Notes under the pieces: model-generated
Databases searched by the model: none
What the model saw: the letters and a program-made list of their open reading frames with translations, nothing else
Told to the model about the DNA's origin: nothing
From: an uncultured Verrucomicrobiae bacterium
GTDB lineage: Bacteria > Verrucomicrobiota > Verrucomicrobiia > Chthoniobacterales > UBA10450
DNA: 64,000 nt
Assembly: GCA_963726745.1 (NCBI GenBank)
Contig: CAVSDR010000002.1
Span: 320,001-384,000 of the forward strand
Direction of reading: 5' to 3'
Made by a program: the position numbers and the translations under genes
Shown: positions 1-64,000 of the stretch, piece by piece
How the letters are laid out: every line of letters starts with the position of its first letter
Numbering within the stretch: position 1 is the first letter of the stretch

Positions 1-272
1 GCGGCGCCGTGCCGAAGGTAAAAATTCCCGTCGCGCCCGGTTATCAGGTTCCTTTCGCGGAACGGATCCGCCGCGAGGCGGAAATCCCGACGGCGGCGGT
101 CGGCATGATCACCGCGCCGCAACAGGCGGAAGAGATTCTCGAAGCTGACCAGGCCGATCTGATCCTGATGGCGCGCGAGTTCCTCCGAGAGCCGTATTGG
201 CCGCATGCGGCGGCGATCGAGCTCGGCGCCGAGCCCAAGCCGCCGGTGCAATACGGCCGGGCCTTCCAGTAA
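1..272 (+). CDS. NADH:flavin oxidoreductase (Old Yellow Enzyme, YqjM/NamA-like), C-terminal part; 5' end outside window
   Basis: [51 protein letters not shown] is the typical YqjM-type C-terminus. Confidence 0.9.
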
Positions 273-286
273 AATTAGCCGGCAAG

Positions 287-1174
287 ATGTCCTGGCCCGT
301 CATCCTCTTTTACAAATATGTCCCGTTGGCGGACGCGGAGACCTTCACCGCGGAGCAGCGGGCGCTTTGCCAGTCGTTAGGCTTGAAAGGGCGCGTGCTG
401 ATCGCGGCGGAAGGGATCAATGGCACGCTCGCCGGCCCGGCGGAGGCGATCGACGAATACCAGGCCGCGCTCCGGCGGGACGCGCGTTTCGCTGACGTCG
501 ACTTCAAGGTCAGCGCAGGCGACGCGAACACCTTCCCAAAATTAGTCGTCAAGCTCCGCCGCGAGATCGTGACTCTCGGGATGCCGGAACTGCCGCCGAA
601 CTTCGAGGGCCAGCTGGCGCCCGCGGAGTGGAAGCAGATGCTCGAGCAGGACCCGGAAGTGGTGCTGCTCGATGTGCGCAACCGTTTCGAGTCGGACGCC
701 GGCCGCTTTGAAAACGCGGTCGTGTGCGAGATTGAAAACTTTCGCGATCTCCCGGCCTACGTCGAGCAGCTTGCCCCGCTCAAGGAGAAGAAGGTGCTGA
801 TGTATTGCACCGGCGGGATTCGTTGCGAGAAAGCGTCGGCGCTCCTGCGCAGCCGCGGCTTCGCGCAGGTCTTCCAACTCCGCGGCGGGATCGTAACTTA
901 CCAGGAGGAATTCGGGAACGAACACTGGCAGGGCGAATGTTTCGTCTTCGACCAGCGCATGACCGTGAAGGTCGATGACGGCCTGGTGCCGATCGGCCGT
1001 TGCGCGCACACCGGCCTAACGAGCAGTCGCTTTGTCAACTGCCTGCATGACCCGTGTCACAAGCTGTTCATCCTCGCCGAGGAGACGGAGCGCGCGAACC
1101 GCGATTTCCTCCTGTGCCCGGAGTGCTACGCGGCGGGGCGGCGCTGGGAGACGGCGGAGCGTCCGCCGCGTTGA
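287..1174 (+). CDS. trhO: tRNA uridine(34) hydroxylase, rhodanese-related (YceA family)
   Basis: ILFYKYV, LKGRVLIAAEGINGTL, LDVRN..E, MYCTGGIRCEKAS, GECFVFDQR; ATG at 287. Confidence 0.9.
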   Translation: MSWPVILFYKYVPLADAETFTAEQRALCQSLGLKGRVLIAAEGINGTLAGPAEAIDEYQAALRRDARFADVDFKVSAGDANTFPKLVVKLRREIVTLGMPELPPNFEGQLAPAEWKQMLEQDPEVVLLDVRNRFESDAGRFENAVVCEIENFRDLPAYVEQLAPLKEKKVLMYCTGGIRCEKASALLRSRGFAQVFQLRGGIVTYQEEFGNEHWQGECFVFDQRMTVKVDDGLVPIGRCAHTGLTSSRFVNCLHDPCHKLFILAEETERANRDFLLCPECYAAGRRWETAERPPR

Positions 1175-1847
1175 GCCGCTCGCCCACGTAGATCATGTGC
1201 TCGTAGCGCTTGGCGCGCTCGTGTGATTTTGCCGGATAAGACTCGGTCTCAAAGCCGGCGCGCGTAAGCATCCCGGGGAACTGCGGCTCGACCGCGGCCG
1301 ACCAGAAAGCCACGCGACCAGCCGGGCGCAGGGCGCGGTGGATCATCTCCAGGCCACGCCGCGAGTAGAGCCGGGAGTTGGCCGACTGCACAAAGGAGGT
1401 TGGCCCGTTGTCGACATCCAGCAGGATCGCGTCGTAAGCCTGCTCGCCGTGGCTGCGTTTGATGATCGCATGGACGTCGGCCACGAAAATCTCCACGCGC
1501 GGATCGTTCACCCAGCCCGCGTGCTTCGCGCCGAGCAGCTCGCGATTCCACCGCACCACTTCCGGCAACAGTTCCGCCACGTGCACCACCCCGCGCTCGC
1601 CCACCAGCTCGAGCGTGCGCTGCAGGCTAAAGCCGAGGCCGAGCCCGCCGATGAGCACGCGCGGCGCGGTCCGTGAGGCGACGTATTGGCAGGCCTTGTC
1701 GGCGAGCATAATCTCCGAGCTGGTCGAAGTGGTGCTCATGAGCTGGCGGCCGTTGAGCTTCAGGAAATACTCGCCGTCGTGCTCGTGCAGCGAGAGGCGC
1801 GAACCGTCGGGCGTTTGCACTTCACCGAGATTGCGGAACGGGATCAT
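1068..1847 (-). CDS. Spermidine synthase-like SAM-dependent methyltransferase
   Basis: VLIGGLGLGFSL SAM motif, VAELLPEVVRWN, YDAILLDVDNGP. Confidence 0.85.
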   Translation of the reverse strand: MIPFRNLGEVQTPDGSRLSLHEHDGEYFLKLNGRQLMSTTSTSSEIMLADKACQYVASRTAPRVLIGGLGLGFSLQRTLELVGERGVVHVAELLPEVVRWNRELLGAKHAGWVNDPRVEIFVADVHAIIKRSHGEQAYDAILLDVDNGPTSFVQSANSRLYSRRGLEMIHRALRPAGRVAFWSAAVEPQFPGMLTRAGFETESYPAKSHERAKRYEHMIYVGERLNAADAPPSPSAAPPRSTPGTGGNRGSRAPSPRRG

Positions 1848-2716
1848 CGCATGAGCCTTTCGAGGTCGACTGGAAGCGGCGATTCGAAGCGCATCTCTTC
1901 GCCGGTGACAGGATGCGGGAAGACCAAGCCGACCGCGTGCAGCGCGAGGCGATGCGCGGGGTTGGTCTTCGCATGGTATTTTTCGTCGCCGAGAATCGGG
2001 TGGCCGAGGTCAGCCAGTTGCACGCGAATCTGGTGGCGTCGGCCGGTTTCGAGTTCCAACGAAACCAGCGTGCGCTTGGCCGCGCGCTTGAGCACGCGGT
2101 AACGGGTGAGCGCGTGCCGCGTTTGCTCGCTCCGCGGCGCGCTGTGCACGCGGTAGGGATTGGTCTCGTCGAGGTGGGAATCGAGCACGCCCTCGTCGCT
2201 GGCCATGCGTCCTTCCACGATCGCCTCGTAGCGCTTGGTCACGTTTTCCCAGCCGCCTTGCAGGGTCGCTTTCGCTTCCGGCGTCTTCGCGAAAACCATC
2301 AGCCCGGAGGTTTCCTTGTCGAGCCGATGGACAATCCAGATGCGGTCGCGCGCGTGATCCTTCCCTTGCCGCAAGTAGGCGGTCAGCTGGAAATAGGCGG
2401 TCTTCTCATCCTCGGCCACGCTCGCCACGCTCAGGAGATTCTCCGGCTTGTCGATCACGATCAAGCTGGCGTCCTCGTGATAGACCTTCATCCCGGAGGC
2501 GAGTTTGGTCTTGGGGATGGCAAAGCGGTCGGTGCGAATTGCGACCACGTCGCCCGCGGCTAACGAGTGGTTGAATTGCGAGGTCGGGCGACCGTTGACC
2601 GTGACGGCCTGATGCTTCAGCCAGGTGCGGATCTGCTTCTTCTTCAGTTCCGGCCACTGCGCGAAGAGGAAGCTGAGTAATTCAGCCGGCTCGGCGACAG
2701 TGACAGGCTTGGGCAC
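1844..2716 (-). CDS. RluA-family pseudouridine synthase
   Basis: S4-like N-terminus, VIDKPENLLS, VHRLDKETSGL, ETGRRHQIRVQL, LGHPILGDEKY. Confidence 0.92.
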   Translation of the reverse strand: MPKPVTVAEPAELLSFLFAQWPELKKKQIRTWLKHQAVTVNGRPTSQFNHSLAAGDVVAIRTDRFAIPKTKLASGMKVYHEDASLIVIDKPENLLSVASVAEDEKTAYFQLTAYLRQGKDHARDRIWIVHRLDKETSGLMVFAKTPEAKATLQGGWENVTKRYEAIVEGRMASDEGVLDSHLDETNPYRVHSAPRSEQTRHALTRYRVLKRAAKRTLVSLELETGRRHQIRVQLADLGHPILGDEKYHAKTNPAHRLALHAVGLVFPHPVTGEEMRFESPLPVDLERLMR

Positions 2717-2720
2717 AGGG

Positions 2721-3485
2721 CTACTTCGCCCAGTTTGGCGGACGTTTCTCGAGAAAAGCGGCCACGCCTTCCTTCGCTTCAGAGGATTCGCGCGCCTGCA
2801 TGTGGTGGCTGAGCGCGTGCTCGATGTCCGCCTTCACCGGCGTGCTCCAAAGCTGCTCGAGCAGGCGCTTGGAATTAGCCAGCGCGCCGGGAGCGCCTTG
2901 CCGAATGTTGTCGGCTATTTTTTGCACCTCCGCCTCGAGCGCGTCGGCGGAAACGACCCGATTAAGCAGGCCGATCTCGAGCGCGCGCCGCGCGTCGATG
3001 ATCTCGGAAAGGAGCAGGAGCTCGCGCGCGTCGCGTTCGCGAAGTTGCCGCCGGAGGAAAGTCATGACCAAGCCCGCGACCAGGCCGCGACGCACTTCCG
3101 GGTAGCCGATCTTGGTCCCCTCGGCCGCGACTGCGAAGTCGCAGGCCGACATGATTCCTGCGCCGCCCGCCACGGCCGCGCCGTGCACTTGCGCGATCGT
3201 GATCAGGCGCGTCTGGCTCAACGCGAGCAATGTTTTCGCCACCAAACCGGCGGACTCGTGTGCGCGTTCCGGGATCTTGGTCTCGTTCATGTCGAGCCCG
3301 GCGCAAAAGGCCGGGCCGGCGCCGCGCAGGATCAGGATGCGCTGCGTCTCATCCTTCTCCGCGGCGCTGATCGCGTCGGTTAATTCCGTCATCAATTCGA
3401 TCGTCAGGGCATTGCGCCGTTCCGGGCGATTCAGCGTCAGGCGGGTCGTGTGCGGCGTTTGTTTTTCGATTTGGACGACGGGCAT
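2721..3485 (-). CDS. Enoyl-CoA hydratase/isomerase (probable methylglutaconyl-CoA hydratase)
   Basis: LNRPERRNAL, AFCAGLDM, AQVHGAAVAGGAG, PEVRRGL, EAKEGVAAFLEKRPP; next to HMG-CoA lyase and a carboxyltransferase; start taken at ATG 3485. Confidence 0.88.
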   Translation of the reverse strand: MPVVQIEKQTPHTTRLTLNRPERRNALTIELMTELTDAISAAEKDETQRILILRGAGPAFCAGLDMNETKIPERAHESAGLVAKTLLALSQTRLITIAQVHGAAVAGGAGIMSACDFAVAAEGTKIGYPEVRRGLVAGLVMTFLRRQLRERDARELLLLSEIIDARRALEIGLLNRVVSADALEAEVQKIADNIRQGAPGALANSKRLLEQLWSTPVKADIEHALSHHMQARESSEAKEGVAAFLEKRPPNWAK

Positions 3486-3501
3486 GCTAAAGGGTTCCGT
3501 C

Positions 3502-4335
3502 ATGAGCGAATCCGTCAAGCTGATCGAATGTCCGCGCGACGCCTGGCAGGGCCTGCCGGACTTCATTCCCACGGAGCGGAAAGTGGAGTATCTGCGCGGG
3601 CTGATCGCCGCCGGCTTTCGGCATCTCGACGCGGTCAGTTTCGTTTCGCCCAAGGCGGTGCCGCAGATGGCCGACAGCGAGGAAGTGCTCGCGCAACTCG
3701 GGCCGCAGCCAGGCGTCGAGATCATCGGCATCGTGGTGAATGAAAAAGGCGCGGAGCGTGCGCTCGCCACGGGCGCGGTGACCACGCTCGGCTTCCCCTG
3801 CTCCATCTCCGAGACTTTCCTGCAGCGAAATCAAAAGCAGTCGTTAGGCGAGAACGCCGCCATGCTCGAGAAAATTAGCCGGCAAGCTCACGCCGCCGGC
3901 TTGCAGGTGGTCGCTTACATCTCGATGGCTTTCGGCAATCCTTATGGCGACCCGTGGAGCGAAGCCGCGGTCGCGGAAGCCGCCAGGCGGCTCGCGGCTG
4001 TTGGCGTCGAAGCCGTTTCGCTCGCGGATACCACCGGCGCGGCCGATGCAGCATTGGTCGCGCGGGTGGTCGCGGCAGTGCAGCTCGATTGCGAAGTCGG
4101 CGTGCACCTGCACAGCACGCGCGCCGCGGCCGCGGAGAAGATTCTCGCGGCCTACGACGCCGGTTGCCGGCGCTTTGACTCCGCGCTCGGCGGACAGGGC
4201 GGCTGCCCGTTTGCGCAGGATGAACTCGTCGGCAACCTCCCGACCGAGGAAGTGGTCGTCGCACTGCGGCAACGAGGAGTCGATCCGGGCGTTCGGACAG
4301 ATTTACCGTTGGTCAACGGTAGAAATACCGGCTAA
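3502..4335 (+). CDS. Hydroxymethylglutaryl-CoA lyase
   Basis: IECPRDAWQG, SFVSPKAVPQMAD, SLADTTG, GVHLHST, FDSALGGQGGCPFA, GNLPTE. Confidence 0.92.
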   Translation: MSESVKLIECPRDAWQGLPDFIPTERKVEYLRGLIAAGFRHLDAVSFVSPKAVPQMADSEEVLAQLGPQPGVEIIGIVVNEKGAERALATGAVTTLGFPCSISETFLQRNQKQSLGENAAMLEKISRQAHAAGLQVVAYISMAFGNPYGDPWSEAAVAEAARRLAAVGVEAVSLADTTGAADAALVARVVAAVQLDCEVGVHLHSTRAAAAEKILAAYDAGCRRFDSALGGQGGCPFAQDELVGNLPTEEVVVALRQRGVDPGVRTDLPLVNGRNTG

Positions 4336-4344
4336 GCTCAAGCC

Positions 4345-4776
4345 ATGGCTCGCAGCTCGACTCTTCGCAGGACAGCGCCGGTTCCGCGTGTGGCCACACT
4401 CGCTGCTCTGCCTTCGCTCGAACAGATCGACGCTATCCGCGGCGGCGTCGCCGCCCAGATTTTCGACCAGATCGCGACCGCACTCGGCGTGGCCAAGGAA
4501 ACGCTCGCGCGGGCCTTGAACATCAACGCGCAAACCTTGCGGAAGCGGAAGTCGCAGATTCTCTCGGCCGACGAAGCGGAGAAGACGCTCCGAGTCGCGC
4601 GCGTCTTCGCCTTCGCCGCGGAAGTGCTCGGCGGCGAAGAAGAGGCGCGCACCTGGCTAAACCAAAAAGTCCCCGCACTCGCAGGCAAACGGCCACTCGA
4701 TTTGCTCGACACGGATGTCGGCGCGCAGGAGGTGACGAACCTTCTCGGCGGCATCAAATGGGGCCTGTATGCGTGA
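4345..4776 (+). CDS. Antitoxin, Xre/MbcA/ParS family
   Basis: HTH-like N-half; C-terminal ARTWLNQKVPALAGKRPLDLLDTDVGAQEVTNLLGGIKWG; GTGA overlap with the RES gene. Confidence 0.9.
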   Translation: MARSSTLRRTAPVPRVATLAALPSLEQIDAIRGGVAAQIFDQIATALGVAKETLARALNINAQTLRKRKSQILSADEAEKTLRVARVFAFAAEVLGGEEEARTWLNQKVPALAGKRPLDLLDTDVGAQEVTNLLGGIKWGLYA

Positions 4777-5228
4777 AGTTGTATCGTCTCGAAGCACTCG
4801 CGCGCGCGAAGCCGGCGCAGGCCTTTAGCGGCGAAGGCGGCCTCCATTTCGCCGGTCGCTGGAATTCGCGCGGCACCCGGATGGTTTACACGTCCAGTTC
4901 CGCCGCGCTCGCCTGCTTGGAAACGCTGGTGCACATGCAGGCGCTACCGGTGCCGGCGGAGCGCTGGCTCTTCACGGTCGACGTGCCGGATGAATTCGTG
5001 GACACGCTCCCATCGCCGCCCAAAGGCTGGGACGTCGAGCCGGCTGGGCCCGTGAGCCGAACCGCGGGCGATGCCTGGGTTGCGGCTGCACGCAGCGTGG
5101 TCTTGCTGGTTCCGAGCACGGTCGTGCCGCTGGAGCAAAACGCGTTGCTCAATCCGCGGCATCCGCAGTTCAAGCTGAGCTGGGTCGGGAAGCCACAGCG
5201 CTTCCGCTACGATCCGCGGCTAAAATAG
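4773..5228 (+). CDS. RES-domain toxin (NAD+ phosphorylase-like)
   Basis: LYRL..FSGEGG...GRWNS.G..MVYTS..LACLETLVH..LLVPSTVVP...NALLNPRHP. Confidence 0.9.
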   Translation: MKLYRLEALARAKPAQAFSGEGGLHFAGRWNSRGTRMVYTSSSAALACLETLVHMQALPVPAERWLFTVDVPDEFVDTLPSPPKGWDVEPAGPVSRTAGDAWVAAARSVVLLVPSTVVPLEQNALLNPRHPQFKLSWVGKPQRFRYDPRLK

Positions 5229-5237
5229 CCGGCAATC

Positions 5238-6869
5238 TCAGACCTGGACCACACCGGTGTGGAAGCGCGCCTTCGGCATCGGCCGCGAGACGTAACCCAG
5301 CAAACGCGTGAGGACGTCGCGGGTCTCGTGCGGCTGAATGATCGCGTCGACCCAGCCGCGCGCGGCGCCGTAGCGGATGTCGGTTTGCTCCTCGTAACTT
5401 TTTTTCACCGTCGCGCGCAGTTCCTCGAGCTCTTCTGGAGTCGACTTCTTGTCGCCGCGATCCCGCGCGCGGGCGAGCACGCTGAAGACGGTATCGGACG
5501 CCTGGGCCGCGCCCATGACCGCGTAGCGCGAGTTCGGCCAGGCGAGGATGAAGCGCGGATCGTAGGCCTTCCCGCAGAGCGCATAGTTGCCCGCGCCGAA
5601 GGAGCCGCCGACGACCACGGTGATCTTGGGCACGGTCGAGTTGCTGACGGCGTTCACTAATTTCGCGCCGCTTCGAATGATCCCGCTTTGCTCGGCATCG
5701 CGTCCGACCATAAAGCCGGTTACGTCCTGGAAGAAAATGATCGGCAGCCCGGTCTGGTTGCAGTCCATGATGAAACGCGCGGCCTTGTCGGCGCTGTCGG
5801 CGTAAATCACTCCGCCCATCTGGATGCCTTCCTTTTTCGTCCGCACCGGCTGGCGCTGCGAAGCGACAATGCCAACCGGCCGACCGCCGATGCGCGCGTA
5901 AGTCGTAACCAGCGTCTTGCCGTAGTCGGCCTTGTATTCGTCGAGCGAGTCGGCGTCGATGATCGTCGCCAGGAGGTCGCGCGTGTCGTAGGTCTTGTGG
6001 CCGTCGAGGCTGATGATGTCGTAGACCGCGTCGGCTTCCTTTGCGGCCTTGAACTTCTCCGGCTTGGGCGCGTGCTTCGCGGCCTCGGCCTCGGGAAGAA
6101 GCGCGACTAACGAGCGCAAACGCTTGAGGCAGGACTCGTCGTTCTTCTCGTAAAAGTCGACCGTGCCGCTGATCTCCGCGTGCATCTTGGCGCCGCCAAG
6201 TTCCTCGGCCTCGATCTCCTGGCCAATGGCGGCCTTGACTAACGAGGGGCCGGCCAAGTAGAGGCCGCTCCCTTCGGTCATGAGGATCTTGTCGCACAGC
6301 ACCGGGAGATACGCGCCGCCCGCGACGCAATTGCCCATGATCGCGGCGAACTGCGGGATGCCTGCGGCAGAGATCACGGAGTTATTGCGGAAGATGCGCC
6401 CAAAGTCGTCTTCATCCGGGAAAATCTCGTCCTGCATCGGCAGGAAAACGCCCGCGGAGTCGACCAGGTAGATGATCGGCAGGTTGCACTCGAAGCCGAT
6501 GCGCTGGGCGCGGATGAGCTTTTTTGCGGTCTGGGGGAAAAACGCGCCGGCCTTCACGGTGGCGTCGTTCGCGATGATCATGCAGGGAATGCCCGCGACC
6601 TTGCCGATGCCGGCGATGGAACCGGCGGCGGGGATTTTGCCCCACTGCTCATACATCTTGTGCGCGGCCCAGAGGCCGACCTCGAAAAACTGCGCGTCCT
6701 GGTCGAGCAGCCGCGCGATGCGTTCGCGGGCGAAAAGGCGGCCGAGCTTGTGCTGGCGATCCTGGCCGGCTTTACCGCCGCCTTCGCGAAGGACGGCTTC
6801 TTCTTCGGCAATGGTGGCGCACCAGGCGCGGAGGGAATCAGACGACGAGACGGCAGCAGCGCGAGACAT
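5238..6869 (-). CDS. Acyl-CoA carboxylase carboxyltransferase subunit (methylcrotonyl-CoA carboxylase beta-like)
   Basis: ANDATVKAGA, YLVDSAGVFLPMQ, GNCVAGGAY, LGGAKMHAEISG, FQDVTGFMVG, GGSFGAGNYALCGKAY. Confidence 0.92.
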   Translation of the reverse strand: MSRAAAVSSSDSLRAWCATIAEEEAVLREGGGKAGQDRQHKLGRLFARERIARLLDQDAQFFEVGLWAAHKMYEQWGKIPAAGSIAGIGKVAGIPCMIIANDATVKAGAFFPQTAKKLIRAQRIGFECNLPIIYLVDSAGVFLPMQDEIFPDEDDFGRIFRNNSVISAAGIPQFAAIMGNCVAGGAYLPVLCDKILMTEGSGLYLAGPSLVKAAIGQEIEAEELGGAKMHAEISGTVDFYEKNDESCLKRLRSLVALLPEAEAAKHAPKPEKFKAAKEADAVYDIISLDGHKTYDTRDLLATIIDADSLDEYKADYGKTLVTTYARIGGRPVGIVASQRQPVRTKKEGIQMGGVIYADSADKAARFIMDCNQTGLPIIFFQDVTGFMVGRDAEQSGIIRSGAKLVNAVSNSTVPKITVVVGGSFGAGNYALCGKAYDPRFILAWPNSRYAVMGAAQASDTVFSVLARARDRGDKKSTPEELEELRATVKKSYEEQTDIRYGAARGWVDAIIQPHETRDVLTRLLGYVSRPMPKARFHTGVVQV

Positions 6870-6922
6870 GAGGCAAGACGGGTAAGCCGCCGGCTTGCCG
6901 GAAGCAAGCCTCGGCGCGCCCG

Positions 6923-7228
6923 CTAGTAGATCTCGTCGTCTTCCGAGCTATAGCCAGAATCGCCCCGGATCGAGCGCAAACGCGCGCGCGTCGCCCGGTC
7001 GGACTCGGGGCGATTGATCCGCTCCATCGCCAGCCTAACGAGCAGTGGCACAGCCGCAATGGCACCGACACTGACGAGCGCAATCGCGGTCGCCTGCCGC
7101 ACCGGCTGGCGGATTCGGTCGGCTACCAGCATTCCGATGCCCAGCCCGAAAGCGGTGCGCGTGAGAAGCAAAAGTCCGTCCAGCGGAACGGGATCAGCCG
7201 TTTTCGGAATGGATATCGAGAGAGACAT
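6923..7228 (-). CDS. Hypothetical membrane protein (two hydrophobic segments)
   Basis: 101-aa ORF filling the gap, with two predicted TM stretches. Confidence 0.65.
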   Translation of the reverse strand: MSLSISIPKTADPVPLDGLLLLTRTAFGLGIGMLVADRIRQPVRQATAIALVSVGAIAAVPLLVRLAMERINRPESDRATRARLRSIRGDSGYSSEDDEIY

Positions 7229-7317
7229 CGCTACCCTTATACAAGCCGCGCCCCAAAAATAAATGGGAAATCTCCAAGCTCTTTCCGATCGACCCGCGCG
7301 GCCTCGTTAATCCGAAA

Positions 7318-8394
7318 ATGGCACAAGCAATCTATACCTTGATCCTGGCCGGCGGCAGCGGTGAACGCTTTTGGCCGCTAAGCCGGCGCACGCGTCCGAA
7401 GCAATTGTTGAAGCTGGTTTCGGAGAAAACGCTCCTCGAGGAAACGGTCGCGCGGCTCGAGGGCTTGGTGCCGCAGGAGCGCATCCTCATCCTGACGAAC
7501 ATCGAGCAAGTGACCGCGGTGCGGACGCTCCTGCCCGATTTTCCAGCCGACAACATCGTGGCCGAGCCGGCGAAACGCGACACCGCCGCAGCAGTCGCAT
7601 TGGGCGCGGCCTGGGTGGCAGCGCGCGATCACATGGCGACAATGGTGGTGCTGCCGGCGGATCACGTGATCAAGGACACGGCGGCGTTTCAAGCGACCGT
7701 GCGCACGGCGGCAGCGGCCGCGGAGGAGATGGGCGCGCTCGTGACCATCGGCTTGAAGCCAACCTGGGCCTGCCCTGGCTTTGGCTACATCGAGGCGGGC
7801 GAGCTGGTGAAGCTGCGGACGGCGCCGAAGCAGACTTCGGAAGTCCGACGCGTGGTTCGCTTTCGCGAGAAACCGAACCCGGAGCTCGCCGAGACCTTCA
7901 TTCGCCAGGGCAACTTTCGCTGGAATGCGGGCATGTTCGTCTGGTCGGTGCCGACGGTCTTGAGCGAATTTAACCGACACGCTCCAGAGCTCGCGAGTTT
8001 CATCTCGCAGGCTTCATCGAAGGAGCGCTTCGAGAAAACGCTCGCGGAAAAGTTCGCCGCGCTGCCGAAGATCTCCTTCGATTACGCGATCATGGAACAC
8101 GCCGATCGCGTGCTTGTGGTGGAGGCGGCGTTTGATTGGGACGATGTCGGCGGCTGGCAGGCGGTGGCTTCTTATTTCGAAAAAGACGCGCAAGAGAATG
8201 CGGCCAATTCCGAGATCACCGCAGTCGATTCGACGAACAACATCGTCTTCGACCAGGACGGCACCAAGGTCGCGCTCCTCGGGGTGCACAATCTTATCAT
8301 CGTGCGCACGGGCGACGCGCTTCTGGTTTGCCATCGGCACCAGGCGGAGAAAATCAAGGAGCTGATCGGCCAGTTGCCGCCGCAATTGCAATGA
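7318..8394 (+). CDS. manC: Mannose-1-phosphate guanylyltransferase
   Basis: LILAGGSGERFWPLSR..PKQLL, EPAKRDTA, LPADHVI, GFGYIE, FREKP, WNAGMF, ISFDYAIME, WDDVGGW. Confidence 0.93.
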   Translation: MAQAIYTLILAGGSGERFWPLSRRTRPKQLLKLVSEKTLLEETVARLEGLVPQERILILTNIEQVTAVRTLLPDFPADNIVAEPAKRDTAAAVALGAAWVAARDHMATMVVLPADHVIKDTAAFQATVRTAAAAAEEMGALVTIGLKPTWACPGFGYIEAGELVKLRTAPKQTSEVRRVVRFREKPNPELAETFIRQGNFRWNAGMFVWSVPTVLSEFNRHAPELASFISQASSKERFEKTLAEKFAALPKISFDYAIMEHADRVLVVEAAFDWDDVGGWQAVASYFEKDAQENAANSEITAVDSTNNIVFDQDGTKVALLGVHNLIIVRTGDALLVCHRHQAEKIKELIGQLPPQLQ

Positions 8395-8843
8395 GTGGCT
8401 TTGCCCTCATGCGTCGGCTGCTCGGCGTGGATTACGGCCAGGCGCGCATCGGCCTGGCGATATCCGACGAGCTCGGAATGCTGGCGCATCCGCTGGAAAC
8501 GATCCCGGCCGCGCGACTGGACGAGGCCGCCAAGCGAATCGCGGAGATCGCGCGCGAGCGGGACATTGGCGGCGTGATCCTTGGGATGCCGCGGCACATG
8601 AACGGCGAATTCGGCTTGAGCGCGGAGGAGGTGAAGAAATTTGCCGACAAGTTGAAGCCGTTGCTCACGTGTGAGGTCACGCTCTGGGACGAACGCCTGA
8701 CCACGACCGCGGCCCATCGCGCCTTGCGCGACGCCGGCCGGAAGACAAAGAACACGCGCGGGATCGTCGACCAGGTCGCGGCGCAGATGATTCTGCAGGG
8801 CTACCTCGATCGCTCGCAGGCGCTCTTACCGCCGCAGGATTGA
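8391..8843 (+). CDS. ruvX: YqgF/RuvX family pre-16S rRNA nuclease
   Basis: LLGVDYGQARIGLAISD, GMPRHMNG, WDERLTT, VDQVAAQMILQGYLD; start is ATG 8391 or 8409. Confidence 0.92.
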   Translation: MSGFALMRRLLGVDYGQARIGLAISDELGMLAHPLETIPAARLDEAAKRIAEIARERDIGGVILGMPRHMNGEFGLSAEEVKKFADKLKPLLTCEVTLWDERLTTTAAHRALRDAGRKTKNTRGIVDQVAAQMILQGYLDRSQALLPPQD

Positions 8844-9587
8844 ATGCCGCAGCGGCTCAAGTTCCTCGTCGCTTACGACGGCCGTGATTTCGACGGCTGG
8901 CAAAGCCAGGCCAGCGGGAACGGCATCCAGGATGTGCTCGAGCGCGCCTTCGAGTCGGTCTGCGGCGCGAAGCTCCGCGTGCATGGCGCTGGGCGCACGG
9001 ATGCCGGGGTGCACGCGCTCGCGCAATGCGCCCATGCGGACGTCCCGCAGCGCAAGCTCGCGCCCGAGACCTGGAGTGCGGCGCTCAATGCCTCTCTACC
9101 CCCGGCGATTCGCGTGGGTCGCTGCACCTATGTGAGCGACCGGTTTCACGCGCGCTTCTCGGCGCGGGGGAAGCTCTATCGCTACCGACTTTGGAATGAT
9201 CGCTTCCTCTCACCATTCGAGCAGGGCCGCGCCTGGCACGTGGTGTTGCCGCTAGATTTTGCCCTGCTTGAGCGCGAGGCGCAGCGCTTCGTCGGGCAGC
9301 ACGATTTCGCCAGCTTCGCCGCTAACCGCGGGACGCCGGAGCAGGAAACGACGCGCACGATCGAAGCGGTGACCGTGCGCCAGCGCGGCTGCCTCCTCAC
9401 CGTGGAAGTCGCGGGCGAAGGATTTCTCTACAAGATGGTGCGCTTGATGGTCGGCGCGCTCGTGCGCTGCGCCACAGGCCGCGGACCGGAGGAGGAAATC
9501 GAGGAACGGCTGCGAAAAGCCGAGATCAAGGGAGCACGCCCAGCGGCTCCGGCTCAAGGCCTTTATCTCGTGCGCGTTCGCTACTGA
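8844..9587 (+). CDS. truA: tRNA pseudouridine(38-40) synthase
   Basis: AYDGRDFDGWQ, GAGRTDAGVHA, FHARFSA, GQHDFASF, GFLYKMVRLMVG, APAQGLYL. Confidence 0.95.
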   Translation: MPQRLKFLVAYDGRDFDGWQSQASGNGIQDVLERAFESVCGAKLRVHGAGRTDAGVHALAQCAHADVPQRKLAPETWSAALNASLPPAIRVGRCTYVSDRFHARFSARGKLYRYRLWNDRFLSPFEQGRAWHVVLPLDFALLEREAQRFVGQHDFASFAANRGTPEQETTRTIEAVTVRQRGCLLTVEVAGEGFLYKMVRLMVGALVRCATGRGPEEEIEERLRKAEIKGARPAAPAQGLYLVRVRY

Positions 9588-9650
9588 AACGAGGGCTGCT
9601 TTCCGAGGAAGTGTTTCCGTTGGCAGAAGACCTGCTTTCTGGAAATTCGA

Positions 9651-12600
9651 ATGATTCCTCAGGATGAGAGCGCGGGGGAGACGCATCTCCAAGACAAGAA
9701 ACAGCCCTTCCGGCAGCGCTGGACGCGCCGCTTGTTTAGCCAGCGGCATTTCCACTTTAAGCTGCTTTCGGGGACTGCTGCAGGCATCTGCGCGATTCTT
9801 TTTTTCGCGGCGATCTTCGGGCTCACGACTTATCGGGGTTACCGCCAGGAAGCGCTCCGGGCGCACACGATCGAGGTCATGCGCCTCAGCAGCGTGATCC
9901 TGAACGACCTCGCCGTGCTCGAGACGGAGCATCGCAATTTCATCCTGACCAAACAGCCGGTTCACCTGGCGCGTTTCGAGGAGCGTCGGGTCAATCTCAA
10001 AGGCCGCGTGGAGGATCTGGTCGAGTTAATCAACAGCGACCTCACCCAGCGCAAGCGCGTGGTCAAAATGCAGGATATTGCGCTTCGCTGGGTTAACCAG
10101 CACGCGCTCCCGATGATCGCCGCTGCCCAGGGAAACGCAGCCCTGCAGTCCGGTCCGGTGGCGGAAAAGGCGCTCGGGAAGCCGCTGCTCGATGAGGCGC
10201 GCGAACTCCTGCAGAAGCTGCAGAACGAGGAGCAGATCATCCTAAACGAGCGCATGCACGACCAGGAATGGGCCACGCAATCGACCCAGATTCTCGAGGC
10301 CTTGCCGAAGCTGGAACGCTCCGTGGTGGAGATGGAGCGCGAGAAGCAGGGATACCTCCTTACCGGCGATTTCAGTTTTGTGGAAGGCTACAAACGGGCC
10401 GCCAACGCTTTCACGAACTATCACGGCTACCTCTCGATTCTCGTCGCCAACAGTCCTCCGCAGACCGCGTCCTTGAATGTCATTCGCGCCGCGGTGGAGC
10501 GTTGGGGCAATACCGCGGCCGTTCCTGCGATTGAGGCCAAGCGCAACGGGCTCGATCCCGCCGCCGTGGAGCAAGCCGCTGGCGGCGAAGCGCTGATGAA
10601 TCTGATCCGGGAGCAGCTGACCCGCTTCGAACAGGAACAGCTCGACCTCTACGAAGTGCACACCCTGGCCGCCGCCCGCCAGCGTGTGATTAAGATCGCT
10701 GCGCTCGGTCTCCTCTGTTTCCTCGCCGTCACCCTGCTCCTGGCCTCAAACAGCTACAGCTGGGTCCTGGTCAAGCACCAGCTGAGCAAACTCGCGAACG
10801 CCGAGACACGGATCAATTCCATCATCCAAAACATTCTCGATGGCATGATCACGGTCGACGAAGACGGCGTGATCCGTTCGATGAATCCCGCGGCCGAAAA
10901 GATGTTCGACTGCATCAACAACGAGATGATCGGGCGGAACTTCACCAAGCTCGTCCCACGCACCTTCCTCGGCGGCATGGAGAGCGAGGCCAAGCAGTGC
11001 GCCTGGAGCGACCTGGCCCGCCGCACCGGCGGCACCATGATGGCGCTCGGCCGCACCCGTCGTAACGCCACCTTCTCGATCGAGATTTCCCTCAGCGAAA
11101 TGATCGTCGACGGCAAGCTGCTTTTCGTGGCCATGATCCGCGACGTGACCGAGCGGAAACACTTCGAGCAAGAGATCGCCTCGGAGAAAGAAAGCCTCGC
11201 GGTCACCCTCGCCTCGATCGGCGACGGCGTAATCACGATCGATGCCGCGGGCAAGATCATCATGATCAACAAGGCTGGCGAAGGCCTGACTGGCTGGGAG
11301 TCGAGGGACGCCATCGGCCAGCCGTTGAAGACCGTATTTCACGTCGCCAGCGATTTGAAAGTGCAGGCTAAAGTCCAGCGCACCGGCTATCGGAATGAGG
11401 CCCAGGCGATCCTTCTCAACACCCCGGAGAACGCCACCCTCGTCTCGCGCGACGGCACCGAGCGTCTGGTCGAGCAGGTCGCCTCCCCCATTCGCGATAA
11501 CAAGAACGAAGTCTCCGGCGTGGTCCTCGTCTTCCGCGACATCACCGAGCGCCAGCGGATGGAAGCCGAGCAGCGCAAAGCCGACACGCTCGAACAACTC
11601 GGCCTGCTCGCCGGCGGCATCGCGCACGACTTCAACAATCTTCTCACCGCGATCATCGGCAACATCTCCCTCGCCTCCCTGCTCCTGCCGCCGAACGACG
11701 AGATGGGCACGCGCCTGAACGACGCCAAGAACGCCTCGCTGCGGGCGCGCGATCTCGCCCAGCAGCTCCTCACCTTCGCCCGCGGCGGCGCGCCGATTAA
11801 GAAAACCGCCAGCATCGCCAAGCTGATCCAGGACACCGTCAGCTTCTCCCTCCGCGGCACGCATAGCCGCAGCGAATTCAACTTCGGCGAGGAACTCTGG
11901 CCGGCCGAGATCGATTCCGGGCAGATCAGCCAGGTCATCGGCAACCTCGTGGTCAACGCCGACCAGGCGATGCCGAATGGCGGCACCCTGCGCATCTCCT
12001 GCGAGAATTTTGTCTACGACCTCGAGACCGTCCCGCACGTGCCCGATCTCCTCCCGGGCGATTACATCCGCGTCTCCATCCGCGATGAAGGGGTCGGCAT
12101 TCCCGAAGGACACCTCAAGCGCATCTTCGATCCCTACTTCACCACGAAAGCGAAGGGCAACGGCCTCGGCCTGGCCACCACCTACTCGATCATGAAGAAC
12201 CACAACGGCCTCATCACCGTGGAGTCCGCGGTGCACTTCGGGTCGACCTTTGTCCTCTACCTCCCGGCGCTGCGCCACGAGGTCCTGCCGATGGATCCCA
12301 CAATCAGCAGCAGCCCGGTGCTCAGCGGGAATGGCCGCGTGCTCGTGGTCGACGACGAGGAAGCGATCCGCGCGCTCGTGGAATTTACCCTCAGCCGCGT
12401 CGGCTACGAAGTCACCGAAGCGGAAACGGCCGAGCAAGGCGTGGAGCTTTATCGCGGGAAACTCGAATGCGGCGAACGCTTCGACGCGGTCATCCTCGAC
12501 CTTACCCTTCCTGGCGGCATGGGTGGCAAGGAAGCGCTCAAGCGCTTGATTGAGATCGATCCGACGGTGAACGCCATCGTCTCCAGCGGCTACGCGATGG

Positions 12601-12764
12601 ATTCCACCATGGCGCGCTACCAGGACTTTGGTTTCCGGGGCGTCATCGCCAAGCCTTACGAAGCCTCCGAGCTCGCGCGCACGGTCCACGAAGTGATTCA
12701 GTCCAGCCGGGTAAACCTGACGGAAGACTTCGACGGCGGGCGCCTCGCAACTCGCGTGGCCTAG
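9651..12764 (+). CDS. Hybrid sensor histidine kinase: TM-CHASE3-CHASE3-TM-PAS-PAS-HisKA-HATPase-REC
   Basis: Two CHASE3-like blocks (LETEHRNFILT; MEREKQGYLLTGD), PAS ends MIRDVTERK and VFRDITERQ, AGGIAHDFNNLL, GNGLGLA, VLVVDDE..ILDLTLPGG. Confidence 0.9.
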   Translation: MIPQDESAGETHLQDKKQPFRQRWTRRLFSQRHFHFKLLSGTAAGICAILFFAAIFGLTTYRGYRQEALRAHTIEVMRLSSVILNDLAVLETEHRNFILTKQPVHLARFEERRVNLKGRVEDLVELINSDLTQRKRVVKMQDIALRWVNQHALPMIAAAQGNAALQSGPVAEKALGKPLLDEARELLQKLQNEEQIILNERMHDQEWATQSTQILEALPKLERSVVEMEREKQGYLLTGDFSFVEGYKRAANAFTNYHGYLSILVANSPPQTASLNVIRAAVERWGNTAAVPAIEAKRNGLDPAAVEQAAGGEALMNLIREQLTRFEQEQLDLYEVHTLAAARQRVIKIAALGLLCFLAVTLLLASNSYSWVLVKHQLSKLANAETRINSIIQNILDGMITVDEDGVIRSMNPAAEKMFDCINNEMIGRNFTKLVPRTFLGGMESEAKQCAWSDLARRTGGTMMALGRTRRNATFSIEISLSEMIVDGKLLFVAMIRDVTERKHFEQEIASEKESLAVTLASIGDGVITIDAAGKIIMINKAGEGLTGWESRDAIGQPLKTVFHVASDLKVQAKVQRTGYRNEAQAILLNTPENATLVSRDGTERLVEQVASPIRDNKNEVSGVVLVFRDITERQRMEAEQRKADTLEQLGLLAGGIAHDFNNLLTAIIGNISLASLLLPPNDEMGTRLNDAKNASLRARDLAQQLLTFARGGAPIKKTASIAKLIQDTVSFSLRGTHSRSEFNFGEELWPAEIDSGQISQVIGNLVVNADQAMPNGGTLRISCENFVYDLETVPHVPDLLPGDYIRVSIRDEGVGIPEGHLKRIFDPYFTTKAKGNGLGLATTYSIMKNHNGLITVESAVHFGSTFVLYLPALRHEVLPMDPTISSSPVLSGNGRVLVVDDEEAIRALVEFTLSRVGYEVTEAETAEQGVELYRGKLECGERFDAVILDLTLPGGMGGKEALKRLIEIDPTVNAIVSSGYAMDSTMARYQDFGFRGVIAKPYEASELARTVHEVIQSSRVNLTEDFDGGRLATRVA

Positions 12765-12779
12765 TCAATCGCGGCCGGT

Positions 12780-14661
12780 TTAGCCAGCGAGTTCACTCGC
12801 GCGTAGACGCGGGAGCAGTTGCTCAAGAATCGCGGCCACCGAGGCTTCGACTGTGAGTTGGTCTGTCCGGACGTTAATCTCCGCATCTTCCGGCGCCTCG
12901 TAGGGCGCGTCGATCCCGGTAAAGTCGCGGATCTCCCCTGCTCTCGCCTTTTTGTAGAGCTGCTTCGGGTCGCGCTCCTCGCAGACCGCGAGCGGCGCGT
13001 CGACGAAGACTTCGATAAACTCCGCCTTTGCTTCCAAGGCGACGGCGCGCGCGCGTTGCCGGTCGATCCGATACGGCGAGATGAATGCGGTGATCGCGAC
13101 CGTGCCGGCATCAGCCAGCAACTTGGCCACCTCGCTCACGCGCCGAATGTTTTCCACGCGGTCCTCCGGCGAGAAGCCGAGATTGGCGTTCAGCCCATGG
13201 CGGATGTTGTCGCCATCGAGCACGTAGGTATGCATTCCGCGGCTGAAAAGTTCCACTTCGAGAGCGCGCGCGATCGTGGACTTGCCGGCGCCGGACAATC
13301 CAGTCAACCAGACGACCGCGCCGCGATGCCCGTTTTGTTTCGCGCGCGCCTGCGCGGTCACCTTGCCTTCGCTCCAGAAAATGTTCTGGCTCTTCACCGC
13401 CTGCCGCGGCGTGTAGGTCCCGCCCACGACGATGCCGCCGCCGGCAATCCGGCCATCGGCCACGAGGACAAAGCGGCCCAGCGTGGGCACGCGGTCGTGA
13501 TTATCCATCACCAGGGGCGCGCGCGTTTGCAGGATCACCCGGCCGACTTCGTTGCGCGCGACTACTTCCGCTTCGCCCTCCGAGAGCGCGAGGGTGGAGG
13601 AATTCATCACCTGCTCGATCGCCGAGACCTGGCATTTCACCTCCTGGGTCGCGAGGCGCAGGGTGTATTGCGTCTCCTTACGCAGGGGCGTCTCCGCAAT
13701 CCAGAAAATCTCTGCGTGAAAGCGGTTCGCCTCGATCGGCGAGCGCGTCCTGGTGCGCCCCCACGTAACCGCGCTCGAGGAAGATCTGCTCGTCGAGCGT
13801 CAGGCCGATGGCGTCGCCCGCGATCGCCTCGTTAGGCAGCACTTTGGCGTTCCAGCTTTCGATCGTGGCCACGCGCGCGGACTTGTTGGCCGGCGCGAAA
13901 ACCAGCTCGTCCCCCACCCGCACCGTCCCGCTCTCGATCCGGCCGGCAATGATGCGGCGCTCGTCGAATCGGTAGACATCCTGCACGCAAAAACGCAGCG
14001 GCTGCTCCACCGGTGCGCTCGCTATTTCCAATTCATCGAGCGCCGCCAGGAGCGTGGGGCCGGCATACCAGCCTAACGACTCTCCGCGCCGGGCGACGTT
14101 CTCCCCCGCGCGCGCCGAGGCCGGAATAAAGCGATGCGCGGAGATCTGCAGCGACGCGAGAAACTCGCGGTATTCCGCCTCGATCGTCCCGAAGGCTTCC
14201 GCGGAATAGCCGACGAGATCCATCTTGTTCACCACCACCAGCACCTGGCGAATCCCCAGCAAGCTCAAGAGGTAAGCATGCCGCCGGCTTTGTTCGCGGA
14301 TGCCTTCATTGGCCGCGATCACCAGCACGGCGGCATCCGCGCTGGCCGCGCCGGTGATCATGTTCTTGAGAAACTCGCGATGCCCCGGCGCATCGATGAT
14401 CACGTAATTCCGCGCCGCAGTGCGGAATGGAATCTGGGTGGTGTCGATGGTGATGTTCTGCGCCTGCTCCTCCAGCAGCGCATCAAGCAGGAAGGCATAC
14501 TCGAACTCCATCCCCTCGGCTGCGCAGGCCTGCCGGATGGAAGCCACCTTGCCCTCTGGCAACGAGTCGGTGTCGTGGAGAATCCGCCCGATGAGCGTCG
14601 ACTTTCCGTGATCGACGTGGCCGACGAAGACAACCTTGAGACGCGCGGCGGTGTTGCTCAC
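12780..14661 (-). CDS. cysNC: Bifunctional sulfate adenylyltransferase subunit 1 / APS kinase; one frameshift near 13740
   Basis: GHVDHGKSTLIG, IDAPGH..FLKNMITGA, NKMD in the first frame; WLTGLSGAGKST, LDGDNIRHGL, DPKQLYKKARAGEI in the second frame. Confidence 0.92.
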
Positions 14662-15473
14662 ATGAACCCTTTCGCGCGCAGCTTTTGCATCGCATTCCGC
14701 TCGTAGTGATCCTGCGCGCGCCCGGCGCGTTCGCTCGTCTTCGTGGCATCGAGCTCGGCGATGATTTCCTCGATCGTGCTCGCGTGGCTTTCGATCGGCT
14801 TCGTGATCGGCCAGCAGCCTAACGAGCGGTAACGCTTCCCATCGCGCGCGAAATACATCTGCGGGATGGGAATTTTCTCCCGCTGGATGTAGCGCCAGAT
14901 GTCCGCCTCGGTCCAATCAAGCAACGGCTGCACGCGCACGTGCTCGCCGGGTGCGGGGCTGGAAGTGAACTGGCCCCAGAACTCCGGCGGTTGATCCTTG
15001 TAGGACCATTCGCTCTGCGCGTTGCGCGGCGAGAAGTAACGCTCCTTCGCGCGGGTGGAATCCTCGTCGCGGCGAATGCCGGTGATAAGCGCGTCCCACT
15101 GGTGCTCCGCAAGCGCCTGCTGGAGCGCGAGCGACTTGAGCTCGTGGGTGACCGTGACCGGATCGTGCGTCTCGTAGCCGACGCCGCGCGCGCGCGCCTC
15201 TTCGTTGATCTTCACGATCAGGTTGAGCTTGTAATGCTCGACCGCCCAGGTGCGGAACTCGAGCATCTCGGGAAACTCGTAGGTCGTGTCGATGTGCAGC
15301 ACCGGATACGGGATCTTTCCGAAGAACGCCTTGAGCGAGAGCCAGATCAGGACATTTGAGTCTTTCCCCATCGACCAGGGCATGGCCAGGTTCCGGAAAG
15401 CGTGGAAAGCCTCACGCAGGATGAAGAGGCTCTGGTTCTCGAGTTGGTCGAGATGGGTGCGGGGCGTTTCCAT
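14658..15473 (-). CDS. cysD: Sulfate adenylyltransferase subunit 2
   Basis: [51 protein letters not shown]. Confidence 0.95.
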
Positions 15474-15505
15474 CGAAAAAGCGGCTCTTTGCTAAAGCTG
15501 GGAGC

Positions 15506-15541
15506 TTGCAGAGAAGCAAGCGAACTTTACACTGCCGCATG
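15506..15541 (+). promoter_or_regulatory. Sigma70-like promoter directly abutting the nuoB start (leaderless-type)
   Basis: TTGCAG(15506)-16 nt-TACACT(15528)-5 nt-ATG(15539); no Shine-Dalgarno sequence. Confidence 0.55.
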
Positions 15542-16075
15542 CTCGAGCACCGCCCCGTGGCCTACGATTCCAAGATCGAAGGCAACGTCATTTTCACGCG
15601 CGTCGATGCGGCCATGAACTGGATGCGCAAGAATTCGCTTTGGCCGATGCCAATGGGCCTGGCCTGCTGCGCGATCGAGCTCATGGCCGCCGCGGCCTCG
15701 CGCTTCGACATCTCCCGGTTCGGCTCGGAAGTGATGCGGTTTTCGCCGCGGCAATGCGATGTCATGATCGTCGCCGGGACAGTCACCTACAAGATGGCGC
15801 TGGCGGTGAAGCGGATTTACGAGCAAATGCCGGAGCCGAAATGGGTCATCGCCATGGGCGCCTGCGCCTCGACCGGCGGGATGTATCGCTCTTACGCGGT
15901 CCTCCAGGGAATCGACCAGCTTCTTCCGGTGGACGTCTACATTTCCGGCTGCCCGCCGCGGCCCGAGGCGCTGCTCGAGGGCCTGATGAAGTTGCAGGAT
16001 AAAATCGCAGGCGAGCAATCGTTCGTCGCGCAAAAGCGCGAGCTGCTCAAGGAATACGACCACGTCTTCGCATGA
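15539..16075 (+). CDS. nuoB: NADH-quinone oxidoreductase subunit B
   Basis: [61 protein letters not shown]. Confidence 0.96.
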
Positions 16076-16650
16076 CCGGCGCCGACCTCCTCGCCTCGTT
16101 AGGCAAACTTTTCGGTGATCGGATCCTCGCGAAGACCGAGTTCCGCGGCGAGACCAGTTTCCTGATTGCGCGTGAGCACCTGCGCGAGGTCGCGCGTTTT
16201 TGCCGGGACGATCTTTCTTTCGATTACCTGATCGATATCTCCAGCGTGGACCACGCCGGGATCGATCCGCGCTTCGAGGTGGTTTACGAGCTTTACTCGC
16301 TCACGCTCGCGATCCATCTGCGGATCAAGGTGACCGCACCGGAGGACGATCCGACGGTCGACACCGTCTCCGACATCTGGCCGACGGCGGATTGGCACGA
16401 GCGGGAGATTTACGACATGATGGGGCTGCGGTTTAACAACCACCCTGATCTCCGCCGCATTCTGATGTGGGATGGGTATCCCTACTTCCCGCTGCGGAAA
16501 GAATTTCCGCTTCAAGGCCTGCCGAGCGACATGCCCGATGTCGCTTTCACTTCGGCCGCGCCTTTGGAAGGCGGGCCGTTTGTCACCCGGCCAACGACCG
16601 CGACGACGAAAGATCGTGAGCCGCGCGCCCGCGGTCCGCTTAACGAGTAG
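16072..16650 (+). CDS. nuoC: NADH-quinone oxidoreductase subunit C
   Basis: [49 protein letters not shown]. Confidence 0.95.
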
Positions 16651-17431
16651 CGCCTGCGCCGATCGCAGTGGCCGCTTCCAAAAGGCGCGCAAAATCTTGC
16701 GCCGCGGCGCGTCCCACTTCGAGCACATCGGCGTGTGAGAGCTTCTCGTGCCCCATGCCCGCGGCCCAGTTGGTGAGACAGGAAAACCCGGCCACTTCCA
16801 AGCCGAGCGCGCGCGCCTGAATGGTCTCGAGCACAGTCGACATGCCGACCGCATCCGCGCCCAGGAGCCGAAGCATGCGGATCTCCGCCGGCGTCTCGTA
16901 TTGCGGGCCGCAAACCCCGGCGTAAACGCCTTCCGGCAAATGGAGGCCGAGCTGCTGCGCAGCGGCGAGGAATTGCCGGCGCCAGCCTAACGAATAGGCC
17001 TCGGTGAGATCGACGAACTCGGCCGCGCCGGCAAGCGGGCTGCAGCCGGTGAGATTTAAGTGATCGCTCAGCATCATCCAGCTCCCGGGCGGAAACTTTG
17101 GGTTCACCGTCCCCGCGGCGTTCGTGAGAATGACTCGCCGCACGCCGGCCTGCGCGAGCAGGCGAATCCCCGCGGTGACCGCCTGCGCGGAGTAGCCCTC
17201 GTAAAGATGCGCCCGGCCTTGCGCGAAGATCAGCGGCCGCCCGCCAATTTCCCCGCGCACAAAAGAGCCGGCATGACCGGGAACGCGCGAGACCGGGAGC
17301 TCGGGGAAGTCGCCGAAAGGCAAACGCGCACTCGCGTGAGCTTCGGCCACGAGCGCGTTCAAGCCCGAGCCGAGGACGACCGCGGTGTCCGCTTCCCACT
17401 CACGCAGGCGTTGCCAAGCGGGCGAGTTCAC
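16640..17431 (-). CDS. punA: Purine-nucleoside phosphorylase (trimeric type)
   Basis: VVLGSGL, VPGHAG, GRAHLYEG, ILTNAAG, GPQYETPAE, GADAVGMSTV. Confidence 0.92.
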   Translation of the reverse strand: MNSPAWQRLREWEADTAVVLGSGLNALVAEAHASARLPFGDFPELPVSRVPGHAGSFVRGEIGGRPLIFAQGRAHLYEGYSAQAVTAGIRLLAQAGVRRVILTNAAGTVNPKFPPGSWMMLSDHLNLTGCSPLAGAAEFVDLTEAYSLGWRRQFLAAAQQLGLHLPEGVYAGVCGPQYETPAEIRMLRLLGADAVGMSTVLETIQARALGLEVAGFSCLTNWAAGMGHEKLSHADVLEVGRAAAQDFARLLEAATAIGAGATR

Positions 17432-17437
17432 GCGCGT

Positions 17438-19078
17438 TTACGCCGCCGAAACAGGCGGCGCATTCTCGGGCTTCTTGTGCCCGGCCATGATGTCCGGCCG
17501 CGCCCCGTCGTCGCGGAGCGGCCCGGTCTTGGCCTCCTGCTTCGGATAGGCGATGCGCGTGTGCAGCATGGTCATGAGGGTAAAACGGAAGCGTTCGCGA
17601 ATGATATCCAATTCCGCCAAGGTCAGGTCGCACTCATCGAGCTGGCCATCGGCGATCCGCGCGGCGATCAACTCGTCGACTAATTGCTCCACCTTCTGCG
17701 GCGTTGGTTTTTCCAAACTGCGCGAAGCGCTCTCGACCATGTCCGCGAGGCTAATGATCGCGCTCTCTTTCGTCTGCGGTTTCGGGCCGGGATAACGGAA
17801 GCTCTCTTCGCTCACCTCCGGCACATCGGCATCGCGCAGGTTCATGATCTTGCCGCCGGCGCGCGCGTCTTCCTGCTGCTGGAGGGCGCGCTTGTAGAAA
17901 TAGTAAACCAGCGACGTGCCGTGATGTTGCTGGATCACGTCCACGATCTGGCGGTTGAGGTCGTGCTTGAGCGCGAGATCCACCCCTTCCTTCACGTGCG
18001 CGATGATAATCAGCGCGCTCATCGTCGGCGCGAGATCGTCATGCGGATTGCGCTCGAAGTTCATGTTCTCGGTAAAGTAATCCGGCTTCACCAGTTTGCC
18101 GACATCATGGAAGTAAGAGCACACGCGGCAGAGCGTGCCGTTGGCGCCAATCTTCTCCGCAGCCGCTTCCGCGAGATTCGCCACCACCAGGCTGTGGTGA
18201 TAAGTCCCCGGCGCCTCGATCGTCATCCGGCGAAGGAGCGGGTGGTTCAAGTCCGAGGCTTCGAGCCAGGAGATGTCGGTGGTGATTCGGAAGGCGTGCT
18301 CGAGCATCGGCAAAATGCCGCCGACGATGGTCGCGGTGATGATGCCGTTGCCGATCGCGAGCGCGCTTTGCAGGCCGAGCATGGGCCAGTCATTCGCGCT
18401 CCAGGCGAAGAGATCGATCGGGCCGATGACGCCGAAGGCGAGCGAGCAAAGCCAGAGCGCCAGGCCGACGCCAAAACCCGCGCGCAAGAGCCGGCTGCGC
18501 CGCCGGACTTGGAGCGTCAGGTAAACCGCGACAAACCCGGCGATGACCGCAGAGGCCAGCAGCGGCGCATCGAAAGCGCCGAAGAGAATGCGCGACCAAA
18601 GACTGACGAAGATCGCCGCATAGAGCCCGTGGTTGCGCCCCAAAAGCACGCTCAAAACCAGCGGCGCAAAGGCGTAGGGCGCGATCAGCGCGGCCATCTC
18701 CGGCTTGAAGCTTTCGAACATTTTCCCGTGCCCGAGAAGGATGACCAGCTTGGTCGCGAGGAGCTGCAGGAAGATGACGCCAAAGACGAGAATCAGCCGC
18801 GAGCTGCGCTTGAAGGTTGCTGGCTGATTGATCCAAAGCTGAATGATGGCCGCGCCCAGGAAGAGCAAGGCGACGACAAAGTTCTTTGTCGGCTCCGGCT
18901 GGTGACCGTTGAAAATCAGGAGCGCGAGCAGCAGCGCGAAGACCGCGAAGATGATCGCCTTGGCGAAACCGGCGTGCTCCAGCCGATTGGTCCACTCGCT
19001 GGTCCCGCGGCGGCGCCGGGTTTTCCCGGAAGCGAGGCCGCGTTTGACCAGCTCCTTGCGCTTGAAAAACTTGAACAT
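17438..19078 (-). CDS. 7TM-HDIG phosphohydrolase (PgpH-like cyclic-di-AMP phosphodiesterase family)
   Basis: Multiple TMs followed by EAPGTYHHS, YFHDVGK, FTEN, HVKEG, QHHGT, FRYPGPKPQTKE, LADMVES. Confidence 0.9.
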   Translation of the reverse strand: MFKFFKRKELVKRGLASGKTRRRRGTSEWTNRLEHAGFAKAIIFAVFALLLALLIFNGHQPEPTKNFVVALLFLGAAIIQLWINQPATFKRSSRLILVFGVIFLQLLATKLVILLGHGKMFESFKPEMAALIAPYAFAPLVLSVLLGRNHGLYAAIFVSLWSRILFGAFDAPLLASAVIAGFVAVYLTLQVRRRSRLLRAGFGVGLALWLCSLAFGVIGPIDLFAWSANDWPMLGLQSALAIGNGIITATIVGGILPMLEHAFRITTDISWLEASDLNHPLLRRMTIEAPGTYHHSLVVANLAEAAAEKIGANGTLCRVCSYFHDVGKLVKPDYFTENMNFERNPHDDLAPTMSALIIIAHVKEGVDLALKHDLNRQIVDVIQQHHGTSLVYYFYKRALQQQEDARAGGKIMNLRDADVPEVSEESFRYPGPKPQTKESAIISLADMVESASRSLEKPTPQKVEQLVDELIAARIADGQLDECDLTLAELDIIRERFRFTLMTMLHTRIAYPKQEAKTGPLRDDGARPDIMAGHKKPENAPPVSAA

Positions 19079-19082
19079 GCTC

Positions 19083-20066
19083 CTACTTGCGCGAGCCGCC
19101 GCCGTGGTTGGCGGGCGAACGGTGCTGCTGATAGGCGTTGATGATCGCCCGCACCAACTCGTGCCGCACGACGTCGCGTTCGTTGAAGTAAACCATACCG
19201 ATGCCGGGCACCGACTTCAGCGCCTGCAAGGCTTCCACCAAGCCGGAACGTTTGTTCGAGGGCAAGTCGATTTGCGTCACGTCGCCGGTGACGACGCACT
19301 TGGAATTTTGTCCAATGCGCGTGAGCAACATGAACATCTGCTCCGTGGTCGTGTTCTGAGCTTCATCGAGAATGACGAAGGCATTGCTAAGCGTGCGCCC
19401 GCGCATGTAGGCCAGCGGCGCGACCTCGATCACCTGCCGCGCCATGTGCCTTTCGATTTCTTCCGGCTCGAGCATGTCGCGCAGCGAATCGTAAAGCGGG
19501 CGGAGGTAGGGCGTGATCTTCTCCTGCAAGTCGCCGGGTAAAAACCCGAGCGCTTCGCCCGCCTCGACTGCGGGGCGCGTGAGCACGATGCGGCTGACCT
19601 GGTCTCTTTTGAGCGCTTCCACGGCTTTCGCCACTGCAAGGTAAGTTTTGCCGGTGCCGGCGGGGCCGATGCCGAAAACGATGTCGTGCTTTTGGATCGC
19701 TTGCGCGTAATTGCGCTGGCCGGCGGTCCGCATCACAATCGGCGCCTTGCGCGAGGACGTGACGATCTTGACGTCGACGACGTCGGCTAAATTCTCCGCG
19801 CGCGCCTCAGCGACAGAGTCGAGAGCGTAGTTGAACTGCTGTTTCTCGATGGTCACACCTTTCAGCCGCGCCTGCTCGAGTTGGTCGAAGACTTCCTGCG
19901 CGCGCTCGATCTGCTCCCGCTCGCCCTCCAACTTCACCCAGCCTTCGCGCGTCGTGACCTTGACCCCTAACGAGTCCTCGAGCGACTTCAGGAGCTTGAG
20001 GTCGTTCGCATAGAGCGACTGCAGCGCGCGGGCGCTCTCAAACTGCAACGTGCGGGATTCGGGCAT
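19083..20066 (-). CDS. phoH: PhoH family ATPase
   Basis: GPAGTGKTYLA, RIVLTRPAVEAGE.LGFLPGDL, APLAYMRGRTL, LDEAQN, GDVTQIDLP, VVRHELV. Confidence 0.95.
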   Translation of the reverse strand: MPESRTLQFESARALQSLYANDLKLLKSLEDSLGVKVTTREGWVKLEGEREQIERAQEVFDQLEQARLKGVTIEKQQFNYALDSVAEARAENLADVVDVKIVTSSRKAPIVMRTAGQRNYAQAIQKHDIVFGIGPAGTGKTYLAVAKAVEALKRDQVSRIVLTRPAVEAGEALGFLPGDLQEKITPYLRPLYDSLRDMLEPEEIERHMARQVIEVAPLAYMRGRTLSNAFVILDEAQNTTTEQMFMLLTRIGQNSKCVVTGDVTQIDLPSNKRSGLVEALQALKSVPGIGMVYFNERDVVRHELVRAIINAYQQHRSPANHGGGSRK

Positions 20067-20096
20067 CAGCAGCCTGGGTGCGGCCGGTCGGGAGTT

Positions 20097-20543
20097 TTAG
20101 CGGAAACCGTAGACCAGCGCCCAATGAGTGCGCTCGTCCGGTGAATCTTCGATGCTGACGATGATGAAGTAGCTGCCAGTGGTCTGCGGGATGATGTGGG
20201 CGGCGGCGAAGTGGCTCTTCTGCCAGCTATCGGGCTGTTCCACCAGCTTACCCTCGGAATCGTAGATGTGGACGGAGATTTTCGCCTTCTCCACTTCCGT
20301 CCCAAGCCAGAACCAATATTCGTTGCCCTTGAAAAGCTGCTGGCGCACAGCCTTTTTTTCGCCCACGCCGAGGTCGCCGCCCCAGTAATCTTCGCGCACC
20401 TGGAAGCCGTCCTTCACATAGGGCTCCGCCGCCTGCAGGGCGAAAGATTGCGCGTCGTCCACCGAAGCCTGCGCGCGCGAGAGGCAGGCGCCCACCACCG
20501 CCAGGCAGAGGGCAGCGCGCACGGAAAGTTTGAGCAAAGCCAT
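20097..20543 (-). CDS. Hypothetical secreted protein
   Basis: Signal peptide (..LCLAVVGACLSRAQA), followed by a beta-rich domain. Confidence 0.7.
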   Translation of the reverse strand: MALLKLSVRAALCLAVVGACLSRAQASVDDAQSFALQAAEPYVKDGFQVREDYWGGDLGVGEKKAVRQQLFKGNEYWFWLGTEVEKAKISVHIYDSEGKLVEQPDSWQKSHFAAAHIIPQTTGSYFIIVSIEDSPDERTHWALVYGFR

Positions 20544-20545
20544 AT

Positions 20546-21340
20546 CTATTTCGTGGAAATCGCCTGGTCGAGCCGCGTGGTAATCTCGTTGATTCGTTTG
20601 ACCGACTGCGCAGAGATGCCCCCGTCGGCTACATCGATCAAAGGTTTTACCTCGACCAACCCGGCGCGGATGTCCTGCAGAAGCTTGGAATTGAACTGCG
20701 GCATGGAGCGCAACCGCTCGTCGAAGTAACTCAGAAGATCTGGCTGATGGAGCAGTTCGGCGCCGTCGCTGGAAAATTTCTTGTTCACCACCGAGGTCAA
20801 AACCTCCGTGCCGCGGAGCCAGCCGCCGAGGCTGACCAAATGCGAGAGCTTCTCGTCATCCACTTCGCGCATCGCCTGCTGCACGGAGTTTTGGGTCCGG
20901 TCGAGTTCCTGTTTCACCGTCGCCCAGTTGCGCTTATCGGCGGCTTCCGTGATCGCCTTCGCGTGCGGGGTGATTGAATTGCCCACGCCGATTCCCTTGG
21001 CGAGGCCGAGGACACGCTGGCCGATATCCTTCACCGTGGGCGCGTCTTCCGCCTGCACCGCAATGAAGCCGTCGGCAATCACCGTCCCGAGCAGCAGCGC
21101 GATCCGCGGGCGCTCGGTGAAATTGTTCCCCTTGTCGTTGCGCACGTATTCCTTCCAGTTCACCCCGCCGAGCTTGTTCAAGGCGCCGAAGATCTCGTTA
21201 GGCAGCGGCACGACTACATCCTCCACCCGCTTAAACGGTTTCAGATCGATTTGTCGCGGAGCGTCCGCGGCCAGTGTGGTGAGGGACAGGCCGGTCGCCG
21301 CGAGCGCGAGCAGCTTGAGAAAATTTGAAAAATGGATCAT
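20546..21340 (-). CDS. Hypothetical secreted alpha-helical protein
   Basis: Signal peptide; helical body with SLGGWLRG motif; 2 bp from the next gene. Confidence 0.72.
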   Translation of the reverse strand: MIHFSNFLKLLALAATGLSLTTLAADAPRQIDLKPFKRVEDVVVPLPNEIFGALNKLGGVNWKEYVRNDKGNNFTERPRIALLLGTVIADGFIAVQAEDAPTVKDIGQRVLGLAKGIGVGNSITPHAKAITEAADKRNWATVKQELDRTQNSVQQAMREVDDEKLSHLVSLGGWLRGTEVLTSVVNKKFSSDGAELLHQPDLLSYFDERLRSMPQFNSKLLQDIRAGLVEVKPLIDVADGGISAQSVKRINEITTRLDQAISTK

Positions 21341-21494
21341 CCGGAGCTTCGACTGTTGATTTGGACTTCTATTCAGGATTAGTGGTTAACTCTAGGCGGA
21401 ACTTGGCAGCGCACAATTTACCCCTCGGCGACATTTTGACAGTCCTATTTCGCAATGCCTCGCCGAGCTGTGTCGCCGGCCCCTTTTCTCCAGC

Positions 21495-22496
21495 ATGACG
21501 CCGGCGCGCCTCGACCAAATCCTCTCCCGCGCCGCCAGCAAGCGCATTCTCGTAATCGGCGACCTGATGCTGGACGAGTTTGTCTGGGGAAAGGTCGGCC
21601 GCATCTCGCCCGAGGCACCCGTGCCGGTGGTCGAGGTCACCGGCGAGAGCTTTTATCCCGGCGGCGCGGCCAACGTCGCCCGCAACCTTCGCGAATTTAG
21701 CCAGCAACCTTTGGTCGTCGGCCTCGTCGGGTGCGATCGCGGCGGAGTGGAACTTTGCCGCCTGCTCGAGGAGTGCGCCATCGACACCTCGAGCACGCTG
21801 CAGGACGCCGCTTTCCCTACGATCGTAAAAACGCGCATCATCGCCCGGCAGCAGCAGGTCGTGCGCGTCGACCGCGAGCAAATCCGCCCGCCAAGCGCGG
21901 ACCAGGTCAACGAGGTGGTCGAGCGCCTGCGCGCCCGCATGGACGAGATCGATGCGCTCGTGTTCGAGGATTACGGGAAAGGCTTCCTCTCTGCGGAATT
22001 GGTCGCGCGCGTGACCGAGGCCGCCGCGGGCAAGATCATCACGGTCGATCCAAACCCGCGGCACGCCGTTGCTTGGAAAAACGTCACCGCGGTGAAGCCC
22101 AACCGCCTCGAGGCCTTTCACGCTGCCGGCCTTCCCTGGACCGATCCGGTCGAGCCTGCGACCGCGGACCAAAGCCTGCGCGAGGTTGGGCAGAAGTTGC
22201 TGGCTAAATGGGGCACGCAATACCTCCTGATCACTCTCGGCGAGCAGGGCATGATGCTTTTCGAAGGCGAGGAGGTGCGCCACATCCCGACAAAGGCGCG
22301 CCAGGTCTTCGACGTCTCTGGTGCGGGCGACACCGCGATTGCGCTTTTTACCCTCGCCCTCTGCGGCGGAGGGAGCGCTTTCGAAGCGGCGGACATTGCC
22401 AATCACGCCAGCGCGGTCGTCGTCGGCAAGCTCGGCACGGCCACGGTCACGCGCGCGGAACTCGTCGCCAGCTACGAGGATGACTTCGCAGCCTAA
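21495..22496 (+). CDS. hldA: D-glycero-beta-D-manno-heptose-7-phosphate kinase (RfaE domain I)
   Basis: IGDLMLDEFVWGKVGRISPEAPVPVV, GGAANVA, KTRIIA..QQVVRVD, DYGKG, VFDVSGAGDT. Confidence 0.92.
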   Translation: MTPARLDQILSRAASKRILVIGDLMLDEFVWGKVGRISPEAPVPVVEVTGESFYPGGAANVARNLREFSQQPLVVGLVGCDRGGVELCRLLEECAIDTSSTLQDAAFPTIVKTRIIARQQQVVRVDREQIRPPSADQVNEVVERLRARMDEIDALVFEDYGKGFLSAELVARVTEAAAGKIITVDPNPRHAVAWKNVTAVKPNRLEAFHAAGLPWTDPVEPATADQSLREVGQKLLAKWGTQYLLITLGEQGMMLFEGEEVRHIPTKARQVFDVSGAGDTAIALFTLALCGGGSAFEAADIANHASAVVVGKLGTATVTRAELVASYEDDFAA

Positions 22497-23008
22497 CGAG
22501 CGCATTCCCGCGGTTTTCCTCGATCGCGACGGCACGATTATGCGCGACGTGGAATACTGCAGCGATCCCGCGCGCGTGGAGGTATTTCCCGGTGCAGCCG
22601 CGGCGCTCGCGCGCTTGCGCAAAGCAGGCTACAAGCTGGTCATCATCACCAATCAGAGCGGCCTTGGGCGGGGCTATTTTACCGAGACGGATTACCACGC
22701 GGTGGAGCGCGAACTGGACCGACAATTAGGCAGCCAGCTGATCGATGCGCGCTATTTCTGCCCGGACAAACCGGACGCCGCGAGCGCGCGCCGGAAGCCG
22801 GGCATCGGCATGATCCAGGAAGCGGCTCGCGACCTCGAGCTGGATCTCGCGCGCTCCTTTTTCGTGGGCGACAAGGCAATCGATGCCGAGTGCGGCCGCG
22901 CCGCCGGCTTGCGCACGATCGTCGTGCAAACTGGCCTGCGTGATGAAAGCGCCGCCGGCGACTGGGCCGCGCGCGACCTCGCGGAAGCGGCGGAAATCAT
23001 CCTGCGCC

Positions 23009-23019
<11 letters not shown>
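22480..23019 (+). CDS. gmhB: D,D-heptose 1,7-bisphosphate phosphatase (HAD IIIA)
   Basis: [38 protein letters not shown]. Confidence 0.9.
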
Positions 23020-26303
<3,284 letters not shown>

Positions 26304-26307
<4 letters not shown>

Positions 26308-27444
26308 TTGGTCGCGGTCAGGGCTGCGCGGGCCTGGGTGACGCGCGCGATCGCATCTTCCACGGTGTCGCCCATCGCGGTCAGGTGGCCCATTTTGCGT
26401 CGCGGGCGCGGCTCGGATTTGCCGTAGAGATGCAAGTGAATCCCCTCGCTCCTGCAAGGCCTCGAGCCAGCACGGTTCGCCTTGTTGCCAGACGCCGCCG
26501 AGGATGTTCGCCATCGCCGCCGGGCGGAGGATTTCGGTCGAGCCAAGCGGCAACCCGCAGACCGCGCGCAGCTGTTGCTCGAACTGGCTGGTGGCGCAGG
26601 CCTCGATCGTCCAATGCCCGGAATTGTGCGGGCGCGGCGCCAGTTCGTTGACTAAAATCTCGCCGCCTGGTTTCACGAACATCTCGACCGCGAGCAGGCC
26701 GACGAGCCCGAGCTTCTCGGCGATCTCGCGCGCAAGCGCCGCCGCATTCGTGGCCACGCTTTCGCTCACCCGGGCAGGCGCCACCGTGATGTCGAGGATG
26801 TGGTGCTTGTGGATGTTTTCGCAGACCGGGAAAGTGCTCATGGTCCCGTCCGGCGAGCGTGCGACGATCACGGAAATCTCGCGCTCAAACTGCACCGCGC
26901 CCTCCAGAACCATCCCTTCGGCGGGCGCGCTCCCCCAAATCTCATCAAAGTCTTCGCGCGAGTTGATCGTCTGCTGGCCTTTGCCGTCGTAGCCGAACGC
27001 GGCGGTCTTCAAAATCGCCGGTCGCCCGATCTGCTCGATCGCGTTGGCTAATTCCTGCGCGCTCCGGACGGCGCGGAACGGTGCGATCGGAACGCCAGCG
27101 CTGGTCAGGAATTCTTTTTCGCGCAGGCGATTTTGCGCAATGTGCAGAATCGAGCCGGCTGGACGGACGTCGCGCACCTCGGCGCACCATTCGACCGTCT
27201 GCGCGGGGATGTTCTCGAACTCGAACGTGACCACGTCGACGTCGCCGGCGAACTTTCGCACAGCCGCTTCGCTACCGTAATCAGCGATGCGGGTAAGGTC
27301 AGCGAACTGTCCCGCTGGGCTTTCTTCCTCGGGGGTGAAAACCTCGACGCGGTAACCCATGCGACGCGCTTCCATCGCCAGCATGCGGCCCAACTGGCCG
27401 CCGCCCATGACGCCGATAACCGAGCCCGGCAGGTAAGTGCTCAT
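26304..27444 (-). CDS. purK: N5-carboxyaminoimidazole ribonucleotide synthase; one frameshift near 26445
   Basis: [37 protein letters not shown]-terminal [16 protein letters not shown] lies in another frame ending at 26304. Confidence 0.93.
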
Positions 27445-27938
27445 GGGAGCTTTTGCGCGAGCACCGAAGCGGTCTGCCGTTGGCGAAACGCCTCCACGTT
27501 GGCGCGCACCTTGGCGTTCGTTAGGCCAACGATGCTGGCGGCGAGCAGGCCGGCGTTTTTCGCGCCGGGAATGCCGATCGCGAGCGTGCCGACGGCGATG
27601 CCGCCGGGCATCTGCGCGATCGAAAGGAGCGAGTCGAGCCCGTTGAGCGCCTTCGATTCCACCGGCACGCCGAGGACCGGAAGCCAGGTCTGGGCCGCGA
27701 TCATGCCGGGTAAATGGGCCGCGCCACCCGCGCCCGCGATGATCACCCGAAGGCCGCGCCCGGCGGCTTCGTGGGAAAATTTAGTCATCAAATCGGGCGT
27801 GCGATGGGCCGAGACGATGCGGTTTTCATTCGGCACCCCGAGTTCCTCGAGCATCTCGACCGCGTGCCGCATGGTCTCCCAATCGGACTGGCTGCCCATG
27901 ACCACGGCGACGAGAGCGGAGGATTTTGACGTGGCCAT
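27441..27938 (-). CDS. purE: N5-CAIR mutase
   Basis: [48 protein letters not shown]. Confidence 0.96.
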
Positions 27939-28062
27939 GATCTGCGAAAAGATGACTTCCCGCAGACGAGCGGGTTGTAAAGAGTTTTTGCGTTGGGCGA
28001 GGGTCCTCGATGGTTCCGAGGAGCTCGATTGCCAGCGTCCTCTCGGGCTCCGAAGTTGAGTC

Positions 28063-28572
28063 ATGTCGGATCGCGGAAAAGCCACCGTTCTCATCGGCTT
28101 CATGGGCGCGGGAAAGTCGGCTGCCGGCCGCGTGCTCGCGGAGCGGTCAGGGCTGCCGTTGCGCGAGACCGACGAGCTGGTCAGCGCCCGCACCGGGCGG
28201 ACGATCACGCAGCTTTTTGCGGAGGAAGGCGAAGCTGCTTTTCGCGACGCGGAGAGCGCGGTGATCCACGCGCTCGCGGCGGAACCAGCGATCGTCGTCA
28301 CGGGCGGCGGAGCGATTTTGCGGCCGGAAAACGTCGCCTGTTTTCGGCGTCTCGGGCAGGTGGTGCACCTCACCGCCGACCCGGAAATTCTTTTCGGCCG
28401 CGTCTCCGGCGAGACGACGCGCCCGCTCCTCCTCGGCGAGAATTCGCGCGCGACCTTTGCCCGCTTGTTCGCAGAACGCGCCCCACTCTACGCCGCCGCG
28501 GCCGATTGGACGATCGACACCGCCGGGTTAACGCCGGAGGAAGTGGCGGAGGAAATCCTGCGCCATGAGTGA
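28063..28572 (+). CDS. aroK: Shikimate kinase
   Basis: [33 protein letters not shown]. Confidence 0.92.
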
Positions 28573-29644
28573 GTTGAAAGTGGAACTGGTCGAGCGCGCG
28601 CTCGCGCTGGGCTTCGATGCCTGCCGGGTGGCAGCCGCGCGGTCGCCGCGTCACACCGCGGAGTTTCGCGAGTGGCTGCGCGACGGCGCCGCCGGCGAGA
28701 TGAGCTGGATCGAACGCGGTGCGGAAAAGCGGAGCGACCCGCAGCTCGTGCTGCCCGGCGTGCAGTCGGTCGTCGTGCTGGCGCTGAATTATTGGCAAGG
28801 CGACACGCCTTCGCCGCCCGCGCGCGGCCGGATCGCGCGCTACGCCTGGGGCGCGGATTACCACGACATCATGCTGCCTAAATTGCGCGCGCTGGATGAA
28901 TTCCTCCGCGAACACGGCGGCACGCAGCGATGCTACGTCGACACCGGCCCGGTGCTGGAGCGCGATTTCGCGGCCGAGGCGGGGATCGGTTGGCAGGGAA
29001 AAAGCACCATGCTGCTCGATCGCCGGCTCGGGACCTGGTTCTTCCTCGGCGAGATTTTGACGACGCTTTCACTCGCGCCCGATGCACCGCAGACAGCGCA
29101 TTGCGGCAGCTGCACCCGCTGCATGGCGGCGTGCCCCACGAGCGCGATCACCGCGCCGCACCGGCTCGATGCGCGGCGCTGCATTTCCTATCTCACGATC
29201 GAACTCAAAGGCGCCATCCCGCTGGAGCTGCGGCCGCTCATCGGCGATCGCATTTACGGCTGCGACACTTGTCTCGACGTCTGCCCGTGGAACCGCTTTG
29301 CCGCGGTCGCGCGCGAGACCGCGCTGCACGCGCGCCCGGAAGTAGCGGCGCTGGAACTGCGCGAGTTCCTTGCGCTGGACGACGCGCGCTTTCGCACGCT
29401 TTTTCGCGGGTCGCCGATCAAGCGGATCAAGCGCCGCGGCTTCCTGCGAAATGTCTGCGTCGCGCTCGGGAATGTCGGCACGCGCGACGATCTCCCGGCG
29501 CTCGCGCGCGCCGCGGCCGATCCCGAGCCGTTGATCGCGGGACACGCGGCCTGGGCGATCGCGCAAATCGAGGCGCGAGCGGTGGCGACGGCGACGGAGT
29601 TTGCAGAAAGCGCCGCCGCGCGCACAGTCAGCGCTATCGCATGA
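28565..29644 (+). CDS. queG: Epoxyqueuosine reductase
   Basis: IARYAWGADYH, YVDTGPVLER, CGSCTRCMAACPT, DARRCISYLTIE, GCDTCLDVCPWN. Confidence 0.95.
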   Translation: MSELKVELVERALALGFDACRVAAARSPRHTAEFREWLRDGAAGEMSWIERGAEKRSDPQLVLPGVQSVVVLALNYWQGDTPSPPARGRIARYAWGADYHDIMLPKLRALDEFLREHGGTQRCYVDTGPVLERDFAAEAGIGWQGKSTMLLDRRLGTWFFLGEILTTLSLAPDAPQTAHCGSCTRCMAACPTSAITAPHRLDARRCISYLTIELKGAIPLELRPLIGDRIYGCDTCLDVCPWNRFAAVARETALHARPEVAALELREFLALDDARFRTLFRGSPIKRIKRRGFLRNVCVALGNVGTRDDLPALARAAADPEPLIAGHAAWAIAQIEARAVATATEFAESAAARTVSAIA

Positions 29645-29809
29645 AACTTCTTTTTCTGGCCGCGCTCGCAGGTGGCGGCTCTTGTTCTCGGCGGTTGCGC
29701 CAGTGGTCTCGAAACCGACGACACCGACCGCGGCCCGGCGGCCTTCTCCGCCGATCCGATGGGCCATATCCCGGTGCCGCGGGAGAGCCATTTCGCCGAT
29801 CCGCGCTAA
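29641..29809 (+). CDS. Small lipoprotein (~55 aa), apparently split by one extra base near 29671
   Basis: MKLLFLAALA continues after a +1 shift as VAALVLGGC-ASGLETDDTDRGPAAFSADPMGHIPVPRESHFADPR*, giving an LGGC lipobox; ATGA overlap with queG. Confidence 0.55.
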
Positions 29810-29917
29810 CGCTGGCGCCGCCCGTTTTTTCGCTTTTCCCGCTTGAACGCCGCGCCTCGAATCGCGGTCTGAGAAAGCTACCCATTCGCCTGGCCTTCCG
29901 CTAGGCTCCACCCCCTG

Positions 29918-31309
29918 ATGCAACAAACTCTCTCCCGGCCAGCCGCGTCCACCGCGCCGGCCGAGCCCGCGCCGGTCTCGCCGCTCGCTTCGAAAAAGAA
30001 GCGTTCGCGCCGCCGGCGTTATCTCATTATTGGAATCGTCGGCCTGCTCGTGGCCTGGCTGGTGATCTCGATCATCAACGGCAAACGCGAGAAACCACTC
30101 CCGGTGCAAACCGAAAAGGCGATCCGGCGGACGATCATCCAGACGGTCTCGGCGACCGGCAAGATCCAGCCCGAAGTGGAAGTCAAAATCTCCCCGGAAG
30201 TAGCCGGCGAGATCACCGAGTTGCCCGTGGAGGACGGGATGAAAGTGAAGAAAGGCGCGCTCCTCTTGAAGATCCGGCCGGATAGCTACAAGGCGATCCT
30301 CGAGGCGCAGGAAGCGTCGATCAGCTCCGCCCGTGCGACCAGCTTGCAACTGAAGGCGGCAGCCTTCAAGGCCGACGCCGATCTCAAGCGGGCGCAGGAT
30401 TTGTTTAACAAGAAGATGATCTCGGAATCCGAGATGGTCGCAGCGCAGACGACGAACGAAGTGGCCAAGGCGAACTTTGACAGCTCGCTGCACGAGATCG
30501 AGCGCGCCGAAGCCGGGTCCAGCCAGGCGCGCGACCAGCTTTCCAAGACCACCATCTATTCGCCGATCGATGGCACGGTCACGGTCTTGAATAGCAAGCG
30601 CGGCGAGCGCGTGGTCGCGACCAACCAATTCGCCGGCACCGAAGTGATGCGCGTGGCCGACCTGACGAACATGGAGGCGCGGGTCGACGTGAACGAGAAC
30701 GACGTGGTCAACGTAAAGGTGGGCGACAAAACGATCATCGCGATCGATGCCTACGGAGAGCGGAAATTCCACGGCACCGTCGCGCAGATCGCGAACACCG
30801 GGAAAACCACCGGCGCGGCCACCCAGGAAGAAGTGACCAATTTTGAGGTCAAGATCCACATCGACGACAACGATGTGCAGCTTCGCCCGGGTCTGAGTTG
30901 CACTGCGGATATCCAGACCGACATGGTCGAGAACGCCGTCGCCGTGCCGATGCAGAGCGTGACCATTCGCACCGGAGACAGCAACTTGAGCCCGGAAGAA
31001 ATCGAGAAGCGCAAGGCGAAGCAGGCCGCGAGCGACAAGGGCGATAACGCCGCCGAGCTCACAAACGAGCGCCAGGAAAAGCGCGCCGAGCGCGAAGAGC
31101 GCGAGAAGATGTCCAAGGGCGTCTTCCTCAAAACGGGCGGCGTGGTCAAATGGCAGAAGGTCACCACTGGAATCGCCGACGACACTTTCATGGAGATCAA
31201 AAGCGGGGTGCAACCCGGCGATGAAGTGATTTCCGGGAGCTACAGCGCGATCAGCCGCAAGCTCAAGGATGGCGCCAAGGTGGAGATCGAGAAGGAAGCG
31301 AAGAAGTAG
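29918..31309 (+). CDS. Efflux periplasmic adaptor subunit (MacA/HlyD-like)
   Basis: N-terminal TM, SATGKIQP, ISPEVAGEI, coiled coil, IYSPIDGTV, LRPGLS. Confidence 0.9.
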   Translation: MQQTLSRPAASTAPAEPAPVSPLASKKKRSRRRRYLIIGIVGLLVAWLVISIINGKREKPLPVQTEKAIRRTIIQTVSATGKIQPEVEVKISPEVAGEITELPVEDGMKVKKGALLLKIRPDSYKAILEAQEASISSARATSLQLKAAAFKADADLKRAQDLFNKKMISESEMVAAQTTNEVAKANFDSSLHEIERAEAGSSQARDQLSKTTIYSPIDGTVTVLNSKRGERVVATNQFAGTEVMRVADLTNMEARVDVNENDVVNVKVGDKTIIAIDAYGERKFHGTVAQIANTGKTTGAATQEEVTNFEVKIHIDDNDVQLRPGLSCTADIQTDMVENAVAVPMQSVTIRTGDSNLSPEEIEKRKAKQAASDKGDNAAELTNERQEKRAEREEREKMSKGVFLKTGGVVKWQKVTTGIADDTFMEIKSGVQPGDEVISGSYSAISRKLKDGAKVEIEKEAKK

Positions 31310-31321
31310 CGGCGCGCCGGC

Positions 31322-32040
<719 letters not shown>

Positions 32041-32044
<4 letters not shown>

Positions 32045-33291
32045 AGCGGTTTCTCTACGAGCTGAGCGAGAGCTGGAAGATCGCGCTCGCGCAAATGGAG
32101 GCGAACAAGACGCGCTCCATGCTCACCGCGCTCGGCGTGATCATCGGGATCGTCGCGGTCACGCTCATGGGCACGGCCATTACCGGAATCCAGAGCGGCT
32201 TCGACAAGAGCATGGCCATCCTCGGCGATGACGTGCTCTACGTGAGCCAGTTTCCCTGGGCGCGGGTGAATGATTGGTGGAACTACCGCGACCGGCGCGA
32301 GATCAAAACGGAGTATGCGGAAACGCTCAACCGCTTAATCGCGGCGACGCCCAACAGCAATCTCCTGCTCGCGGTGCCGACGTCGAATGTGGTCCGCACG
32401 GTCAAAGCCGGCGACAGCCAGGTTAGCAGCATTTTCATTCAAGGAACCACCGCGGAGTATCCGCTCATCTCCACGGTGGACTTCGACGAGGGCCGCTTCT
32501 TTAACGACGCCGAAACGCGCGGCGCAGCCAATGTCTGCCTGCTCGGTTACGACGTCGCCGATGCGCTTTTCCCCGGCGCCAGCCCGATCGACAAGGCTGT
32601 GCTGATAAACGGACAGCAACTCAAAGTCATCGGCGTGGGCGCGCGGCAGGGATCGTTTCTCGGGCTCTTCAGTCTCGACTCGATCGTGATCGTGCCGCTG
32701 CCGACGTTCCGGAAATATTTCAGCTCCAAGAGCGAGTCGGACGTGCGGGTGAAGGTGAAGGATAAAACCAAGCTCGAAGAAGCGAAGGATGAGCTGACTG
32801 GCCTGATGCGGCGGGTGCGCGCGCTGCCGCCGGAGAAGAAAAACGATTTCAACATCAACGAGCAGCAGGCCTTTAAGAGCACGCTCGATCCGGTGAAGAA
32901 CTCGATCGCGATTGCCGGCCTTTTCATTACCGGGCTTTCACTTTTTGTCGGCGCGATCGGGATCATGAACATCACTTTCGTGAGCGTGAAGGAACGCACG
33001 AAAGAGATCGGCACACGCAAAGCGCTGGGCGCGCGGCGGCGCACGATTCTCCTGCAATTCCTGATCGAGTCGACTGCGCTTTGCCTGGCCGGCGGGCTCA
33101 TCGGCCTGGCTTTTGCCTACCTGATGTCGGTCGGGATCGGACGCGCCTTCCCCTCCTTCCCGGTGCAGTTTTCCATGGCTCTCGTGCTCGTGAGCATGCT
33201 CGTCTCGGTCCTCACCGGCCTCATCTCCGGCTTCGCTCCCGCCTGGTCCGCCTCCCGCCTCGATCCCGTGACGGCGCTGCGTTATGAGTGA
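32041..33291 (+). CDS. ABC transporter permease (MacB/FtsX-like)
   Basis: [50 protein letters not shown]. Confidence 0.93.
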
Positions 33292-33403
33292 GCGCGGATT
33301 AACCACCGCGGGCAGGGAGAACACCGGGGTTCCGGAGGGAATCAATCGAACCACGGAAGTGATGATTGATGCGGCCTTGGAGGTCCATCGCGCTCTCAGC
33401 TAA
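33284..33403 (+). pseudogene. Truncated GxxExxY-family (PD-(D/E)xK-like) gene remnant, 39 aa
   Basis: [39 protein letters not shown]; resembles the N-terminus of GxxExxY proteins (..IIGAAIEVHRxLGPG..E..Y) and stops just before the signature. Confidence 0.6.
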
Positions 33404-33411
33404 TTATTTCA

Positions 33412-34647
33412 ATGCGCTATCGCGAAATCATCTCCATGGCTTTGCAGTCGTTAGGCGCGAATAAGCTGCGCTCTGGGCTGACCATGAGCGGGATCACCAT
33501 CGGCGTTTTTTCGGTGATCTCGGTGATGACCGCGATCGCGGCGCTTCAGACTTCGATCGAGAGCGGGATCAGTTTTCTCGGGTCGAATATTTTTCAATTT
33601 GCGAAATATCCCGTGAGCGGCGGCGCCGGCGGACGGAACGCGGAAAAGTATGAGAACCGGCGCAATGTGACCTACGCCCAGGCGTTGCGTTACTACAGCT
33701 TGATGGAGGAGGTGGCGGCGGAGATTTGCCTGAAGACTTTCGACTTCCGCGGCCAGGCGACTTACAACGGCCTCAAGACCCCGCCAAGCCTCACCGTCGC
33801 CGGGACGAACAAGAGCTTCCTCATCGCGAACTCCTACACCCTGGCTTACGGGCGGAACTTAACAGATGAGGACGTGGAGCTTTCGCGGCGCGTGGTGGTC
33901 GTCGGAAAAACGCTCGAGAAGACGCTCTTCCCGCACGAATCGCCCATCGGCAAAACGATCAAGCTCAACGGCCACCCGGTAACGATCATCGGGGTAATGA
34001 ACGAAAAAGGGACCGCCTTTGGCCAAAGCCAGGATGACATCTGCGCGATGCCGATCACGCGTTTCTTCGAGGACTTCGGCTCGGCCAAGCGGACGGTTAA
34101 TATCGCCACGCAGGCGCACTCGCAGGAGACCTACAATCGCACGCTCGACAAGGCGATCGGCGCGATGAGGATCGCCCGCGGGCTCAAGCCAAATCAGCCA
34201 AACGATTTCGAAGTCTATTCGAACGATTCCCTGAAAAGCGCCTTCGCCTCGATTGCCGGCGTGGTCCGCATCGGCGCCTTTGTCATCAGCTTGATCGCGC
34301 TGGTCGCCGCTGGGATCGGGATCATGAACATCATGCTCGTGAGCGTGACTGAGCGGACAAAGGAAATCGGCATCCGCAAGTCCATTGGCGCGCGCAGCGG
34401 CGACATCCTCCGGCAGTTCCTCACCGAGGCGGTCTTCATCTCGCAGGCGGGCGGCATTCTGGGCATTCTCCTGGGAGTTTTAGGCGGCGATTTGCTGGCT
34501 CTCTGGTTGCAGGCCGACTTGATTTTCCCCTACGGTTGGGCCCTCGCGGGCCTGGTGGTCTGCTCGGCCATCGGTATTGGGTTCGGCTTTTATCCTGCGT
34601 GGCGAGCCGCTTCGCTGGATCCGATTGAAGCATTGCGCTTCGAGTGA
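33412..34647 (+). CDS. ABC transporter permease (MacB/FtsX-like)
   Basis: NKLRSGLTMSGITIG, GIGIMNIMLVSVTERTKEIGIRKSIGA, AASLDPIEALRFE. Confidence 0.93.
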   Translation: MRYREIISMALQSLGANKLRSGLTMSGITIGVFSVISVMTAIAALQTSIESGISFLGSNIFQFAKYPVSGGAGGRNAEKYENRRNVTYAQALRYYSLMEEVAAEICLKTFDFRGQATYNGLKTPPSLTVAGTNKSFLIANSYTLAYGRNLTDEDVELSRRVVVVGKTLEKTLFPHESPIGKTIKLNGHPVTIIGVMNEKGTAFGQSQDDICAMPITRFFEDFGSAKRTVNIATQAHSQETYNRTLDKAIGAMRIARGLKPNQPNDFEVYSNDSLKSAFASIAGVVRIGAFVISLIALVAAGIGIMNIMLVSVTERTKEIGIRKSIGARSGDILRQFLTEAVFISQAGGILGILLGVLGGDLLALWLQADLIFPYGWALAGLVVCSAIGIGFGFYPAWRAASLDPIEALRFE

Positions 34648-34774
34648 TCCGGCGCCATGCAACGGCCCGCCAGCGAAGGGGTCTAACTCAGGGGACGTCG
34701 GCCGGGTCGAAAATTGAGTTCTTGGTAAAATTCGGCCGTTTCTCCTATTCTAGCAATTCCACTCCGTCTCACCT

Positions 34775-36787
34775 GTGCCATCCCCTCCAGAAAAATGTGC
34801 CGGCACAGCCTCCCAGGTCGTCCTGCTCGAGGAATATGCCGCCCTGGCCTCCGCCTTCTCCGCGCTCCTGCGGAAGTTTGCCCCGGAGAGCCGCGTCCGC
34901 GTGGTCCAGTCTTTCGTCGAGGTGGAACGAGCCGCTGCCGAGCAGCCCATCGACCTCCTGATCGCCGATTTCGACCCTGCGCAGAAAGGGGCGGTCGCCT
35001 TTTTCAAACGCCTGCGCGAGAACTCGCCCGCGACCCACGTGATCATCATCGCCGCGGATGACGCGCGCGAGATCGCCGCGGAGCCGAATGGCCCGGCCGC
35101 GTTCACCTTTCTGAAAAAGCCCTTCGAGGTGAACGGCTTTGGCCGCACGGTCGCGCAGTTGCTCGCCCCCGCTGCCACGGCGCTCCCGCTCCAGGATCTG
35201 GCGCTGATCGATCTGCTCGTCCTCCAGGCTGTTTCCGCCGCCAGCGGCATCCTCGAGGTTCGCAGCGCGCACGGTCGCTCCGGAGAGATTCACTTTTCCG
35301 GGGGCAAGATTGCGCATGCGGTCTGCCCTGGCCTGGTCGGGGTGACCGCGCTGCAGGAAATCCTGCGCTGGCCCGCCCCGCGCGTGGACGAAGTGCCCCG
35401 GCAAATCGATGCCCCCTGCAGCGTGCAGGGCGGCTGGGCCTTTGTCCTCCTGGAGGCCCTGCGCGCCACTCGGCCAAATCCGCGGCCGCTGCCGCCGAAC
35501 GAGGGGATACCGGCTGCCAAGCCCATTTCGGCGCGGCCGCGTCCGCTTCCATCGCCGCCGCCGCCGCCGGAGAAGAAGACTGCTGCAAACGCCGTCTTCG
35601 CAGGCAAGAAAATCCTCGTGATCGACGACACCGAAATGCTGCTCGTTTTCGTCGACGAAATCCTCTCCACCGCCGACCCGGAATTGAAGATCGTGACCGC
35701 TGCCAACGGACTCGACGGCGTGGAGCGGGCCCGCGAGGAGCAGCCCGACCTAATCTTGCTTGATTACAGCCTGCCAGACATCACCGGCGGCGAAGTTTGC
35801 CAGCGACTTCTGGCCAATCCGGAGACCGCCCGGCTGCCGGTGGTGATGATGTCCGGGCACGTGCCGGAAATGCTGAATGTGGCCGAGCGTTGCGAGAACG
35901 TGGTCGCGGCGATCCCGAAGCCGTTCCTTTCCACTTCGCTCCTCGAACTGGTCGAGAAGACCCTGGCCGACTTGCCGAAGCTTATCGCCGCACGTCGGAA
36001 GAAACCGAAGATTGCTGCCGTCCCGAAGCCCCCGGCACCGCCGCGCTCCAACAGCCGCAAGCAGCCAAACGGCGAGCATCCCGCAGCCGTCCCGCCGGCG
36101 GCAGCCGCGTCGGAAACGCCACCCGCACCCGCCATCCTGCCGCCTCCGGCACCCCCGACGATCGTGGCCCTGCCGCCGCTGCCTAACGAGAGCAGCAGCA
36201 TGCTCGCGCCCGCGCTGGTCCATGCGGGGAACAACAACGCGGTCGTCCTGACGCTGCCGCTGGAAGTGCTCTCGATCCAATTTTCCCCGAGCCTGCAGAT
36301 GAAAGCGATCCGCGCGCGCCCTTTCGCTTCCACGGTCTCGCTGCACGTGCTCCCGCAATCGCTCCCCGGCAGCGTCATTCCCGAGGCCGGCTTCGAGCTG
36401 GCCGCCGTCGACCTGGACGCGCGCGGGCAAATCGACACCATCCGCCTGGTGCCCACGACCAATGCGATTCCCTCGATCGCGAGTGACCAGGCCGTGCCCA
36501 TGGCCGGTATCGCGCTCCTTCCTTCCGCCGGCGAGAGCTCAATGGAACTCATGCCGGCGCCAACCGCGCCGATGCGGATGCAATTGACCGCGCTCTTCGA
36601 GCTGGCGGGCGTGGAATTAAGCAGCGGCTTCCGCGTGGCCCACCTGATCCTCAAGTGGCGCGGCGGGAAAATGCGCGTGAGCCTGCAACAGGATGCCGCG
36701 CAATCTGGAGTCACTTTCGAGACCGCGCAGGTGCTGCTCGATCGCTCGGCGAGGATCGCTGAGGTCCTGCTCGATGCGGTCGCTTAA
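34775..36787 (+). CDS. Multi-domain response regulator: degenerate REC, DUF4388-like, REC, Pro-rich linker, repeated C-terminal domain
   Basis: LQDLALIDLLVL..SGILEV..SGEIHFSGGKIAHA..ALQEILRW (DUF4388-like); KILVIDD..PDLILLDYSLPD..PKP (REC). Confidence 0.8.
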   Translation: MPSPPEKCAGTASQVVLLEEYAALASAFSALLRKFAPESRVRVVQSFVEVERAAAEQPIDLLIADFDPAQKGAVAFFKRLRENSPATHVIIIAADDAREIAAEPNGPAAFTFLKKPFEVNGFGRTVAQLLAPAATALPLQDLALIDLLVLQAVSAASGILEVRSAHGRSGEIHFSGGKIAHAVCPGLVGVTALQEILRWPAPRVDEVPRQIDAPCSVQGGWAFVLLEALRATRPNPRPLPPNEGIPAAKPISARPRPLPSPPPPPEKKTAANAVFAGKKILVIDDTEMLLVFVDEILSTADPELKIVTAANGLDGVERAREEQPDLILLDYSLPDITGGEVCQRLLANPETARLPVVMMSGHVPEMLNVAERCENVVAAIPKPFLSTSLLELVEKTLADLPKLIAARRKKPKIAAVPKPPAPPRSNSRKQPNGEHPAAVPPAAAASETPPAPAILPPPAPPTIVALPPLPNESSSMLAPALVHAGNNNAVVLTLPLEVLSIQFSPSLQMKAIRARPFASTVSLHVLPQSLPGSVIPEAGFELAAVDLDARGQIDTIRLVPTTNAIPSIASDQAVPMAGIALLPSAGESSMELMPAPTAPMRMQLTALFELAGVELSSGFRVAHLILKWRGGKMRVSLQQDAAQSGVTFETAQVLLDRSARIAEVLLDAVA

Positions 36788-37029
36788 TTCTCCGCGGTGT
36801 GCTCCGCGAGGAAGCGCTGCAGCTCGTCCACGCCGAAATTAGCCAGCACATTGCCGTCCCAATCGAGCGTCGGCGTCTTCGTTTGCCCGGAGAGTTGCTC
36901 GAGCTTTTTCATCCCCGAGGCGTCCCCGCGCACGTCGACTTCCTCGTAAGCGATCTGCTGCTCGTCGAGATATTCCTTCGCCCGGCGGCAATAGGGGCAG
37001 CCGGTCTTCACGTAAAGAATCGGCTTCAT
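36784..37029 (-). CDS. Glutaredoxin family protein
   Basis: LYVKTGCPYC, SGQTKTPTL. Confidence 0.88.
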   Translation of the reverse strand: MKPILYVKTGCPYCRRAKEYLDEQQIAYEEVDVRGDASGMKKLEQLSGQTKTPTLDWDGNVLANFGVDELQRFLAEHTAEN

Positions 37030-37068
37030 ACTTTAACATTCGGGCGCGCTTCCCTGCGCGGCCCTTAA

Positions 37069-38362
37069 TTACAACCCGAGCGCGCGGAAAGTTTCGTCCA
37101 CGTGCCGCAGATGCACCTCGAGGGAACAGAGCTCGTCGATCTTTGCCGGCGAAAGCAACGCCGTGATCTCCGGCTCGGCCTTGGCGTTCTCGGCGAACGA
37201 TTGCCCGCCTTTCCAGGTGCGCATGGCGGCGCGTTGCACGGCCTCGTATGCCGTCTTGCGCTCTGCGCCAGCACTCGTTAGGGCGAGGAGGATCGACTGG
37301 CTGAAGTAGAGGCCCTTGGTGCGCTCGAGATTCTCCCGCATGTGCTCCGGGTAAACCTGCAGGCCGGCGACCAGCTCACGCAATTTCGCCAGCATGTAGT
37401 CGAGCAGGATGCAGCCATCCGGCAGGATAATCCGCTCCGCGCTCGAGTGGCTGATGTCGCGCTCGTGCCAAAGGGCAACGTTCTCCAGCGCGGTCACCGC
37501 GTGGCCGCGAAGGACGCGCGCGAGGCCGCTCAGGCGTTCGCCGGTGATCGGGTTGCGCTTGTGCGGCATGGCCGAGCTCCCCTTTTGGCCTTCGCTGAAG
37601 AACTCCTCCACTTCGAGGACTTCGGTGCGTTGCAGATGGCGAAATTCCGTGGCCCAGCGGTCGATGCTGGAGGCGATCAACGCGAGCGTGGTCGAGAATT
37701 CCGCGTGTCGATCTCGCTGGATAATTTGCGTGGAGAGCGTGGCCGCTTTTAGACCCAGCTTCTCGCAAACCGCGCGCTCGATCGCCGGGTCGAGGTGCGC
37801 GTGCGTCCCGACCGCGCCGCTTAATTTTCCCACGCGCACGCGTTCCGCGGTCTGTGCCAGCCGTTCTTCTGCGCGGCCGAACTCGTCGAACATCAGCGCC
37901 ATCTTCAAGCCAAACGTGATCGGCTCCGCGTGAATCCCGTGGCTCCGGCCGATCATCGGCGTCATCTTGAAACGCTGCGCCTGCTCCGCGATCGCGACGC
38001 GCAGGCTTTTCAAGTCGTCGGCTAACAAGCGCGCGGCCTCGGTCATCTGCACCGCCAAGCGTAGTGTCGAGCACGTCGGAAGAGGTCAACCCCTGGTGCA
38101 TCCAACGCGCCGCCGGGCCCACGGAAGCGGCCACGTTCTCGAGGAACGCGATCACGTCGTGATTCGTCCGGCGCTCGATCTCCGCGATCTCGGGAATGGA
38201 AAAGCGAGCGCGCTGTCTAATTTGCTCTGCATCCGCGCGCGGGATCTGGCCCAGGTCGGCCATGGCTTCGCACGCGAGCGTTTCAATCTCGAGCCAGATC
38301 TCGAATTTGCGCTGCTCCGACCAAAGGGCGCGCATCTCCGCGCGCGAATAACGTTCGATCAC
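37069..38362 (-). CDS. purB: Adenylosuccinate lyase; one frameshift near 38058
   Basis: MIERYSR..HDVIAF..HQGLTSSDVLDT in one frame; GRSHGIHAEP, QKGSSAMPHKRNP, WHERDISHSS.ER in the next. Confidence 0.95.
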
Positions 38363-38399
38363 CGGCGGAAGATAGGAGCGGCCTCCGGGAGCGAAAGTG

Positions 38400-38433
38400 A
38401 AAAAGCCGCCGCAGCGCTTGCGCGCTGGGCGGC
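38400..38433 (-). terminator. Probable intrinsic terminator of the 38466-38648 gene
   Basis: GCCGCC(G)CAGCGC-TTGC-GCGCTG-GGCGGC hairpin followed by a T-run on the minus strand (AAAAA at 38400-38404 on +). Confidence 0.6.
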
Positions 38434-38465
38434 GTTCCCCACAAACCTAACTAAAGTCGGAGCGA

Positions 38466-38648
38466 CTAGCAGACGCGAGCGCGCGCGAAGCGGCCGTTGC
38501 TCTGCACACGGACTTGGCCGCTGCCGAGCAAATCAGCCACTGCGGCAACCGTTTCTTTCGTGCTCTTCGTGCACGAGCTCACCGCGAAGATGAGATCGCC
38601 CAGGGAGAGTTTCGGCGTCGATTTGAGGATTTGATTAGTCTTCTTCAT
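38466..38648 (-). CDS. Small hypothetical protein (60 aa)
   Basis: ATG-start ORF in an otherwise empty gap, followed by a terminator. Confidence 0.55.
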   Translation of the reverse strand: MKKTNQILKSTPKLSLGDLIFAVSSCTKSTKETVAAVADLLGSGQVRVQSNGRFARARVC

Positions 38649-38751
38649 AGGGTTGCCTGCTTAGATAGCAGGCGCGATGCCAGCGTTCATTATCGCTCGC
38701 TGTCGAGGCGAAGAATTTTGCCGGCCCTTTGGAAACCGCTCTCAGCGAAAG

Positions 38752-38775
38752 CATTCTGACAGAAGTGTCAGAATG
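38752..38775. promoter_or_regulatory. Perfect 10-bp inverted repeat (operator or terminator candidate)
   Basis: CATTCTGACA-GAAG-TGTCAGAATG. Confidence 0.5.
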
Positions 38776-38786
38776 TTGACACGGCC

Positions 38787-39419
38787 TTACGTCGCAGTTT
38801 TGCGAGCACTGAGTCGCATCACCACGAGATAGAGCGCGGCAAAGACGACGATCAGGAGCACGATCCAGAGCGACTGCGACTTGATGAAAGCCACCATCGC
38901 TTCCGGGTTGGAAATCAAGTCTGGCCGGAGCGTGTAGGCCCGGCGCCCGAGGTGCGCGAGGATGTAGCACCAAATGGCCGAGCCGGTGATCGTAACGGCG
39001 CTGAAAAGCGCGAAGTTCATCCGCACGATCCCCGCGGGAATCGAGATCAGATGGCGGATCACCGGCAGCAGGCGCGCAAAAAACACTCCGCCCGCCTCGT
39101 AGCGCGCGAGCCAGATCTCGGCGCGGTCGAGCTTTTCCGCGCTCAGGAAAAAGAAGCGGCCGAAGCGCACCACCAGCGGCCGTCCGACGGCCAGCGAAAC
39201 CCAATAGGTGATCGCCGAGCCGAGATACGACCCGACCGTCCCAGCCACCACCACCCAGGTAAAATCGAGATGCCCCTGCGCTGCGAGGAATGCCGCCGGC
39301 GGGATCACCACTTCGCTCGGCACCGGGAAGATGGAACTCTCCATCGCCATCAGGATGATGATGCCCCAGTAGCCCCAGTGCTGGACCCAACCGAACCAAA
39401 TCTCGAGAAGATGATGCAT
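38787..39419 (-). CDS. DedA family membrane protein
   Basis: MAMESSIFPVPSEVVIPPAAF, GRPLV.RFG, FFARLLPVIRHLISIPAG. Confidence 0.93.
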   Translation of the reverse strand: MHHLLEIWFGWVQHWGYWGIIILMAMESSIFPVPSEVVIPPAAFLAAQGHLDFTWVVVAGTVGSYLGSAITYWVSLAVGRPLVVRFGRFFFLSAEKLDRAEIWLARYEAGGVFFARLLPVIRHLISIPAGIVRMNFALFSAVTITGSAIWCYILAHLGRRAYTLRPDLISNPEAMVAFIKSQSLWIVLLIVVFAALYLVVMRLSARKTAT

Positions 39420-39520
39420 GGGCGATTTCTAATTTCGGAATTCTGCCTTAGCCTCGGCAAACGCCAACGGCCGGCGCGCTAGATCAACGAGAAATCCGCC
39501 CTCCGCAATCAGAAATCCCC

Positions 39521-41296
39521 ATGTCGATCTACCGGCGCGTGCTGCAATATTACCGGCCATTCCTCGGCCAGACCGTCGCCGGTCTCCTGCTCACGCTCTG
39601 CGGGATCGGCTTGAACCTGCTTAAGCCCTGGCCGTTTAAGCTCATCGTCGATCACGTCCTTCCCGCGGCCGGGAGCGGCGCGCAGACCACCATCTTGCTG
39701 CCTAATTTGCCGGCCTTTTCGATTAAAGGGGCGGTCGCCCTGCTCTGCCTCACGCTCGTGGCCATCCAGATCGTCTGGGGCTTGTGCAACCTCGTGAGCA
39801 ATTTCCTTTTCGTCCGCGTCGGCCTGCGCGCCCTGCTCAAGCTGCGCACCAACCTCTACGCCTACCTGCAGTCGCTCTCCCTGCGGTATCACGACGCTCG
39901 CCGCTCGAGCGATTCCTCCTTCCGCGTGGCCTACGACTCGCAGGCCATCCAGACGATCTACAACCAGGGCTTCACCAACATCTTTAACAGCGGGATCACG
40001 CTCCTCGGCACCTTCGTGATCATGATCGGGATCGACTGGCAGCTGACCTTGCTCTCGTTAGGCGTGGTTCCGGCGATCGTGGCCGCGATCTACTATTTCG
40101 CGCGCAAGATTCGCAGCCAATCGACCCACATTCACGAGCAGGAAAGCGCTCTCCTGGCGCAGGCGCAGGAAGGTCTCAGCTCCGTGCGCATGGTCCACGC
40201 CTTCGGCCGCGAGGAGTGGGAGGTGCGCCAGTTCCAGCACCAGGCGCAGGAGAGCTTGCGCGCTAATTTGCGCCTTACCCTCACAAACGTGAACAGCGCG
40301 CTCGTCATTAGCACGCTCATGGTTCTGGGCACCGCAGCGATGTATTACGTCGGCACGCTGCACGTTTTAGCCGGCACCCTCACGCTCGGCTCGCTTCTGG
40401 TTTTCAGCGCCTATTTGCTGATGCTTTACCAGCCGCTCGAATCGCTCACCTACACCACCTGGGCGATGGAGGGCGCGGCGGCCGGCGCGCAGCGCTGCTT
40501 CGAGGTGCTCGATCGCGCCGACGACGTGGTCGATGCGCCCGGCGCGGCCGTGATCACCCAGACCGCCGGCTCGATTCGCTTCGAAGCGGTCGACTTCGGC
40601 TATTCCCTGGAGCAACCGGTCCTGCGCGCGATCGATCTCGAGATTTCGCCGAACCAAACGGTTGCCCTCGTCGGCGGCACCGGCGCGGGCAAGAGCACGC
40701 TGCTGAGCCTGGTCCCGCGCTTTTACGACCCGACGGCCGGGCGCGTCTTGCTCGATGGCCGCGACCTGCGCGCGATCACCAAAAAATCTCTCCGCGCGCA
40801 CATCGGCATCGTCCTGCAGGACACGCTGCTTTTCTCCACCACCGTGCGCGAAAATATCGCCTACGGCCGGCCCAACGCGACCGATGCCGAGATTGAAGAA
40901 GCCGCGCGCCGCGCCCAGGCCGACGATTTCATCCGGCAAATGCCCAATGGTTACCGCAGCCAGGTGGGCGAGCGCGGCGGACACTTGAGTGTCGGCCAGC
41001 GGCAGCGGATCGGGATCGCGCGCGCCTTTCTCAAGAACGCCCCCATCCTGCTGCTCGACGAGCCCACCTCCGCCCTCGACCCGACCACGGAAGCGGCGAT
41101 CATGGAGACGATGAAGGAACTGATGCGCGGCCGCACCACCTTGATCGTGACTCACCGGATCGCGACCATCCACCACGTCGACCGCATCGTCGTCCTGCAA
41201 CGCGGCGAGATCGTCGAGCAAGGCCGCGGGCCCGAGTTGGTCGACGCCGGCGGGCCTTACGCGGCGCTGTATGCGGCCGGAAATTACCCTCGTTAG
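39521..41296 (+). CDS. ABC exporter, fused TMD-NBD (MsbA-like)
   Basis: TM domain followed by GGTGAGKSTL, VGERGGHLSVGQRQR, LLLDEPTSALD. Confidence 0.93.
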   Translation: MSIYRRVLQYYRPFLGQTVAGLLLTLCGIGLNLLKPWPFKLIVDHVLPAAGSGAQTTILLPNLPAFSIKGAVALLCLTLVAIQIVWGLCNLVSNFLFVRVGLRALLKLRTNLYAYLQSLSLRYHDARRSSDSSFRVAYDSQAIQTIYNQGFTNIFNSGITLLGTFVIMIGIDWQLTLLSLGVVPAIVAAIYYFARKIRSQSTHIHEQESALLAQAQEGLSSVRMVHAFGREEWEVRQFQHQAQESLRANLRLTLTNVNSALVISTLMVLGTAAMYYVGTLHVLAGTLTLGSLLVFSAYLLMLYQPLESLTYTTWAMEGAAAGAQRCFEVLDRADDVVDAPGAAVITQTAGSIRFEAVDFGYSLEQPVLRAIDLEISPNQTVALVGGTGAGKSTLLSLVPRFYDPTAGRVLLDGRDLRAITKKSLRAHIGIVLQDTLLFSTTVRENIAYGRPNATDAEIEEAARRAQADDFIRQMPNGYRSQVGERGGHLSVGQRQRIGIARAFLKNAPILLLDEPTSALDPTTEAAIMETMKELMRGRTTLIVTHRIATIHHVDRIVVLQRGEIVEQGRGPELVDAGGPYAALYAAGNYPR

Positions 41297-41299
41297 ACC

Positions 41300-41890
41300 A
41301 TGAGCAATGTAAACCAGGAGCGACGCGTCGAAGGCGATTGGTGGCATCATCCGATTCCCGAAAATGTCGTCTACGGCGAAGGCTTTTACCTCGAGACGGC
41401 GCAGAGTTTTCGCCACTTCAAAAGCAAGCGCGAACGCGCGGTCGTGATCGGCGATCACGTCTCTTGCTACGCCGGCTGTTCCTTTGCCATCGGCTTGAAC
41501 GGCTCCTGCACCATCGGCGATTTCACGCTCGTGAATGGCGCCCTGATCATGGCCGAGGAACGGATCGAGATTGGAAAGCACTGCCTGATTTCCTGGAACG
41601 TCGGCCTGGCCGATTCCGACTTTCACCCGCTCGACACCGCGCAGCGTCACCTCGACACCCTCGCGCTCGCGCCTTTCTACAAAGACCGCCCGCCGCGCCC
41701 GGTTCTCCGGACCGCGCCGGTGATCATCCAGGACGGCGCGTGGGTCGGGATGAACGCGGTCATCCTCAAGGGCGTGACCATTGGCGAAAACTCCGTCGTC
41801 GCCGCCGGCGCGGTCGTTAGTCGGAGCGTGCCGGCTAATGTCATCGTTGCCGGAAACCCCGCGGTGATTGTGAAAGAACTTCCGGCCTAA
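41300..41890 (+). CDS. Hexapeptide-repeat (LbH) acyltransferase
   Basis: IGKHCLISWNV.LADSDFHP, WVGMNAVILKGVTIGENSVVAAGAVV..VAGNPA. Confidence 0.9.
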   Translation: MSNVNQERRVEGDWWHHPIPENVVYGEGFYLETAQSFRHFKSKRERAVVIGDHVSCYAGCSFAIGLNGSCTIGDFTLVNGALIMAEERIEIGKHCLISWNVGLADSDFHPLDTAQRHLDTLALAPFYKDRPPRPVLRTAPVIIQDGAWVGMNAVILKGVTIGENSVVAAGAVVSRSVPANVIVAGNPAVIVKELPA

Positions 41891-41896
41891 CGAGCG

Positions 41897-43068
41897 ATGG
41901 AGCGCAAGCGCATCGTCGTCCTCGGCTTCATGGGCTCGATCCCGATCGCCGGGGTGATTTGGCAGCACCTGCATTACCTCGTCGGGCTGCAACGGCTGGG
42001 GCATGAGGTCTACTACCTCGAGGATTCCGGCAGGCATCCCTACGACCCTGCGACGGGCGACGTCTCCGAGGATTACGGCTACGCCGCGCGTCTCCTGCGG
42101 AAATTAGGCGACGAGTTCGGCTTTGCGGATCGCTGGTCCTTTTGCGCGCGTTATCTGCCGGGGGAGCCGACCGCCGGCCTCTCGCTGGCAAAGATTCGCG
42201 AGCTTTATCGCGACGCCGATGCGCTCTTGAATGTCTGCGGGTCGCAGGAATTACACGACGACTTGTCGGCTAACGACCGCTTGATCTACGTCGAAAGCGA
42301 TCCCGGCCTCGAACAAATCAAAGTCGACCAGGGAGTCGAGAAAACCCTCGCCTATCTCCGGCAGCACCGCGCGCTTTTCACCTTTGGCGAGAACGTCGGC
42401 ACCCCCCGTTTTGCCGTGCCGACACAGGGCATGAAGTGGCTGCCTACCCGCCAGCCGGTGGTGACTGATTTCTGGCGCGCCGAAGCCTGCCGCCGGCCGG
42501 CGCGGTCTTCACTTCGATCGCGAATTGGAACACGAGCGATCTGAAAGACATCGAGTGGCGCGGCGAGAAATATGTCTGGAGCAAGTCGCGCGAGTTTCTC
42601 CGCTTTGTCGAAGCACCGGCGCGCGCGGGCGAGACCTTCGAGCTGGCCACCAATATCCGCGAGGAGGCCACGCGTGCGCAATTCCTTGCCGCGGGCTGGC
42701 GCTTTCATTCGCCTCAGGAGATCAGCGACGACTGGCATCTCTACCGCGATTACATCCGCGATTCGAAGGGCGAGTTCACCGTCGCGAAGGATCAATACGT
42801 GCGCCTCCGCAGCGGCTGGTTCAGCGACCGGAGCGCCTGCTACCTCGCCGCCGGACGGCCGGTCATTACCCAGCAAACTGGATTCACCGAGCACTACGGC
42901 GGCGGCGGCGGGCTCTTTGCTTTCGACTCGTTAGGCGAGATCGCCGAGGCGGTGCGCGCAATCAATGCCGACTATGCGCATCACGCGCGGGCCGCGGCCG
43001 AGCTGGCGCGGGAGGTCTTCGAAGCGGAGACCGTTCTCGCTTCGCTGCTCGACCGCGCGGGCATTTGA
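41897..43068 (+). CDS. Putative GT-B glycosyltransferase; one frameshift near 42490
   Basis: WQHLHYLVGLQRLGHEVYYLEDSG at the N-terminus; after the shift FTSIANW..KGEFTVAKDQYVRLRSGWFSDRSACYLAAGRPVITQQTGF. Confidence 0.75.
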
Positions 43069-43103
43069 TTTCGCAGGCCTTTGTCTCATCTTCCCGGTTC
43101 CTG

Positions 43104-44711
43104 ATGAGGCATCTCGCATTTCTTTCGACGGTCCTCCTGCTCTCTGCCGGCCTGTTGCCCGCACAGCAAAAAGGCACCCTGCCGCCCACCGGCGAGCCGC
43201 ACGCTTCCTCCAGCCCCGCGCTTCCGCCTGCCGGAAATGTCGCCCCGCCGGCGGTGCCCGCGCGCCCGAACGGTAACATCCAGAGCAGCCTCGTGCGGAT
43301 TACCTCGACCGAGTTGGAACCGGATTACCGCGCGCCCTGGAATAGCGGCGCGATCCAGCGCGGGGTCGGCGCCGGGTTTGTCATCGAGGGCGATCGCATC
43401 ATGACCAATGCTCACGTCGTGAGCAACAGCCGCTACCTCACGGTCGAGCGCGAAGGCGACCCGAATAAGTATCCCGCGAGCGTTCTCTTCGTGGCGCACG
43501 ATTGCGATCTCGCCCTGATCAAGGTGGCTTCGCCCGAGTTCTACCGGAACATGGTGCCGCTTAAATTTGGCGGCATTCCCGAGCTCGAGTCGACCGTCTC
43601 CGCTTACGGTTACCCGATCGGCGGGCAGCGCATGTCGGTCACCACCGGGATCGTTTCGCGGGTCGACTTCCAGCTCTACACGCACTCGTCGATCGACCAG
43701 CACCTCGCGATTCAGATCAGCGCGCAGATTAATCCCGGGAACAGCGGCGGCCCGGTGATGCAGAACGGCAAAGTCGTAGGCGTGGCCTTCCAAGGTTACA
43801 GCGGCGACGTCGCGCAAGGCGTGGCCTACATGATCCCGACGCCGGTGGTGACCCGTTTTTTAAAGGACGTGAGCGATGGGCGCTATGATCGCTACGTCGA
43901 TCTCGGATTGACCTATTCGAAGCTGCAAAATCCCGCGCAACGCCGCTTCCTCGGGCTGGAAGATAACGATCGCGGGGTGCTCGTGAACACCGTGGTGGCG
44001 GCGGCCAACGCCTCGAAGGTGCTCAAGTCTGGCGACGTTCTCCTGGCGATCGACGATCACCCGATCGCGAGCGATTCCTTTGTCGAACTCGAAGGCGAAC
44101 GCGTGGAAATGCCGGAAGTGGTCGAGCGGAAATTTCGCGGCGACACGGTCAAGCTTGACCTCTTGCGCGACCGGCAGCCGATGACGGTGAACGTCGAACT
44201 CGGCCCGATCTGGCCTTACTCGATCCAGGGTCATCACTACGATGTCCAGCCGCGCTACGTGGTTTTTGGCGGCCTGCTCTTCCAGCCGATGTCTCTCGAC
44301 ATGATGCAGGCTTACCAGCCGCAGGACCTGCGTTTGCGCCATTACTTCGACTTCTTCGTGATCGAGCAGATCTACCTCGAACATCCGGAAGTGATCGTGC
44401 TGACTAATATCCTGCCAGATCCGATTAACACTTACCTCCAGCCTTATCGCGCCGGGATCGTCGATGAGGTCAATGGCCAGAAGATCAAAACCATCGCCGA
44501 CCTCGCGAAGGCCTTTGCGGAAACGCCTGCGCAATACGTCATCCGCTTTATCGGCGACGGCCCGCCGCTCATCCTCGACCGCGCGGAAGTGGAAGCGGCG
44601 CGAGAGCGGATCAAGACGCGCTACAACGTGGTCAAGGAACAGAACCTGAACGAGGAAACGCCGCCGAAGCCGCCAGTAGACCCCGCCCCGAAAGAGGAGG
44701 AGGCGAAGTGA
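43104..44711 (+). CDS. Secreted trypsin-like serine protease with PDZ domains (Deg2-type HtrA)
   Basis: Signal peptide; TNAHVV, DCDLAL, INPGNSGGP triad; PDZ region; YVVFGGLLFQP. Confidence 0.9.
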   Translation: MRHLAFLSTVLLLSAGLLPAQQKGTLPPTGEPHASSSPALPPAGNVAPPAVPARPNGNIQSSLVRITSTELEPDYRAPWNSGAIQRGVGAGFVIEGDRIMTNAHVVSNSRYLTVEREGDPNKYPASVLFVAHDCDLALIKVASPEFYRNMVPLKFGGIPELESTVSAYGYPIGGQRMSVTTGIVSRVDFQLYTHSSIDQHLAIQISAQINPGNSGGPVMQNGKVVGVAFQGYSGDVAQGVAYMIPTPVVTRFLKDVSDGRYDRYVDLGLTYSKLQNPAQRRFLGLEDNDRGVLVNTVVAAANASKVLKSGDVLLAIDDHPIASDSFVELEGERVEMPEVVERKFRGDTVKLDLLRDRQPMTVNVELGPIWPYSIQGHHYDVQPRYVVFGGLLFQPMSLDMMQAYQPQDLRLRHYFDFFVIEQIYLEHPEVIVLTNILPDPINTYLQPYRAGIVDEVNGQKIKTIADLAKAFAETPAQYVIRFIGDGPPLILDRAEVEAARERIKTRYNVVKEQNLNEETPPKPPVDPAPKEEEAK

Positions 44712-46261
44712 AGCGCGCGCTTTATTTAGCCATCACTTTGGCCGGCTTGCTGTCGTTAGGCAGCGCCGTCGCGCAAACCCCCGCCGCGCCGAAGGGCCCG
44801 GTCACGGTCCCGACGGTCAAGCCGAAGGAGCTCTCGTTAGTCCGGGTAAACGTCACCGGCCAGCCCTACGATTACCAGCGCCCGTGGCAGAAGAAGGCGC
44901 CCTTCTCGAAGCGCGCCCTCGGCGCCGTCTTGAGCAAAGGCCGCGTGCTCGTGACCGCCGACCTGGTGGCGAACCAAAACTACGTCGAACTCGAGCGCGC
45001 CGAGACTGGCGAGAAAACCGGGGCCGACGTGGTCGTGATCGACTACGAGGCCAACCTCGCGCTCCTCCAGCCGAGCGATAAGAAATTCCTCGATGGCCTC
45101 ACGCCCTTGCAGCTCGCACTCGACACCGTGGTCGGCGATCACCTCGCGGCGATGCAGCTCGAGCCGACTGGCGCGCTCGTGATTACCGACGGCCTGGTCA
45201 CGACCATCCAGATGACGCGCTACCCGGCCGACCTGGGGCAATTCCTCACCTACCGCATCAGCATGACGATGCAGTATCGGGACAACAGCTACACCATCCC
45301 GCTGGTGAAACAGAACAAGCTCGCCGGCCTGCTGCTGCGTTACGATCCGCGCTCGCAAGTGCTCGATGCGATCCCGGCGCCGATCATTGCGCACTTCTTG
45401 AAAGCCGCCGAGACCACGCCCTACAGCGGTTTCCCTTCCGCCGGCTTCGGCTTCTTCCCGACGCGCGATCCGCAACTGCGGAAGTACGCCGGGCAAACCG
45501 GGAAAGCCGCCGGCGTTTACGTGATGAGCATCGATCCGCGCATGCCTGCGGCACAGGCCGGGATGCAGGTGGGCGACATCATCACGAACGTCGCCGGGAA
45601 CGAGATCGACCAGAACGGCAACTACGTCGACCCGCTCTACGGCAAGATCGAGTTTACCAATTTACTGACGACGAAATTCTACGCGGGCGACACCGTGCCT
45701 TTCCAGATCCAGCGCGCCGGCAAGCCGCTGGCGCTTAACGTCGTGCTCGCGCATCGCGCCGCGGACGATTACGTGATCCCGCCGTATAACGATGGCGGCC
45801 CGCCCTCCTATTACGTTCTTGGCGGCCTGATCTTCCAGGAACTTAGCCGGCAATATCTCAAGGAATGGGGCACCAACTGGCAGAAGGAAGCGCCGCAAAG
45901 ATTCGTCTACATGGATCGTTTTCAGTCCGAGCTCTTCCCGGAAGGAAAGCGGCGGGTCGTTATTCTGAGCCAGGTGCTGCCGGCGAACAGCACCATCGGA
46001 TACGACGAACTGGCTTACCTCACGGTCAAGACGGTCAACGGCCGCGAGATCAAATCGCTGCGTGATTTAGCCGACGCCGTGGGCCATCCCCTGGAAGGTG
46101 GTTTCATCAAGATCGAGACCGAGGAAGATCCGAAACAGCTCGAGCTCGACCTCGCGCAAGTGGCCGAGGAAGCGCCCATGCTCCAGCAAAACTACGGACT
46201 CCCTGCCCTTGGCCGCCTCGACGACGAAATGGCCACGCCCGCATCCAGTCCGGCGCCCTAA
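44708..46261 (+). CDS. Deg2-type protease paralog with degenerate catalytic triad, PDZ domains
   Basis: Colinear with the upstream gene, but TADLV, EANLAL and RDNSYT replace the triad motifs; YYVLGGLIFQE retained. Confidence 0.8.
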   Translation: MKRALYLAITLAGLLSLGSAVAQTPAAPKGPVTVPTVKPKELSLVRVNVTGQPYDYQRPWQKKAPFSKRALGAVLSKGRVLVTADLVANQNYVELERAETGEKTGADVVVIDYEANLALLQPSDKKFLDGLTPLQLALDTVVGDHLAAMQLEPTGALVITDGLVTTIQMTRYPADLGQFLTYRISMTMQYRDNSYTIPLVKQNKLAGLLLRYDPRSQVLDAIPAPIIAHFLKAAETTPYSGFPSAGFGFFPTRDPQLRKYAGQTGKAAGVYVMSIDPRMPAAQAGMQVGDIITNVAGNEIDQNGNYVDPLYGKIEFTNLLTTKFYAGDTVPFQIQRAGKPLALNVVLAHRAADDYVIPPYNDGGPPSYYVLGGLIFQELSRQYLKEWGTNWQKEAPQRFVYMDRFQSELFPEGKRRVVILSQVLPANSTIGYDELAYLTVKTVNGREIKSLRDLADAVGHPLEGGFIKIETEEDPKQLELDLAQVAEEAPMLQQNYGLPALGRLDDEMATPASSPAP

Positions 46262-46272
46262 CGAGCGGTCCC

Positions 46273-47692
46273 TTATTTGTTGGTCGAGGGCCGCGGCAGC
46301 GCCAGGAAATCCGCCACTTCCTGTTCGTAGGTCTGTAGTGGGTCACCCATCAGCAAGAAGTCCCGTCCTTCGCAGGCGACGGAATCCCAATTGATCACGT
46401 AGGGCTGCCGCCGCGCCTGAAACCATTCCACCGCGCGCGCCCGGCCGGCCGCGCGCGTATCCGCCGGCGGCGTCCGCATCGCTTCCGGCCGCTGCACGCT
46501 ATGGTTCCATTCGCCGATGCGCTTGGCCGCGGGCACGCCGAAGAAGAGCCCCTTCGCGCGGTCAATGTTATGATACTCGAGGTCGAGACTCTGCAGCCAT
46601 GGGTCGTCCCAACCGATCTTTTCCTCCTCCATGAAGGTTTCCAGGAGCCATTTTTTCGTGACCCAATCGACCCCGCCGATGAGCGCCTCCGGTTTATTAG
46701 CCAGCGCGTCGAGGGTGAAGCGCCAGCTTTCCAGCAACCAGTCGGTTTCCTCGTTTTGTCCGCCGAGATGCTGCTGCGCGAGCTGCTGGAAGCGCCACTG
46801 CAAGTCGAGGCTGCCGATTGTCTGGCCGTTCTCGAGTTGCACCAGCCAGGTCTGGGTGGGGTCGCGCGAGATTTCGCGCGTGCTCTGCACCGCATCGAGC
46901 AGGCTCCAGTTTTCCGTAAGCAGATTTTGCTCGAGCAAAGTCAGGATGCAGACGGTGGTCCCGAGCTTCAGCGCGGTCGCAAAGGGGCTCATGTTCGAGT
47001 CACCGATGAGCAGGTGGAGCCGGCGATATTTCCGGTAATCGGCCAGCGGCTCGTCGCGCGCGTTAATGATCGCGCGGTTGAACTGCACCCACTGGTAGAT
47101 GTCGTTTACGATGTGGTCAGCGCGCTGGCTAATCTGGAATGGGATCGGGGCTTCGGACGGTGGCGCCTCGAAATCAAAGGCCAGCGGATTTGCCTGCCCC
47201 ACGCGTCCGGCGCCGGTGATAAATCTGGCGCGTGGCCAGGAAAGCGAGCAGCGTCCCAAGGACCGGCGGGGTGAAATGCGCCTCGCGTTTCATGAGGTAA
47301 TTCTCGTGGCAGCCGAAAGTCGCCCCGGTGTGGTGATCGACGTTGTTTTTGATGAACGAGACCTCGCCGGCCGCGCCCATCGCCTCGAGGGCGGATTGCA
47401 GGAGCTGGTCGCCGGCGAGGTCGTAGGCGACGGCGTCGCGCAGGGTGCGGCACTCTGGCGACGCGTATTCGAGGTGCCCCATGTCGAGGTAAATGCGGCC
47501 GCCGTTGAGCAGGAAGCCACCATTGCCAGGCGGCTCCTCGTAGTCGCGATAATGCAGATCGAGCGCGCCCACGCGGGCCTGGCGAAAAAGATGGTTTTTC
47601 ACCCGCACCGGCCAGCTCTCCGTGCCGGCCGTGGCTTGCGGGCCGCTCACCAGGCAGCCGTATTCCGTCTCCAGCCCCACGATTCGATCCAT
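46273..47692 (-). CDS. Pup-ligase/deamidase (PafA/Dop) family protein; one frameshift near 47220
   Basis: RIVGLETEYG, NGGRIYLDMGHLEYASPEC, KNNVD..FGCHENYL, FLATRQI.TGAG, SQRADH, RAIINARDEP, YRRLHLLIGDSNM, IDWVTK-like VDWVTKK, DLEYH, TRA..R. Confidence 0.9.
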
Positions 47693-47784
47693 CGCCGCGT
47701 AGCATCCGCCGCGAGGCCCACGGGGACAAGCGCCTAACGAATCAAGGCTTGAAACCCGTGCGGGAATTTCACAACTTTCCCCCG

Positions 47785-48238
47785 ATGAACCGCCTACCGG
47801 TCCGCAGCCCCGCAGCGAAAGTGCAAGGCCTGGCCTACTTCGGACGCATGCTCGACAAAATCAAAGCCCAGGCGCAGGGACAGCTCCCGCCCGATTACCA
47901 GGCGAACCTCGGGAAAGGTTTCGACGCGCGGTGTGTGCGCTTTCTGCGGGTCGACTACCGCGCAATTAGTCGAGCGCGTGCGCCAGGGCGGGAGCGACGA
48001 AGAGATTCTCGAATGGTGCTTCGCCAAAGGGCGCCGGCCGGAAGAGGACGAGGTCTTCATCTGGAACGAATACATGCGCAAGGTCGGCTGGAACGACGAT
48101 ACCACCGAGGTGCTCATCCGGCGGAAGAAGGAAGCGGGTATGGCCGGGCGCTCGGAGATCCGGACGATGTTTGAGTTCATCGACGTGGACGAGGGCCGCT
48201 CGCTGCCCGACGCGCTTGGTTTCGAGCGCAAAGCCTGA
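47785..48238 (+). CDS. DUF5069-like protein; one frameshift near 47960
   Basis: RSP..KVQGLAYFGRMLDKI..LPPDY..GKGFDARCVRFL, then DEEILEW..WNEYM..TMFEFIDVDEGR. Confidence 0.75.
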
Positions 48239-48253
48239 GGCTGAAAGCGCTGG

Positions 48254-48400
48254 CTAATTTCTCTGCGGCCGCGCCCGCGGCGTGCCTAACGGATGCTCGC
48301 GCTCCGGCGGCAGCGGCGGCTGGCTGCGGTATTCGATCAAAGCCCAGGCGCCCAGGACGATGAGGAAAGCCGCCAGCGCCGCGAGGAGAATTCGCACCAT
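48254..48400 (-). CDS. Small single-TM protein (48 aa)
   Basis: MVRILLAALAAFLIVLGAWALIEYRSQPPLPPEREHPLGTPRARPQRN*; not in the ORF track. Confidence 0.45.
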   Translation of the reverse strand: MVRILLAALAAFLIVLGAWALIEYRSQPPLPPEREHPLGTPRARPQRN

Positions 48401-48439
48401 GGTCGGGCGGACTTCTCCGGGCGGAGGCGACACGGACCG

Positions 48440-48724
48440 TTACTCCGAGAGGGTGTCGATGCGCTCGGCCAGCGCAAAGTCGAGATCGGTCAGGCCGCCT
48501 TTGCTGTGCGTGCTCAAGACCAGGCGCACCTTGTTGTAACGGATGTCGATATCCGGGTGGTGCTCTTCTTCCTCGGAAACTTCCGAGACCGCATTCACAA
48601 AATCGACCGCTTCGGTGAAGTCATCGAACTCGAAAGTCCGCTCGATGTGTTTCTTCTCCAGCTCCCATTCCGGGACCTTTTTCAGGCGGGTTTTCAGTTG
48701 GTCCGCTTTGATCAGCTCAGCCAT
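48440..48724 (-). CDS. phhB: Pterin-4-alpha-carbinolamine dehydratase
   Basis: IERTFEFDDF.EAVDFVN, HHPDIDIRY, LSTHSKGGLT.LDF.LA. Confidence 0.92.
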   Translation of the reverse strand: MAELIKADQLKTRLKKVPEWELEKKHIERTFEFDDFTEAVDFVNAVSEVSEEEEHHPDIDIRYNKVRLVLSTHSKGGLTDLDFALAERIDTLSE

Positions 48725-48920
48725 AACGTCTGGACGCTTAACACCCCGGGAGGCTTTTGCAATGGGGAATGCGGCGATGTGTTTCGCGTCAAAACCACGG
48801 CGCATCCACCATCGCCGCGCGCGCGTAAAGGCAGATCCAGCACCGCTTTCCGCGCCGGAAAATTTCGCGTGCGCACGCGGTTGACGCCCTGCCCTTCCTC
48901 CGCAGATTAACGGCTCTCTA

Positions 48921-48994
48921 GCGCCCGTAGCTCAACTGGATAGAGCATCTGACTACGGATCAGAAGGTTTGAGGTTCGAATCCTCACGGGCGCG
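48921..48994 (+). tRNA. tRNA-Arg (anticodon ACG), CCA not encoded
   Basis: GCGCCCG/CGGGCGC acceptor stem, GCTC/GAGC D-arm, TCTGA-CTACGGA-TCAGA anticodon arm (ACG 48955-48957), TGAGG-TTCGAAT-CCTCA T-arm; TTGACG at 48881 upstream. Confidence 0.97.
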
Positions 48995-49031
48995 CGACTT
49001 TCGCCGCCGCGCGCCCCGAAGTCCTTTCCTC

Positions 49032-49247
49032 CTAGCGTCCGTGCGACACGCTGATCGAGGGATCTTGCGCTGCGAGTGCCTCCGCCGTCGTCGGCCGCCC
49101 GCGTTTCGCCAGCTCCTCGGCCGAGTAAACTTTCTTCTCGGTCGTATAGGTGGGTGTCGTCGAAGCCTGCGGCGTAGTGGAGCAACCGCTCAAGACCGGT
49201 AGCGCCAATCCGAGCAAAAGCAGACCTGTGTTCGCGATGGTTTTCAT
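49032..49247 (-). CDS. Small lipoprotein (71 aa)
   Basis: MKTIANTGLLLLGLALPVLSGC lipobox; TATATT 5 nt upstream of the ATG. Confidence 0.7.
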   Translation of the reverse strand: MKTIANTGLLLLGLALPVLSGCSTTPQASTTPTYTTEKKVYSAEELAKRGRPTTAEALAAQDPSISVSHGR

Positions 49248-49343
49248 ACTGGAATATACGCTCAAGTGGATGCCTGTGCGCGTGCTTCCTTGCGCTGCGA
49301 ATGCCTGCTTGTCGCCCCGCCAAGCATCCGCTAGAGAATTCGC

Positions 49344-49538
49344 ATGCTCGAAGATGAAGGCGATTTGAAGTTTGTCCGTCACGCGACCGCGGAGCTCGCT
49401 ATCTCTTTCACCGATGCGCGCGATCACAATCTCCATGCCGCTTTCAATGGCCTGGTCGAGGCGATTGAGTCCGACCGCCGCCGCCTGCGCGCGCTCGAAG
49501 AGGAAGTGCGCGCGCTGCGCGACCGGGCCGCTAGTTAG
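49344..49538 (+). CDS. Small hypothetical helical protein (64 aa)
   Basis: ATG ORF with a coiled-coil-like C-terminus filling the gap before the helicase. Confidence 0.5.
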   Translation: MLEDEGDLKFVRHATAELAISFTDARDHNLHAAFNGLVEAIESDRRRLRALEEEVRALRDRAAS

Positions 49539-49580
49539 GCGCTCGCCAAGGCGGCGTTCCCGCGCAGAGTAGCGGCCCCG

Positions 49581-51591
49581 ATGGCCCGCTTCCGTCTCTC
49601 CGACCTCAACGAACCGCAGCGCCAGGCGGCCACCACCACCGAAGGTCCTTTGCTCATTCTCGCCGGGGCCGGCACCGGCAAGACGCGCGTCATCACCGTG
49701 CGCGTCGCTTACCTGATCGAACGCGGGGTCGAGCCGGGCTCGATTTTAGCCGTCACTTTCACCAACAAGGCCGCGAGCGAAATGCGCGAGCGCCTCGGCA
49801 AAATGATCGCGGCGGACGCGGCCAAGGAAGTGACGATGTCGACCTTCCACGCGCTTTGCCTGCGCATCCTGCGCGCCGGGATCGATCGCCTGGGCTACAA
49901 GAATAACTTCAGCATCTACGACGAGGGCGACCAGCTCGGGATGATCAAGAAGATCATCACCCGGACCGCGGCCAAGGACGAAAAGCTCGATCCGAACGTC
50001 GCCAAGGCTGCGATCAGCAAGGCGAAAAACAACGGCTGGGCCCCGCCGGCCGATGAAGAGACGCTTCTTGGCGCGGTCTTCCGTCGCTACTGCGCCGAAT
50101 TGAAAACCGCCAACGCGGTCGACTTCGACGACCTCCTGCTCCTGACGGTGAAGCTGCTCAACGAGCATCCGGACGTCCGCGGCGCGCTGGCAGGAGAAAT
50201 TTCGCTACCTGATGGTCGACGAGTTCCAGGACACGAACAAACTCCAGCTCGAGCTGGTGCGTTTGCTCGCGGACGAGAAGAAGAACGTCGCCGTCGTGGG
50301 CGACGACGATCAGTCGATCTATGGATGGCGCGGCGCGGAAGTGGCGAACATTCTCGAGTTCGAGCAGCACTTCCCCAATCCCACGGTGGTGCGGCTGGAG
50401 CAGAATTACCGCAGCACCAACAGCATCCTCAACACCGCCAATTCGCTGATTAAAAACAACCCGCGCCGCCGGCCGAAGCAGCTTTGGAGCGCGAGCGGCC
50501 TGGGCGAAAAGGTGCGCTTGATCGAGGCGCCGGACGATCGCGAGGAAGGCCAGTTCATCGCCGAGGAAATTCAGCGAAAACACCAGGACAACAACGAGCC
50601 CTGGGAGAGTTTTGCCGTCCTCTTCCGGATGAACGCGCAGTCGCGCATCCTCGAGGAAAACCTCCGGCGCCTGCAGATCCCCTACCGCATCATCGGCGGG
50701 AAAAGTTTCTTCGACCGGCGCGAGATCAAGGACCTCATCGCCTACATGAGCGTGCTGGCTAATCCGGACGATGACGCCAATCTCCTGCGGATCATCAACA
50801 CCCCCGCGCGCGGGATTAGCCCCGCGACCGTGAGCCAGGCGTTGCATTGGAGCGTGCAGCAAAAGACCAGCCTCTGGCAGGCGCTCCAGTCCTCCGCGCT
50901 CCACGAAACGTTAAGCGCACGCACCGTCGGCGCGATCCAGGCTTTCGTGGAATTCGTCGATACCTACGAGACGCGCGTTTCTCAGCCGCTCAGCAATCCT
51001 TCCGCGGTCATCACCGAGATGCTCAAGGAGATCGAATACGCCGCGGAGCTGAGCCGCAGCTGCAAATCGGCCGAGGAAACGAGCGCGCGGGAAAACAACC
51101 TCTTCGACATGCTCCGCGACCTCGCAGAGTTCAACGACCGCTCGACCAAAGGCCTGCGTGGGTTTTTGGACGAGGTCTCGTTAGACCAGGAGCGCGAGGA
51201 GGACAAGCAGGACGACATCGAAAAGAAAAAAGGCGTCACCCTGATCACGATGCACGCAGCCAAGGGCCTGGAGTTTGGCCACGTCTACCTCATCGGCTTG
51301 GAGGAAGGAGTTCTCCCGCACGACCGCTCGAAAACCGAAGGCACGGTCGATGAAGAACGCCGGCTGCTTTACGTCGGGATCACCCGCGCGCGCCGCACGC
51401 TCACGCTCACGCATTGCCGCACACGGATGAAATACGGCAGCGTCAGCTCCTGCACCCCGAGCTCGTTCATCAAGGAACTCGCGCCGGATTATCTCGAGCG
51501 GGTCGATTTGAAGAAGTTGCTGACTACGCCGGTGGAGACGAACACCGGCAAGAGTCGCTTTGCGCAAATGCGCGCCGCGCTCGGCGGCTAG
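49581..51591 (+). CDS. uvrD: UvrD/PcrA/Rep superfamily 1 DNA helicase; one frameshift near 50180
   Basis: LAGAGTGKT, VTFTNKAA.EMRER, STFH; then VDEFQDTN, VGDDDQSIYGWRGA, LEQNYRS, TMHAAKGLEF, EERRLLYVGITRA. Confidence 0.93.
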
Positions 51592-52529
51592 GGCTCGCGG
51601 AAACCGATCCGCTCGCGCACGAAGTAAAGCGGTCGCTGCTTCACCTCGCCGTAGATTCGGCCGACGTATTCGCCGATGATGCCTAACGAGATCAACTGCA
51701 CCCCGCCCATGAAAAGGATGGCGACGAAGAGCGAGGCCCAGCCGCGCACCCAATGTGTCGGGTCCGCGAAAAGCCGGAGCAGGATCGCGTAGGTAATCCC
51801 CAGGAAAGCCAGCGCCAGCGCAACGAAGCCGGCCCAGACCGCCAGCCGCAAAGGCGCGAAGGAAAACGAAAAGATCGCGTCTGCCGCCAGCCGGAGCATC
51901 CGCACCAGCGGATATTTCGTGGTCCCGTTGAGCCGCGGTTCGCGCCGGTAAGGCACCGCGACCTGGCGGAAGCCGACCCAGCTGACCATCCCGCGCAGGA
52001 AACGGTCCCGCTCCGGCATGCGCAGGAGCGCCTGGACGACCTCGCGATCGAGCAGGCGGAAATCGCCGGTGTCGTTAGGCAAGGCGAGGGTCGAGAGCCG
52101 GCCGGCTACGCGATAGAAAGCGGCCGCGCTTCCCCGCTTGAAGACGGTCTCGGCCGGCCGGGCTTCCCGCTGGCCATAGGCCACCTGGTAGCCTTCGAGC
52201 CAGCGGGCATACATCTGCACGATCACTTCTGGCGGATCCTGCAGGTCGGCATCCATCAGCACCACGGCCTCGCCGGCCGCGTGCTCCAGCCCCGCGGTCA
52301 GCGCCACTTGATGACCAAAGTTCCGCGAAAGCCGCAGGCAACGCACCCGCCGGTCGGTCTCGCACAGCTGCTGGAGCAGGCGCGGTGTTTCATCCGTGCT
52401 CCCATCGTCGACGAAGAGGAATTCGAACTCTTCCTTCGCCAGCTTTTGCGCGAGCGCATCGAGCCGCTGATGCAACTCCGGAAGCACCGCGGCTTCGTTG
52501 AAACAGGGAAGGACGATCGAGAGGAGCAT
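51588..52529 (-). CDS. GT2 polyprenol-phosphate glycosyltransferase (GtrB/DPM1-like)
   Basis: SIVLPCFNE, FVDDGSTD, LSRNFGHQ, MDADLQDPP, GDFRLLDR, LGIIGEYVGRIY. Confidence 0.92.
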   Translation of the reverse strand: MLLSIVLPCFNEAAVLPELHQRLDALAQKLAKEEFEFLFVDDGSTDETPRLLQQLCETDRRVRCLRLSRNFGHQVALTAGLEHAAGEAVVLMDADLQDPPEVIVQMYARWLEGYQVAYGQREARPAETVFKRGSAAAFYRVAGRLSTLALPNDTGDFRLLDREVVQALLRMPERDRFLRGMVSWVGFRQVAVPYRREPRLNGTTKYPLVRMLRLAADAIFSFSFAPLRLAVWAGFVALALAFLGITYAILLRLFADPTHWVRGWASLFVAILFMGGVQLISLGIIGEYVGRIYGEVKQRPLYFVRERIGFREP

Positions 52530-52540
52530 GCGTGGTCTCG

Positions 52541-53650
52541 TTAGAAAGCCCAAAGCCCGACCGCAAAGCGAGTCGCATAAAAGGCCATCAACAGGAGCGA
52601 CACGACCGAGAGGAGTTGTCCGACCAGGCGCCGGCCATTGGCCGCGCGCGCCAGGAGCAGGAAAATCGGGAATAACGTAAGCGCATAACGCGGCACGCTC
52701 AGGACGAAACTCGTGCTCGTGAAGAGCAGCCAATTACCCGTCATCCAGACGGAGTAGCTCAGCCGCAGCCGGAACCAGCACCAGATGGTGCAGCCTAGAG
52801 TCAGCAAGATGTAGAGGAACTCCTGCGTGCCTTCGATCGAGTTCACCTCGTCGATCCGGTCCCACACTTCCGCGATCCCGATCCAGGGTGGCGTCAGTTT
52901 TTTGAACCAGACCTCCTCCATGATTGGACTAAAGGCGAAGGCATTGCCGGCAACCCGGTAGTTCACGCCGAGGTAAACCAGGAAGCCGGCCGGGACGAGC
53001 GCGATCCAAAGCCAGCACCAGGAGAATCTCCCCGCGGCGCGGCCTTGCAGGAACGCTTCCGCCGCGAGCACCGGGAGGAGGAGCAGGCCATTCACGCGCG
53101 TGAGCGTCGCGGCCGCGCCAAGCGCGCCGGCGAGCAGCCAGCGATTTCGCCGCGCGGCCAGGAGAGCGCCGAGGGTGCAGGCCAGGAAAAGCGACTCCGT
53201 GTAGGCGATGTGGAGGAAGTAAGCGGTGGGAAAAATTGCCAGGAACCAAACCGCCCGGCGCGCCACCGCCGGGCTCTCATCCAGGGCTGCGAGGTGGCGC
53301 AACAGCATCGCCGCCGCGAACAAGGCGAGCCCGGAAACAACGAAGGCCGCCAGGAGGTAATCGCGCAGGACGAAATGGGCCGCGCGCACCAACCAGGGGT
53401 AGAGCGGGTAGAACACCAGCGAAGCCCGCGCTTCGCCGATTGCCTGGTAGCCTTGCTCCGCCAGGCGCAGGTAGTGGACCGCATCCCAGCGTGTCCAGAC
53501 TTCCAGCACGCCGGGATAGGGACGGTCGCGCGCGGTGAAAACCTGCACGCCCAGGTAAAGCAGCATCGCCTTCACTCCGAGCAGCAGCGCCACCGTCTCC
53601 CAATCCCAGCCGCGCACCTGCGACCACCACCCCTTCCCCGGATTGTTCAC
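52541..53650 (-). CDS. GT-C membrane mannosyltransferase family (PIG-V-like)
   Basis: WTRWDAVHYLRLAEQGY, VFYPLYP, FPTAYFL..AYTESLFL, TLTRVNG, SVPRY. Confidence 0.85.
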   Translation of the reverse strand: MNNPGKGWWSQVRGWDWETVALLLGVKAMLLYLGVQVFTARDRPYPGVLEVWTRWDAVHYLRLAEQGYQAIGEARASLVFYPLYPWLVRAAHFVLRDYLLAAFVVSGLALFAAAMLLRHLAALDESPAVARRAVWFLAIFPTAYFLHIAYTESLFLACTLGALLAARRNRWLLAGALGAAATLTRVNGLLLLPVLAAEAFLQGRAAGRFSWCWLWIALVPAGFLVYLGVNYRVAGNAFAFSPIMEEVWFKKLTPPWIGIAEVWDRIDEVNSIEGTQEFLYILLTLGCTIWCWFRLRLSYSVWMTGNWLLFTSTSFVLSVPRYALTLFPIFLLLARAANGRRLVGQLLSVVSLLLMAFYATRFAVGLWAF

Positions 53651-53806
53651 CGAGTCGGTAGTAAACGAAGGCGCCCCGGAGCGTCGAGGATTTGCGCGGG
53701 CGCGCGGCGCTCGTCAGGGCGCGACGAAACCCTCTTGCTGCTTGAATAGACAGCGACTTCGCCTGAGAAGATTCTTTGGGTCCGCTGACCCGATTCAGAA
53801 GGAAAG

Positions 53807-54712
53807 ATGAGTCACACTCGATCAATCAGCCTGCGCCGGCTCTTGCAGCAAACCGCGATCGAGTGGTGGAACGACAATACCTTTCGCCTCGCGGCTTCGG
53901 TGGCGTTCTACACCATCTTCTCGCTCGCGCCGGTGCTCCTGATCGCGGTCGGCATTGCCAGCCTTTTTCTGGAACGCGCGGCCGCGGTCGACCAGATCGT
54001 GCGCGAAGTCGAGCGCCTGACCGGCAAGGAAGGGGCCACGGTCGTGCGCCAGGTCCTCGGTTCCGCCGAAGGCCTGGGCCACGGGACCTGGGCGATCGTG
54101 GTCGGCGCGGTCACGTTATTTCTCGGCTCGTCGGTGGTTTTCGCCGAGCTGCAATCCGCGCTCAACCGCATCTGGGATGTGAAAAGCGAGGTGAAGCGCG
54201 GCTTTATCCTCGATCTCGTATTCGACCGGCTGCGCTCTTTCTCGATCGCGCTCACGGTCGGCTTTCTCCTCCTGGTTTCGCTGGCTTTGAGCGCGGCGCT
54301 CAGCGGCCTGCAAGATTACCTTACGCAATGGATGCCGAGCGTCCCGTGGCTCTGGCAGGCGGCGAACAACGGCATCTCCTTCCTCGTCGTGGCCGTTCTC
54401 TTCGCGATGATCTACAAGTATCTCCCCGATGCCGAAATCGAGTGGCGCGATGTCTGGATCGGCGCCGGCGTAACCTCGGTGCTCTTCACGATCGGGAAAT
54501 ATCTCATCGGGATTTACCTCGGGCGGACGGCGGTCGCGAGCAGCTTCGGCGCGGCCGGGTCCTTTGCGGTCCTGCTCATTTGGATTTACTACTCGGCCTT
54601 GATCAGTTTCTTCGGCGCGGAGTTTACCCAGGTCTATTCGCGGCAGCGTGGGGTCCGCATTCAACCAGAAGCGCACGCCGAGCGCGCCGGCAAAAAGAAC
54701 GGCCACTCATGA
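53807..54712 (+). CDS. YihY/BrkB family membrane protein
   Basis: LAASVAFYTIFSLAP, LQSALNRIW, YKYLPD, FGAAGS, LLIWIYYS..FGAEF. Confidence 0.92.
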   Translation: MSHTRSISLRRLLQQTAIEWWNDNTFRLAASVAFYTIFSLAPVLLIAVGIASLFLERAAAVDQIVREVERLTGKEGATVVRQVLGSAEGLGHGTWAIVVGAVTLFLGSSVVFAELQSALNRIWDVKSEVKRGFILDLVFDRLRSFSIALTVGFLLLVSLALSAALSGLQDYLTQWMPSVPWLWQAANNGISFLVVAVLFAMIYKYLPDAEIEWRDVWIGAGVTSVLFTIGKYLIGIYLGRTAVASSFGAAGSFAVLLIWIYYSALISFFGAEFTQVYSRQRGVRIQPEAHAERAGKKNGHS

Positions 54713-56028
54713 ACACCCTCTTTCTCGCCTGGCTGGACCGCTTGCGCACCAGCTACTGGTTCATTCCTGCGCTCATGGCGGTGGGCGCGATCGGGCTTTC
54801 CTTTGGAACGGTGCACGTCGACACGCTGGTGCAGGCGAGCTGGGTGCGGCACCACAGTTGGATCTGGGGCGGCGGCCCCGAAGGCGCGCGCAGCGTGCTC
54901 GCCACGGTCGCCGGCAGCACCATCACCGTGGCGGGCGTGGTCTTCTCGATCACGATTGTGGCCCTCACGCTCGCTTCCTCGCAATTCGGCCCGCGGCTCC
55001 TGCGCAACTTCATGGACGATCGCGGCACGCAGACGGTCCTGGGCGTCTTCGTGGCCACCTTCCTCTATTGCCTGTTGGTCCTGCGCACCATCCGCGGGAC
55101 CGATGCCACCACCTTCATCCCGTTCATCTCCGTTACCTGCGGCATCGTCTTCTCGGTGATCAGTCTTGGCTTCCTGATTTACTTCATTCACCACGTGCCC
55201 AGCTCGATCCTCGCGGAGAACTTGATCGCGCGGGTCGCGGGCGAGTTGCAGGATAAAATCGCATCGCTCTACCCGGAAGATGCGGGGGATAAACCGGAGC
55301 GCGCGCTGCCGGAGCTGCCGGTGGCGTTCGACGCCGAGGCGCACCGCATCCTCGCCCGCGACAGCGGCTACATCCAGGCCGTGGGGCTCGAGTCGCTGCT
55401 CGAGCTTGCCGAAAAGCGCGACCTGGTCGTGCGCCTGCCGCGGCGGCCCGGGAGTTTCGTCGCCGCAGGCTCGGTCCTTGCGGAAGTCTGGCCGCGCCGG
55501 GAAGCCGGGGCCGCAGTCGTCGAGCAGATCCAGTCGGCGTTTTTCCTCGGGCCGCAGCGCACCCCGACCCAGGATGTCGAGTATTGTGTCGATCAACTGG
55601 TGGAAGTGGCGGTGCGCGCGCTCTCGCCCGGGATTAACGACCCCTTTACCGCCATCTCCTGCATCGAGTGGCTCGGCGTCGGCTTAATTCAGCTCTCGCG
55701 CCGGCGCATGCCCGCGCCGCAGCGCGTGGGCGAGGATGGCCGGCTTCACTTGGTGGCCGATACGCCCACTTTTGCCGGGGTGGCCGATGCCGCCTTGAAC
55801 CAAATCCGCCAATATGGCAGCAGCAGCGTGGCCGTAGTCTTGCGGTTGCTCGAGGTCATCGGCCGGGTCGGCCGCGAGGTGAAGCACCCGCGCCATCTCG
55901 AAGTGCTCCTGGCGCATGCGCGCAAGATCCACCGCGACGGGATCGCGCGGACGGAGAACCCGCAGGACAAGGCGGAGATCGACGAGCGCCTCACCGCCAC
56001 CGAGGCCATCCTCGAGCCGGCTGCCTAA
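54709..56028 (+). CDS. DUF2254 family membrane protein
   Basis: SYWFIP, FSITIVALTLASSQFGPRLL, SGYIQ, QLVEVAVRALSPGINDPFTA. Confidence 0.88.
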   Translation: MNTLFLAWLDRLRTSYWFIPALMAVGAIGLSFGTVHVDTLVQASWVRHHSWIWGGGPEGARSVLATVAGSTITVAGVVFSITIVALTLASSQFGPRLLRNFMDDRGTQTVLGVFVATFLYCLLVLRTIRGTDATTFIPFISVTCGIVFSVISLGFLIYFIHHVPSSILAENLIARVAGELQDKIASLYPEDAGDKPERALPELPVAFDAEAHRILARDSGYIQAVGLESLLELAEKRDLVVRLPRRPGSFVAAGSVLAEVWPRREAGAAVVEQIQSAFFLGPQRTPTQDVEYCVDQLVEVAVRALSPGINDPFTAISCIEWLGVGLIQLSRRRMPAPQRVGEDGRLHLVADTPTFAGVADAALNQIRQYGSSSVAVVLRLLEVIGRVGREVKHPRHLEVLLAHARKIHRDGIARTENPQDKAEIDERLTATEAILEPAA

Positions 56029-56076
56029 CGAGCGCAATGGTGCATCCTTCCGCGGGCCCGCGGGCGAACTCCAGCT

Positions 56077-56262
56077 ATGCCTGCAAAAAAGAAAGCTCCC
56101 TGGAAAAAAGCTGCCCCGAAGAGCGCGAAGCACACCAAGCTATCGCCCCAGAGTAAAGCCAAGGCGAAGGCGAGCGCGAAGCGCGCCGGCCGCGATTACC
56201 CAAATTTAGTCGACAACATGAAAGCGGCGAAGCAACAGCGCGCGCGCAAAAAGAAGAGTTAA
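56077..56262 (+). CDS. Small, very basic protein (61 aa)
   Basis: K/A-rich, with a LSP..KAKAKASAKRAGRDYPNLVDNM core. Confidence 0.7.
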   Translation: MPAKKKAPWKKAAPKSAKHTKLSPQSKAKAKASAKRAGRDYPNLVDNMKAAKQQRARKKKS

Positions 56263-56272
56263 GGTTGCGCTT

Positions 56273-57121
56273 CTGAAAACGAGCCGCCTCCTCGCCGCTA
56301 CCGCGCTGGCGCTGCTCGCCTTTGCCGCAAATTCCCTCCTCTGCCGGCTGGCCTTGCGCGAGACGGCGATCGATCCCGCGAGCTTCACCGCGGTGCGGAT
56401 CGCCAGTGGCGCGCTCGTGCTCTCGGCTCTCGTTAGGCTGCGGGGCGGCTCGAGCGTGGGCGCGGGCACTTGGCTCTCCGCGGCGGCGCTCTTCGTTTAC
56501 GCGGCGGCTTTCTCCTTTGCTTATCGCACTCTTTCCGCGGGCACGGGCGCACTCCTGCTTTTCGGCGCGGTCCAGGCGACGATGATTCTCTGGGGCTTTC
56601 GCCGTGGCGAACGGCTCCGCGGAGCGCAATGGGCCGGCTTGCTCGCGGCCGGCGCCGGCCTCGTCCTCCTCCTCTTTCCGGGAGTCACCGCGCCGCCGCT
56701 TCCGGGCGCGCTCTTGATGCTTGCGGCCGGCGTCGCCTGGGGCGTTTACTCGCTGCGCGGCCGGGGCCGTGGCGATCCGGCGCGCGCGACCGCGGGCAAT
56801 TTCCTGCGCGCGCTGCCGCTGGCCATCTTGCTGGCTGTTTTTGCGTTTCCCAGCCTGCGGCTCGACCGCGCGGGCGTGGGCTATGCGGTCGCCTCGGGCG
56901 CGTTCGCTTCCGGGTTTGGCTACATTCTCTGGTATGCCGCGCTCCCGCACCTGCGCGCGGCCAGCGCGGCCACGGTGCAGCTGAGCGTGCCGGTGCTGAC
57001 CGCATTTGGCGGCATCCTCTTGTTAGGCGAAACGCCTTCGCTGCGCTTCGTCCTGGCTGCGCTCGCCGTCCTCGGCGGGATCGCGCTGGTCGTGAGCGCC
57101 CGGCCGCCCCGGCCCACTTAG
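56273..57121 (+). CDS. DMT/EamA family transporter; start uncertain
   Basis: LLAFAANSLLCRLAL..IDPASFT.VRIASGA; the reading frame extends upstream of the TTG at 56354 to about 56273. Confidence 0.85.
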   Translation: MKTSRLLAATALALLAFAANSLLCRLALRETAIDPASFTAVRIASGALVLSALVRLRGGSSVGAGTWLSAAALFVYAAAFSFAYRTLSAGTGALLLFGAVQATMILWGFRRGERLRGAQWAGLLAAGAGLVLLLFPGVTAPPLPGALLMLAAGVAWGVYSLRGRGRGDPARATAGNFLRALPLAILLAVFAFPSLRLDRAGVGYAVASGAFASGFGYILWYAALPHLRAASAATVQLSVPVLTAFGGILLLGETPSLRFVLAALAVLGGIALVVSARPPRPT

Positions 57122-57173
57122 CCAGCGACTTCATCCTTCCCACGCGCCCGGCGCGCTGCTAACTCCAGCGCCT

Positions 57174-58280
57174 GTGAAACGGCTCGTCTGGCTCGATATT
57201 TCCAAAGGTCTCGCGATCCTGACGGTGGTTTATTTTCACTTCTTCCGGACCTACTTCGAGCATGGCGTGCTCCCGCCGGCGGATTGGAGCCATGCCGGGA
57301 GCGCCGTCATCTCCGCGCTCCGGATCGCGTGGCTTTGGACCAGCGGTCTGGGGTTTCACGCGGTGGGCGTTTTTATCATCCTCGGCGGCTGGGCGCTCAC
57401 GCAAGCGACCGCGCGCAAAGCCGAGCGCGGCGGGATTGCCTGGGGCGGTTGGTATCGCGCGCGGCTCCTGCGGCTTTACCCGATGTATTGGGTCGCGCAC
57501 CTCGTCTATCTGCTTTCGCCTTTCGTCGCCCGCTTCGAGCAAGTCGATGGCCGGATCGTGCTCAGCCTGCTCGGGCTGCGCTTCGTCGACATCAGCATGA
57601 ACTTTTTCTACCTGAACGCGGCCTGGTGGTATTTCAGCATGCTGATTCAATTTTACCTGCTCTTTCCCCTGCTCTTCGCGGCTTTGCGCAAGGTCGGGCC
57701 GCTCGCCTTTCTCCTCGCTGCCTGCGCGCTCGGCTTCGCGGTGCGTTATCTCCTGCTCTTCCCTTACCCGGCCGATGGCATGTGGATCCTGGGCGGTTTC
57801 GCGATTTGCCGGCTGCCGGAGTTTGCCCTCGGGATGTCGTTAGGCATCTGGTGCGCGCGCGCGCCCGAGCGGGTGGAGCGTTTTCTCCTCGGCGGCCTGG
57901 GACTGCTCGCGGGCGTGGTCCTCTATCCTGCGGCGCTCCGGCTCTACGCGAATGGTTACACCTACATCTTCGTCGACTTCGCCACCGGCGTTTGCTGCTG
58001 CCTGGTGACGGTGGGCGTGGCCGGCTTGCTCGCGCGTTGGAAGTGGTCGGCTAAAATTTTTGCGCTCGTAGGCGTCTACTCCTACGGCATCTACCTGATC
58101 CATCATCCCTACGTCATCTGGCTCGGCTTCCGCGTGCGCGAGCAGCCGATCTGGCTCTTCCTCCTCACGTGTGTGGGAACGCTCGCGGTCATCAGTCTCT
58201 GGGCGATCTCGCTGGAAAAAACGACCAACGCCCTGCTCCAGCGCCTCCCGCTTTTCTCCCAGCGAAACGCGCGCGCGTAA
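57174..58280 (+). CDS. Acyltransferase family 3 (OafA-like)
   Basis: WLDISKGLAILTVVYFH, VGVFIILGG, RLLRLYPMYW, WWYFSMLIQFYLLFP, SYGIYLIH. Confidence 0.88.
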   Translation: MKRLVWLDISKGLAILTVVYFHFFRTYFEHGVLPPADWSHAGSAVISALRIAWLWTSGLGFHAVGVFIILGGWALTQATARKAERGGIAWGGWYRARLLRLYPMYWVAHLVYLLSPFVARFEQVDGRIVLSLLGLRFVDISMNFFYLNAAWWYFSMLIQFYLLFPLLFAALRKVGPLAFLLAACALGFAVRYLLLFPYPADGMWILGGFAICRLPEFALGMSLGIWCARAPERVERFLLGGLGLLAGVVLYPAALRLYANGYTYIFVDFATGVCCCLVTVGVAGLLARWKWSAKIFALVGVYSYGIYLIHHPYVIWLGFRVREQPIWLFLLTCVGTLAVISLWAISLEKTTNALLQRLPLFSQRNARA

Positions 58281-58324
58281 TTTGGCTTGTTGCGTTCCGC
58301 GGCGCAGCCGACGCTGCGCAGCAC

Positions 58325-59494
58325 ATGAGCACCACTGAGTCCGCGGTAGTCTATTCTTCGGCTGACGAAAGCGCGGCGGCTGGTCGCGAATTGGGCGAGC
58401 AGATCCGCGCGGGGCTCTCCGGTGCGCCGGACGCCGTGGTGCTGTTTGTCTCTCCGAAATACGACGCGCCGGTGCTCGTGCGCGCGCTCCAGGAAGATTG
58501 TGCGCCGAAGGTCCTCGTCGGCTGTTCCTCCGCGGGCGAATTTACCAGCGAGACGCAAGGTGTGGGCCGCGCCTGCGCGGTCGCGCTCAAGTCGACCGAC
58601 CTGGTCTTCACCGCCGGCATCGGCCACGGCATTGGCCAAAGTCGCGAAAAAGTGGCCGAGGCGATGTCGGCCCATTTCAAGTGCGGCGAGAATCCGCAGC
58701 AAAAATATTGCGCCGCGCTCATCCTGACCGACGCCCTCGCCGGACATGCCGATGAGTTGATCGAGGAGCTCACGCGCATCACCGGCGGCGACCACCAATT
58801 CTTCGGCGGCGGCGCGGGCGACGATGCCAATTTCCGGCGCACCCAGGTGTTCTGCGGCGAGGAATTCGGGACCGATGCGGCGGTCGGGCTCGAGATCATT
58901 TCCTCGCGGCCGATCGGCATCGGCGTGCGCCATGGCTGGACCCCGGCGACCCCGCCGATGCGCGTGACCGAGTCCAGCGGCGCCGTGCTTGTGAGCTTGA
59001 ATGCCACGCCCATCCTCGAGGTCTTCGAGGAACATGCGCGCCACACCAGCCAGCACTTTGACCGGAACGATCCGCTCCCGTTTTTCCTGCACAACATCAT
59101 CGGGATCGATACCGGCAGCGGCTACAAGCTGCGGGTGCCGCTGGCGGCCCAGGCCGATGGCTCCATTCTCTGCGCGGCCGAGATTCCCTCGGGCACTGCG
59201 GTCTGCATCATGACCACCGATGCCGCCGCCGCGCGCGATGCCGCGGCCGAGGCCACGCGCGCAGCAGTCGCGCAGCTCCACGGGCACAAGCCGCAAGTAG
59301 CGCTCTTCTTCGATTGCGTGGCCACGCGCCTGCGCATGGGCCGCGAGTTCGGGATGGAGCTCGATGCCCTCCGCGAGGTCCTCGGCCCGACCGCCTTTGC
59401 CGGTTGCAACACCTACGGCCAGGTCGCGCGCACCGAGGGCCAGTTCAACGGCTTCCATAATTGCACCGCGGTCGTCTGCGTCCTGCCGTCGTGA
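58325..59494 (+). CDS. FIST-domain (NosP-like) sensor protein
   Basis: LVGCSSAGEF, FFGGGAGDD, HGWTP, VTES.G..L.SLN..P, FDCVATR, GCNTYGQV, FHNCT. Confidence 0.88.
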   Translation: MSTTESAVVYSSADESAAAGRELGEQIRAGLSGAPDAVVLFVSPKYDAPVLVRALQEDCAPKVLVGCSSAGEFTSETQGVGRACAVALKSTDLVFTAGIGHGIGQSREKVAEAMSAHFKCGENPQQKYCAALILTDALAGHADELIEELTRITGGDHQFFGGGAGDDANFRRTQVFCGEEFGTDAAVGLEIISSRPIGIGVRHGWTPATPPMRVTESSGAVLVSLNATPILEVFEEHARHTSQHFDRNDPLPFFLHNIIGIDTGSGYKLRVPLAAQADGSILCAAEIPSGTAVCIMTTDAAAARDAAAEATRAAVAQLHGHKPQVALFFDCVATRLRMGREFGMELDALREVLGPTAFAGCNTYGQVARTEGQFNGFHNCTAVVCVLPS

Positions 59495-59498
59495 TCCC

Positions 59499-61139
59499 TT
59501 GAACGATCCCCGCTCCGCTCTCCTGGCGCTGGTCGCGCGCCTCACCAGTCCAGGCACGCGCCGCGCGGTCGCGCGCGAGCTGGCTGGGCGGGCCGGCGCG
59601 CAAGACTTGCTTATCTTCATTGCCGATGCCGACTTCGGCGTGCTCCTGCCGGCGCCCGGTTTCCCGCAAACGCTCCCGCGCGGGCGCGAGTGGCAGCGCT
59701 TTCTCGAGCGGGTCGCGCGCGAGCCGTTTCACCAGGCGGAAATGCCGGTCGCGGGTGAACCTTTGCCGCTGCTCGCGACCGGGATCTCGGCGGAGGATGG
59801 CTCCGCCCTCGTCCTTCTCGGCGGGGCGCCGCGGCAGGCCGAGGCGCGGGATATTTGCCTGCTCCTCCCGATCGTGGCTGCCGCTTTCCGCGGTGAACGC
59901 ACTGCCGCCTATGCCGCCGCGCAGGCCACGGTCGCGCGCCGCGCGGCGAACGAAGCCCGTCTGCTCGCGGCCTCGCTCGACCAGACGCGCACCGAGCTCC
60001 GGCGCAGCCTGGTCGAGGCGCAACGCGCAAACGCCGCCAAGGATCGCTTCCTTGCCGTGCTCAGCCACGAGCTGCGCACGCCATTGAATCCAGTGCTCAT
60101 GGCCGCGAGCGCGATGGAAACCGATCCGCATCTGCCGGTGGAGATTCGCGCGGATATCTCGATGATCCGCCGCAACGTCGAGCTGGAAGCTAAATTAATC
60201 GACGACCTCCTCGACCTGACCCGCATCGCCAACGGCAAGGTGCAGCTCCAACGAAGAATCGTGGACGCGCACGATCTGCTCGAGGAAGCGACCGCGGTGG
60301 TGCGGGGCGATCCTTCCACGCCGCAGCCGCGGATCGAGCTGGAGCTCCACGCGCCGCAGCCGCACGTCGATGGCGACCCTGCGCGCTTCCAGCAGATCGT
60401 CTGGAACCTCATTCGCAACAGCGTCAAATTCACCCCCGCCGAGGGCCACGTGACCGTGCGCACCTCGAACCAGGACGGGCTCCTGCGCATCCAGGTTTGC
60501 GATACCGGCATCGGCATCGACGCCGAGTCGCTGCCTAAAATTTTTAACGCCTTCGAGCAGCTCGAGATCGAGCGGAACCACGCCTTCGGCGGGCTCGGCC
60601 TGGGCCTGGCGATCTCGCGCTCACTCGCGGAGATGCACGGCGGCACCCTTACCGCGAGCAGCGGTGGCCCTGGGCGCGGCGCCTGTTTCACCTTCGAGTT
60701 GCCGAGCGCCACCGGCGACGTCGCCGCGCGCGCCCCCGCTTTGCCCGGGCCGGCGGAGTCGGAGCTGCGGCGCATTCTCCTGGTGGAAGATCACCCGACC
60801 ACCGCTGCGCTCATGGCGCGCCTCCTGCGCAAGCGCGGCCACCATGTGGAAGTGGCGCACACCAAGGCCGAGGCGCTCCAGCTCGGCCGCACGCAAACCT
60901 TCGACATTCTCATCAGCGATCTCGGATTGCCCGATGGGAATGGCTACGAAGTTATCGCCGCTCTGCGTGCCAGCTCCGCCATTCCCGGGATCGCGCTCAG
61001 TGGTTACGGAATGGAATCCGATGTCGCGCAAAGCGCCGCCGCCGGCTTCCAGCATCACCTCACGAAACCGGTGGACGCGCAGAAGCTCTTCCAGACGATC
61101 GAGAGCGTGCGGTTGCAGGACGGCGCGAGCGCGGGCTAG
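59499..61139 (+). CDS. Cytoplasmic hybrid histidine kinase (HisKA-HATPase-REC)
   Basis: FLAVLSHELRTPL, QQIVWNLIRNSVKFT, DTGIGI, GLGLGLAIS, ILLVEDH..ISDLGLPDGNG; TTG start at 59499 inferred. Confidence 0.9.
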   Translation: MNDPRSALLALVARLTSPGTRRAVARELAGRAGAQDLLIFIADADFGVLLPAPGFPQTLPRGREWQRFLERVAREPFHQAEMPVAGEPLPLLATGISAEDGSALVLLGGAPRQAEARDICLLLPIVAAAFRGERTAAYAAAQATVARRAANEARLLAASLDQTRTELRRSLVEAQRANAAKDRFLAVLSHELRTPLNPVLMAASAMETDPHLPVEIRADISMIRRNVELEAKLIDDLLDLTRIANGKVQLQRRIVDAHDLLEEATAVVRGDPSTPQPRIELELHAPQPHVDGDPARFQQIVWNLIRNSVKFTPAEGHVTVRTSNQDGLLRIQVCDTGIGIDAESLPKIFNAFEQLEIERNHAFGGLGLGLAISRSLAEMHGGTLTASSGGPGRGACFTFELPSATGDVAARAPALPGPAESELRRILLVEDHPTTAALMARLLRKRGHHVEVAHTKAEALQLGRTQTFDILISDLGLPDGNGYEVIAALRASSAIPGIALSGYGMESDVAQSAAAGFQHHLTKPVDAQKLFQTIESVRLQDGASAG

Positions 61140-61147
61140 CTTGCCGC

Positions 61148-61597
61148 ATGCCATCCGCACCCGATCTCACCCAGCGCCCGCCGCGCAGCCCGCGCGTCCG
61201 TCTTGGCGGCTACGTCCTTCTCGCCCGCATCCTCGATAAAGGCCGCGCCGCGAAAGCTGGCCAGCTCGGCGAGTACAAATACAACAATCCGCTCGATCAT
61301 CATTGGTTCCGCTTCACCGGGATCACCGCGGAGCAACTACAGGAGCAAATCGCAGCCGGGAAAGGCGACGGCGAAATCCTCCAGTGGGTCGAGGCGAATG
61401 CGCCTGCGAAACGCACCCCGTGGGAAATCCAGCAGTGGAGCGCGTATCACAACGAACGCGGCCCCGATAGCGATGCCGAGACGCTCGCTTTCTTCGCGAA
61501 GGCGGTGGGCGAGCTCAGCGCCACGCGCGAAGACGTCCGCACCTGGTTCGATTACCTCGACCTCGACGATCACGTCACTTTCGGCGGCCAACCTTAG
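61148..61597 (+). CDS. DUF5069-like protein
   Basis: DLTQRPPRSPRVRLGGYVLLARILDKGRA..GEYKY..PLD..DGEILQWV..TWFDYLDLDD. Confidence 0.8.
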   Translation: MPSAPDLTQRPPRSPRVRLGGYVLLARILDKGRAAKAGQLGEYKYNNPLDHHWFRFTGITAEQLQEQIAAGKGDGEILQWVEANAPAKRTPWEIQQWSAYHNERGPDSDAETLAFFAKAVGELSATREDVRTWFDYLDLDDHVTFGGQP

Positions 61598-61602
61598 CGG
61601 CC

Positions 61603-62472
61603 ATGCGCGTCGGGATCACGGGGGCGAGCGGCTTCATCGCCGGCCATCTCATTCCGCAGCTCCGGGCGCACGGTCACGAGTGCGTCGCCTTTAGCCGCGA
61701 CGCGACGAAACAAATCGCCGGCTGTTCGGAAACGCGCGCCCTCGGCGATGGGCCGCCCGATCTCCGCGGGCTCGAGGCGCTGGTTAACTTAGCCGGCGAA
61801 TCGATCCAAGGACGTTGGACCGCGGAGAAGAAACGGCGCATCATCGCCAGCCGGGTACACCTGACCGAGGCGCTCGTGGGCGCGCTCCCCGGAAGCGAAG
61901 TGCGCGTGCTCGTGAGCGCGAGCGCGACTGGGTTCTACGGCGATCGCGGCGACGAAATCCTCACCGAGACCTCCGGCCAGGGCGAAGGCTTCCTCACCGA
62001 GGTCTCGCTCGCTTGGGAGGCGGCGGCGCTCGCGGCGCAGCAGCACGGCGTGCGCGTGGCCTTGCCACGCATCGGCTTTGTCCTCGCGCGCGATGGGGGG
62101 GCGCTGGATAAACTCCGCCCGCTCTTCCGCCTCGGATTAGGCGGCAAGCTCGGGAGCGGGAAGCAATGGATGCCCTGGGTTCACGTGGAGGACGTCGCCG
62201 GCCTCATGGTGCACCTCCTGGAGCACGAGGATTTAGCCGGCGCTTTCAACGCGGTCGCGCCGCAGCCGGTGCCTAACGAGGAGTTCACCCGCGCGCTCGC
62301 CGCGTCCGTTCAGCGGCCGGCTCTTTTCCCGGTCCCCGCGTTCGCCCTCCGCCTGGCCCTCGGCGAACTCGCAGTCCTCGCGCTCGCTTCCACCCGCGCG
62401 ATTCCCCGGCGCACGGAAGCGGCTGGCTATTCCTTTACTTACCCAGACCTAACGAGTGCTCTCCGGGCCTGA
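61603..62472 (+). CDS. TIGR01777/YfcH family NAD-dependent epimerase
   Basis: ITGASGFI, VNLAGESI..RWT..KK, SATGFYG, GSGKQWMPWVH. Confidence 0.9.
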   Translation: MRVGITGASGFIAGHLIPQLRAHGHECVAFSRDATKQIAGCSETRALGDGPPDLRGLEALVNLAGESIQGRWTAEKKRRIIASRVHLTEALVGALPGSEVRVLVSASATGFYGDRGDEILTETSGQGEGFLTEVSLAWEAAALAAQQHGVRVALPRIGFVLARDGGALDKLRPLFRLGLGGKLGSGKQWMPWVHVEDVAGLMVHLLEHEDLAGAFNAVAPQPVPNEEFTRALAASVQRPALFPVPAFALRLALGELAVLALASTRAIPRRTEAAGYSFTYPDLTSALRA

Positions 62473-62961
62473 CGCCTCTGGCGTTTCCGGTTGCGCCCGC
62501 AGCTTTTCGCCGGCGCGCGCGATCAAGTCCCTCCGGCCCGCTCCTTCCACGTGCACCCGGGCGAAGGCCCGGTCCATCGCCGTCTTCACCGCCGCGGCCG
62601 TGCCGCCCTTCTCGCATTCCCGCACGATCACCCGTTCCATCCGCGCGACCAGCGAGTCGACCGTATAACCCGGGTCTGCCGGCAGTTCCCCGCCGGCCTG
62701 CTTCCGCTCGATCGCGCTGTAGACATCGATCATCCGTTCGCTTTCCGCGCCCCAGCGCAGCACCTGGTAGAAGAACGTCCCGCGGCCTTGCTCGCCCCGG
62801 TAGAACAAATCCACCAGCGCCGCCGCCAGCGACACCGGCATCAGCGCAAAGTCGCGCGCATTATCCAGCAACATCTTCACCTGGAAAACGACCACGTCGC
62901 GCAGGAAAGCCCAATGATCGTTCTCGGGAGGTCGCGGCACCGGCGGGAGCGTGGGAGTCAT
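62449..62961 (-). CDS. Hypothetical protein
   Basis: 170-aa ORF, RDVVVFQVKMLLD..RDFALMPVSL..DL..FYQVLRWG. Confidence 0.65.
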   Translation of the reverse strand: MTPTLPPVPRPPENDHWAFLRDVVVFQVKMLLDNARDFALMPVSLAAALVDLFYRGEQGRGTFFYQVLRWGAESERMIDVYSAIERKQAGGELPADPGYTVDSLVARMERVIVRECEKGGTAAAVKTAMDRAFARVHVEGAGRRDLIARAGEKLRAQPETPEASGPESTR

Positions 62962-63000
62962 GCTCCATCCCTAGCGCGAACCCCGCACGCCGCAAAGCCC

Positions 63001-64000
63001 CTAGGTAGCGTGTCGCCGGCAATGTTCCAGATAAGCGCCTTCGTGACTAACGACCAGTTGCACCACGCTCGACCACAGCCACGAGGGCGCGTCCAGCGTC
63101 TTTGTGCGGTTGTTCCGCAGCTCGCGGCTCCAGGCCTTCCGCGTCGTCTCGTCCATCTGCCGCGCGTGCGCTTTCCCGGCCACGCTCGCGAGATACTTCG
63201 CCACCCGCGTGGCCTCGTCCGGCGTTAGTTTTTCGATCTCAAATTTCAGGTCCTGCGGCAGGAGCTCCCGCAGGAAAACCGCCCGCTCCTGCAGCCGCGC
63301 CGCCAGCATGCGCTCGCCCAGGGCCGGCGATAAATGCCACGCGCCCGTGACCACCCGCTCGCCATTATCCTTCGGGATCTTCGCCTTCGGATAACGCGGT
63401 GCCACCGCCGTCGCCCCCTCCTTCACGTCGATCAAACACATCTCTCCGTCCTCGCCGCCGATCCCCACCAGCACCGCGCACCGCAGCCGGCCGAGCGAGC
63501 TGCACCCTTTCACCCAGAAGGCCGCGTCCAGCACTTCCACCGAGGCATCGTCATCGCGCGAACGGAGCGAGGTGATCAAGCGCCGCACCTTCTCGTCCGC
63601 GAAGAGTTGATCGATTTCCTTGCGCTCCCCCTTGGCCAGCGGCCAAAAACGTTTCCCCAGCGGGATCCGTGGCGACTCATCCTCGATCCGTTCCCGCGCC
63701 AGGTGCCGCCACTTCCGCCGAAGCGCATCCCGCAGAGCCGACTTCACCGCGGCCGGCTTGGCCAGCTTTTCCGCACCGTTCTTGCCCGGCTCGAGAAATG
63801 CCTGCTCGTACCCCACGATCATCTCCTCCAGCATCCGCGCCGTGGTCACTCCCGGCAGATCGCTCCCGCGGGCGGCGCTCGCCAGCGAAAGCCCCAGCCG
63901 CACCAAGTCGTGCGCCGGATTTCCGATCACCGTCTGGTCGAGGTCGCGAATCTGGATCTCGATCCGCCCCTTTGCATTCGCGATCGGCCCCAGATTTCCC
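63001..64000 (-). CDS. DUF2252 family protein; 5' end outside window
   Basis: IRDLDQT.IGNPAHDLVRL, KGCSSLGRLR, DVKE, RELLPQDLK, GKAHARQM. Confidence 0.85.
   Translation of the reverse strand, partial: GNLGPIANAKGRIEIQIRDLDQTVIGNPAHDLVRLGLSLASAARGSDLPGVTTARMLEEMIVGYEQAFLEPGKNGAEKLAKPAAVKSALRDALRRKWRHLARERIEDESPRIPLGKRFWPLAKGERKEIDQLFADEKVRRLITSLRSRDDDASVEVLDAAFWVKGCSSLGRLRCAVLVGIGGEDGEMCLIDVKEGATAVAPRYPKAKIPKDNGERVVTGAWHLSPALGERMLAARLQERAVFLRELLPQDLKFEIEKLTPDEATRVAKYLASVAGKAHARQMDETTRKAWSRELRNNRTKTLDAPSWLWSSVVQLVVSHEGAYLEHCRRHAT

What the first reader, a model, noticed from the sequence alone, without database searches (positions are those of the whole stretch)
374..63053. Unrecognised, highly iterated 9-mer (TCGTTAGGC/GCCTAACGA) written into coding sequence: candidate DNA-uptake or chromosome-binding signal
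Seen: exact TCGTTAGGC starts at 374, 3841, 13829, 16096, 21195, 23801, 26094, 27518, 33448, 40055, 42928, 44753, 52072, 56430 and 57837. Its reverse complement GCCTAACGA starts at 1014, 7033, 14071, 14817, 16985, 22491, 31747, 36181, 41885, 47732, 51681, 56023 and 62271. Core-only variants are at 2558, 6105, 6237, 19965, 25223, 37275, 41290, 41814, 42268, 44834, 46256, 51178, 52538, 62447 and 63045. That is 28 exact and 43 core sites by manual count. A rough base-composition estimate at ~65% GC predicts under one exact 9-mer in 64 kb on both strands. The motif sits in several reading frames of conserved proteins: TCG-TTA-GGC (Ser-Leu-Gly, using the AT-rich TTA codon, e.g. in pyrG VVSSLGKG), CCT-AAC-GAG ([11 protein letters not shown]) and GGC-CTA-ACG (trhO). 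It is therefore a DNA-level signal, not an amino-acid one. Established: frame-independent enrichment of a short non-palindromic word is the hallmark of the Neisseria DUS and Pasteurellaceae USS uptake sequences, whereas Chi and KOPS are strand-polarised and cyanobacterial HIP1 is palindromic. The 15:13 orientation split argues against Chi/KOPS. Inference: a lineage-specific uptake sequence, a nucleoid or segregation protein site, or a methylation/repair-driven motif. I know of no description of this word.
Basis: partly seen in the sequence, partly recalled or inferred. Interest (0 to 1): 0.9.

Follow-up and report, generated by a model that had tools for sequence, protein, structure and literature searches.

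The report
Uptake-signal-like DNA word in soil Verrucomicrobia
A nine-letter DNA word, TCGTTAGGC, is written about 70 times more often than chance through the ordinary genes of an uncultured soil bacterium and its whole family, much like the "self" tags that Neisseria and Haemophilus use to recognise their own DNA, but nobody has tested what reads it.

Summary
All 28 exact sites and all 15 core variants (TCGTTAG) are at the stated coordinates; shuffles give 0.27. Genome-wide there are 1312 copies in 3.41 Mb, against 16-20 expected from Markov models and 23 from a synonymous-codon shuffle. The word sits on both strands without replichore polarity. It uses all four stop-free frames and spacers, has no conserved flanks beyond about 5 nt, and almost never forms hairpin pairs.

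It is kept at orthologous sites far above in-phase controls. It is missing from two low-GC polysaccharide islands and has raised the frequency of the tripeptides it encodes. It occurs across one Chthoniobacterales family (36 genera sampled) at very different densities, and was not found in 15 other families of the order.

New here:
- This genome carries a second, young, species-specific word (TTAGCCRRC, 1139 copies).
- Sister genera carry a third (AAGATCGACA).
- One genus sample has none.
- ComEC, PilM and two DNA methyltransferases do not track the words, and no ComP-type receptor was found.

Best reading (0.5): a DUS/USS-like self-DNA tag kept up by biased uptake or recombination; function untested. 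The scan had already noted this word in at least seven other genomes.

The parts
374..382 (+). exact word TCGTTAGGC, in the UPF0176/rhodanese gene, sense, Ser-Leu-Gly
1014..1022 (-). exact word, same gene, antisense, read as G-L-T-S
2558..2566 (-). variant TCGTTAGCC in the pseudouridine synthase gene (SLA)
3841..3849 (+). exact word in the HMGL-like gene (SLG)
6105..6113 (-). variant TCGTTAGTC in the carboxyltransferase gene (SLV)
6237..6245 (-). variant TCGTTAGTC in the carboxyltransferase gene (SLV)
7033..7041 (-). exact word in a small ORF without Pfam match (LVRL frame)
13829..13837 (+). exact word in a small ORF without Pfam match (LVRQ frame)
14071..14079 (-). exact word, outside my gene calls (spacer or ORF edge)
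14817..14825 (-). exact word in the PAPS reductase gene (SLG)
16096..16104 (+). exact word in the NuoC gene (SLG)
16985..16993 (-). exact word in the PNP/UDP phosphorylase gene (SLG)
19965..19973 (-). variant TCGTTAGGG in the PhoH gene (SLG)
21195..21203 (+). exact word, antisense in an ORF without Pfam match (LPNE)
22491..22499 (-). exact word at the 3' edge of the PfkB kinase gene (spacer or edge)
23801..23809 (+). exact word in CTP synthase PyrG (VVSSLGKG); same word at the same site in 20 of 25 genus members
25223..25231 (+). variant TCGTTAGCC in PyrG (SLA); relatives mostly read GCG-CTC-GCG (ALA), so Ala to Ser in this lineage
26094..26102 (+). exact word, antisense in PurK-Sua5 (RLTS)
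27518..27526 (+). exact word, antisense in PurE (GLTN)
31747..31755 (-). exact word, antisense in the ABC ATPase gene (KPNE)
33448..33456 (+). exact word in a MacB permease gene (SLG)
36181..36189 (-). exact word, antisense in the response regulator gene (LPNE)
37275..37283 (+). variant TCGTTAGGG, antisense in PurB (ALTS)
40055..40063 (+). exact word in the ABC exporter gene (SLG)
41290..41298 (+). variant TCGTTAGAC at a gene junction
41814..41822 (+). variant TCGTTAGTC in the hexapeptide transferase gene (VVSR frame)
41885..41893 (-). exact word at a gene junction
42268..42276 (-). variant TCGTTAGCC, antisense in an ORF without Pfam match; overlaps a copy of the second word (42265-42273)
42928..42936 (+). 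exact word in the HtrA-like protease gene (LVRR frame)
44753..44761 (+). exact word in the PDZ protein gene (SLG)
44834..44842 (+). variant TCGTTAGTC in the PDZ protein gene (SLV)
46256..46264 (-). variant TCGTTAGGG at a gene junction
47732..47740 (-). exact word in a spacer
51178..51186 (+). variant TCGTTAGAC in the UvrD helicase gene (SLD)
51681..51689 (-). exact word in a spacer
52072..52080 (+). exact word in an ORF without Pfam match (VVRQ frame)
52538..52546 (+). variant TCGTTAGAA at a gene junction
56023..56031 (-). exact word in an ORF without Pfam match (SLG)
56430..56438 (+). exact word in the EamA transporter gene (LVRL frame)
57837..57845 (+). exact word in the acyltransferase-3 gene (SLG)
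62271..62279 (-). exact word, antisense in the epimerase gene (VPNE)
62447..62455 (-). variant TCGTTAGGT, antisense in the epimerase gene (DLTS)
63045..63053 (-). variant TCGTTAGTC; my ORF call there reads a stop through it, so probably a spacer or a miscalled ORF

Best explanation
The word (W-N-N-A-C-)TCGTTAG-G-C is a lineage-specific 'self-DNA' tag of one family of soil Chthoniobacterales (Verrucomicrobiota). It works like the DNA uptake enhancing sequences (DUS, USS) of Neisseriaceae and Pasteurellaceae. Inferred mechanism: some component of the DNA import or recombination route prefers fragments that carry the word. The likeliest candidate is a DNA-binding part of the type IV pilus / ComEA / ComEC uptake path. 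Alleles that happen to contain the word are then copied into recipients more often than alleles without it. This molecular drive writes the word by point mutation wherever protein function tolerates it, and keeps it there. Shown here: hyper-abundance, DNA-level (not protein-level) constraint, strand symmetry, orthologous conservation, lineage restriction, absence from two probable imported islands, an effect on the proteome, and presence of the general uptake hardware. Inferred, not shown: that DNA carrying the word is taken up or recombined preferentially, and which protein reads it. The specificity seems modular. This genome also carries a younger word of its own (TTAGCCRRC), sister genera carry another (AAGATCGACA), and one sampled genus carries none, although all have the same core hardware.
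For: (1) Enrichment: 1312 copies against 16-20 expected (Markov orders 1-3) and 23 (synonymous shuffle). This is within or above the observed/expected ratios of 16-65 quoted for DUS 10-mers in passages of bioRxiv 10.1101/2025.10.24.684340.
(2) DNA-level signal: frames SLG 430, xLTx 220, PNE/D 198, VR 90. The two frames that contain a stop hold 24 copies in all, which I take for miscalled genes. 350 copies lie in spacers or at gene edges.
(3) No polarity: 155 forward / 167 reverse in windows of positive GC skew and 476/514 in negative ones. Permutation tests on four contigs give P = 0.57, 0.20, 0.86 and 0.028.
(4) No flanking conservation beyond position -5, so it is not a mobile element.
(5) Strict core: single changes inside TCGTTAG leave 0-18 copies each (one exception, C to T at the CpG, 93), while the last two positions tolerate change.
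(6) Orthologous retention at about 74% nucleotide identity: 23 of 55 G000 sites are identical in G047 against 7.1% of in-phase control 9-mers. 10 of 15 sites of the word-poor G003 are shared with G000 against 13.9%. The PyrG site keeps the word in 20 of 25 species while neighbouring synonymous positions vary.
(7) The two longest word-free stretches (35 kb and 24 kb, G+C 59-60%) are O-antigen / exopolysaccharide clusters.
(8) Proteome shift: SLG observed/expected is 1.62 and 1.57 in the word-rich G000 and G047, against 1.11-1.14 in three genomes poor in or lacking the word. PNE is 2.38 and 5.16 against 0.81-1.39.
(9) Spacer density is highest between convergent genes (0.98/kb), then tandem (0.57/kb), and lowest between divergent genes (0.38/kb).
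(10) Copies avoid each other below 200 bp: 32 gaps observed, 97 expected.
(11) Lineage restriction: enriched in most of 150 family genomes from 36 genera, up to 4336 copies in 3.2 Mb. 16 genomes of 15 other families of the order hold 0-14 copies.
(12) Other words in sister lineages.
(13) Hardware present in G000: ComEC, a 103-aa ComEA-like helix-hairpin-helix protein, DprA, 3 secretins, 10 T2SSE ATPases, 16 prepilin-type ORFs over the Pfam cut-off and 3 below it.
Against: - No uptake or transformation data exist for this lineage, and none can be had here.
- No ComP_DUS-type pilin: the best of 19 pilin-like ORFs scores 20.2 bits, below the 27.3-bit cut-off.
- The general hardware does not track the words. 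ComEC is found in 142 of 151 family genomes and PilM in 150 of 151, including all 13 genomes of genus g22, whose sampled member G087 has no word.
- Unlike DUS/USS, of which about half lie in predicted terminators, only 2 of 1312 copies form close inverted pairs, and 8 of 1312 have an inverted core within 45 nt.
- Several unrelated words coexist in one genome, which is not the textbook one-word picture and would also suit swappable methyltransferase specificities.
- Some long word-free stretches are conserved housekeeping DNA (dnaK/groEL, mreBCD), not imports.
- At sites not shared with G003, amino-acid differences are no more frequent than in controls (58% against 61%).
Confidence: 0.5

Rival explanations
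1. Methylation-linked word, as proposed for HIP1. The word is the target of an orphan or mobile non-palindromic DNA methyltransferase. It is enriched either by methylation-directed repair bias, or because methylated copies help incoming DNA survive or recombine.
For: Several unrelated words in lineage-specific combinations, and one species-specific word shared patchily across genera (G000, G015, and the unpublished G055), resemble the patchy spread of methyltransferase specificities. Among core changes only C to T at the CpG is common (TTGTTAGGC context 93 copies, against 0 for the change on the other strand), which could mean one-strand cytosine methylation. HIP1 is linked to methylases and to methylation-dependent transformation (abstract of bioRxiv 10.1101/2024.09.10.611283 in the listing; abstract and passages of PMC13756078). 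G000 has one C5 methyltransferase, one N6/N4 methyltransferase and pieces of N6 type I/IIG enzymes at contig ends.
Against: Six other genomes of 151 hold a full-length orthologue (59-81% identity) of the C5 enzyme, and three more hold split or broken copies. None was found in G015 or G055, and there was no hit at 1e-10 in 120 of 151 genomes, among them the word-rich G044, G048, G001, G052 and G053. No Vsr was found in G000, which is 94.7% complete. The N6/N4 enzyme is a core gene: 142 of 151 genomes, including all 13 of g22 and the wordless G087. Targets of restriction-modification systems are usually avoided, not enriched (recalled). The N6 type I/IIG pieces were not profiled across the family, so this rival is not closed.
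Confidence: 0.2
2. Binding or recognition site of a chromosome-handling or self-marking protein: a Chi-like recombination hotspot, a nucleoid or segregation protein site, or a self tag read by a nuclease-based defence system.
For: The word is spread fairly evenly over all seven contigs at 0.32-0.53 per kb. It has a strict 7-nt core, short-range spacing exclusion and conservation at orthologous sites. Any sequence that raises the recombination success of incoming DNA would accumulate by the same drive.
Against: There is no replichore polarity, which all Chi and KOPS words I recall do show. RecC was not found, and there is only one weak PDDEXK_1 hit, in a 470-aa frame, so no evident RecBCD or AddAB (AdnAB not tested). 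The sampled member of a sister genus with the same core genome lacks the word, and density varies more than 100-fold within the family. That is hard to square with an essential chromosome function. About 1 site per 2.6 kb inside genes is far more than known parS, matS or SlmA-type systems use (recalled).
Confidence: 0.12
3. No function: a by-product of codon or dinucleotide bias, of a mobile element, or of assembly or binning.
For: The word contains the rare TTA codon, and in the sense frame it encodes a common tripeptide.
Against: The codon-preserving null gives 23 copies against 945 observed. Four frames and the spacers are used. There is no flanking similarity. The word is present in 150 independent assemblies of different contiguity. 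It is conserved site by site.
Confidence: 0.03

Closest known systems
USS (uptake signal sequence) of Pasteurellaceae: 9-nt core with weaker flanks, two types in the family
   Same: A non-palindromic 9-nt core with weaker flanking preferences. Roughly one copy per 1-3 kb, on both strands. Mostly inside genes, in several frames. Over-representation of the encoded tripeptides (the USS parallel is recalled). Different words in different lineages of one family.
   Different: Unrelated sequence and phylum. No AT-rich flanking tracts at helical spacing were seen. Almost no inverted-repeat or terminator copies (against about half). Receptor unknown; ComN/PpdA is only predicted for USS (abstract of PMC12616744, listing) and was not tested here. 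Several unrelated words can coexist in one genome.
DUS (DNA uptake sequence) of Neisseriaceae: 10-12 nt, 8-11 dialects, read by the minor pilin ComP
   Same: A hyper-abundant lineage-specific word with a strict inner core and looser ends. Conserved at orthologous sites. Rare in probable imported islands. Type IV pilus and ComEC/DprA hardware present.
   Different: No ComP_DUS domain reaches the Pfam cut-off. No CTG core (read directly from the word). DUS dialects are one-to-few-letter variants of one word, whereas the words here (TCGTTAGGC, TTAGCCRRC, AAGATCGACA) are largely unrelated. No terminator pairing.
HIP1 (GCGATCGC) of cyanobacteria
   Same: Extreme over-representation inside genes, conservation beyond codon expectation, phylum- or family-wide spread with variable density, and a proposed (unproven) role as a broad uptake or self tag (PMC5861425 abstract; PMC13756078 abstract and passages).
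   Different: HIP1 is a palindrome and a known target of the methylases DmtA and DmtC. The word here is asymmetric, and neither methyltransferase tested tracks it.
Chi and KOPS/AIMS words
   Same: Short asymmetric over-represented words read by DNA-processing machines.
   Different: Those are strand-polarised along the replichores (recalled) and only moderately enriched. Here there is no polarity, and RecC or AddAB-size nucleases were not found.

Membership tests
DUES in general (DUS + USS) | Short non-palindromic word, hundreds to thousands of copies, far above composition-based expectation, on both strands | tested here: met
   1312 copies against 16-20 expected; 631 forward, 681 reverse
DUES in general (DUS + USS) | DNA carrying the word is taken up or transforms preferentially | not testable with these tools
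   No culture or assay. This is the defining functional feature and remains open.
DUES in general (DUS + USS) | Competence hardware present (type IV pilus, ComEA, ComEC, DprA) | tested here: met
   in G000. ComEC in 142 of 151 and PilM in 150 of 151 family genomes. The hardware is also present where no word was found, so it is necessary but not discriminating.
DUES in general (DUS + USS) | A large share of copies in inverted pairs or intrinsic terminators | tested here: not met
   2 of 1312 copies in inverted pairs within 60 bp; 8 of 1312 with an inverted 6-mer core within 45 nt. About half of DUES lie in predicted terminators.
DUES in general (DUS + USS) | Related lineages carry different words (dialects or types) | tested here: inconclusive
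   Sister genera carry AAGATCGACA and G000 also carries TTAGCCRRC. These are not near-variants of one word, and words coexist in one genome.
DUS of Neisseriaceae | ComP minor pilin (Pfam PF16732 ComP_DUS) as receptor | tested here: not met
   Best of 19 pilin-like ORFs scores 20.2 bits against a 27.3-bit cut-off, matching the N-terminal half of the profile only
DUS of Neisseriaceae | Word related to GCCGTCTGAA with a CTG core | tested here: not met
   CTCGTTAGGC has no CTG on either strand (direct reading). The DUS consensus is taken from passages.
USS of Pasteurellaceae | The word shifts the tripeptide content of the proteome | tested here: met
   SLG, PNE, LTS and LTN are over-represented only in word-rich genomes. 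The USS parallel is recalled.
HIP1-type iterated palindromes | Palindromic word that is the target of cognate methyltransferases | tested here: not met
   The word is asymmetric. The C5 methyltransferase is patchy and uncorrelated. The N6/N4 methyltransferase is universal, including in the wordless G087. No Vsr. Methylation itself is not testable here.
Chi / KOPS | Orientation bias along the replichores | tested here: not met
   48% forward in windows of either skew sign. Cumulative-orientation permutation tests give P = 0.57, 0.20, 0.86, 0.028 on four contigs. The genome is in 7 contigs and its skew is weak, so a subtle bias cannot be excluded.
Chi / KOPS | RecBCD or AddAB reader | tested here: not met
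   RecC (PF04257) not found. One weak PDDEXK_1 hit in a 470-aa frame. Genome 94.7% complete.
REP / MITE-type dispersed repeats | Longer conserved unit, mostly in spacers, often palindromic | tested here: not met
   No information beyond -5..+10. 73% of copies lie inside genes.

The most novel reading that the evidence does not exclude
One abundant family of uncultured soil Verrucomicrobia runs a modular, multi-word 'DNA barcode' system. At least three unrelated asymmetric words (TCGTTAGGC, TTAGCCRRC, AAGATCGACA, perhaps more) are each written thousands of times into genomes by a directional force. They are gained, lost and combined lineage by lineage, while the core uptake hardware stays constant. 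That implies a swappable specificity module of a kind not yet described: a variable DNA-receptor pilin, a ComEA-like protein, or a methyl-mark reader. Such a module would set the boundaries of gene flow between species in soil. The species-specific second word of this genome, with 1 of 112 aligned sites shared with two relatives, would be a tag caught soon after its birth.
Probability: 0.35. Interest if true: 0.9.

Novelty: new variant of a known kind. Interest (0 to 1): 0.8.

Why it matters
Sequence-specific self-DNA tags are accepted in only two proteobacterial families, with HIP1 of cyanobacteria as a debated third (abstract of bioRxiv 10.1101/2025.10.24.684340; PMC13756078). A fourth, independent case would have several consequences. 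It lies in a different phylum, in uncultured soil bacteria, and has several unrelated words that turn over within one family.

- Biased uptake or recombination of own-kind DNA would be shown to be much more widespread than thought.
- It would provide a sequence handle for making these bacteria genetically tractable and for assigning metagenomic contigs and mobile elements to hosts.
- The young second word offers a rare view of how such a tag is born.

Tried and rejected
1. Chi/KOPS reading: rejected on lack of polarity and no RecC or AddAB-size nuclease.

2. Mobile-element or REP reading: rejected on absent flanks and coding location.

3. Dialects within the genus: the word-poor G003 has no word of its own; the same word is still its top-enriched 9-mer (29 in 400 kb, 1.0 expected). 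TCGTTAGTC, TCGTTAGCC and similar forms in relatives' loci are just the loose 3' end of the same word.

- C5 methyltransferase: patchy and uncorrelated.
- N6/N4 methyltransferase: universal.
- ComEC and PilM: universal.
- ComP_DUS: below cut-off.
- None tracks any word.

5. Annotating 12 further long word-free stretches to find an imported specificity gene:
- 125 of 143 ORFs were scanned.
- The content was mixed, accessory and housekeeping, with no obvious candidate.

6. Viruses:
- One scan of viral contigs with a 14-mer from the window gave 46 contigs.
- Two of them hold more than chance would give. L248 has host-like density over a useful length (5 copies in 11.7 kb), but its viral nature is doubtful: one weak terminase/FtsK-like hit among 14 ORFs. 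L221 has 2 copies in 4.7 kb.

7. Single-gene (pyrG) tree of 25 genus members: it suggests high density arose or was kept in at least two places, but it has no support values and is one gene. I draw no firm conclusion.

8. G072 (genus g39): only 91 kb could be read. It shows a low-copy longer repeat and no clear word: inconclusive.

9. I first mistook the carboxyltransferase gene (5241-6869) for pyrG when choosing the query. The taxonomic reading from record titles is unaffected.

Full report
**Observation.**
- One search returns 28 matches to TCGTTAGGC, 15 on the plus and 13 on the minus strand, at the stated coordinates. 100 dinucleotide-preserving shuffles give a mean of 0.27 and at most 2.
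- The 15 'core-only' sites all contain TCGTTAG with a changed last dinucleotide. TCGTTAG occurs 43 times in the window.
- The window is G000:C2:320001-384000 of a 3,406,779-base assembly in 7 contigs, 63.7% G+C, 94.7% complete.
- Its genes are ordinary housekeeping genes: CTP synthase, purine synthesis, Nuo subunits, ABC transporters, HtrA, UvrD and so on. One RES-Xre toxin-antitoxin pair is also present.

**Enrichment.**
- Genome-wide the word occurs 1312 times, 631 forward and 681 reverse, at 0.32-0.53 per kb on every contig.
- It is the second commonest 9-mer. CTCGTTAGGC (820) is the commonest 10-mer.
- Markov models of order 1 to 3 expect 15.9-19.7 copies of the 9-mer and 4.4-6.1 of the 10-mer.
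- I called genes crudely: long ORFs with high third-position G+C, covering 82% of the genome. Shuffling synonymous codons within each gene gives 9-31 copies (mean 23; 20 replicates) against 945 observed. This null even keeps the TTA codons that the word itself contributes.
- 431 of 729 Ser-Leu-Gly tripeptides are spelt TCG-TTA-GGC, although TTA makes up 2.9% of Leu codons.

**Anatomy.**
- TCGTTAG is nearly invariant. In the 10-mer context, single changes at its seven positions leave 0-18 copies each.
- Two changes are commoner. C to T at the CpG leaves 93 copies. A to C, which gives a G+C-richer word, leaves 28.
- The next G tolerates C, T or A (166, 81, 54 copies). The final C tolerates G (99).
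- Upstream there is a preference for C at -1 (A is avoided), A at -2 and A/T at -5. Nothing is conserved further out. This is therefore not a piece of a longer repeat.

**Placement and orientation.**
- 962 copies lie inside my gene calls and 350 in spacers or at gene edges. That is 27% of copies in 18% of the sequence.
- All four frames without a stop are used: SLG 430, x-L-T-x 220, P-N-E/D 198, V-R 90.
- Copies are spread evenly along genes. Between genes the density is 0.98 per kb between convergent genes, 0.57 between tandem genes and 0.38 between divergent genes.
- Only 2 of 1312 copies form an inverted pair within 60 bp.
- Successive copies avoid each other below 200 bp (32 gaps against 97 expected). 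They are slightly over-frequent at 400-1600 bp.
- Orientation shows no relation to GC skew: 155/167 and 476/514. It shows no long-range runs either, with permutation P = 0.57, 0.20, 0.86 and 0.028 on the four largest contigs. The skew of this assembly is weak, so a subtle bias cannot be excluded.

**Who has it.**
- Record titles of the closest relatives of a window protein (82-91% identity) read 'MAG: Chthoniobacterales bacterium' or 'Verrucomicrobiota bacterium'.
- In the genus (34 species held) the 7-mer core ranges from about 90 to about 1000 per Mb.
- The word-poor G003 still has this word as its most enriched 9-mer: 29 in 400 kb against 1.0 expected. It has no other word. The word-rich G047 has 204 in 400 kb.
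- Across the family (150 genomes, 36 genera) counts run from about control level (genera g22, g39, g49) to 4336 copies in 3.2 Mb (G097, genus g41).
- Sixteen genomes of 15 other families of the order hold 0-14 copies.
- Counts for G001, G008 and G042 (genus) and G051, G055, G062 and G174 (family) come from genomes flagged as unpublished. No general statement here depends on them. The exception is the word-2 count in G055, given below.

**Evidence of a force acting on the DNA.**
- At about 74% nucleotide identity, 23 of 55 alignable G000 sites are identical in G047, against 7.1% of in-phase control 9-mers.
- 23 of 106 G047 sites are identical in G000, against 9.7% of controls.
- 10 of 15 G003 sites are shared with G000, against 13.9% of controls.
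- Only 10 of 67 G000 sites are shared with G003, against 10.6% of controls.
- So there is an old, retained set of sites, plus many lineage-specific additions or losses.
- In PyrG the word is identical in 20 of 25 species while adjacent synonymous positions vary freely. A second PyrG site shows G000 moving from the relatives' Ala-Leu-Ala to Ser-Leu-Ala, spelt TCGTTAGCC.
- Non-shared sites usually differ at three or more of nine positions.
- Against G003, 19 of 45 non-shared sites are pure synonymous recodings. Amino-acid differences are no more frequent than in controls (58% against 61%). Against G047 the figures are 77% against 58%, with n = 22.
- At the level of the proteome the encoded tripeptides are over-represented only where the word is rich:

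| Tripeptide | Observed/expected in G000 and G047 | Observed/expected in G003, G087, G082 |
|---|---|---|
| SLG | 1.62, 1.57 | 1.11-1.14 |
| PNE | 2.38, 5.16 | 0.81-1.39 |
| LTS | 1.32, 1.64 | 0.71-1.04 |

**Word-free stretches.**
- The two longest stretches are C7:60030-95400 and C6:413728-437792, with 59-60% G+C. A Poisson model expects 0.002 gaps of 35 kb or more.
- Both are O-antigen / exopolysaccharide / exosortase clusters, which are typical exchangeable loci.
- Of ten further long gaps scanned (two more were not), some are accessory: giant secreted proteins, an Mrr/PIN island, and a C5-methyltransferase island.
- Others are conserved housekeeping DNA: dnaK-groEL, mreBCD-PBP2. So 'foreign DNA lacks the word' explains only part of the pattern. 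Strong codon or protein constraint probably explains the rest (inference).

- After masking word 1, G000 shows a second family of enriched words that resolve into A-A-W-TTAGCC-R-R-C-R-A-N-W-T-S.
- TTAGCCRRC occurs 1139 times, 575 forward and 564 reverse. It is also frame-independent (367, 324 and 118 copies in three frames, 265 in spacers). Its spacing is close to Poisson and independent of word 1.
- The window holds 28 copies against 1.14 expected.
- In the family it is rich only in G000 (1139), G055 (555; genus g22; an unpublished genome) and G015 (354). The other 148 genomes hold 12-158 copies, below the reversed-word control in nearly all of them.
- Its sites are young. 1 of 48 is shared with G047 and 0 of 64 with G003, below the in-phase controls of 6.5% and 9.6%.
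- G082 (genus g49), which lacks word 1, carries AAGATCGACA: 77 copies in 287.5 kb, 39-fold over a Markov-3 model.
- That third word is abundant in genera g42 (2673-4653 copies), g21, g25, g30, g38, g50, g32, g49, g47, g46, g29, g23, g27 and part of g24.
- It is at background (about 9-64 copies) in g1, g19, g41, g34, g31, g44, g40 and g45, and low (12-110) in g22. Genus g42 has both word 1 and word 3.
- A 215-kb sample of G087 (g22) has no k-mer above about 5-fold.
- A 100-kb sample of G015 hints at yet another word: GTTCGACGTT, 11 copies against 0.3 expected.

**Who reads it.**
- G000 has the general uptake hardware: ComEC, a small ComEA-like protein, DprA, three secretins, ten T2SSE ATPases, and 16 prepilin-type ORFs over the cut-off with 3 below it.
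- ComEC (142 of 151 genomes) and PilM (150 of 151) are family-wide. They are also present in the genus whose sampled member has no word.
- None of the 19 pilin-like ORFs reaches the ComP_DUS cut-off.
- The single C5 methyltransferase lies in a word-free island. Six other genomes hold a full-length orthologue and three more hold split or broken copies. It tracks no word.
- No Vsr was found.
- The N6/N4 methyltransferase is a core gene of the family, present in wordless genomes too.
- RecC was not found, and no AddAB-size nuclease is evident.
If one exists, it must be a variable component that I did not profile.

**Literature.**
- The literal strings occur in 130 papers. The 20 listed were primer or unrelated contexts; I did not see the other 110.
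- 'DNA uptake sequence' with 'Verrucomicrobia' gives 3 unrelated papers.
- A search on Udaeobacter/Chthoniobacterales with competence terms listed nothing relevant among 12 of 442 papers.
- The abstract and passages of bioRxiv 10.1101/2025.10.24.684340 state that DUES comprise DUS of Neisseriaceae and USS of Pasteurellaceae. They give 8 (now 11) and 2 dialects, 10-mer ratios of 16-65, about half of copies in predicted terminators, and ComP and a predicted ComN as receptors.
- HIP1 is discussed as a possible broad uptake sequence in PMC13756078 (abstract and passages).
- I saw no supplements.

**Earlier notes of this scan.** Searches show the same word reported on at least seven other genomes, with the same reading. 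These are unchecked AI notes, not independent evidence.
- One note said that sister lineages use a different word. I tested and confirmed that.
- Another said that viruses carry the word. My single viral scan was inconclusive.

**Verdict.**
- The feature is real, strong and lineage-specific, and it is maintained at the DNA level.
- It works most like a DNA uptake enhancing sequence.
- It is not a member of the DUS or USS families by sequence, by receptor or by terminator usage.
- Its function is untested.
- The coexistence and turnover of several unrelated words is the most unusual aspect.

Noticed in passing
window, 28 sites (for example 275-283, 2875-2883, 9736-9744, 21697-21705, 46697-46705); genome-wide 1139: A second hyper-abundant, asymmetric, frame-independent word, A-A-W-TTAGCC-R-R-C-R-A-N-W-T-S. 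It shares only TTAG(G/C)C with the reported word. It is rich only in this species, in G015 and in the unpublished G055. Its sites are almost never shared with relatives, so it is young.
   Followed up: yes
G082 (loci L189-L204) and family scan: A third word, AAGATCGACA, is hyper-abundant in many sister genera (up to 4653 copies per genome). It coexists with TCGTTAGGC in genus g42. It is at background in this genome (22 copies).
   Followed up: yes
G087, loci L270-L289 (215 kb): This member of genus g22 shows no hyper-abundant word at all, although it has ComEC, PilM and the family's N6/N4 methyltransferase. It is a natural negative control.
   Followed up: partly
G015:C13:100001-200000 (L296-L300): GTTCGACGTT / ACGTCGAAC occurs 11 times in 100 kb against 0.3 expected. 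It may be a further word in that species.
   Followed up: no
G000 genome-wide: Asymmetric decay spectrum. TTGTTAGGC (C to T at the CpG) is itself about 27-fold enriched, with 121 copies of the 9-mer. The mirror change TCATTAGGC is absent in the 10-mer context. This could mean one-strand cytosine methylation or a tolerated variant.
   Followed up: no
window 4345-5225: An Xre-type antitoxin (4345-4773) and a RES-domain toxin (4758-5225) form an overlapping pair between housekeeping genes. Neither gene carries the word.
   Followed up: no
G000:C7:60030-95400 and C6:413728-437792: Two low-G+C (59-60%) surface-polysaccharide clusters (DegT aminotransferases, glycosyltransferases, Wzy/Wzz, exosortase EpsH). 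They are the longest stretches free of the word and are probably recently exchanged.
   Followed up: partly
G000:C5:155144-158680: Three near-identical small prepilin genes (131-134 aa) lie within 3.5 kb. They are candidates for major pilins, possibly variable.
   Followed up: no
G000 contig ends: C4:371899-372432, C6:336-1251, C2:384434-384827 (just past the window's end): Pieces of N6 adenine methyltransferase (type I/IIG-like) genes sit at three contig ends or breaks. This suggests a repeated or variable restriction-modification locus that the assembly could not resolve. It was not profiled against the words.
   Followed up: no
L248 (IMGVR_UViG_3300049984_000018:1-11671): A contig filed as viral carries 5 copies of the word in 11.7 kb (host-like density). 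It has a weak terminase/FtsK-like ORF and a small DNA methyltransferase-like ORF. It may be a mobile element of this family.
   Followed up: partly
G000 genome-wide: A hexamer tandem repeat (GCCAAC)n accounts for about 140 copies of several 12-14-mers, and (CCGACT)n for about 50. These are probably repetitive protein-coding arrays.
   Followed up: no
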